Virus record (IMG/VR): IMGVR_UViG_3300008120_000130
Span: 1 to 37,926 of that record
Source: a virus
Taxonomy: Duplodnaviria > Caudoviricetes
Strand: one strand, 5' to 3'
DNA length: 37,926 nucleotides
Numbering within the stretch: position 1 is the first letter of the stretch; the number at the start of each line of letters is the position of its first letter. The notes below the pieces were generated by a model. It was not told where the DNA came from. It did no database searches and saw only the letters and a list, made by a program, of their open reading frames with translations. Below, piece after piece: positions 1 to 37,926 of this stretch. A program made the position numbers and the translations under genes.

Positions 1-119
1 CGCAAATAAGATTCAAGTTCGCTCTGCAATCCACCCAGAATTATGTCGGCAGCGTCTTCCTGCCGTAGGGACAGGGAGATGTCCATGTATGTCTTAAGTT
101 CAGCAACTGATACAAGCAT
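1..119 (-). CDS. Probable phage head-tail connector/adaptor protein (N-terminal part, runs off the window)
   Basis: Read by hand, absent from the ORF track. ATG at 119 gives MLVSVAELKTYMDISLSLRQEDAADIILGGLQSELESYL, which resembles the N-terminus of gp6/gp15-like connectors. Confidence 0.6.
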   Translation of the reverse strand, partial: MLVSVAELKTYMDISLSLRQEDAADIILGGLQSELESYL

Positions 120-160
120 TTAAAAACCCCCATCCACAAGGTCTGGAGAAGTGGGGATAG

Positions 161-391
161 TTATCCCCGATTGCGCCGAGCGCGCAACCTATCTCGGAGT
201 CGTCGGGCAGCGCGTGCTGCTGCTGATTCGCTCAAAATCTGAGCAGCCGTTGCAGTACGGGCGCGACCAGTTCGTCGGCGGCCCACAGTTTCTCCAGCAA
301 GGTTGATGAGTCGGCGAGCGGTTCCAGCACGACCTTCGTCGCGGCCTTCGTTCTCGTCACCACCAATTTCTGTATCCAGATAGCAAATCAT
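161..391 (-). CDS. Small Arg-rich hypothetical protein
   Basis: 76 aa ORF with GAGGAG RBS upstream; acidic N-terminus and strongly basic C-terminus. Confidence 0.65.
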   Translation of the reverse strand: MICYLDTEIGGDENEGRDEGRAGTARRLINLAGETVGRRRTGRARTATAAQILSESAAARAARRLRDRLRARRNRG

Positions 392-418
392 TGCAACTCC
401 TCAAAAAAGCGATACCAG

Positions 419-427
419 ATTGTAGCA
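419..427 (-). promoter_or_regulatory. Putative extended -10 promoter element (TGcTACAAT)
   Basis: Minus strand reads aagTGcTACAATctgg in the intergenic gap ~30 nt upstream of the ATG at 391. Confidence 0.45.
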
Positions 428-447
428 CTTTTAGAGAGTTTTGAATT

Positions 448-993
448 TTACCTATCCGAATTTGGAGGAGACTCAATATTGGGCGAGTCAACAGTTCCAG
501 CAGGAGCCTCAATTGGAACCCATGCCCTGGAGTACTTATGTTCAGAGATTTTTTTCCGCTTGAGGATTGTTCCGTCCATAAGAATCTCAAGTTCGTCATA
601 TTTCATTGACAGCATCCTGTCAAAGTCTTGTTCCTCATAGGCTCCAGATGCAATCAGTTCTCTGATTATGTCGGAAACCTTGTGGGCCACAAGGGCGCCC
701 CTGCCGCGATTGAGACGCATGTGCATCGCTCTGGCTTCCAGCGAATCACAGTCAACATATTTGACTGGAACGAGCCCATCAAATTTTTTGCTCATGTGCT
801 TATTCTCTTTGACCAGCATCCATCTGTGGTACCCGTCAATAATCGTATTTGTTGATTTTTGCACGATGATTGGAGACATAAACCCGTAGTCCGCAAGAGA
901 ACCAGACAAGACCAAGAGGTCTGGTCTAAGCACATGCGTGGCGTGCCAAGTTGGTTTGTTGAGCACCGATACATCTACCAATTCAATTTCCAT
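448..993 (-). CDS. ParB/Srx-like domain protein (IbrB-like)
   Basis: GFMSPIIV...IIDGYHRW and M.LNRGRG motifs. ATG at 993 follows a GAGG RBS (the ORF track starts at 1005). Lies directly downstream of the PAPS-reductase-like gene. Confidence 0.8.
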   Translation of the reverse strand: MEIELVDVSVLNKPTWHATHVLRPDLLVLSGSLADYGFMSPIIVQKSTNTIIDGYHRWMLVKENKHMSKKFDGLVPVKYVDCDSLEARAMHMRLNRGRGALVAHKVSDIIRELIASGAYEEQDFDRMLSMKYDELEILMDGTILKRKKISEHKYSRAWVPIEAPAGTVDSPNIESPPNSDR

Positions 994-1017
994 AAAATTC
1001 CTCACCCTTATCTGTTT

Positions 1018-2166
1018 TTAATTTCCGTCAATATCTTGACCATCGTCGCCAAGTTCCAATTCACGCATTGTGTGAACTTTTGTTTTTGGTCCTATTGGAC
1101 TCGCTGCTACCGAAGCGCCAAGCGAGCCCATCAACATTGTTCTAATCAATTGATAAATCGTGTACGACTTTGGGTCTGCAAGATGCTTTCTCCTGAACTC
1201 GGCAACATAGGATTTTGCACGGCGTTTTTTGTGGTCGCCAATCATATAATCGTCAATGAAGTAACTCGCTCCATCAAAACCAAGTTTTGCATACCTGTTC
1301 ACGATTAAATCTATATCCACCGAAGACCAGTAAAGTCGTTGAGCATCAATGTACGGGAACACCTCAACAAGCCTGTCGTAGAACTCTGGCTCTGTTGCAA
1401 CAACATCGCCAATGCGGCGAATAGCAACCGAGTGGAGTGGAATACCAACACGACTATTGCTATCCGTGATTGCTGCAACATCGTAGTAAGAGCAATATTC
1501 TGCATTATGTTCTTCGGAAATAAACTTAAACACATCGTTTGTTTGCCAGTCGTAAATCACTTTTGCAAACTTAAGGGGTATCCCTTTTTTGTTTTTATAA
1601 GGGGTAACAATGTAGTTTTCGTGCAACTTTTGCACCAGAGAGCGATAACGAATCATTGACTCGTTTGCCCTAACGCCAGTAATAAAGGCAACGCTTCCCT
1701 GCTTGCCCTGCATCGTGTAGTAGTCAACAGATTCTGGTAATGGCTTTGAAGCATCTAGCCCAAAATGTTCAGCCCTGATTGCCCATGATGGCATTGGCCT
1801 GATGAGCCGTCCTTCTCGTTCGCGTTTTTGACTCCACAAAATTGCTGACTGGCGCCGTCCCAAAACCCAAATTTCAGTTCCATATGGAAGGCAGTACCAC
1901 TCCATATCAACCCAGTCATAGTTCCTGACACGCTCAATGTATTCAACCGTTCTTGGGCTAACCATTTCTTCGTCACGGAAAATCACTTTTACTGGACCAA
2001 GACCACGCTCTTCATGTACTTCTTTTGCAAGATAAAGAACGGCTGTTGAATCCTTGCCGCCAGAAAACTGAACGCAAACAGTGTCAAAGGTGTCGTAGAC
2101 ATGGCGAATGCGGGCACGCGCTGCTTCAACGCAGTCCATGTCAAGGAACAGTCGTTGGCGTGTCAC
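1018..2166 (-). CDS. PAPS reductase-like PP-loop protein (IbrA-like)
   Basis: FSGGKDS PP-loop, F.DEE, GVRANES..R and IYDW...DV motifs; GTG start overlaps the upstream TAG. Confidence 0.85.
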   Translation of the reverse strand: MTRQRLFLDMDCVEAARARIRHVYDTFDTVCVQFSGGKDSTAVLYLAKEVHEERGLGPVKVIFRDEEMVSPRTVEYIERVRNYDWVDMEWYCLPYGTEIWVLGRRQSAILWSQKREREGRLIRPMPSWAIRAEHFGLDASKPLPESVDYYTMQGKQGSVAFITGVRANESMIRYRSLVQKLHENYIVTPYKNKKGIPLKFAKVIYDWQTNDVFKFISEEHNAEYCSYYDVAAITDSNSRVGIPLHSVAIRRIGDVVATEPEFYDRLVEVFPYIDAQRLYWSSVDIDLIVNRYAKLGFDGASYFIDDYMIGDHKKRRAKSYVAEFRRKHLADPKSYTIYQLIRTMLMGSLGASVAASPIGPKTKVHTMRELELGDDGQDIDGN

Positions 2167-2966
2167 TAGACCTCGCAGTGTTCGTCAATGAAATTCATTA
2201 AACGCTCTGCTGTCGTATTCCCATCAATTGATGGATTACTACGCAACCAACGCACAAAGTTGTACCAGCGGCTCTGTTGTTCAGGTGTGTCAAACACAAT
2301 CGTGTACTGGACAATCGCCTGTGGAGCGGCATTTGGCATAGCAGCAGCAGCGCCTTTGATTGCGATTTCTTTTTGGTCGTGATTTGGGTTGGCGACTATC
2401 TTTGATTCCTCATTTTCATCAACCTCAACCAGTGAGCGCAATTCTTCTTTGTACTCTTCCTGCTGCTGTGTCGTAAGTGGATTAACAATTGTTGGCGCGA
2501 TGTAGGCACCACCAGTTGCATTTTCAACTTCGCGAATTGTTGCTCGCTCATCAATTGCGGCAATCTCAAATTCGTCCCAGCCAAGGTTGTCCCACAGCGT
2601 TATGTAGTCATCGGAGACGGTAGAGAGCAGATTGTTGAGCAAGTCATCATCTGTGTAACCAAGTTCCATTGTTCTGTTGTCGGCAAGAGCATAAGCAATT
2701 GCGCGCTTATCGTCACCCTCAAGAAAGATGCAGGCAATCTTGTCCCAACCCAAACGCTTTGCGGCTTGGAGTTGATGGTTGCCAGCAATAACGGTCATTG
2801 TTCCATCGCCATTTTTACGAGCAACAATTGGCTTGACCTGCCCAAATTCTTCATATGAAGCCGCAATTGCGTCAATGTCACCTTTGCGCGGGTTGCCCTC
2901 AAGTTGTTCAAGGCTATTGATGTCAACGGCCAGGGATTTAAGAGATTCGTGAATTCCGTTTTTCAT
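2166..2966 (-). CDS. ParB-like N-terminal domain protein
   Basis: NPRKGD..AIAAS.EEFGQ.KPIV...IAGNH.LQAA..LGW...ALADNR. Confidence 0.85.
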   Translation of the reverse strand: MKNGIHESLKSLAVDINSLEQLEGNPRKGDIDAIAASYEEFGQVKPIVARKNGDGTMTVIAGNHQLQAAKRLGWDKIACIFLEGDDKRAIAYALADNRTMELGYTDDDLLNNLLSTVSDDYITLWDNLGWDEFEIAAIDERATIREVENATGGAYIAPTIVNPLTTQQQEEYKEELRSLVEVDENEESKIVANPNHDQKEIAIKGAAAAMPNAAPQAIVQYTIVFDTPEQQSRWYNFVRWLRSNPSIDGNTTAERLMNFIDEHCEV

Positions 2967-3301
2967 ACCTGTACTCTCACATTTGCGTTAAGTGTTCGCA
3001 GTGAGTCCATTGAGGTTCTCACTGATAGGAGTTTTTCTCGTTTTGCTTTTACGAGTGCTTCGGCGATTTTGTAGTCATAATCAAAATCGCTCATCTTGTA
3101 GTCAGCCCACGCTTCGCGCTCTTTGATTGAACCCTTTGCTGAAAGGTATTCTTTTGCCCAGTTGGCGTTATAAAGCGCTTCCTTTTTTGCTGCATCTTCT
3201 GCAAGTTTTTCAAATGCTTCGGTTTCTTCTTCAAGCATGTCCATGAGTCTAAGAAGTTCGTTTTCAATTTCTACCTGACTGATAGGTCCACTTCTAGCCA
3301 T
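2963..3301 (-). CDS. Hypothetical helical/coiled-coil protein
   Basis: 112 aa, tightly coupled to both neighbours, heptad-like E/K/A/L pattern. Confidence 0.7.
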   Translation of the reverse strand: MARSGPISQVEIENELLRLMDMLEEETEAFEKLAEDAAKKEALYNANWAKEYLSAKGSIKEREAWADYKMSDFDYDYKIAEALVKAKREKLLSVRTSMDSLRTLNANVRVQV

Positions 3302-3302
3302 G

Positions 3303-3842
3303 TTATTTACCCTTTTCTAGTGCACTGAATAGTGGTTCCCAATCTACCTTGGTCAGTGCTGAAAGTTGTTCATCCGACCATTTATATGGAGATTCATCTA
3401 GCCGAGCCAAAACCATTTGCTCCAGAACCCACGCATCACACATGTCGTCGGCGGATGGGCCAGTAAAATTTATGCCAGATATTGCAAACACGGAAAACAA
3501 AACTTCCTTTTTCCCAGCATTGCCTTTTCCAGTGGCAAACTTGGCACGGCAGGTTGGGGGGACATCAATAATTGGGAATCCATTTTTAACCAAGACGGAT
3601 TTAACCACTCCGCCAAGTTCGCCAATTGCATGAGCCCTGCTGAACTTTGAGCCAAAAGAATACCCCTCTATTAGGATTGCCGTTGGCCTTGACGACATGG
3701 CGAGTTCAAGTACCTTTTCAGAAATTTCAATCAGCCTTGCAGTCCCTTTTTGCTTTGAGGCAATAGCCATAGACTCGCCACCAACGCAAACACCAGTTGA
3801 TGTAAGGGACAGGTCAATTCCCATAAATCTTAAAGTGCTCAT
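3303..3842 (-). CDS. RuvC-like Holliday junction resolvase
   Basis: MGIDLSLTSTG, IEGYS, ELGG, KFATGKGNA.K and D.CDA acidic motifs. Confidence 0.85.
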   Translation of the reverse strand: MSTLRFMGIDLSLTSTGVCVGGESMAIASKQKGTARLIEISEKVLELAMSSRPTAILIEGYSFGSKFSRAHAIGELGGVVKSVLVKNGFPIIDVPPTCRAKFATGKGNAGKKEVLFSVFAISGINFTGPSADDMCDAWVLEQMVLARLDESPYKWSDEQLSALTKVDWEPLFSALEKGK

Positions 3843-3879
3843 AAGACGAGACTACTACGCAAACCCAATAAATACGGGT

Positions 3880-3932
3880 AAAAAATAAAAGACGCAAGAA
3901 CAGGGTAAGTCTCCCTACCCTGTCCTTGCGCC
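3880..3932 (-). terminator. Rho-independent terminator
   Basis: Minus-strand RNA GGCGCAAGGACAGGGUA-8 nt loop-UACCCUGUUCUUGCGUC-UUUUAUUUUUU: a 17-bp stem with two G-U pairs plus a U tract, 28 nt after the HNH stop. Confidence 0.8.
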
Positions 3933-3960
3933 TATAACGGTCCTAAGGATTACAAGTTTA

Positions 3961-4266
3961 CTACCGTTCCCAGCCGTGCTTTGCAAGTCCTAAATCAAAA
4001 GCAAGTTGTGGATAATTTCCTATCCTGTTATGACAGGGTCTGCAAACTGCAAGCAAATTATTTTCATCAAGTATTGAACCACCTTGTGAACGGCGGACTA
4101 ACTCATGTATGTCAACAGAACGATTTTGATTAAACAAAGTTTTTTCGTCATATGTAGCAAACACTTTACATGCTTGACAGTATGGATACTTTTCTAGCAA
4201 AGCCTTAACTAGTGGTCGGCGAAGTTCGTACTCCGCTTCCTTCTTTTTGCTTCGCTTCCTAATCAC
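3961..4266 (-). CDS. HNH endonuclease
   Basis: CQAC...D.HE...RSQGGS..DENNL.AVCRPCH; GTG start. Confidence 0.85.
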   Translation of the reverse strand: MIRKRSKKKEAEYELRRPLVKALLEKYPYCQACKVFATYDEKTLFNQNRSVDIHELVRRSQGGSILDENNLLAVCRPCHNRIGNYPQLAFDLGLAKHGWER

Positions 4267-4790
4267 TAGATTCCGTCAATTGATTCAAATGTCCAGCGAT
4301 TATCAAGCGCGTCCCACAGCGCCCTGTCTATTGCTGTTTCTTCAAGGTCATATTCGTACAAAAGGTCTTTGTGCTTCATGATTGCTTTGCGAAAGAATTC
4401 TGCTTGAGCAGCATCGTTTTGAGCCATTGCTTGAATGTGGTCGTCGCTTCCAGTGTCAATAAGTTTTGTGACTTCGTCAAGTCGCCTATTGACATGAAAC
4501 ATAAACCGTTCAATTTTTGTTCTGCGCAAGGAGTACGCAAGTTCTGCTTCTTGTGCCAAAACAACACCATCTTCCCCGAGTGCTTCGTACCGCTCCTTGT
4601 CTGCTTCAGCATCAGAATCAATATCGTCAATCTGAGACTGCAAGTTGTCAATTAGAAGCAAGAGCGCCTTTTGCCACCTGGCCCAATTTCTGGACTCCAA
4701 CAAAATTTTTCGTTGTTGCGCAGAAATTTTATTCTTTACATCCTCTGACACGAGGCGCGCAAATGCATCGTCGTTTAGCAATGAACTCAT
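4266..4790 (-). CDS. Hypothetical protein
   Basis: 174 aa helical ORF packed within the operon, stop overlaps the next start. Confidence 0.7.
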   Translation of the reverse strand: MSSLLNDDAFARLVSEDVKNKISAQQRKILLESRNWARWQKALLLLIDNLQSQIDDIDSDAEADKERYEALGEDGVVLAQEAELAYSLRRTKIERFMFHVNRRLDEVTKLIDTGSDDHIQAMAQNDAAQAEFFRKAIMKHKDLLYEYDLEETAIDRALWDALDNRWTFESIDGI

Positions 4791-4797
4791 AAATAAA

Positions 4798-5580
4798 TTA
4801 CTTTCTACTCCATGCTGGACAAATTGATTTGTAAGAACAATAATCGCACAGTTTTGATTTTATTGGTTCAAAAGAACCGCTCACACAGCGTTCATCAATT
4901 TTCTCTTTGATTCCAACAACCCTGTCAACCGTGTTTTTAAGCGACTCATCCGTTACCTGTTCAGTGAATTTGACACCATCTTTTAGGTATAGCAATTCAA
5001 GTTGCGATGCCTTGAACAAAGAAGTCAGATTCATTAGGGCAGCGTAAATTCGCAACTGTTCAAACTTTCCAGAAACCCAATTCTTATTTGGCGTTCTGCC
5101 AGTTTTATAATCAGAAATCACCAAGCCGCCATCAGCGTCGTTGCTAAATCTGTCAATGAAGCCTTTCAGCGTTACGCCACCGAGAGAGTCGTTCAGTTCG
5201 TGCTCAATCCCAGCAGGAACGACTTTTGATGGGTCTTCAATAAGCCACAAATTCTCAATGCAAAACCATGATTGCCAGCGAATCTTTTTTATTTCGTCAG
5301 CACGACGAACGACAACTGCAATCTTGTCGCCCCACTCCTTGTTCCAACACTCAGCGGCTAAATACCTAGCGGCTTGAAGCGTTCTGTCAGCAGGTGGCAA
5401 TTTGTAGAACAACTCCAAAACATCATGAACAAAATTGCCCATCAATGCTTCTTTTCCAGATTCATCTGGAATGTTGTCTATCTTCCCGTACTTGAACTTC
5501 AGCGGGCATTGCTCAAATGTCGCCAAAGAGGAAGGAGAAAGATGCGGTGGTGGTTTTAGGTCTTTATTTTCCAGATTCAA
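4798..5580 (-). CDS. PD-(D/E)XK exonuclease (RecB/Cas4-like)
   Basis: LSPSS...F.QCP, G..VH..LE, E, GFIDR, DYKTG, QL.IYA and C-terminal C..C..C. Confidence 0.88.
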   Translation of the reverse strand: MNLENKDLKPPPHLSPSSLATFEQCPLKFKYGKIDNIPDESGKEALMGNFVHDVLELFYKLPPADRTLQAARYLAAECWNKEWGDKIAVVVRRADEIKKIRWQSWFCIENLWLIEDPSKVVPAGIEHELNDSLGGVTLKGFIDRFSNDADGGLVISDYKTGRTPNKNWVSGKFEQLRIYAALMNLTSLFKASQLELLYLKDGVKFTEQVTDESLKNTVDRVVGIKEKIDERCVSGSFEPIKSKLCDYCSYKSICPAWSRK

Positions 5581-6229
5581 CTACTTCGCCCTTCAATTTG
5601 ATTTGGGCTAATTTTGTGTAGAGGAAGTCAAGAATTTCTTGTGTTGCATCTTTTGCACTGGTTGGCTTCGGCTTGTCGCCATACTCCTGCTTCCAGTATT
5701 CGCCAAGCCTGTCACGCTCATCTTTCGTCAACTTCTTGGAAGCATCCTTGAAGTCTTCCCATCGTTGCTCGTGTTCTGAGAGCGGAACATTTGATGCGTC
5801 AATTACTTGCTCAATCTCAATTGCATCTTCACTACGAGCAAGGTAAAGACCAACGCCGAGCGTTTGTGCTGCTTTCTTGAGAGCGTCAGATATTGCGCCC
5901 TTGAATTCATCGCCAAGGTCAACAATTTGGCCTTGCTTGGTGCGCTTGATTTTCTGTCCACCAAATCCATCGCGAGTAACGATGTTGAAGTCTTCTCCCA
6001 CCGTCGGAATCCACTCAAGGCGAACATGAGCAACAACGAAATCTGGGTCTGATGCGTCGCGTTCACAACGAACAATCTTGAATGACCATTTGTCCACGCC
6101 AAGCACTTTGTTTAAACGAGTAATCACTTCGCTGACTGGAATGTATGTGAGAGCGGTTCCACCCTTGTTGAGAATCTTTTCCATTTCCCGTGGGAATGGT
6201 TCTGTGAGTTGTGGGTAAATGTCGTTCAT
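5564..6229 (-). CDS. Rad52/Rad22 (Sak-like) single-strand annealing protein
   Basis: L..PFP, LTYI...EVI.RLN.VLG...W, K.A.SDALKKAA..LGVGLYL. Confidence 0.85.
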   Translation of the reverse strand: MNDIYPQLTEPFPREMEKILNKGGTALTYIPVSEVITRLNKVLGVDKWSFKIVRCERDASDPDFVVAHVRLEWIPTVGEDFNIVTRDGFGGQKIKRTKQGQIVDLGDEFKGAISDALKKAAQTLGVGLYLARSEDAIEIEQVIDASNVPLSEHEQRWEDFKDASKKLTKDERDRLGEYWKQEYGDKPKPTSAKDATQEILDFLYTKLAQIKLKGEVVESGK

Positions 6230-6720
6230 TACTTTGCCTCTCTAATGATGATGCTGGTTTTGTAATCGCCCTGTTCGCAGTACGAGTCAGGGTTAACTCC
6301 AATTTCGCCGAGTTTCCCAACTCGCCAATAAGAAACTGCTGCATAGTCAAGCAACTTGACGACCATGTCCTGTGCGCTCATGACAACTTCACCAGTATCC
6401 ATGTCAACCGACATTTCCGAAAGTCGCTCAGCAACGCGAGTCGCGAGTTCAGGGTGACGCCACTTCTTTCTGTCAGCGGCTGTCTTCTTTTCAATTGTGA
6501 TTCCGCTTGCGGTCTCAATCATTCCGCTAGAACCCATGAGGTTTCCAACACCGTGCGCAAACGAATCGTAGATAACAGAAAGTTCACGCTTTGCAAAGTT
6601 CAATTTTGCAAGACCCTCTGCCGCTTCGTCAATGTCTGGGTTTGAGTCAATGTACTCAGTGAGTTCTTTGTTCAAGTTGGATAATGCCGAAGCAAAATCC
6701 TCCAGTGATTTGATAGTCAT
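6229..6720 (-). CDS. Hypothetical phage protein
   Basis: 163 aa, GAGG RBS, VDMDTGEV and YWRVG motifs, TAATG coupling to the annealase. Confidence 0.7.
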   Translation of the reverse strand: MTIKSLEDFASALSNLNKELTEYIDSNPDIDEAAEGLAKLNFAKRELSVIYDSFAHGVGNLMGSSGMIETASGITIEKKTAADRKKWRHPELATRVAERLSEMSVDMDTGEVVMSAQDMVVKLLDYAAVSYWRVGKLGEIGVNPDSYCEQGDYKTSIIIREAK

Positions 6721-6754
6721 ATATGTCCTCGCTTAAGGTATTAGTAATAATTAC

Positions 6755-8059
6755 CTAGACGACGATACTGACTCTTTTCCTCTGCGGCAACCCCAATCCT
6801 GTCAAATGTGTAAATGCTCCCACGGCGGAGTCAACTTGGTCGTCGTGGTTGGTGGATTCTGGGAATGAGGACAATTCGTCCATCCAGTCGCTTAGCCATG
6901 CTCCACGCACAACCCTGACATTTCCGTTAGCAACGGCTGCTGCAAAAGGTCTAGCCCTAGTCACCTTGTCGCCTGTGGAGCGAACCGCACCGAAGTCGTA
7001 GCCTGGAACCACATATCTGGCGTACTGGTCCATGAGGGCTTTGCCAGATGAGCCTGGCTCCTGCTCCATTCGGATTGGCACTAATTTCCCATCCTCATAG
7101 GCGGTCTGAGCAATGAACTGCTCAACCTTTTCGTTTTTGACACGGGCTTTCTTGACATCAAGGATGTATGCAATTCCTTGGTCAAACATCATCAATGTTC
7201 CGACCGTCCAGTCTGGGTCTGGCGTGGCGGCATTTGGCTCTGTTGCTGCAAGGTCCCAGAATCTCACGACTCTTGCCGAAGATGTGATTGGCGGTATTTC
7301 TTCATTATCAATAATAACTATTGATGTTCGCTCAAACATGCTTCCGAGGGTCGTTGACCACCAGTCACCCTCTTCAAGACGGCGTCGTTCAACAGGGTCA
7401 AGGGCTGATAGAGCCTGACGGTATGAAATAGCGTCAATTCCAGGGTTGTCGGTCAGTCGCGACGGAACAAAGATTCGCCCTTTTTCTTGTCCCTCAACAA
7501 TAAATCTTTGACGCACCCAGTTTGGGGCAGGGTTAGATGCGCACCTCATTCGCAGTGGAACCTCGGATAATGGGCCACTGTTCGGGCGGCGGAGACGGGA
7601 GAACATGTACCTGTAGTCGTTTTCTCGTATTTCCGTAACCTCATCCATTCCGATGAATTGGAACTCGGAGCCCTTGTAACGGAGATAGTCGCCAGTGTTA
7701 TTCAGATAACCAAACGAAATTCTGGCTCCAGAAGGGAAGGTCGCGACGAAACTGTTGTTATTCCAGTGGATGTCGTCGTGTGGACTCACCCATGTCTTAA
7801 AGCGGTCCATGAGCGCTCCAGGGAGCGATAAGTCAGCGAATGTGCGACGGAAGAGAATCGCAGAATAATTAGGAACATCTACATACTGGAGTGCAGACAT
7901 GAGAAGAGCAGATGACTTTCCACCACCAGCGGCACCACCAAACAGTGCCTCAAGTGAGTAAGTTCTTAGAAAAACTCGTTGATTTATTGACGGAGCCTCT
8001 GGTACATAGAGGGGCTCCTTCGGCTGCAAATACTCTAAAACTTTCGCCCAATTAGTCAC
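6755..8059 (-). CDS. terL: Terminase large subunit
   Basis: Walker A GGAAGGGKS, Walker B IGMDE, ASNP, nuclease WDLA...D.TVG and FP...HDDQVD. GTG at 8059 follows GGAG (the ORF track starts at 8074). Confidence 0.93.
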   Translation of the reverse strand: MTNWAKVLEYLQPKEPLYVPEAPSINQRVFLRTYSLEALFGGAAGGGKSSALLMSALQYVDVPNYSAILFRRTFADLSLPGALMDRFKTWVSPHDDIHWNNNSFVATFPSGARISFGYLNNTGDYLRYKGSEFQFIGMDEVTEIRENDYRYMFSRLRRPNSGPLSEVPLRMRCASNPAPNWVRQRFIVEGQEKGRIFVPSRLTDNPGIDAISYRQALSALDPVERRRLEEGDWWSTTLGSMFERTSIVIIDNEEIPPITSSARVVRFWDLAATEPNAATPDPDWTVGTLMMFDQGIAYILDVKKARVKNEKVEQFIAQTAYEDGKLVPIRMEQEPGSSGKALMDQYARYVVPGYDFGAVRSTGDKVTRARPFAAAVANGNVRVVRGAWLSDWMDELSSFPESTNHDDQVDSAVGAFTHLTGLGLPQRKRVSIVV

Positions 8060-8114
8060 ATTCGTCTCCAACAAGTTCTATCGTATGTCACAATTGTGCG
8101 CTAGGTTGTACACG

Positions 8115-8294
8115 ATGAAAAAAATATTCAAGGCAATTGGTTCAAAGTTCACTAGACCAACCTTCGCGAATTTACTGATGGCATCATTTATACTATTTAC
8201 AGCGATTGGAGGATTTCTCATAGCACCACCAATCGGATTCCTGGTAGCAGGTTTGACATGCGGCATATTCGGATACATATTGGGCGCTGAGTAA
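8115..8294 (+). CDS. Small membrane protein preceding portal
   Basis: Basic N-terminus followed by two hydrophobic segments; start at 8115 or 8085. Confidence 0.65.
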   Translation: MKKIFKAIGSKFTRPTFANLLMASFILFTAIGGFLIAPPIGFLVAGLTCGIFGYILGAE

Positions 8295-8299
8295 GAATT

Positions 8300-10315
8300 A
8301 TGGCGTGGAACTCATCAACATCTAATAAGGGCGCGTCCGCGCCCAGTGGCAAGGCTCTAGGTCCTGGCGCACCCATAGCAATGAACCCTGGCCTTGCTGG
8401 CAATGCTTACCACGACATGTGGGACATTGAGCGTGCATACCGCGAAGGTATGCAGAAGGTCACTTGGGTTTCAAGGTGTATTGACGCTATTGCTGGAAAC
8501 CAGGCGCGACTTCCAATCATCTTGCGAAAAGACAACTCTAGGGACGGTGAAATCCTTACAGGTCGCCGTGCGCTTCGCTCTCCACTCCTTGAAATCTTGA
8601 ATACAAAGTCAAACATCGGTGAAAACTCATTTATTTTCCGATACAGACTCTCTTCACAATTGATGCTCAGCACGCGCGGTGCATTTATTGAAAAGGTAAG
8701 AGGACGCGATGGACGAATCATTGGACTCAACCTGCTTCCACCGCAACACACATCACCGATTCCATGCCCACGCAGATTCGTTTCTGGTTACGAAGTAGCG
8801 ATGCCTCAAGGCGACAAGATAATCCTCAAGCCAGAAGATGTATGTTGGGTTCGTCGTCCGCACCCGCTTGACCCATACCTGTCGCTAACACCAATGGAAT
8901 CTGCTGGCGTAGCGATTGAGATTGAGAACTTGGCGAAAGTTTATAACAGGAACTACCTCTTGAATGATGGTCGTCCTGGCGGAATCCTTGTCGTTAAGGG
9001 CGAAATTGACGACGACGATAAAGATGAATTGCGCAATAGATTCAGAGGCAACTTGACGAGAGTTGGCTCAACGACTGTTATTTCCGCAGACGATGGTGTT
9101 GACTATGTTGATACATCAGCCAACCCACGAGATGCCGCTTATGTTCAAATGCGACAAATTCAAAAAGAAGAAATTCTTGCAGCGTTTGGTGTCCCAGAGT
9201 CAGTAATTGGAAATGCTTCTGGCAGAACCTTCAGCAACGCAGCAGAAGAACATCGTGTTTTCTGGAACGAGACCATGCTCCCGCACCTTGACCTGCTCGG
9301 TCGTGCTTTGGACGAATTAGATGAAGTGAACTATGTTGACTTTGATACATCAAATGTTCCAATTTTGATTCTTTACAAACAAGAACGCTCGCGCTATCAC
9401 CTTGACGAATTCAATGCTGGTCTATTGAGCGCGAATGAGTATCGCGGCTCAACTGGTCGCAAGACCGTTAAGAGTGACTTGGCTGATTCTCTGTTGATGA
9501 ATCCCAACCTTACGCCAATTGCCAACACCGAAAAAGAGATGGAACAAGCCGCACAAGGTGCAATGCCAGGAATGCCAGGAATGCCACCAGGCGCTCCAGG
9601 GATGCCACCAGAAATGCCAGGAATGCCACCAGGGGCACCAGGCGCTCCAGGAATTGAAGTTGCACCAGATGGAAGCATGGCAAGCCCTCTTGACCCTAAT
9701 ACCATGGCTGGTTCTCTCGCAGCAGCACAAGGCGCCCCAGCGGGAGCGGCTCCAGAGACAGGAATGGCTCCGCCACCAGGCGCGGTCGCATCGGCTGAAC
9801 CGTTTGGTGGAATTGAGACAAAACAGGAAAATCTTGAACTTGAGCGCTGGAAAGAAATCCTTGGCCGCAGTTTTGAGCGAGTGATTGAGCGCCAGCAGCG
9901 AGTGACAATGGAAAAAGTTAACGGCATGAAGTCAAAGAAGGCTCTTGCCGCTGGAACTCTGGATATTGAGGCAATCTTCTCTGTTGAGACATGGGATAAG
10001 CAGATGGAAGAAGATATTCGTCCAGTAATTGCAACAATCATCCAAGACTCTCAAGAGACATCAAAGAAATCACTCAACAAGGTTGATGTCATTTCCCAGA
10101 TTGATTCACACATATCTAGATTCAAAAAAGTCAACGCTGATACTCACGAACAACTCGTATCTGCGTACATGGCGGCACTTCCAGTTCCCAACGAAGACAA
10201 CAGAAGCACAGTGTTTAGGGCTTCGTGCGTAGGTATTTTCACAAACCTATTGGCTAAAACGAAATACGAACTTTCAAGTGCAGAAGCACGACGCGCATGG
10301 GGATTTGCAAGTTAA
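8300..10315 (+). CDS. HK97-family portal protein with Pro/Gly/Met linker and C-terminal extension
   Basis: V.RCIDAIA...ARLP, N.GRPGGIL, I.AAFGVP...G, FSNA.E and NEYR motifs. Confidence 0.92.
   Translation: MAWNSSTSNKGASAPSGKALGPGAPIAMNPGLAGNAYHDMWDIERAYREGMQKVTWVSRCIDAIAGNQARLPIILRKDNSRDGEILTGRRALRSPLLEILNTKSNIGENSFIFRYRLSSQLMLSTRGAFIEKVRGRDGRIIGLNLLPPQHTSPIPCPRRFVSGYEVAMPQGDKIILKPEDVCWVRRPHPLDPYLSLTPMESAGVAIEIENLAKVYNRNYLLNDGRPGGILVVKGEIDDDDKDELRNRFRGNLTRVGSTTVISADDGVDYVDTSANPRDAAYVQMRQIQKEEILAAFGVPESVIGNASGRTFSNAAEEHRVFWNETMLPHLDLLGRALDELDEVNYVDFDTSNVPILILYKQERSRYHLDEFNAGLLSANEYRGSTGRKTVKSDLADSLLMNPNLTPIANTEKEMEQAAQGAMPGMPGMPPGAPGMPPEMPGMPPGAPGAPGIEVAPDGSMASPLDPNTMAGSLAAAQGAPAGAAPETGMAPPPGAVASAEPFGGIETKQENLELERWKEILGRSFERVIERQQRVTMEKVNGMKSKKALAAGTLDIEAIFSVETWDKQMEEDIRPVIATIIQDSQETSKKSLNKVDVISQIDSHISRFKKVNADTHEQLVSAYMAALPVPNEDNRSTVFRASCVGIFTNLLAKTKYELSSAEARRAWGFAS
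9562..9652 (+). repeat. Imperfect in-frame tandem repeats (ATGCCAGGA / ATGCCACCA) encoding MPG/MPP/APG
   Basis: Directly visible in the sequence; low-complexity linker within the portal. Confidence 0.8.
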
Positions 10316-10412
10316 TTTCAGTAATTAATATAGTTTACTGAAACTATAAGAAATACTTGCTGCAATTGGTGGCATCTGTCGTTTATTATCGTTAGTACGC
10401 AAGGACGGCATC

Positions 10413-13400
10413 ATGTACAACGAAATTCAATTCAAAGCAAACTCTGGTCAGGTGAACATTGACCAAGCAGAAGGCATTGTTGAATGTTTCGTCGCTGGAA
10501 TTGGCAATAAAGACTCCGTTGGTGACATTGTTCTTTCAGGAGCATTTTCAAAGAGCCTTATGCGTCGCAAGCCTCGTGTTGTCTGGGGCCACAACTGGAA
10601 TGACCCAATCGGTAAGGTTCTAGAAATTTACGAAGTTCCACCTAGCGACCCGCGCCTTCCAGCAAAAATGAAGATGGCTGGAATTGGTGGCTTGTTCGCA
10701 AAAGTACAATTCAATCTCAACTCAGAAAAAGGACGAGAGGCATTTGCCAATGTTGCTTTTTTCGGAGTTGAACAAGAGTGGTCAATTGGATACAAAACGC
10801 TTGATGCAATTTTTGACAACACGCGCCAAGCAAACCTCCTAAGAGAGGTTGAACTTTACGAGGTTTCGCCAGTTCTTCACGGTGCAAACCAGTTGACTGG
10901 AACAATCTCCGTTAAGAGCGACGAAGAGAAGATGCACATGATGGGCGGCATGGGAATGCCTAGCACGATTGTTATTGCACGACCAGAAGACGAAGGTCCA
11001 CAAGAGCCTCGCGACCCATTCGCAATGGGTATTGCGCAACCTCTATCAGATGACCGTCGTGCAGGACTTCAGCAAGAACTGGTGAGCCGAACTGGTGGAC
11101 CAATTCATGTTCTTAAAGCAACTGAATCATCTGTTGTTTTCATGAAGCCAGGTCGTGGATTATTTAGACTCAGTTACTACTTTGACGGCGAGCAGTTCAT
11201 GTTCGGCAAGCCAGAGCCAATGGGTCAGAAGCCAGTTTCCGTAATTCCAAGCGTTGGACCAAAGCCAAATCTTTCTGGCCCAACTGCAATTCCTGGAATC
11301 AGCGGAAAGCCAAATATCCCGTCCCCAGCGATGCAGTATGCGTCACCACCTCCAACAGGAGATGCAAGTTTGGTCTTTGGGGCAGTACGACCAAAGGGCA
11401 CCGAGAAATCACTTGAAGAAGAAATTGATATGTTGCTTGAAAAGATTGATAGCGATGAAAAGATGTCAATTAAGTCGGATGCAATTGAAAAACTTAATTC
11501 AGTAGTGCGGACCCTTCAGGAAATCATTGGTGTTGAGACAACTGAAAAGTCTGAACTTCTAATTGAATGCGCCCCAGAGCACGCTTTTGAAGCAAAGCAA
11601 CTCCTTGACCCAGTTTTTGAATACCACCAAGTTGAAACGCTTGTCACGGAAAACGGAATCTTAATCACATCGGACATTGACCTTGACGCATACCAGGCAA
11701 TTGAGACTGCAACAAAGTCTTTGTTTGGGCGTATCGGGCGCAGAATAGGGCCTGGTGGTCCAAAAAAAGGTAGGCGCGCAACGCGCGCTCTCACCCAGAT
11801 AGACGGAGTCCTGGACCCGAAAAAGCGTCGCGATGTTGATGGCGACGGCATGATTTTTGATGGAACTTGGCGTGAAATGCCAGCCCCAGCAAAGCCAGCG
11901 ATGACAACTGGACTTCAATCCAGAAGGGCAAATACCGTTCCAACGGCTGAACCGAAGTTAAATGTTCGCCTCACTCGCACGCAAGCAACAAAAATGCTTG
12001 ATGGAATTAAAAAACTTTCTGGAAGCGAATCAGAAGGACCATTGAAGAACCTTCTTGACGAGATTGAGCGTCGCAAATACATTGGCGACCCAAACATTTC
12101 ACCAAGCATGCTTGATTCAGCGCTTGAAGAAATAAGCAAGCGAAAGTCAAACGGCGAGGCTGTTGACAAATTCCTTGAAGACGCATTGAACGAAATGAAA
12201 ACCACTGGTGCGTTTGGACAGAATAATGCCCGTAGTCGCGCTGGTAGGCCGACTGGTGCTGCGGCTCCAAAGAAAGAGGGACAGCAGAACTTCGCTGGGT
12301 ACTCGTTTGAGAAAGTGAAGCCAGAAGGTTGGGATTTAATGTCCCTTGAAGATAAAGAAAATTGGCTTGCCACATCCTCGTCTACCGCCAATTTGGCCAC
12401 ACGAGACAGAGACAGACTTCTTGCACAGGTGTACGAAGAAATGGACAGGCGTGACCGAAGGACTCAGGCTCGTCAGCGTGCGGCTGGACGCGCAGCATCT
12501 GCTCCAGAAGAAGCACCAAAACCAAAGCCAGAAGCGAAGCCAAAAGCAAAGCCAGAGCCAAAGGCATCACCGCAAAGTGATGACGACCTCACCATAGACC
12601 AGGCTCTATTGCGCAAAAATTACGCTTCTCTGACCGATGACGAAAAAGAAGAAGTTGATGCCTACGAGGCTGGAGTAATTGGCAAATTGACCGAACGCCT
12701 TCGCGCTACTAACGCCAAACTTAACGAGACTGGAAAGAACGATGTCGCCGAACTGGTGGACGGAACCCTCTCCGAGATTGACAATGCCCTTGGTGATGGA
12801 GCAACTAAAGAAGCCATAAATGACGCGCAAGACGCCATTGCAAAACTCCTCAAAGAACTGAACACTTCATACGGTCCAAAGCCAAAGAAGCCAAAGGCGG
12901 AGGAAGAGGGTCAAGAAGTAAAGCCAGACAAGATTTCTAGCGCTGCTGGAAAGTTTAGGAGTTATTTCACGACCGTCAACGAGGCCTTGGACAAGATGCT
13001 GGCACGCCGTGCATCGTCGGCCGATAGGGGCGACGAAGGAGAACTAGACCTCTCCGAGCGGGCGGTATCTGCTCGCGTTCGTGGTTTTGATGAAACAGAC
13101 ATACCAAATAGGTTTGAAAACTCGCTCAAGTTTGCTCGCTCATATCAGGATGCCCGTTCACGCCGTAAGACTTCTGGTGCTGGTATGGTTCGTCAGAACA
13201 GGACACCAGGCGGACTGCGTTCCGACAGGGGCAAAGTTGAACCACGCACGGAAATTATCGCTGAAGCCACATGGTGGAAGAAAATTGAAGACTCGCTTCC
13301 AAAGGAAATACGAGAAGCAAAAGACAAGGCAACATCTGACGCTCTTACTAGGCTGTCCACGCTTCTCAAGCGTCAAGAGTCTGGAAAAACTGGCTCCCGC

Positions 13401-13607
13401 AGAACCAATGTTGGAACCTTGAATGTCACTCAAAGCGAAGCGGACTCAATCCTTGATGCTGTAATGACTGTTCTTGACCGACAGATTGAAAAAGGCGGTT
13501 CGCGAGGAGATATTTTCGCTGAACTTCTGGAGAAGATTGCACAGTCGTCAATGTCTACATTTATAGAAAAAGCAACTCCATCAGCAGAAAAACCGAAAAG
13601 AAACTAG
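10413..13607 (+). CDS. HK97-type prohead protease with ~900 aa C-terminal extension
   Basis: D..GDIV..GAF..SL, WGHNW..PIGK, WSIGY and L.EV.LYEVSPV..GAN in the first ~165 aa; the DGDG tag lies at 11814. Confidence 0.9.
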   Translation: MYNEIQFKANSGQVNIDQAEGIVECFVAGIGNKDSVGDIVLSGAFSKSLMRRKPRVVWGHNWNDPIGKVLEIYEVPPSDPRLPAKMKMAGIGGLFAKVQFNLNSEKGREAFANVAFFGVEQEWSIGYKTLDAIFDNTRQANLLREVELYEVSPVLHGANQLTGTISVKSDEEKMHMMGGMGMPSTIVIARPEDEGPQEPRDPFAMGIAQPLSDDRRAGLQQELVSRTGGPIHVLKATESSVVFMKPGRGLFRLSYYFDGEQFMFGKPEPMGQKPVSVIPSVGPKPNLSGPTAIPGISGKPNIPSPAMQYASPPPTGDASLVFGAVRPKGTEKSLEEEIDMLLEKIDSDEKMSIKSDAIEKLNSVVRTLQEIIGVETTEKSELLIECAPEHAFEAKQLLDPVFEYHQVETLVTENGILITSDIDLDAYQAIETATKSLFGRIGRRIGPGGPKKGRRATRALTQIDGVLDPKKRRDVDGDGMIFDGTWREMPAPAKPAMTTGLQSRRANTVPTAEPKLNVRLTRTQATKMLDGIKKLSGSESEGPLKNLLDEIERRKYIGDPNISPSMLDSALEEISKRKSNGEAVDKFLEDALNEMKTTGAFGQNNARSRAGRPTGAAAPKKEGQQNFAGYSFEKVKPEGWDLMSLEDKENWLATSSSTANLATRDRDRLLAQVYEEMDRRDRRTQARQRAAGRAASAPEEAPKPKPEAKPKAKPEPKASPQSDDDLTIDQALLRKNYASLTDDEKEEVDAYEAGVIGKLTERLRATNAKLNETGKNDVAELVDGTLSEIDNALGDGATKEAINDAQDAIAKLLKELNTSYGPKPKKPKAEEEGQEVKPDKISSAAGKFRSYFTTVNEALDKMLARRASSADRGDEGELDLSERAVSARVRGFDETDIPNRFENSLKFARSYQDARSRRKTSGAGMVRQNRTPGGLRSDRGKVEPRTEIIAEATWWKKIEDSLPKEIREAKDKATSDALTRLSTLLKRQESGKTGSRRTNVGTLNVTQSEADSILDAVMTVLDRQIEKGGSRGDIFAELLEKIAQSSMSTFIEKATPSAEKPKRN
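11814..11888 (+). repeat. DGDG tag copy 1 (DPKKRRDVDGDGMIFDGTWREMPAP)
   Basis: Dispersed in-frame peptide repeat, inside the prohead protease gene. Confidence 0.95.
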
Positions 13608-13764
13608 TTTGACAAGAAATCGCGATTAAAGCGATAGTTCCGCCATATAACACGCGGTGAAGTATAATTTGTCAAATAGAAATTTTCATATAACGAGGTT
13701 AGTGATGTTGTCGCGTCAGCGACTTCGTTTCTTTCTGCGGCAACACTTCTAAGGAGTTAGTAAA

Positions 13765-15033
13765 ATGGGCGAGTACGGCGATAAAGCAGTAGTAAAGATT
13801 GATGCTGACGGTTCGGTGCTCAAGTGCGCTAAATCTCTTGGTGCCGATGAATGCGGTTTTACCCCTGGCGCAAAAGTTTGCGGTAAGTGCGGAGCAATGC
13901 CTGTTCAAATGAAGGCAATGATGGAAGAAGACGAAGAAGAAATGCCAGAAGAGGAAATGACTGAGGACATTTCTTCAGATGAGGAAATGCCTGCTCCAGC
14001 GCCAAAGAAGAAGCCTGCTATGGCGATGATGGACGAAGACGAAGAAGAGGAAGAAGAAGACGAAGAGGAAATGCCAGCGTCAAACGACATGGAAGAAATG
14101 CGCACTCGTCGTCTTGCCTCAATGGGAATGAAGTCCGCAGATGTTGGTCGCACTGGATACCTCTGCGCCGTTGACCGCAAGGTTTACCCAGGCGGAACTG
14201 GCGTGTGCGACGACTGCCCAGGTGGCTGTGTTTCCGAAAAGGGAATGCCAGGACTGCTTCATGTTGAAGGTCTTGCAGAAGACATGTTTGAAGGAAAAGT
14301 TCTTGATTCTGGCTACTCGGCAGAAGCAGACATGTTTGTCGTTGATGTTCAAGCAAAAGACGGTCGTGCAGTAGAAGTTTTCGTTGATGGAACAAACGGC
14401 GAAGTTCTTGGTTGGCACAAACTTGACCAAGACGCATTTGAGCAAAAGTCACTTCTTGATGAAATGATGCTCATTGACTTCAACGAAGCAGCAGAAATTG
14501 CGGTCAAGTCAATTGAGGGAAGCGTAGTTGCTGTAGAGCCAGATGTGTTTGAAGGCTACGACGCATACGCTGTTGAAATTGACGGCATTGATGGCAAGTC
14601 TTACGATGTGTTCGTTGCTCTTGACGGTGAAGTACTTGGATACGACAAGTACGAGCCAGAAGAAGCAGAAGACATTGAGGCAGAAGCAGCAGAGATTGCT
14701 CTCAAGCGTGCATTCACAGAAGACCAGCGCACTGCAATGGCAAAAGAGGGGAATGCACTGCCAGATGGTTCGTACCCAATCGCAAGCAAGAGCGATTTGC
14801 AAAATGCCATTTCCGCATACGGTCGCGCGAAGGACAAGGATGCTGCAAAGCGTCACATCATGAAGCGTGCAAAAGAACTCGGTGCTGAAAGCATGATTCC
14901 AGCGAACTGGGTTGCTGGTGGCGCAGAAATGAGCAAGAAGGATGACGACAGCATTGAAGTCGCTGACAACAGTTTCATGGCATCACTGCTTGAGTTTGAA
15001 TTGCTCAATGCCGAAGAAGATAACAACCTCTAA
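13765..15033 (+). CDS. Head-associated protein: Cys-rich modules, acidic linker, two PepSY-like repeats, C-terminal ALPDGSYPI domain
   Basis: C..C pairs, poly-E/D tract, two repeats ending (EV/DV)FV..(TN/D)GEVLG; the second starts IDFNEAAEIA as in PepSY. Confidence 0.7.
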   Translation: MGEYGDKAVVKIDADGSVLKCAKSLGADECGFTPGAKVCGKCGAMPVQMKAMMEEDEEEMPEEEMTEDISSDEEMPAPAPKKKPAMAMMDEDEEEEEEDEEEMPASNDMEEMRTRRLASMGMKSADVGRTGYLCAVDRKVYPGGTGVCDDCPGGCVSEKGMPGLLHVEGLAEDMFEGKVLDSGYSAEADMFVVDVQAKDGRAVEVFVDGTNGEVLGWHKLDQDAFEQKSLLDEMMLIDFNEAAEIAVKSIEGSVVAVEPDVFEGYDAYAVEIDGIDGKSYDVFVALDGEVLGYDKYEPEEAEDIEAEAAEIALKRAFTEDQRTAMAKEGNALPDGSYPIASKSDLQNAISAYGRAKDKDAAKRHIMKRAKELGAESMIPANWVAGGAEMSKKDDDSIEVADNSFMASLLEFELLNAEEDNNL

Positions 15034-15071
15034 AAAGAATCAAAAACAGATTCTAGAAATTGGAGCCCGTC

Positions 15072-18000
15072 ATGACGGGTAAATCACTTCGCCTTACACG
15101 CATGCTTGTAAGCAAGAAGTTTGCACCGCCAAAATCAGCAGACGAACGCGCTCTTGAATTCCTTGCATCCAAAAAAGAGATTGTTTCAAAATCCTTTGAC
15201 GCCGAACTTTCAGTTAAAGCACTAGGCAAAAATACTGGCAAGAAGCCGCCATCGGCCGACAACAAAGAAAAGCGCAAGAAGGGCAAAGGGCCAAATAAAA
15301 GATTTGGTCTTGCAGTTTTTGACCCTAATGCAAAAAAGAAAACAGGGCAGATTTTTATTCCCTGGATTGCACAGTGGGGGCGGACTGGAAGTGACGAGTA
15401 CCCAAACTTTGGCTGGATAGACCCTATTAAGGAACTAAAGCCAAACCAAACAAATGCCCGAATGTTTCAGGCCAGCGAGAAAAAGAAAAACGGAGTCAGC
15501 GTCACATACTCAGATGTTGTGCGCAATCCACGGACTGGCGAGTTTGATACGAAGTCTCTCGGACGAACGATTGGTCAGTTGGTTCCTGGCGGAGAAATAG
15601 CAACAAGAGCGGCTTCCGCGCTTGGTCTTTGGCAGGATGCTGCTGGGAAGTTGCGTTGCCCTCCTGGAGTTCCTGCTGCTAACCAATTCACCGACTCGTC
15701 TGGCTCAAACTGTTTTGACATTACCGAAGGAATGGCAAGCCGACTTTTGAGGTCTGCAATAAATCAAGGTATGTCATTGCTTGATGACATGTCACTCCTT
15801 AACGAAGCAATTTCTAGGCCAACAGTTCGTGATGGACGAGGCATGATTGAGCGTGAAAGGGAGTTGGAATCACTGCGAGAGATGCTAAGCGGCTCATCCG
15901 TAGTCCGTGGACTCGCCAGCGCAAAGCCTCGCAGAGAATTCACGAACGGCGAGCGAACTGTTTGGCTGCCCGCTGATGACATGGACCTTATTACAGAAGC
16001 CGCAATTGATGGCTTCAAGCCAACTGGTCGTGTTGATACACCTGCACCCACTAGACCAATTATAAAAGTTGATGCAGTTCCAGAGGAACCGAAGTCGGCG
16101 GATGACCTAATTGGTCCTGACTCATTGCCAATTTCGCGAATTGATGCCAAGTCTTTTGCCGAGGAAGTTCGTGCTCGCGTCCTTGACGCACACCCAGACA
16201 TTACGCCAGAAGAACTTAACAGAATAGTTATGCTTGCTGAACAGAAAGCAAGAATGACAGACGCCATGAATGGGCGGATTGATGTTGCGCTCCAATTGAT
16301 GAAGGACCTCGGCATTGATGTTGACCCAAGTAGCCCGCAAAGCGTTAGCGCTGGATTTATGCGGGCAATGGATGAACTTAGCAAGTCTGGGTGGGATATC
16401 AACTTTGAAAACACCCTCTGGACAGATGTTGACAGAACGCTTTCACGAGAAGAACAAGTTGCGCAACACCACGCAAATGTGCTGAACATGATTGTTCAGA
16501 ACATGGTCAAAGACCCAGAAGGAACACTTGAGGCGAGAGATGCTTCGGTAGTGAAGAGACTATGGGCTGGTCTAAGCAAAAAGAAAAAAGAAGAAGCAGT
16601 TCGTAATGCCACTATGGCGTATCTCAATGGAGATGCTCCAGAAACACTAAAAACAGACCTTGAAAAAGCGCTTCATCGCAACATGGCTCACAGAATGAAC
16701 AACTACCTTGCTGCTGAGCATGGATTTATGTTGGGCATGCTCGCAGAGCACAAGATGAATCCAGGGAAAGCCGAATTGCTCAAGCGCGTTGGCGTTATGG
16801 ACCCAATGGACCCACGCAACGAGGGTATTGAGGCAATGGTTATTCCAGACGCTGATGGGCAAATATCCATGCTGTGGAACCCACTTGGAATGATTCTTGC
16901 CGATAATCCACCAGCACCAAAGAATCCAAAAGCGTGGCGTCTATACGGAACCAGTGGCAGCGGTCTTGAAGTATCAAAAATTGCAGAAGTAAAGAAGACT
17001 GTTGATTCAGCGACAAAGATGGCAATGCTTAACGACATGTTGGGTGGTGATGTTTTTGATGCGATAAAAACTCACGGCTATATGGGCGATATCGCCAAGA
17101 AGCACGGAGGCTCAATCGGTCATGCAATGTTTGTCTTCCAACATGAATTGACGCATGCCCAGCAATACGCGATGGTCATGTACATGATTTCCCACGACAA
17201 AAAGGGTCGTCGCATAACTACCCTCTCAAATGTTGAACTTGCAAAACTTGCAGATGACATAATCACTGGAAATTTCCCTGGCTTGACGATGGAAATGCTG
17301 TTCGCTGACGAAAAAGCAATGGCAGCCGTTCATGGAAAAGTTGGCGTGGTCATGGACTCAATGGTCAGAGAGGGGATGTCTGGCATCTACCCAAGGATGC
17401 ACCTTGAGACAATGCACATCCTCAACAAGATAATGGGTCTTAAAGATGATGAACGACCAGGTTTTATCTCTGACCTTGAGGACAGATTTGCAACACTTCG
17501 CGAGCGGGCTGGATTTGATAAAGACCTAACGCCAGATGAACAGATGGAACTCAAAATCCTTAATCACGCAATCGGCACAATACGCGGAATTGATGAATTT
17601 GATGACGAGCAATTGCAGAATTCGGTTAGGACCCAGCGTGCTCTGATGTTTGCGGAGTCGGCAGCAGAGTTGAACGCCGCACGAGCAATGGGGATAATTG
17701 ACCCAACTGATGAAAAAGTGACTGCCGCACTTGCTCACCTTGATGCACCAATGGACAAGGTCGCAAAAGAAGTTGTAGCCGTAAAGGAATCAAAAAAACG
17801 CAAATGGCTTGAGCGTTTGGTTAGCGCTGTTGAATTATATGACGAGTTGAAGAACACAGAGTTTTCGCTTGAGCAAGCATCTTCTGGCGACGAGCCACTA
17901 ACAATAAATCTTGTTCGTAGGAAGCGCTGGCGCGAAGGCGACAAAATTTTCGTATCCGAAGATGTTGCTCCAGGGGTCCTTACAGTTTCCCTTGAGGAAA

Positions 18001-20807
18001 GAAGTGGGATACCCCGTGGGTTTTCAAAACTCACACCAGAAGGCGAGTATGAGCCATTGCGAGCAGGAGACATTCGCGGATTTGCTGAAGCAATGTTGCG
18101 TTCTGGGGTGGAAAAAACTAAACCATTTAAGGGTCGTGCATCAGCCCGCAGCCACGGCAAAAAAATGAGAGACGACCTAATGGCAACTGCTACGCCAATG
18201 GAAATTTCTGCTATGGAAAAGACCATGCCAGAGCGCATGGATGGAAGAATTCTCACAAGTCCTGCACATGTTTCATATTCGGTTGCCGAAAGCGCAAAAA
18301 TACGAAAAGGTTTGGCTTCAGGTAAAACATTTGACAAGCGCATTGAGGAAGATATTGCTCCACTTCTGAGCGTCATGGACAGACACGCGCTTGACGACGA
18401 CTACACGGTGATAATGGATATGGACATACCAGGTCGCGAGGGGTTGGTCACTGGCTCCTCGGTTGAAGTGTCCAACATGTTCAGAGGAATTATTGCTGAT
18501 AAAAAAACCGTGTTAACCCCAACTCGGGAAGAGTCTGGGACGAGAATGGTCCTCATGCTTCCTCGTGGAACTAGCGCAATCCCAGATGAAGATTTTATGC
18601 CTGGAAGAAACAAAGAAAAATCTTATTCAGCGCTACTCATGCCTCCTGGGAAAATTGAAGTCGTTGGTCGTCAAGATGATGGAACCATTGTCGCGCGTCT
18701 AGTTGAGCAGGCAAGTCCAAACGAAGTGCTTTCTAGCATGCGTGGGCCGTTGGAAGAAATTATTGCAAATCCAAACATTTCCGCATCACGCAAGATGGAA
18801 GCGCAAAAGGCTATTAATGCAATTGACGCTGCACGCTCAATCAACCTTCCAGTGGGCAAGCGCGGAGACGACCGAGTTGCGCGAATGTCATCAGTTGGGC
18901 TGTCATCTGCAAAAGACCGAATTGGAGCAAAGTCGCATAAGTACTTTGATGACGCATTGAAGCAGGTTGAAGAAGCAGCATCAACCTGGCAGGGCATGAA
19001 TCCATCAACAAAAAATGCAATCAAGTATGGAACTACAATCGCAATGACCGCTTCGTCTGCATGGCTCGGAAGAAAGAACACAAAAATATCCAACTGGATG
19101 GACGATTTTGACGAGCACGAAATTGACTTTGCAGAAGAACTGCTAAATGTCTGGGATGCTGGCGGACCAACTCTGGCCGCTCACACAATTGCAAGTACAA
19201 AAAACATGATTTACCAGGCACAGGACAGATTTGAGAAATCTGGAATGAAGGGTTCTGATTTCCGCGCAAAAGTTGATGACATGTTTAACGGAATCAAAAA
19301 AGACATTACTGAAAAATTGGCTAATGGAAACCGTCGCTTGGGTGAAATGTCAACCAATCTACGAACCAACTTTATGGAAAACATAAACAGGGCTCTTTCT
19401 TCAATGAAAAAAGAAAAAGTTGACGCTGCTGAAGTGGTTGAAATAGAGAGAGACCTTGGTCGTGGTCTTGCAAGTCGTCGCGGATATTCAGCAAACACAC
19501 CAAGCACAAAACCTCCAACTGGACTGGCTTCGCAAAAACACCCAGGCATCAAGCGACTTGCAAATGTGACTCCATTGAGGGCTCAAAAAGAAGGTGTCGC
19601 AGATGCTGGCGAACTTGACACAACTGAAGTTTCTTCATTGTTGAAAGATGAAATACTTACTGACATATTTGATATGGCTGATGAAGTTCCTGATAGAGGG
19701 CTTGCTAAGTGGATGAAGTTGAGGAAAGAAGCACTAAAAAAACCAAGCGAAAAAATTGTTTATACAGACAAAGATGTATTAGCGCGGGCAGCCAAGAGCG
19801 TCGTATCAGCACATATTGGCGATGCCTTGTCTGAACAATTCACCATTGAAGAACTTGTAGAGGCGGGAAAATTTCAAGCACAAGATGTTATCCCATATGG
19901 CATTGATGGAAATATTTTCCAAACTATTTCCGACATTGCTGATTCATACAAGAATGGGAATGGTGAGCCAGTAACTTTTTGGTATGTTCCAGAAACTGGA
20001 ACACTTGAGAAAGAGCGGTTCCGCGGAACAGACGGCGAGTACGAACCATACACTTCTGACTACATTGAATTTTCTTACCCAAGCGATGAAGGCAATAAAG
20101 CACTGTATGACTTTGCGGCATCAACATTGGTAAAACAGTGGCAAATAACATCAAATGATTCAAATGTCACAAGTCTAAGAGTCCAAGATGTTGCGCGCGA
20201 AATTTTTGAATTAAATGATTCGCTTGGTTGGCGCTCCGACATTCGTGACCGTGGCGCAGCCATGGTGTTGAGTCCAGAGGAGCATGTTTCGCTTCCAATA
20301 TCAGATGCACAAAAGAAATTGCTTACAGTTTTCATTAACGCTCAGTATGCTCAAACCCAAGAGTATTTAAACAAAAAGGGAATTAAAAAATTGACAGTTT
20401 ATAGAGGTTTTACTGATGATGCGCTTGAATACTCACTAAGCAATAATGGAAACTTCCCCGAAGATGGTATAACTGACGCAGAACTTGAACTTAGGCCACT
20501 GTCATCGTTCAGTGTTGACCCACGCATCGCATGGGCTTTTGGGCAACTGGTAATTGAATCTGAAATTGACGCCAAAGATGTAATTGCACTTCCGTTGACG
20601 GGAAGTGGATGCTTGAATGAATCGGAGGTTATTGTTTTAGGTAGAAGCGGACTAACTGGAACAATTAGAGCAAAAAATGATTTTGGTAAAAGACTGTCTA
20701 AGATTGAAGCAGAAAAGACAAGCGCCTTACAGGCGGCTGAACTTGACAAATTTGCTCAAGATTTGATTGACATTCCACCACCACCAGATTGGACTGGTGA
20801 TTTCTAA
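15072..20807 (+). CDS. Giant modular protein: CPxG tag, HExxH metallopeptidase-like region, C-terminal R-S-E ADP-ribosyltransferase-like domain
   Basis: ATG 15072 follows GGAG (the ORF track starts at 15060). HELTH at 17142; VYRG...LSSFS...ESEV at 20391-20640; five GLxS motifs. Confidence 0.75.
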   Translation: MTGKSLRLTRMLVSKKFAPPKSADERALEFLASKKEIVSKSFDAELSVKALGKNTGKKPPSADNKEKRKKGKGPNKRFGLAVFDPNAKKKTGQIFIPWIAQWGRTGSDEYPNFGWIDPIKELKPNQTNARMFQASEKKKNGVSVTYSDVVRNPRTGEFDTKSLGRTIGQLVPGGEIATRAASALGLWQDAAGKLRCPPGVPAANQFTDSSGSNCFDITEGMASRLLRSAINQGMSLLDDMSLLNEAISRPTVRDGRGMIERERELESLREMLSGSSVVRGLASAKPRREFTNGERTVWLPADDMDLITEAAIDGFKPTGRVDTPAPTRPIIKVDAVPEEPKSADDLIGPDSLPISRIDAKSFAEEVRARVLDAHPDITPEELNRIVMLAEQKARMTDAMNGRIDVALQLMKDLGIDVDPSSPQSVSAGFMRAMDELSKSGWDINFENTLWTDVDRTLSREEQVAQHHANVLNMIVQNMVKDPEGTLEARDASVVKRLWAGLSKKKKEEAVRNATMAYLNGDAPETLKTDLEKALHRNMAHRMNNYLAAEHGFMLGMLAEHKMNPGKAELLKRVGVMDPMDPRNEGIEAMVIPDADGQISMLWNPLGMILADNPPAPKNPKAWRLYGTSGSGLEVSKIAEVKKTVDSATKMAMLNDMLGGDVFDAIKTHGYMGDIAKKHGGSIGHAMFVFQHELTHAQQYAMVMYMISHDKKGRRITTLSNVELAKLADDIITGNFPGLTMEMLFADEKAMAAVHGKVGVVMDSMVREGMSGIYPRMHLETMHILNKIMGLKDDERPGFISDLEDRFATLRERAGFDKDLTPDEQMELKILNHAIGTIRGIDEFDDEQLQNSVRTQRALMFAESAAELNAARAMGIIDPTDEKVTAALAHLDAPMDKVAKEVVAVKESKKRKWLERLVSAVELYDELKNTEFSLEQASSGDEPLTINLVRRKRWREGDKIFVSEDVAPGVLTVSLEERSGIPRGFSKLTPEGEYEPLRAGDIRGFAEAMLRSGVEKTKPFKGRASARSHGKKMRDDLMATATPMEISAMEKTMPERMDGRILTSPAHVSYSVAESAKIRKGLASGKTFDKRIEEDIAPLLSVMDRHALDDDYTVIMDMDIPGREGLVTGSSVEVSNMFRGIIADKKTVLTPTREESGTRMVLMLPRGTSAIPDEDFMPGRNKEKSYSALLMPPGKIEVVGRQDDGTIVARLVEQASPNEVLSSMRGPLEEIIANPNISASRKMEAQKAINAIDAARSINLPVGKRGDDRVARMSSVGLSSAKDRIGAKSHKYFDDALKQVEEAASTWQGMNPSTKNAIKYGTTIAMTASSAWLGRKNTKISNWMDDFDEHEIDFAEELLNVWDAGGPTLAAHTIASTKNMIYQAQDRFEKSGMKGSDFRAKVDDMFNGIKKDITEKLANGNRRLGEMSTNLRTNFMENINRALSSMKKEKVDAAEVVEIERDLGRGLASRRGYSANTPSTKPPTGLASQKHPGIKRLANVTPLRAQKEGVADAGELDTTEVSSLLKDEILTDIFDMADEVPDRGLAKWMKLRKEALKKPSEKIVYTDKDVLARAAKSVVSAHIGDALSEQFTIEELVEAGKFQAQDVIPYGIDGNIFQTISDIADSYKNGNGEPVTFWYVPETGTLEKERFRGTDGEYEPYTSDYIEFSYPSDEGNKALYDFAASTLVKQWQITSNDSNVTSLRVQDVAREIFELNDSLGWRSDIRDRGAAMVLSPEEHVSLPISDAQKKLLTVFINAQYAQTQEYLNKKGIKKLTVYRGFTDDALEYSLSNNGNFPEDGITDAELELRPLSSFSVDPRIAWAFGQLVIESEIDAKDVIALPLTGSGCLNESEVIVLGRSGLTGTIRAKNDFGKRLSKIEAEKTSALQAAELDKFAQDLIDIPPPPDWTGDF

Positions 20808-21100
20808 TGAAAATAAGAATTGACAACGGACAAGATAATTCAGACTGGATTAAGGTCAATGCTTTTGATTTCCCTGGAATTAAAACGCTTAAACAATTTT
20901 ACAAGCATTTCAATATTCCAGAAAAAGAACCAGAAAAATCCAAGGCAATGCGATACCTAGCAACCATGAGTTGGGTGAATATTGCACCAGATGAGATTCG
21001 TCAAGAGTTGATGAAATACGCACCAGGCACGCCAGAGCCGTGGGAAAGCGTGTCAAACTATAGGTTGAGCCGTCGCCTAAAAGAGCAGGATAAGAAGTGA
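20807..21100 (+). CDS. Small hypothetical protein, candidate partner/immunity for the upstream ART domain
   Basis: 97 aa, TAATG overlap upstream and GTGA overlap downstream; function inferred from position only. Confidence 0.65.
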   Translation: MKIRIDNGQDNSDWIKVNAFDFPGIKTLKQFYKHFNIPEKEPEKSKAMRYLATMSWVNIAPDEIRQELMKYAPGTPEPWESVSNYRLSRRLKEQDKK

Positions 21101-24100
21101 AATCCGTACTTGTTGGAAAACTTGACAACAAAAAGTTGTACTACATCATTGACGCTGATGAAACACGCAGCGATGGTGTTCTTGTTGACGACCTCGGTAA
21201 AAAAGAATTGATTAACTTCTGGCAGTTTGTGCGCAACGAGCCACGAGTGAAGCGAATGATGAATAGCGATTTCCACAAATTCTTGTGGCAGGACTCGCAA
21301 AATCAAAGAGAAAAAGCGCTTTGGAACAATGTCTTTATTGCCAAAGCCTTCATGCCAGATGACGAATTACTGCAAACCGTGCCCATCAAAGATGACATTC
21401 TTGGTCGTAAATCAGTGCTACACGGGCTGATGAATAGGGCTCTTGACTTTGATATAACAAGGCGCTCAAACACCGTTGAAGAGAAAGCGGTGCGGGGAAG
21501 ACTCGGTTCAGCGATTGGTCGTGCTTTTAAGCCAAAACGCAGCACGGGGAAAAAGTTCGTCCGTCGCTCAATGGAAGAGATTGAGGGTGTTCTAGACCCT
21601 CGCAAGCGTCGCGACTCCGATGGCGACGGAATGATTTTTGACGGCACATCACGAGAGATGCCAGACCCAGCAAGAGCAGCCAGCACGGCGTCAACAGGGG
21701 TTGCGAATGTCTTTGCGAGTGCCACCATGGATTCTCAATTGCCAGATGTTGACGCACCATTGATTAGTGTTGACGCAAGGAAAAAAAGAGTTGTATCGCA
21801 AATGCGTGGAATTTCTGCTGGTACTGGGGTGCCAGCAACTCTAAAAGATATAAGTGATTTTATGCGTGAGAAATTTGCTTCTGCATTCGGCTTTAAGAAA
21901 ATAAAAGAAAAACTAAACGACCATGAGGCAGAGGCATTTGCACATTGGAACAACGGAATCGTTCCGAAAACCGTTGGTGAAGCGCACGAAATTCTTGCCA
22001 AGATTCACCCGACATACATAATGAACAGGCCAGCAAGGCATGACGCATTAAGAAAACATGTTGCATTTGATTTTTTAATGGATAAAGATGCAACAGAAGA
22101 ATTAGAGTCTTGGGAAATATCTCTTCTTGCTGCACATTTACTGTTCTTGAAAGAGGGAGAGAATCTTCCAAATTCCCCTATTGGGCATAATTTTTATTAC
22201 ATGGACCTTGATAGGGCTAAAAAAGTATCGGAAAAAGTTGCAAACGATTTGATGTCATACTTCAAGGGTGAATCTTCGCTAAAACCGCTTCCGATGGGGT
22301 ACTCGGATTTAAAAATAGAGTTGAATAAAAGAGTATACAGATTGTCTGACCCTCAAGACCTTGCGGCCGTAAAGCAAATTGCTGAAAGCATGACAATTAT
22401 AGCGACATTACAGGGTCAACCAGATGGTTATTACAATATACTTGGTCGCGATATTTTGAAAGCAACTCAGGGTCATATTGAATATCACGATGGAGTTAGC
22501 GGGTATTGGGGATTTCGTACTGGTGCAAAAATAAACCGTTCTGGAGGTGCAGAAAAACTTTATACCCCAGGACACATTGTCGCGTATCAGAGCAAAGACA
22601 GAGATTTAAGTAGCATCGGTCTTCCGCGAGAAGAGGCCCGTAATCAAAATATTTCAATACTTGATTTGCTTCGCAAGCAACAGCAGAGCGGAGACAGAAT
22701 TGCGATTACTGCGTGGCTTTCTGATGACGACGAAATAACCAACAAAAAACTAGCAGCAAAAAAAGAACAACTTTCACAAGCGCTTAAAGATTTAGAAAAA
22801 AAATTTAAAGATAAAGAACGACAATTTCAAATTTCCAGTAATTCTGGCGCCCTTTCTCCAGAGCAAAATATCAACATGCAAAAAGACATTATTAAAATGC
22901 GCCAAGAAATTGAAAAAATTATATCAGAAATAGAAGAAATTGAAAAAAATATTGATGTTGACACACCAGAGCGCAGAAAAGAAAAAGCAAAGGCGCTTTC
23001 AGAAATTCTCACACTAAACACCGCCCATCACGAGCATGGCCATGGGCATGAATCCCTGGCAATATACAACGATGTTGAAAAATCCGTACTAGCGAGAAGA
23101 GACGAACGGATTCTTGAACTAAAGGCAAAGGGCAGTGGAATCTCTGGCGATGAAAGGCAAGAGTTGAATACCCTGTCATCGGCAACAGACCATCGCGAAT
23201 TATGGAATTGGTATCTTTTTGACCAAATAGAAAATGGTCCAGAAGAAATTTTTAATGAAACATTTAATGCTGCATTGCAGGAAATTTCTGCATTCGGTTT
23301 CGCGGAAAGATACGAAACCCTTTTTGTGATTAACCCAGAAGAACAGGGCATTATTGATGGATTTCAAGGTGCCGTTCGCACCCGACTATTGTTGACCAAA
23401 AGAGATTTGACTGGCTCCCTTACTCTAACTAGGCAAAATATTCTTTTGCTGCAAAGACGAAGCGATTCCCAATCAATTCAAATGCTTAGTGACATGAAGG
23501 ACACAGAAAAACAACTTGTAGAAGATATTAAAAATATTGATATCGTTCTGAGCGATTTTGACAAAGCAACAGATGCATTAAAGTCACAGCCTTTAGTTGA
23601 CCCAAAAACTCGCTCAACGGTAAAAGTATCGGAAGAACAAAAAAACAAATTCAACAAAGTCCTTGAGGAATATGCGCAAATCCTTGAAGACATGCCTGAC
23701 AGGGCAATTGATATCAGGCCAGGAACCGAGAGGGGAAAGAAACTCGCCGCCATAGTCAGGAGGGCAAAAGTAGAAAACGATGAACTCACTGTTGGTGATG
23801 TCGTTGAAATAATTAGTGCTGGCCGTGTTCTGGTGACGACAAATATTGGAAGCGGTGCAAGATTCATAACAATTGGACAAAATAGAGACTTGGCCCCACA
23901 AACTCCAGGAGGCTTTAGTTATTACAATTCGGTCATAGATGGACTTACGCAAAACATGGGGCAATTAGCAGTAATTAAAGATTTAATGGACAATGGTATA
24001 TCGGAACTACTCGGCGAAGATAGCGAAGAAAATGCAATGCTAAAAAGAGCGGTGCAGTCAATGGGGATGACGGCGCGAGGAGGGCAGTTGCAGACTGGAG

Positions 24101-24912
24101 CGTTCCAGCCATCGGACCTCGGCTTTGCGCAGGACAGTTTCACTGGAGAATCAGAGTTGGTTGACCCAGACGATTTTGACCCTCATGCAATGATTTCATA
24201 TTTGAACAGTCTTTTGAATTTCAATAATGCTTTCCCAGGCGGTAGAAATCCGAGCACATCTCCGCACGATGGTTCAGTTTTGATGATTGGAAATGGCCAA
24301 TATCTTGAACTTGAAAATTTTGTTGCAGCCCTGTACGGAGATGCTGACATGCTGGAGAAAGCAAGAACCAAATCGTGGGGTGAACTATGGGAATCACTTA
24401 CCCCAGAGCAAAAAATAGTTGTTCGTAAAGCAATTGCGAAAGATTCAAGACGCTACATGGAGGCCAGGCTTGACCAGGTTCCATCGGAGTTTCGTGGACA
24501 TGTACTTTGGGACCGTATTGGTCAGCAATTTAGCCTTGACGACCTGAACCCAGCAGAAAAATCTTTAATGAAGACAATAGTTAGAAAAATGGCTGTTGCT
24601 GGTGGAGAATCATATGTTGAAAGGGGATACCGCACTCCAGTGCCAGTTCCCATTAGCGGGATTGATGTGCTTTCATTTTTGGGGAACTATGGACAAAGAG
24701 AACTTGCCTCAGAACTCAACTCGGCTCTTAAATCTGGGATGAATATACTTGGTGGTCAATCGCTTACGCCAGAAGAAAAATCAGCGCTAACGAAATATGC
24801 CACATGGCTTCTTCATGGTTCACGAACCGATTTGGAACAATCAGTAAAATCAGAAAATTATATTTTTATTGACAATAAAAGAACGGTGGTCGGAACACGA
24901 TGGACAAAGTAA
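21097..24912 (+). CDS. Large protein with DGDG tag and HExxH metallopeptidase-like motif
   Basis: Tag at 21595; HEHGH at 23029; RELASELNSA near the C-terminus parallels AESAAELNAA of ORF 15072. Confidence 0.7.
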   Translation: MKSVLVGKLDNKKLYYIIDADETRSDGVLVDDLGKKELINFWQFVRNEPRVKRMMNSDFHKFLWQDSQNQREKALWNNVFIAKAFMPDDELLQTVPIKDDILGRKSVLHGLMNRALDFDITRRSNTVEEKAVRGRLGSAIGRAFKPKRSTGKKFVRRSMEEIEGVLDPRKRRDSDGDGMIFDGTSREMPDPARAASTASTGVANVFASATMDSQLPDVDAPLISVDARKKRVVSQMRGISAGTGVPATLKDISDFMREKFASAFGFKKIKEKLNDHEAEAFAHWNNGIVPKTVGEAHEILAKIHPTYIMNRPARHDALRKHVAFDFLMDKDATEELESWEISLLAAHLLFLKEGENLPNSPIGHNFYYMDLDRAKKVSEKVANDLMSYFKGESSLKPLPMGYSDLKIELNKRVYRLSDPQDLAAVKQIAESMTIIATLQGQPDGYYNILGRDILKATQGHIEYHDGVSGYWGFRTGAKINRSGGAEKLYTPGHIVAYQSKDRDLSSIGLPREEARNQNISILDLLRKQQQSGDRIAITAWLSDDDEITNKKLAAKKEQLSQALKDLEKKFKDKERQFQISSNSGALSPEQNINMQKDIIKMRQEIEKIISEIEEIEKNIDVDTPERRKEKAKALSEILTLNTAHHEHGHGHESLAIYNDVEKSVLARRDERILELKAKGSGISGDERQELNTLSSATDHRELWNWYLFDQIENGPEEIFNETFNAALQEISAFGFAERYETLFVINPEEQGIIDGFQGAVRTRLLLTKRDLTGSLTLTRQNILLLQRRSDSQSIQMLSDMKDTEKQLVEDIKNIDIVLSDFDKATDALKSQPLVDPKTRSTVKVSEEQKNKFNKVLEEYAQILEDMPDRAIDIRPGTERGKKLAAIVRRAKVENDELTVGDVVEIISAGRVLVTTNIGSGARFITIGQNRDLAPQTPGGFSYYNSVIDGLTQNMGQLAVIKDLMDNGISELLGEDSEENAMLKRAVQSMGMTARGGQLQTGAFQPSDLGFAQDSFTGESELVDPDDFDPHAMISYLNSLLNFNNAFPGGRNPSTSPHDGSVLMIGNGQYLELENFVAALYGDADMLEKARTKSWGELWESLTPEQKIVVRKAIAKDSRRYMEARLDQVPSEFRGHVLWDRIGQQFSLDDLNPAEKSLMKTIVRKMAVAGGESYVERGYRTPVPVPISGIDVLSFLGNYGQRELASELNSALKSGMNILGGQSLTPEEKSALTKYATWLLHGSRTDLEQSVKSENYIFIDNKRTVVGTRWTK
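21595..21669 (+). repeat. DGDG tag copy 2 (DPRKRRDSDGDGMIFDGTSREMPDP)
   Basis: Dispersed in-frame peptide repeat. Confidence 0.95.
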
Positions 24913-25385
24913 ATACCGACAAGATAAAAGGTTATGACGACCTACCAGTATGGCAACAAAAATGGATAAGGATTTTTGGCGCTCCATGGCCAGCAACAAA
25001 CAAAGAGAAAGATGGAATGTCAATATTTATTGGCAATCTACGCAAATTTGTTGATGGTTCAGATATCTATGAAAGCAGGAGGAGGAAGATGCAGGCGGGG
25101 GTTGAAACATCCATTCTGCAAAGCGCTCCTAAATCAATAGGTAGAGATGAGGCATTTGCAAAACTGGTATTCTTGGATGAAAGAGACATTGAGGTTTATG
25201 AAATGTGGAATGATGGAAGCATCATTCCAACCAAAGATTTCATGGACTGGATTAGACCAGGTCTTGAGAAGTATGTAAAAGAAGGACCGAAGAAGCCACA
25301 GCAGGCCCCAACAATGGAGCAATTGCGCAAACAGGTTTTAGCCAGAAAAAAAATACGAGAGAAGCAAAAAAACAATGAGCAATGA
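24900..25385 (+). CDS. Hypothetical protein (candidate partner/immunity)
   Basis: 161 aa, overlaps both neighbours. Confidence 0.65.
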   Translation: MDKVNTDKIKGYDDLPVWQQKWIRIFGAPWPATNKEKDGMSIFIGNLRKFVDGSDIYESRRRKMQAGVETSILQSAPKSIGRDEAFAKLVFLDERDIEVYEMWNDGSIIPTKDFMDWIRPGLEKYVKEGPKKPQQAPTMEQLRKQVLARKKIREKQKNNEQ

Positions 25386-25998
25386 GCAGCAAAAGGCAGA
25401 CCCACTCGGCGGGATAATCCCTCAAGAGCGTGTTACTGGTGACATTCTCAAAGGACGCGGCCCTCGTCGCGGAAACCTTGAAAGGCTCTTGCGTTATTGG
25501 CGTCCAATCATGAAAAAGCCTGGCGGCTTCCGCCGTTGTCGCGTAATACTCGCAGACCATCCAGAACTTTATCCGCTTGAGAACATTTGCGCATGGCTGC
25601 ACCATGAAACAACTGGTCTCTGGCCCAACGAAGGATGCCATCACCCAGACATGAAAAACTGTAAGGGCAAACTAAAGAAGAACAACTGGACAGACGCAGA
25701 CTTTGTCCGTCGTCTTTCAAAGCCAATCAATGCTCCAGGAAAACTTGGAGGCAAAAGCGCATATGAAGACGATGTTTTCTTTGCACCTAGCGAGTGGCGC
25801 GAATACGAGAGCAAGTCAAATCCAGTAGTGACTCAGGAAGACCTTTCACATGCCATGAAGGTGCTTGCCGACTTTGTTGAGATGGAACCAGATTTCTCCG
25901 ACTATCTTCGTGATAACGACAACTGGGAAACCGAAGGCGAGTCACTGGATGGGAAGATGATGACCGCCCCATACACGCCAACAAAGTGCTGCGACTAG
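25375..25998 (+). CDS. Phage head-module protein with Cys/His motif
   Basis: L.RYW...PGGFRRC...CAWLH..TTGLWP...CHHP...C. Confidence 0.7.
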   Translation: MSNEQQKADPLGGIIPQERVTGDILKGRGPRRGNLERLLRYWRPIMKKPGGFRRCRVILADHPELYPLENICAWLHHETTGLWPNEGCHHPDMKNCKGKLKKNNWTDADFVRRLSKPINAPGKLGGKSAYEDDVFFAPSEWREYESKSNPVVTQEDLSHAMKVLADFVEMEPDFSDYLRDNDNWETEGESLDGKMMTAPYTPTKCCD

Positions 25999-26013
25999 AT
26001 ACGGAATATTTAA

Positions 26014-28062
26014 ATGCATGAACTAATCACGGAAATCAAGACGCTTGAATTTGCAAGTGCTTGCTGTCCAAACTCAATGCTCACGAAAGTGCGTGTTGTA
26101 TTTGCAGCGCAAAAATCAGCACCGAATAATGTCATGCGGTCTTTGCCTGCAAACCGTGGAGAGTTGATTACATTTAAGGCGCTCGCAAAACGCAATGGTC
26201 GTATGCGTGAGTACGAAGTGAAGCGAGTCGGTACAGTCGGCTCAAGCAATCCGCTATTACAAGGCGTGCAGGCTGCTGGTTCAATGGCGCTACCTGGTGA
26301 CTCAAGTATCCTAAGGAGTCCAATACGAAGCACTGTTTTTGGCGCACTCACCCCAGGTATGCCAAGTATCCCTGGAATTCCTGGTCGTGGTCTTGGTGGA
26401 CGAGACAGGACATACCACTGCCCAGAGGGCTATCAGTACGGTGGTCGTTTTACGGACAAGAAGTTTTCCAACTGTGGAGCAAAACTATTTGACATTGCTG
26501 GTCCACTTGGTCTTGCTATTGCTGCAATACGAGCAGTACGAAATGCCGCTAGACCTAGCGATTTGACGCAGGGTGAAGTTCTTGGAGCGGGTCAATATCC
26601 AGAAAGCATTGTTGACTCTCGCAAACCGCAAATCCCGAAAGTCTCTTTGTCTAATCCACAAAAACTGAAACTTGAAGTTGACAAACTGGTAACTCCACTC
26701 GGTAAGCAATCCGAGCCAGTCGCGAGAATGGTGAGACGAGACGGATTTGTTCTAGAACCAGTCGTTCCTGCATCAGTTTTAAGAACGATTCCAGACAACA
26801 GGGACATGGAAGGCGCAACATACATTGCAAGCCACCTCAGCCCAGACACAATCGGAAAAGACGAACTAGGTCTTCTTTCCAATACTGGAATCCAGAGTTT
26901 GAAGTATGTTCTTCCTGGTGGCTCAACGCTCACCCTTGAAAAGAAGCGACCACTTACGGTCGGAGAGCGTCGCAAACTTGGTCGTACTGTAAATGCTGCA
27001 ATTGCTTCGTCAAACGATAAAGACCCAGCATCACGATTGAAGATGGTTGCCACTGAAACTGGCGACGGAATTGGATACAGCGAAAAATTCGTTGGCATCT
27101 CAAACCCGAACAGCGTTGGACCAGACGGCAAAGAGCGCTGGGCATCTACGGTGTTTGGCAAGAAGCGCCCAGCACAGCAAGACACTCAACAGGAAGCAGC
27201 ACCAGTACAGGCGGCTGCCACAGGACAGACGGATATCGGAACCGTTGATGGGGCAATTAACCACATCAAGAATGGCGGAAATCTTGCCGATATTGCGCCA
27301 GACATTCTTCAAGAGGTACTCAAGAAGATGCGTGAAATCAAGACGCAAAAAATCAACGACCGTCAGTCGCTTGTGTCAATGCCTAACGGCGACAAACTGT
27401 TGCTCAATTCGTCTGCCAACAATTTTGACCACATTGGACAGCGTTTTGCATCAGAAATTCAAGAGCACCTTGGAATCAAGGCTCCAGACATCTTCTTCGT
27501 TGGTGTTGGTGATAAGCGAAACTACCTTGCACAAGACGCTGAAACAGCAATTCGTGGAGCAAAGATTGACAGGAACTCCAAGTTCGCTGACTCCAATCCA
27601 ATGGATGTAACCAGGTTGATGTTTGCAGACATCCTCACGGACACGAGGAACCGAAACATAGGGACAATTTCGTTGCTTTCTGGGAAAGACAACAAGTACA
27701 TTCTTGCCACATCAAACCCTGGCTCTGGACTTACTGGTCTTGATGAAATATCAATTACAAAGCGCACCAAGATGGGTATTGAGGAGTTGCTCAACCCAGA
27801 CGAGGCTTCTGTATACATAAATTATTTCCAAGCCCTCAAAGAACTACAGCGGGCTCAGTACCAGCAATTTATTGCTACACTTATTCAGAGGGCAAGAGCC
27901 TTTAATTTCAGCAACTTTAAGTCAAACCTTTACAAAGACGGAAAATTGTCTCAAGGCGAAAAAATTCACTTGAACATCCTTGAGAAATTGTTTAATCAAC
28001 GCCTAGGTCGTTTGACAAATGCAAGAGATTCAATCTACGAAATTGTGAGCGCTAAGAAATGA
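26014..28062 (+). CDS. Modular protein: CPxG tag and degenerate HipA/PI3-4-kinase-like C-terminal domain
   Basis: Tag at 26419; FASEI..HLGI.APD...D.LTD.RNRN..TI resembles the D.L..N.DRH..N kinase motif with substitutions. Confidence 0.65.
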   Translation: MHELITEIKTLEFASACCPNSMLTKVRVVFAAQKSAPNNVMRSLPANRGELITFKALAKRNGRMREYEVKRVGTVGSSNPLLQGVQAAGSMALPGDSSILRSPIRSTVFGALTPGMPSIPGIPGRGLGGRDRTYHCPEGYQYGGRFTDKKFSNCGAKLFDIAGPLGLAIAAIRAVRNAARPSDLTQGEVLGAGQYPESIVDSRKPQIPKVSLSNPQKLKLEVDKLVTPLGKQSEPVARMVRRDGFVLEPVVPASVLRTIPDNRDMEGATYIASHLSPDTIGKDELGLLSNTGIQSLKYVLPGGSTLTLEKKRPLTVGERRKLGRTVNAAIASSNDKDPASRLKMVATETGDGIGYSEKFVGISNPNSVGPDGKERWASTVFGKKRPAQQDTQQEAAPVQAAATGQTDIGTVDGAINHIKNGGNLADIAPDILQEVLKKMREIKTQKINDRQSLVSMPNGDKLLLNSSANNFDHIGQRFASEIQEHLGIKAPDIFFVGVGDKRNYLAQDAETAIRGAKIDRNSKFADSNPMDVTRLMFADILTDTRNRNIGTISLLSGKDNKYILATSNPGSGLTGLDEISITKRTKMGIEELLNPDEASVYINYFQALKELQRAQYQQFIATLIQRARAFNFSNFKSNLYKDGKLSQGEKIHLNILEKLFNQRLGRLTNARDSIYEIVSAKK

Positions 28063-31000
28063 AGCAATACGCAATCCTAAAAGACGCAATCCGAAATGAA
28101 AACTTCGGAATAGTTGTCAAGTCTGACGAAGCAACAAAGTTTTTTGGATTTACCGAGCACGGCGCGGAATGGTCCAAGTGGGCAAATAGCGTAAAAAGCG
28201 CAGAGTCAGTACTCCCAGACGGAATCACTGTTGGCGAATTCAAGACCTTGACTGAGGATATTTTGGTCAAGTTTGATATTGACTCATCTGATATTGAAGT
28301 TAAGTCAGAAGTGTTGACTGAATCCCGCAGGTTCAATAAGTTCGTTGAGTCAAAGTCGCTTAACAGCGCTTCAAAGTTGGTCAGTATCTCGGACAGCCCA
28401 ATTAACGCTTGCGGGATACACCACCAGACAGCAATTAACTTCAAGGCTCGTTTGTTCCGTGGAGAGCAGACAAGAGGCGAATTGGCACTCAAGTCAAGAT
28501 TTGGACAACTTGCTTTCAACCATGAAATCAGTCGTTTCAATCCACGACCAAACTCTGAAACAAAGAGTATTGAATTTGCAAACATCCGAAAGAAAATTAA
28601 CTCTGGTGCAGAGCGCCGATTCGGCCAGCAGATTGTCAAGTCAATCAACAACTCAATATCTGAAGTAAAAGTTGAAGACGACTGGATGAAGCGTCGTGGA
28701 AAAGTTGGAATCAACACTTCTGAAATAATTGATTTCCACGAAAAGGGTCTTGGACGAGCAATTGGCCGTGCAATATTCGGTCGCGGTCGCGGTCGCGGTC
28801 GCGGAATGGGCGGCAATGCAAGCAGATTTATTGCTGGTGTTACGGACCCAAGCAAGCGCCGAGATGTTGACGGCGACGGAATGATTTTTGATGGCACATG
28901 GCGAGAAATGCCAGACCCAACAAGATTTAAGCCAGGCGCACGAGTACCAAACAGAATGCCTGGTGGCGGAGCACAGCGCCCATACAGGCCTGGCCAAGAT
29001 ACTGGCGCTCCAGCAATGGTTGACGACCTTTCAGACATGGATTCAACGACATTGCTGATAGAACTAAATCGTATTGACAACGCCATATATCCATTTAGTG
29101 GTGATGTAACAAAACCTCGTCAGGATAAAGAACGCGCTGTAGCAATTAGAAAAGAATTGCGAAAACGAGGACTTTCCTACAGGGACATTGAGGCACAACA
29201 GAGAACCGTAGGACCAGGAATGGGCCTAGGCGTTGGGATGCGCGAAGACCCTGCGCTTGACAGGCTTTCCGCTGACTTGCGTAAGCGATATGGGCGCGGT
29301 CTCGCCTCGCAGCGCGGTGACAAGAAACCAAATGCGACGCCAACAAGCAAGCCTGCGGAAAAGCCGAAAGACCCTTCAAAGATGACGAAGGAAGAAATTG
29401 ACGACCTTCTCTATGACTTAAGGGAAGATTGGAGGCAGCGTAAGCGTTCAATGGAAGCAGACCTCGGCGAGGACATGTTCTATTGGGAAGATGAAGAAAT
29501 CGCAAAGCGTTTCATGGATGACTATGGAATGACAAAGCGCGAAGCCGATAAGGCGGTTGACGAATATCGTGACCTTTACGACGAATACACCGAAGCACAG
29601 ATGGAGTATGACGAGCGTCGTGCCGAACTTCTTGACGCAAAAGAGAAGGCACCGTTTGCCGACGATGTTGACGAAACTGGCGATGAACCACAACAAATGC
29701 GCGGACTCCGTTCAGCCAAAGACGAAGTTAGCGACAACATTATTGAAGAACTCCTTGATAGGGCCGATGGGGCAAATGATGGAATCACTCCATTGTTGGA
29801 AAAACTCAAGAAGAACAAGTTGTCAGATGATGAAAAGTCAGACCTTCTTGAAATGCTTAACGACGAGTTCAAAAACGGCGACCTTGCTGGCGACGAAAGA
29901 CTTGACAAGTTAATCAAGAAGATTAAGAAGCAGAAACAGTCTGATGGCGGACTGGTTGAGCCAGACCTCCAAGGTCTTCGTGACCAGTTCGGTAGTCGCG
30001 GATTGAGTTCCCGTCAGCAGCGAGACATCCAGAAGTTTGGTCGCGCATTCTCGCCTGGCACGGACCCAAGCAACCGAGAAGTTATTGACGAACTTCTTGA
30101 AAGTGCCGAGGGAGCAAACGACCCAATTACGGACAAACTCCGAAAATTAAAACTGTGGCCTCGCCTTGACGACAATGAAAAAGCAGACATTCTTGAGGAC
30201 CTCACAAACGAGTACAACAATGGTGAACTCGCTGGCGATGACCGTTTGAAGAAATTGATTGATGACCTTTCCGACAGTGGAAATGCAACAATCTTCCCAG
30301 ACCTCTCGTCAAGTCGCTACGACGCTGGATACACACCAGAAGCAGAAAGAGAATTCCTTGATTCCGTAATTGAAGAACTCTCCCAAGATGGTGGGCCGTT
30401 TGAAAGCGGTTTCACAAACGAAGATTCAGAAGCATTGATGAATGCATTTAGGGAGCCAGGCGATTCACCGCGTGGACTTGCTTCACGCCGCGATAGCAAG
30501 CCAGCGAGTGCTGCGAAGAAAATCATGTCTCGCAACTTTGAAAGTTCTGAATCTGGTGGTGCAGATTTGGATTCTGGCATTCGTCAAGTTGCTCAAAGTC
30601 TTGGCATGGATAAAGATGCAGAAGACAAACTTTCCAAACTGATTTACGACATCGCTGAGCCAAGAACTGTTAGTCGTCCAGAAACAAGCGACGAGTCAAT
30701 TGACAAAATAACAAAAGACAAGACACAGCGAGAAGTACTAAAGGCTGCAGTTAACGAATTTACAAACTTGACCAATCCTGAGAGAATTACTTCCCCAGAT
30801 GCGGCAAAGCGAATAATCCGAGATGGATTTAGAAGCACACAATCGGGTGGTGCCGACTTGGATTCTGGTATTCGTGGAGTTGCTCGTGGATTAGGCCTTG
30901 ATTACGACGCACAAAACGAACTCTCAAGCCTTGTCTACGACATCGCTCAATCAAAGCCAAAAGCAGTAAAGAAGATAGATTCACTTCCTGATGAGTTGAC

Positions 31001-34000
31001 AGATGACGATGCCAAGAGTGAGATTCTTAAAGAGTCACTTCGTGAATTCTATAGCGGGATGAGGGCTGCACCACGCGGTCTTGCTTCACGACGCAACGAT
31101 GTTGAAACATATGGGACCCTCCCTAGTTCAATGGGCGGACGGGAGACAGACCGCGAAAAGGAACTGCGTAAACTTTCTGAGTCATTGAGGGCTGAAACGC
31201 AAAGAGTGATGCAGCAGTTGGATGGTGCTGGAATACGCGACGGTCGCATTGGGCGCAATACAAGTAGGCAATCAGAAATCGCTGACAGAGTCCGTCGCGC
31301 TTCGGAAAACATGCCAGATTCAGCACGCCGTCAACGCAATGCTGTTCCGCAGAACATGAGTTCACGCCGTGCAACAGCAACGACCGAACGAGCAGCAGCA
31401 CCACGAGGACTTGCATCTGACCGACCAAAGCCAAAGGTCAAGAAGAAGACCAGCAACGCAATACCTGGCGTTGATGCAGTAGATGAAAAGGACGGACGGT
31501 TCTGGAGCACGCTGACACCAGAAGAGCAGCAAAAGGCTCAAGCGGCGCTAGAGCAGCACAAGTTGGAAATGGAAAAGAAACTCAAGGGCCGTTACGCAAC
31601 ATGGTGGCGTGGTCAGGTTCGTGGAGCACAGAAACAGGGTGTTCGCGGTGGGCGATTTGCACCACGAGATGAAGACGATTCATTGAACTTCGGCGACATC
31701 ACAGAAATGCAGCGCCAACTTGATATCGCTATTGCAAATGGAACTGTATCCAGCGTTGCTGTTGATAAAGAAGGAAAGCCAATAATTAACAAAGATGGCA
31801 CTCCAAAGCAATCAATGGCAGATGTATACCAAAAAGAAATTGACACATTAAGCCTTCTTTTGAATATGGAAAAGGCAAAAGATTATTCAAAACTTGAACA
31901 TCTACATCCAATTCAGAAGAAAATTGTTCTTGAAGCAATTGGTAAAAAAGGTGGCGACAAGGAATTCAAGGGCGGCACAAAATCCACATACTTTGGACGC
32001 GGCGGTGGCGTAACACGCACAGCGGCAGATGTGACAGCAGCAGCAGAAGCAGCAAAAGATAAGAAGAAGGGCGATGCTGGAACAATCAAGTTCCGTCAGC
32101 GTATTCTTCGTGTTAACCCTGAGCGTGCAAGAAGGCGCGAACTACGGAAAAACCGAGTTAAAAACAAGCCTGGACGACGAGGAGAAATCCTTGACCCAAC
32201 GCTTGCGGCAAAGCAGAAGAAATTGCGCGCACAAGCACGCATCCGCGGAATCAAGAGCAAGTTCAAGGGCAAGCGCGATGCAGCAAAACTCACGAAGCAA
32301 GTTGAAGGACAGAGAGCAGAACTGCATCCGTTGACATTCAACCAAGACGGAAGCATCACGATGACCCCAGCGTTCCCAGACATGCTCGCATTCCTGTCTG
32401 GCTCACTGCATGCAAATAAGAGGAAGGGCGAAAAAGCCGAACAGCGAGTGTTTGACAGACTCCTTGCCGACCTTTGGGAGAACACTGGTTTTGCACAAAA
32501 ACCGATTCTTGTCAGGCCAGAAGAAGTTGATGAACTCATCAAGGCTGGATGGCAGCCAATTGTTCGTGGAACTGGTGGAGAAAAAGTAAACAGTGAAGGC
32601 TATGTTGAACAGTTCTTGACATCTGAAGGACGATTTATTCCTGGTCAAGGTGCGCGTGCTTACGGAGTCGGAGAGTACTTCACATTCCCAGGAGAGTCGC
32701 GATGGGACAGTGGTTACACTGGAGGAGAGAATGCAAGGCACACAATCCTTGCGCTAGTTCCTCCTACGGCAAACATTGTTTCGCAAATGGAACTAAGCAG
32801 TGAAGTAAGCAAACTCAAGCAGCACCTAGATAAAATCAGCGCACGAGTTGGTGAGATTGGTGGACGAGATGCTGCTGCAGCAATGTCAACTCCAGAACTA
32901 GTTAAAGAATTGCGCGAGGCTGTTGGCGACATGTCCGACGATACACGAGCATCACAGGTAATCAAGGGCATGATTGACATGCTTGAGGAAAAAGACAACG
33001 CTGGAGAAGATACGGCTCAGTTGCGAGGTCAAATCACTGACGGTCTTGACTACATGAAGCGAATTGTTGACCATAATGACATCGGACATGTTGCCCCAAT
33101 GCTTGGAGTTGACGGCCATGAACCAGGTTCTGATTCTGGTGTGTTCTTGCTTCATAACCGAGGTGCTGTTGCCGCTGTCCAGCGTCCACTCACCCGTAAA
33201 GAAGGAAAAGAACTTGGACAGTTCAAGAAGTCAATCTGGAAGTCGTGGGGACGAGACAAAGTAACAAGCCCTATGCCAGAGTCTGCTCCTGCTGCACCAA
33301 AGGCGCCAAAGGCACCAAAGGCACCGAAAACAAGTAAGCCAGCAACGACAAACGCATACAGCAAAGTTGATGTGAGCGGGTGGAAAAAAATTGGTGGACA
33401 GAGAGGCTCAAACCCTGGTGGAACATTTACTGACTCTGCTGGTGTTGAGCACTACATAAAGACGCCGAGCACTCCGCTTCATGCAGAAAACGAAAGTCTT
33501 GCGTCAACGCTCTACAACATGCTTGGTGTGAACGCCGCCGATGTTCAAGTTGGAGACGATAACGGACAGGTTAAGACTGTTTCAAAAATCGTTCAAGGTG
33601 CACGGTCTGCGACATCTAGCGATAAGAAGCAAATGCAAAGCGCGTTTGTTGCTGACGCATGGCTAGGCAACTGGGACGCTGTTTTGAATGACAACACGCT
33701 TATTGACTCGTCTGGAAAACCAGTAAAGATTGATGTCGGTGGTTCAATGTTGTTCAGGGCTCGCGGTGGAGCCAAGGGCGCGCAATTCGGCGATACGGTC
33801 GGAGAAATTGATACCCTTCGTCAACGGAACTCGGTCTACGCAGATATCACTGACGCTCAGATTAAGGAACAGGTAAAAGCCCTTAAATCAGTCAGCGCAG
33901 ACATGATTAAAGCCCAAGTCAAGGCGATTCTCACCGATTCTGCGCAAGCCGCAAAACTTGCTGATACCCTTATTGCTCGTCGCCAAGACCTTATTAACAG

Positions 34001-34010
34001 GTATGGCTGA
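28059..34010 (+). CDS. Giant modular protein: DGDG tag, duplicated helical modules, possible ART-like domain, C-terminal HipA/PI-kinase-like domain
   Basis: Tag at 28845; six GLxS motifs; IVRG...GQGARAYGVGEYF; GSNPGG..YIK..ENE.LA..LY..LG..DAWLGNWD..N..IDVGG. Confidence 0.75.
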   Translation: MKQYAILKDAIRNENFGIVVKSDEATKFFGFTEHGAEWSKWANSVKSAESVLPDGITVGEFKTLTEDILVKFDIDSSDIEVKSEVLTESRRFNKFVESKSLNSASKLVSISDSPINACGIHHQTAINFKARLFRGEQTRGELALKSRFGQLAFNHEISRFNPRPNSETKSIEFANIRKKINSGAERRFGQQIVKSINNSISEVKVEDDWMKRRGKVGINTSEIIDFHEKGLGRAIGRAIFGRGRGRGRGMGGNASRFIAGVTDPSKRRDVDGDGMIFDGTWREMPDPTRFKPGARVPNRMPGGGAQRPYRPGQDTGAPAMVDDLSDMDSTTLLIELNRIDNAIYPFSGDVTKPRQDKERAVAIRKELRKRGLSYRDIEAQQRTVGPGMGLGVGMREDPALDRLSADLRKRYGRGLASQRGDKKPNATPTSKPAEKPKDPSKMTKEEIDDLLYDLREDWRQRKRSMEADLGEDMFYWEDEEIAKRFMDDYGMTKREADKAVDEYRDLYDEYTEAQMEYDERRAELLDAKEKAPFADDVDETGDEPQQMRGLRSAKDEVSDNIIEELLDRADGANDGITPLLEKLKKNKLSDDEKSDLLEMLNDEFKNGDLAGDERLDKLIKKIKKQKQSDGGLVEPDLQGLRDQFGSRGLSSRQQRDIQKFGRAFSPGTDPSNREVIDELLESAEGANDPITDKLRKLKLWPRLDDNEKADILEDLTNEYNNGELAGDDRLKKLIDDLSDSGNATIFPDLSSSRYDAGYTPEAEREFLDSVIEELSQDGGPFESGFTNEDSEALMNAFREPGDSPRGLASRRDSKPASAAKKIMSRNFESSESGGADLDSGIRQVAQSLGMDKDAEDKLSKLIYDIAEPRTVSRPETSDESIDKITKDKTQREVLKAAVNEFTNLTNPERITSPDAAKRIIRDGFRSTQSGGADLDSGIRGVARGLGLDYDAQNELSSLVYDIAQSKPKAVKKIDSLPDELTDDDAKSEILKESLREFYSGMRAAPRGLASRRNDVETYGTLPSSMGGRETDREKELRKLSESLRAETQRVMQQLDGAGIRDGRIGRNTSRQSEIADRVRRASENMPDSARRQRNAVPQNMSSRRATATTERAAAPRGLASDRPKPKVKKKTSNAIPGVDAVDEKDGRFWSTLTPEEQQKAQAALEQHKLEMEKKLKGRYATWWRGQVRGAQKQGVRGGRFAPRDEDDSLNFGDITEMQRQLDIAIANGTVSSVAVDKEGKPIINKDGTPKQSMADVYQKEIDTLSLLLNMEKAKDYSKLEHLHPIQKKIVLEAIGKKGGDKEFKGGTKSTYFGRGGGVTRTAADVTAAAEAAKDKKKGDAGTIKFRQRILRVNPERARRRELRKNRVKNKPGRRGEILDPTLAAKQKKLRAQARIRGIKSKFKGKRDAAKLTKQVEGQRAELHPLTFNQDGSITMTPAFPDMLAFLSGSLHANKRKGEKAEQRVFDRLLADLWENTGFAQKPILVRPEEVDELIKAGWQPIVRGTGGEKVNSEGYVEQFLTSEGRFIPGQGARAYGVGEYFTFPGESRWDSGYTGGENARHTILALVPPTANIVSQMELSSEVSKLKQHLDKISARVGEIGGRDAAAAMSTPELVKELREAVGDMSDDTRASQVIKGMIDMLEEKDNAGEDTAQLRGQITDGLDYMKRIVDHNDIGHVAPMLGVDGHEPGSDSGVFLLHNRGAVAAVQRPLTRKEGKELGQFKKSIWKSWGRDKVTSPMPESAPAAPKAPKAPKAPKTSKPATTNAYSKVDVSGWKKIGGQRGSNPGGTFTDSAGVEHYIKTPSTPLHAENESLASTLYNMLGVNAADVQVGDDNGQVKTVSKIVQGARSATSSDKKQMQSAFVADAWLGNWDAVLNDNTLIDSSGKPVKIDVGGSMLFRARGGAKGAQFGDTVGEIDTLRQRNSVYADITDAQIKEQVKALKSVSADMIKAQVKAILTDSAQAAKLADTLIARRQDLINRYG
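28845..28919 (+). repeat. DGDG tag copy 3 (DPSKRRDVDGDGMIFDGTWREMPDP)
   Basis: Dispersed in-frame peptide repeat. Confidence 0.95.
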
Positions 34011-34030
34011 GGAAATAGGAGGTAGTTATC

Positions 34031-34423
34031 ATGAAGAATCTTTCTGAAGGCGTAAAAGCACACATGGCATACGCGGAGATGCGTGACGAAATGGTTGAAC
34101 TCAAGGCGTACCCACCATTTAGCACCATGCCAAAAGACCCAAACGGTGATTTGGTGTTCCCGAGGATGAGTGCCATTGGGGAAAAATTTGACGCAGCAAT
34201 CAGGAAAGAAATGGACCGCATTCATTCGCTCTCCAAAGATGCAGAAACAGAAAAAGATTTAACCCCAGAAATGTTTTCGCGTCCATTCTCAACACTGTCA
34301 ATTGAGTTTGCTGACGACCTGGAAGAGGCAAGACTTTACAAAAAGCGCTACAACGACCCAGTCGTTGCGCTTGAGGCTGCACAAGAAATTTACAAGGAGC
34401 CAGAAACCGAGCCAAAAAAGTAG
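34031..34423 (+). CDS. Small acidic hypothetical protein (candidate partner/immunity)
   Basis: 130 aa, strong AGGAGG RBS, directly after the kinase-like domain. Confidence 0.7.
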   Translation: MKNLSEGVKAHMAYAEMRDEMVELKAYPPFSTMPKDPNGDLVFPRMSAIGEKFDAAIRKEMDRIHSLSKDAETEKDLTPEMFSRPFSTLSIEFADDLEEARLYKKRYNDPVVALEAAQEIYKEPETEPKK

Positions 34424-34432
34424 GTTTAGGTA

Positions 34433-37030
34433 ATGGCTGATGTAGAAAAATCAGAAACAAACAGCAAAGCGTTTGCTCTTCGTATTGCGCAGAATATTGG
34501 TTGTACTGGCGCGCATAAAAAAGACGGCAAGTGGATGCCATGTTCAACCATGGAAGAATTGCGGGAAATCTCCGCAAGTGCTGAACCAAAAAAGAAAACT
34601 GCGCTAGTAGAGGTTGAAGAAAGATTCAAAAGGCGAAGCCGAAAAGGCAAGAAGCGCCAATGGGAGAATCTTGGGCAAAGAGGGGTCGCTGGAATTGATG
34701 CGATGGAGACTGGCGGAATTGTTTCTGCCCCAATAGTTTCCGTTAAAGCAGGAATACCAGGTCTTGCGCCAAGAGACAGCGATGATGATGTCTATACCGA
34801 AATTGAATCTGCAAGAAAGCGTTCTGTTCGCTTGGGTTGCATTGGCGTAAGACGGCTTGTTTCACAAAGTGGGCGAACGGTATGGATGCCGTGCACAACC
34901 AACACTGATTACGCAAGACTTGCTGGAACCACAGCCCTTGGCAGAAGGCATCAGCGTCAAGCAGCAAACTTGGCAATTAGAAAGATTGTTAGCGAGCAAC
35001 TCAAGAACCCTCGTCGCAAAAAATCTTTGTTTGACGAAATGTACGAAGAAAAAGGATTGGGTCGCGCAATCGGTCGCGCTGTTGGCTCTGGCTCAAGGCG
35101 AGGAAAAATCCGTCGTGCTATTGAAGTCATTGACGGAATTCTTGACCCACGACTAAGGCGAGATGTTGACGGAGACGGTTTCATCTTTGATGGAACATCA
35201 AGAGAAATGCCAGACCCAACTCGCGCAATTCCAGATACTGGCGAAGGACTCACATCAATGCGCCGCTCGGACAACAGACTTTCTGATTACCGAGACAGAG
35301 GCGTAGAGGCTTACGACCCAACAAAGCCAAAGAAACCAAGCAAGCCAACAAGAGTTAATCCATCTGATATTTCTGTTGGCGGAAACTTGAAAGCAAGAGA
35401 AATCTTGCTTTCCGACAGACTGCGCAATAGAAGCCGACAGGACCAGGCAACCATGCTTGGTATTTCTGTTGATGTTATTGAGCAGATGGAAAAACCAGAC
35501 GCAACAATTGACCCATACGCAGCAGACAGACTCGCTGATGCGCTGAACCTTCACCCAACTGCAATTTGGGGCGATGATTGGCTAAAGCCAGATGTGACTG
35601 AAGAAGCCACTCCGAAAAGAACACGGAAAATGCGCGAACTTGATGACAGGGATAGACAAATCCTCAAAATGCGTGATGAAGGTAAGACGCTTGACGAAAT
35701 AGGAAAAGAATTAGGGATTACAAAAACTCGCGTAAACCAACTGCTCAAACGAGCAATTGAATCAAACTCGCGTGAATTTGATAAAGGCTCAAGGAAGCCA
35801 AATACAATTCCAACTAGAGTTGCAAAATCATCTGGAATGGTTAAGCGTGATGCTACTGGAAAAGTAATTATTGAAAAAGATGTGCGAAAAGAAGTTTTTG
35901 ACAAGACTGTTGAAAGTCTCAAAAAACTAGGAATGACAGAAGATGAAATCAACATTCTTCTTGGCGGAAAACGAGAAGCAAATGTAACTCCTGAGTCAGC
36001 AAACGCCCCATCGGTATTAATGCTTGACAACCAAATGACTGGTCTAAGAAGCGCTCGCAAGAAGAGCATTCCACCATCAGAATGGCCAGAGAGCGAAAAG
36101 AAGCATTACCTCAACTGGGCAAATGCACGACCAAGTTTCGTTGTTCCATACAGCCTTGTCGTCAAGTACAACAAAGATAAGTTTTTGTCCGATAAGGACT
36201 GGAGACTCCTAAAGCAGTTTTACGACCGCTATGGTGCAAACTCTCGTTCACGGAATGTGACCCCAATGGGTCTCCGTTCAACATCAACATACACTGGGAC
36301 ACCAAATGTTGGTGCGAAAAGAATGGGACAAATCATTCTTGGCCGCGTGCAATCCAAGTTCAAGGGCGAAAGACCAGGACAGCGTAAACATCACGCAATT
36401 ATTGGTGCTCCAGGAATGGGCAAGACGAGCCTTTACGACTTCCTTTCGCGAACAGCGATAATCCCTGGCGACTCAGAAGCGGCCCATATTGACCCAGACT
36501 TCGTGAAACAAGGAATGGAAGGGTACAACGGAGGCGCTGGTGCTGGAAACATCCACAGAGAATCGGCAATGGCGGCAATGCACATTTACAGGGATGCCGT
36601 GAAAGAACAGATGGACATTGTGACCGAGGGGACTGGCAAACGCCTTATGGACTACCTCAATCTGGCTAAAGGGTACGAAATGGTTGGGCATGCGGCATGG
36701 ATTCCTCCGTCTGGTGCAAAAGAAAGAATTCGTAAACGAAAACTGGAAGATGGGCGAGAAATAGCCGAATATATCGTTGACCATATCGCCGATGTTTCAT
36801 ATGACCTGGTCGCTCGCCACCTCCGAAACGGTGAAATGAGCAGTTTTTACCTCTGGGATACCGATGTTCCAAAAGGTGCTGCACCAAAACTGATTGCAAA
36901 GGTGGAGGGCGGCGTTTTCGTTGTCAACGATGAAGACAAATTCAAATCCTGGTCAACTGGTGGTCGCGGTGGCTCAAATGGAGACAAAAATCTGTCCTAC
37001 TTCAAGAAGAAATACGCTAAATCACAATAA
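34433..37030 (+). CDS. Modular protein: two GC.G..WMPC repeats, DGDG tag, XRE-like HTH, sigma70-region-4-like HTH, C-terminal zeta-toxin-like P-loop kinase
   Basis: GAPGMGKT, IDPD.VK, HRES, EGTG, A.ER...R...GR; LDDRDRQIL.MR.EG.TL.EIG.ELGITK.RV.Q. Confidence 0.8.
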   Translation: MADVEKSETNSKAFALRIAQNIGCTGAHKKDGKWMPCSTMEELREISASAEPKKKTALVEVEERFKRRSRKGKKRQWENLGQRGVAGIDAMETGGIVSAPIVSVKAGIPGLAPRDSDDDVYTEIESARKRSVRLGCIGVRRLVSQSGRTVWMPCTTNTDYARLAGTTALGRRHQRQAANLAIRKIVSEQLKNPRRKKSLFDEMYEEKGLGRAIGRAVGSGSRRGKIRRAIEVIDGILDPRLRRDVDGDGFIFDGTSREMPDPTRAIPDTGEGLTSMRRSDNRLSDYRDRGVEAYDPTKPKKPSKPTRVNPSDISVGGNLKAREILLSDRLRNRSRQDQATMLGISVDVIEQMEKPDATIDPYAADRLADALNLHPTAIWGDDWLKPDVTEEATPKRTRKMRELDDRDRQILKMRDEGKTLDEIGKELGITKTRVNQLLKRAIESNSREFDKGSRKPNTIPTRVAKSSGMVKRDATGKVIIEKDVRKEVFDKTVESLKKLGMTEDEINILLGGKREANVTPESANAPSVLMLDNQMTGLRSARKKSIPPSEWPESEKKHYLNWANARPSFVVPYSLVVKYNKDKFLSDKDWRLLKQFYDRYGANSRSRNVTPMGLRSTSTYTGTPNVGAKRMGQIILGRVQSKFKGERPGQRKHHAIIGAPGMGKTSLYDFLSRTAIIPGDSEAAHIDPDFVKQGMEGYNGGAGAGNIHRESAMAAMHIYRDAVKEQMDIVTEGTGKRLMDYLNLAKGYEMVGHAAWIPPSGAKERIRKRKLEDGREIAEYIVDHIADVSYDLVARHLRNGEMSSFYLWDTDVPKGAAPKLIAKVEGGVFVVNDEDKFKSWSTGGRGGSNGDKNLSYFKKKYAKSQ
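35144..35218 (+). repeat. DGDG tag copy 4 (DPRLRRDVDGDGFIFDGTSREMPDP)
   Basis: Dispersed in-frame peptide repeat. Confidence 0.95.
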
Positions 37031-37176
37031 GCCATTTACACACAGTAGTTTGTGTAATAAAGTATTAGTTCCACTGAAGCATCATGAAACTCGGTTACTC
37101 TAGATAACTAAGGGCTGGGTGCTTACCTGAGCCGTAAGTAAAAACAATCCATCCTCAATCTCTAAGGAAAAAAATC

Positions 37177-37926
37177 ATGTCAGAAGACAAGGCAAGACTC
37201 AGCGAACTGCAAAGTGCACTTCGCGCAAAGATGGCAGACAATAAGACCATCGCAGACTCGTTCAAAATTGAAGACGGCAATGTCGTTGTTTCCAGCGCAC
37301 AGAAGACCGCATTTGACAAGAACATGCAAGACATCAAGGAAATCAAGAGCCTCATCTCTGGCCTTGAGCAAATGAGCGAAGTTGACTCATGGGGCTCACA
37401 GTCAAGCGGTGAATCAGTTGCAGCAGCAGCAGCAGCAGGTTCGGCATTTTCACAAAGCCTCCGCAGCGAGACAATCGGCGAAGCATTCTTGAACTCATCA
37501 GAATTCAAGTCACTCGCAAATGGTCGCAACGGTGCAAACATGCCATCACCTTTCCAGTACGGCGGAAGCCTTGCTGGCATCAGCGGTTTTGGTGTCAAGG
37601 ATGCTTACACGGCAATGCCAAGCGGCTTCCCAACACAGTTCGGAACCGTACAGCGTGACCCAATCGTTGTTCAACCAAAGCGCACCAAGCGTGTTCGCGA
37701 CTTGTTCCCAACTCGCACCACGACTGCTGCAATCATTGAATACTTCCGCATGACTGGTTTCACCAACAACGCGGCAGCAGTTGCAGAGCGTAACGCAGGC
37801 AACACTGCATTCGCAGCGAAGCCACAATCCAGCATGTCGTTTGAGGGTGTACAGACTTCGGTCAAGACCCTTGCACACTGGGAAGCAGCACACCGCAATG
37901 TTCTCGCTGATGAGCCACAACTGCGC
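37177..37926 (+). CDS. HK97-fold major capsid protein (partial, runs off the window)
   Basis: Read by hand: ATG 37177 after AAGGA gives MSEDKARLSELQ...TIGEAFLNSSEFK...RVRDLFP...IEYFR...AAAVAE...KPQS..F......VKTLAHW....RNVLADEPQL. Confidence 0.92.
   Translation, partial: MSEDKARLSELQSALRAKMADNKTIADSFKIEDGNVVVSSAQKTAFDKNMQDIKEIKSLISGLEQMSEVDSWGSQSSGESVAAAAAAGSAFSQSLRSETIGEAFLNSSEFKSLANGRNGANMPSPFQYGGSLAGISGFGVKDAYTAMPSGFPTQFGTVQRDPIVVQPKRTKRVRDLFPTRTTTAAIIEYFRMTGFTNNAAAVAERNAGNTAFAAKPQSSMSFEGVQTSVKTLAHWEAAHRNVLADEPQLR

Follow-up and report, generated by a model that had tools for sequence, protein, structure and literature searches.

The head operon described here encodes a series of giant multidomain proteins in which a short peptide, Gly-Leu-x-Ser (GLxS, referred to below as the tag), recurs at the joints between modules, and the question raised by this locus is whether the peptide is read at the protein level and, if so, by which factor. 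The window, i.e. the whole stretch of DNA analysed, is a complete virus record of 37,926 bases. Its + strand encodes the portal and then an HK97-type (S78) prohead protease that is lengthened by an 890-aa extension; ten more genes follow, and the capsid gene, of which only the start is included, comes last. All features listed below lie on the + strand, and tag positions refer to the first base of the motif.

The portal protein (8300..10315; PF04860, 2.7e-51) has no functional tag and ends in GFAS. The S78 domain (10413..10940; PF04586, 1.3e-10) is followed by the C-terminal extension of the protease (10941..13607), composed of an anchor and then cargo, with the tags GLQS (11910) and GLRS (13212); between the anchor and the first tag lies a DP..RD.DGDG.IFDGT module (11811..11867), one of four copies in all (the others at 21592-21648, 28842-28898 and 35141-35197). 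An untagged, conserved acidic Cys/PepSY protein (13765..15033; PF03413, 2.8e-6), present in tagged and tag-less phages, precedes Giant 1 (15060..20807), known earlier as ORF15072 and numbered here from an upstream TTG at 15060. Giant 1 comprises an anchor, an RCPxG Cys module, a zincin metallopeptidase domain and cargo, and its tags are found at 15909, 18309, 18897, 19464 and 19521. The zincin (16362..17834; HELTH at 17142-17156, third ligand Glu at 17655) occupies the 800-aa segment between the GLAS tags at 15909 and 18309, and the terminal segment (19521..20804) contains a match to a DRAT-like ADP-ribosyltransferase (ART; PF07357, 4.8e-6, segment residues 276-374). The second giant, ORF21097 (21097..24912), is untagged and consists of an anchor, a DGDG module and a second HExxH (23029). 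Two conserved core genes for proteins of 207 and 682 aa (25375..28062), present in tagged and tag-less phages, separate it from ORF28059 (28059..34010), which has a Lys-site-rich anchor, seven tags (29298, 29703, 30000, 30474, 30825, 31077 and 31407), two duplicated modules and a C-terminus for which a HipA/PI3K-like domain is a lead only. ORF34433 (34433..37030) starts with a DUF3721 anchor, followed by a tag (35246), a helix-turn-helix (HTH) pair, a tag (36041), a small helical module, a tag (36269) and a zeta-toxin-like P-loop kinase. The gene for the major capsid protein (37177..37926), in which no tag occurs, is cut by the end of the window.

About 920 stretches stored in IMG/VR fit the protease patterns, so that the family is common there; identity is 79-100% for the best 80 of them. 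The closest proteases of cultured phages, from Gordonia and Brevibacterium phages, share 39-44% identity (best 44%), and no near cultured member is known from this comparison. Complete relatives have genomes of 128-172 kb. Since WhiB was found in five of five relative genomes tested and the nearest cultured proteases come from Gordonia and Brevibacterium phages, the host is likely to be an actinobacterium, and different lineages may infect different actinobacteria. The tail sheath model PF17482 matched none of the five genomes, and a word-indexed protein search returned only 10 proteins, mostly near-identical to those of the window. The comparison set consisted of 50 cassettes, each spanning the protease through the capsid gene, and of 59 wanted loci 50 were read; G010, with an incomplete cassette, was omitted from the de novo analysis of the 50, and G008 and G014 (near-identical to the window) as well as G064 were not counted as cassettes. 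Among tag-less genomes the whole-genome reading covered G035 alone.

A sequence-only reading had listed 16 GLxS motifs in four ORFs of the operon as putative polyprotein processing sites or repeated translocation signals, and all 16 are located at the positions listed and in the right reading frame. The 13 head-operon ORFs (9,718 aa) contain 18 GL.S matches against 4.22 expected, a number reached in 0 of 1000 within-protein shuffles (maximum 12), and among 80,000 possible gapped triplets GL.S holds rank 3 (p 4.6e-7, about 0.04 after correction). GLAS occurs 8 times against 0.39 expected and RGL.S 8 times against 0.28; the control patterns GL.T (1 vs 2.9) and GL.A (1 vs 5.2) are not enriched, and the 11 ORFs of the opposite strand (2,482 aa) have no GL.S at all, with 0.91 expected. 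In relatives, 127 matches against 36 expected were counted in 89 dereplicated head-strand ORFs (of 249), and two against eight expected in 99 opposite-strand ORFs. The shuffles and the comparison of head and opposite strands in relatives rule out chance or low-complexity bias as the source of the tag. The two matches beyond the listed 16, GLLS in the portal (9419) and GLLS in ORF26014 (26869), are both in conserved core proteins and probably are not signals; portal GLLS is also present in the portals of tag-less relatives. A 17th true site, absent from the earlier list, is GFRS at 30825, at the start of the second copy of a duplicated module. ORF21097 (1,271 aa) has no GLxS site. Arg directly precedes the motif at eight of the 16 listed sites.

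The varied codon use noted earlier extends to every site, the 17 sites being encoded by 17 distinct 12-mers in which Ser is specified by TCN and AGY codons alike. This bears on the idea that the tag is a by-product of linker duplication or recombination at the DNA level, with no reader of the protein. Some linkers are indeed alike in DNA (three copies of 26 nt around RGLAS) and modules have been duplicated, but the synonymous diversity, seen also in the relative G044 (32 of 37 codon strings around tags distinct), and the occurrence of a phage's own spelling in the tape measure gene, unrelated and about 20 kb distant, have largely refuted this explanation, to which we attach very little weight.

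With look-elsewhere correction and a threshold of E<0.05, de novo search detected punctuation motifs in 37 of the 50 cassettes; two more, G005 and G055, show the motif of their own group at E 0.1-0.2. The spellings comprise GLAS/GLRS, LASST, LRSSG, LASGR, LSSG, FSSG, GMRS, STRS and GSKST, and an M-type group of ISGRM, LSGSM, DSGAM, PSGSM and VVGAM. A cross table of 11 strict patterns in 11 phages is near-diagonal, with GMRS, for example, occurring 37 times in G018 and not once in the ten others. Within one phage the same spelling marks the borders of modules in proteins that are unrelated to one another. When ORF34433 orthologues are aligned, corresponding joints read GLRS, LRSS, LASS, LRSG, GMRS or GFRS depending on the phage. 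GLxS is the local form of a phage-specific peptide tag found at the joints of the head-operon giants and, in relatives, of the tape measure. A fixed Gly as the core of the tag is ruled out by the variation in spelling and by G002 (tag LSSG), in which G[LFM][SAR]S shows no enrichment (3 against 1.4). The per-phage patterns were derived from the cassettes; counts in the giants are therefore descriptive, and those in tape measures and whole genomes are independent tests.

As one spelling is used across unrelated genes of a genome and changes between genomes, we infer a trans-acting reader that co-evolves with the phage. Cutting by a host protease, or by a phage protease that has escaped recognition, is improbable in this light. 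The possible infection of different actinobacteria by different lineages (WhiB in 5/5) would accommodate such an enzyme, as would several small unannotated families confined to the tagged group; against this, the spelling follows the phage lineage and shifts among close relatives, as would be expected if a phage enzyme evolved along with it, and a scan of 11 small families confined to the tagged group gave no match to a peptidase family.

In total, 572 tags were surveyed in 147 giant proteins (295,243 aa), with 2-20 tags per chain and a median spacing of 196 aa, sometimes of just 5-20 aa. Of 1,654 internal homology starts, 270 are found in the interval -5..+25 around a tag, against 105 (maximum 136) in 500 circular shifts, and homology ends lie near a tag in 271 of 1,723 cases against 128 for shifted tags; counted from the tags, 214 of the 572 are near a homology start, against 89. 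In the window the HTH pair, the zeta domain and the DRAT-like ART are each matched by Pfam whole within a single tag-bounded segment, in line with the boundaries proposed in the sequence-only reading, with the match to the ART beginning 275 aa past its motif. In relatives the scan, which took in 105 of 152 segments, found Nudix, RNase_T, ArdC-N with MPTase, KTSC, Clp_N, DnaJ, WYL and ART domains, and most of the 126 segments scanned match no Pfam family. The flanks of tags are lower in hydrophobicity (0.19 vs 0.28 at other positions). The blocks that contain the three tags of ORF34433 have a pLDDT of 28, 24 and 29 in its AlphaFold2 (AF2) model, in keeping with the suggested location in linkers, which is weak support taken alone because 380 of the 865 residues are under 50. 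A prepilin-peptidase site follows a G|F pattern; this type of site was ruled out since no hydrophobic helix follows the tag.

The giants are built of conserved anchors with cargo appended, since the N-terminal 120-240 aa of ORF21097, ORF28059 and ORF34433 correspond to free-standing small genes in other lineages. Cargo usually begins after a K-GLGRxIGR run and the DGDG module. The main cargo parts have a density of 1.7-3.2 tags per 1000 aa, and the anchors have four tags in about 30,000 aa.

Tape measures are assembled in the tail, outside the prohead, and are ejected. In those of 19 tagged phages, 32 tags of the phage's own spelling were counted against 4.2 expected; they are present in 15 and absent from four of the 19, concentrate at two recurrent places (about aa 36-44 and 575-830) and number 1.68 per tape measure, against 0.30 for foreign spellings. 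The other ORFs of the tail region (88,512 aa) have nine tags against 7.9 expected, and nine tape measures of zincin-less phages, scored with the pooled pattern, have 16 against 13.3 expected. GLAS also occurs in the tape measure of G001. The tape measure of G060 was not picked up in this count. The window record excludes its own tape measure, and the N-terminal 319 aa of that of the closest relative, G008, contain no tag. In nine genomes read wholly or largely, the tag is limited to the head giants, the tape measure and two stand-alone giants (3,355 aa in G001 and 3,077 aa in G059), apart from a few single matches elsewhere in G002 and G017. That a protein assembled in the tail and ejected is tagged speaks against the prohead protease as the reader and against capsid binding as the role of the tag; it favours a reader to which every ejected protein is exposed. 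A capsid-binding role is further disfavoured by the nearly untagged anchors and by the number of changes in tag class, 11 on the capsid tree vs 7 on the K682 tree.

The tag could also be an uncut, repeated handle, to which a phage-encoded reader binds while proteins on their way out through the tail are threaded, unfolded or sorted. It would then be a translocation signal of the kind named as the second option by the sequence-only reading. We regard this as unlikely. Such a handle would explain why the tag is found in those proteins for which ejection is expected (the giants of the head operon, the stand-alone giants and the tape measure) and why it is regularly spaced, with flanks of low hydrophobicity. 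It is at odds with the tag-less relatives, which retain giants of 1,400-2,600 aa and tape measures with no tag, with the position of tags at domain joints, some of them 5-20 aa apart, and with the single enzyme-like gain of the tagged group being a protease.

A second signal is present in the same operon. Hydrophobic-Lys followed by Ser, Ala or Asp occurs at both borders of the S78 domain, as QFK-A (Lys at 10434) and SVK-S (Lys at 10914) in the window, and in the delta domain of the capsid protein, as EFK-S (37507) and GVK-D (about 37597). SVK-S at the C-terminal border is retained in nearly all of the 50 relatives, all 47 aligned capsid proteins share the Lys of VK-D, and EFK is found in nearly all rows shown. 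The pattern is enriched 2.1-2.3x in N-termini, in tagged and tag-less phages alike, and 1.1x elsewhere. HK97 is cut at K103/S104 (PMC10275583), and the Lys sites are probably the natural targets of S78. No own-spelling tag occurs in any of 37 capsid proteins, 39 S78 domains or 39 M207 proteins.

That S78 cuts the tag as a second, relaxed site (G-L-x|S) during head maturation, so that the cargo in virions would already be in pieces, is unlikely as well, though several observations speak for it. GLRS, GMRS and GSKS fit a hydrophobic/small-basic|Ser rule (GLRS and GMRS resemble Lys sites, and GMKS is present in the portal and the PepSY protein), the S78 domain heads a tagged polyprotein, tag distance follows S78 distance best, and in other large phages ejection proteins are among the substrates of the prohead protease (PMC10052503). 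Its catalytic core, however, is constant (67 of 190 columns invariant in 50 cassettes) across phages with GLAS, ISGRM, DSGAM or no tag; the substrates expected for it, the capsid delta domain and the ends of the protease itself, bear Lys sites and no tag; and tape measures are tagged although assembled outside the prohead. Moreover, in SPN3US all substrate cuts other than self-cleavage remove N-terminal propeptides (PMC10052503). Three phages whose S78 domains are 81-88% identical use the spellings GMRS, STRS and GSKS, and their zincins share 26-32%, which counts in favour of the zincin.

The zincin of Giant 1 is the candidate reader of the tag. An intact HExxH zincin is encoded in the first giant, at residue 400-750, in all 39 tagged cassettes, where the gene lies downstream of that of the PepSY protein (in G030, of the protease). 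The 39 zincin-bearing cassettes account for all 37 de novo tags at E<0.05, and the 11 zincin-less cassettes for none. In an alignment of 49 copies, with a mean identity of 15%, the two His, the Glu of the motif and the distal Glu are the only invariant columns (49/49), and HExxH is kept in 142 of 143 library matches that cover the site; P0123, with HGFTH, is an example of a dead copy. The own tag never occurs inside the zincin core (0 in 39 of 39 giants); it flanks the domain downstream in 37 of the 39 giants and upstream in just 16. The 11 tag-less cassettes still hold giants with 1,700-3,900 aa of cargo each. Known spellings in this cargo (31,366 aa) number 12 against 11 expected, compared with 0.7-3.5 per 1000 aa in tagged phages, and the de novo matches that might represent a substitute tag are the RCPxG module, proline-rich or ERxAQ repeats and a helical K.I.D pattern that is enriched in tagged phages too. 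Families missing from the complete tag-less genome G035 amount to 10 of 70 shared families with G002 as the reference and 9 of 60 with G053; among them Giant 1 is the only one with an HExxH and the only recognisable protease. The other HExxH giant, ORF21097, was ruled out as the reader, its gene being reduced in many tagged phages to a bare anchor of 130-170 aa. Against the Giant 1 candidate, zincins are also found here as plain cargo (ArdC-MPTase). The PepSY protein as a dedicated inhibitor of the zincin is unsupported, for it is also encoded by zincin-less phages.

Judged from the genomes, the tag is likely a cutting site and its reader is probably the Giant 1 zincin rather than the capsid protease. 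What is supported of the sequence-only reading is a signal at the protein level that sits between modules, in linkers of low confidence, and a processing site remains the best interpretation of it; the two enzymes offered there part company, the HExxH domain of ORF15072 being favoured and the prohead protease disfavoured. We put the probability that the tag is cut by the zincin with release of the cargo enzymes, probably after ejection, at about 0.5, and several results limit the case. The zincin/tag split is one change on the concatenated, K682 and PepSY trees (three on the capsid and four on the M207 tree), so that it amounts to about one independent contrast. In Mantel tests, from which G003 was omitted, tag distance correlates more closely with S78 distance (rho 0.75, partial 0.43) and K682 distance (0.74) than with zincin distance (0.55, partial 0.12-0.18), the partial correlation for the zincin losing significance once M-type lineages are removed; the test is blunt for the zincin because its distances are saturated (median 3.5), and still it gives no support. 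Finally, a zincin profile found no match in the whole records of 11 tag-less phages (one of them complete), and since it also missed the divergent true members of G017 and G046, it may have missed others elsewhere.

The AF2 model of the zincin (pLDDT 80.5) is mostly helical and has the catalytic domain of anthrax lethal factor as its best fold match (Z 10.1, rmsd 3.8, 186 aligned residues, 12% identity). This was the only match with Z>=8 among 48,161 chains, but for mostly helical models Z under about 13 can be common; related domains came next, then Pro-Pro endopeptidases (PPEPs) at Z 6.3-6.7. Lethal factor and Pro-Pro endopeptidases are sequence-specific endopeptidases with an HExxH plus a distal Glu, and the likeness in the predicted fold is suggestive. 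They differ from the phage domain in that identity is only 8-12% at Z 6-10 and in that the phage zincin is without a visible delivery domain; a shared fold shows no function. Foldseek against PDB and BFVD gave nothing at E<=0.001, a PDB sequence profile nothing significant, and Pfam, NCBIfam and ESM Atlas nothing usable; PF18818 (MPTase-PolyVal) did not match the zincin clade, and tblastn against cultured phages found no match to it.

If the zincin is the reader, the N-terminal anchors would load the giants into the procapsid, where S78 would trim anchors and scaffold at hydrophobic-Lys|Ser/Ala, as in HK97 at K103/S104. The giants and the tape measure would then exit via the tail, and the zincin would cut at the tag, releasing the ART, the zeta-like kinase and the HTH modules or, in relatives, Nudix, exonuclease and ArdC modules. 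Many zincins prefer a hydrophobic P1' residue, which the candidate scissile bond Gly|Leu would suit. Cutting after ejection would fit best, since in the cytoplasm of the producer it would strip cargo from the anchors before packaging and the tape measure would be out of reach of an enzyme confined to the head; cuts made at two places in the course of assembly are possible.

The T4 protease gp21 recognises a short motif common to many virion proteins, and ejected cargo is proteolysed in that system. SPN3US gp245 resembles it in both respects, the SPN3US prohead protease cutting after AXE to give N-terminal propeptides (PMC10052503). The phages studied here share the short common motif and differ in its use: in T4 and SPN3US N-terminal propeptides are removed, whereas the tags are internal, repeated 2-20 times per chain, lineage-specific and present in a tail protein too; nor are they single N-terminal signals of the T4 capsid-targeting type, being near-absent from the anchors. 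The likeness to HK97 extends to the portal, the S78 protease, the capsid protein with an N-terminal delta domain and the conserved Lys sites (PMC10275583); unlike in HK97, about 24 kb of cargo genes lie between those for protease and capsid protein, and there is a second signal that has nothing to do with removing the scaffold.

The closest parallel is with polyvalent proteins, giant proteins encoded near head genes that combine domains of the zincin MPTase, ART, kinase, ArdC and HTH types, for which Iyer et al. 2017 proposed autoproteolysis by the zincin before packaging or after injection (PMC5512222). The giants share with them several unrelated effector domains per chain (an HTH pair and zeta in ORF34433, a zincin and a DRAT-like ART in ORF15060), a zincin with HExxH and distal Glu, and a position between S78 and capsid genes, seen in 50 cassettes. 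The account of peptidases in that paper gives no recognition site ('GLxS' and 'linker' occur 0 times each in its main text), and the giants differ in having a defined phage-specific site common in trans to several genes and the tape measure. The zincin idea is thus known and what appears to be added here is a phage-specific candidate site. P1 DdrB/DarA and the MPTase of the N4 virion RNA polymerase, as treated in the same text, are likewise large virion-packaged proteins with a zincin, differing in having one cut or none and no described punctuation code. A conserved zincin has also been the subject of speculation in jumbo-phage maturation (PMC7824862). Within the open-licence literature, to which most subscription journals do not belong, no description of the tag was found.

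Tentatively, and with the odds somewhat against it, we picture an RNA-virus-like polyprotein strategy at infection, in which 7,000-20,000 residues of enzymes would be ejected as a few chains together with the tape measure and cut in the host by a co-injected zincin, the site being rewritten in each lineage. If true, it would add to prohead maturation a second protease code that acts after entry, and nature would offer more than 100 divergent site-specific proteases, possibly orthogonal to one another, whose sites can be read from the genome. Dozens of natural pairs of candidate enzyme and site make zincin processing testable without phage culture. The single signal that ties head cargo to the tape measure is relevant to the handling of ejected proteins once inside the host, and the tag flags the probable ejected proteins of a genome and, with its 572 sites in 147 proteins, splits giant unannotated ORFs into modules.

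In the related phage G017, the head cassette (L276-L279, G017:C1:27543-90800) extends over approximately 60 kb and encodes 20,148 aa of protein in total, one ORF accounting for 6,466 aa; it is punctuated by DSGAM, a lineage-specific spelling of the tag (the short peptide considered a candidate cleavage site at module joints). Two stand-alone giants, L085 (G001:C1:80836-90900; 3,355 aa) and L407 (G059; 3,077 aa), are encoded outside the head operon, each carries the tag of its own phage, and they probably represent further virion cargo.

The module DP..RD.DGDG.IFDGT.REMP occurs in four copies in the window (11811-11867, 21592-21648, 28842-28898 and 35141-35197), located 3′ of the K-GLGRxIGR run, where the conserved anchor meets the cargo. 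It is also present at the N-terminus of the stand-alone giant of G001 (80836). By eye it looks EF-hand-like; Pfam gave no match for it, and it is a candidate encapsidation or linker module.

The sole library match with a broken zincin (HExxH metallopeptidase) motif, HGFTH, is P0123 (1,023 aa), which may offer a natural case for seeing whether the tag decays. The untagged giant of 1,271 aa (21097-24912) has its own HExxH at 23029, also present in most long forms of the gene among relatives, and this is predicted to be a second zincin. The tag-bounded module of 196 aa (18309-18896), without a Pfam match, resembles by eye a degenerate VIP2-type ADP-ribosyltransferase.

Small genes lie directly 3′ of three giants: 20807-21100 (97 aa) follows the one with an ART-like end domain, 24900-25385 (161 aa) the giant 21097-24912, and 34031-34423 (130 aa) the one with a kinase-like end domain. 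Their products, unmatched in Pfam and NCBIfam, are possible immunity proteins.

In tag-less G035, G047, G051, G052, G056, G057 and G063, the 207-aa core protein (25375) forms a single polypeptide with the prohead protease, and in G061 it is joined to the PepSY protein (a conserved acidic Cys protein); these fusions suggest that it may act in head maturation. The conserved 682-aa protein (26014-28062) contains an RCPxG/HCPxG Cys module and had no matches in the library search; its C-terminus resembles, by eye, a degenerate HipA/PI3K-type kinase.

The capsid gene tree, a quick tree of modest support, conflicts with the cassette trees in clustering LSSG lineages with M-type lineages, which suggests that recombination may have occurred at the capsid gene boundary. 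On the minus strand, 448-2966 encodes a ParB-like/PAPS-reductase/ParB trio (PF01507, PF02195), typical of a phage DNA-modification cluster.
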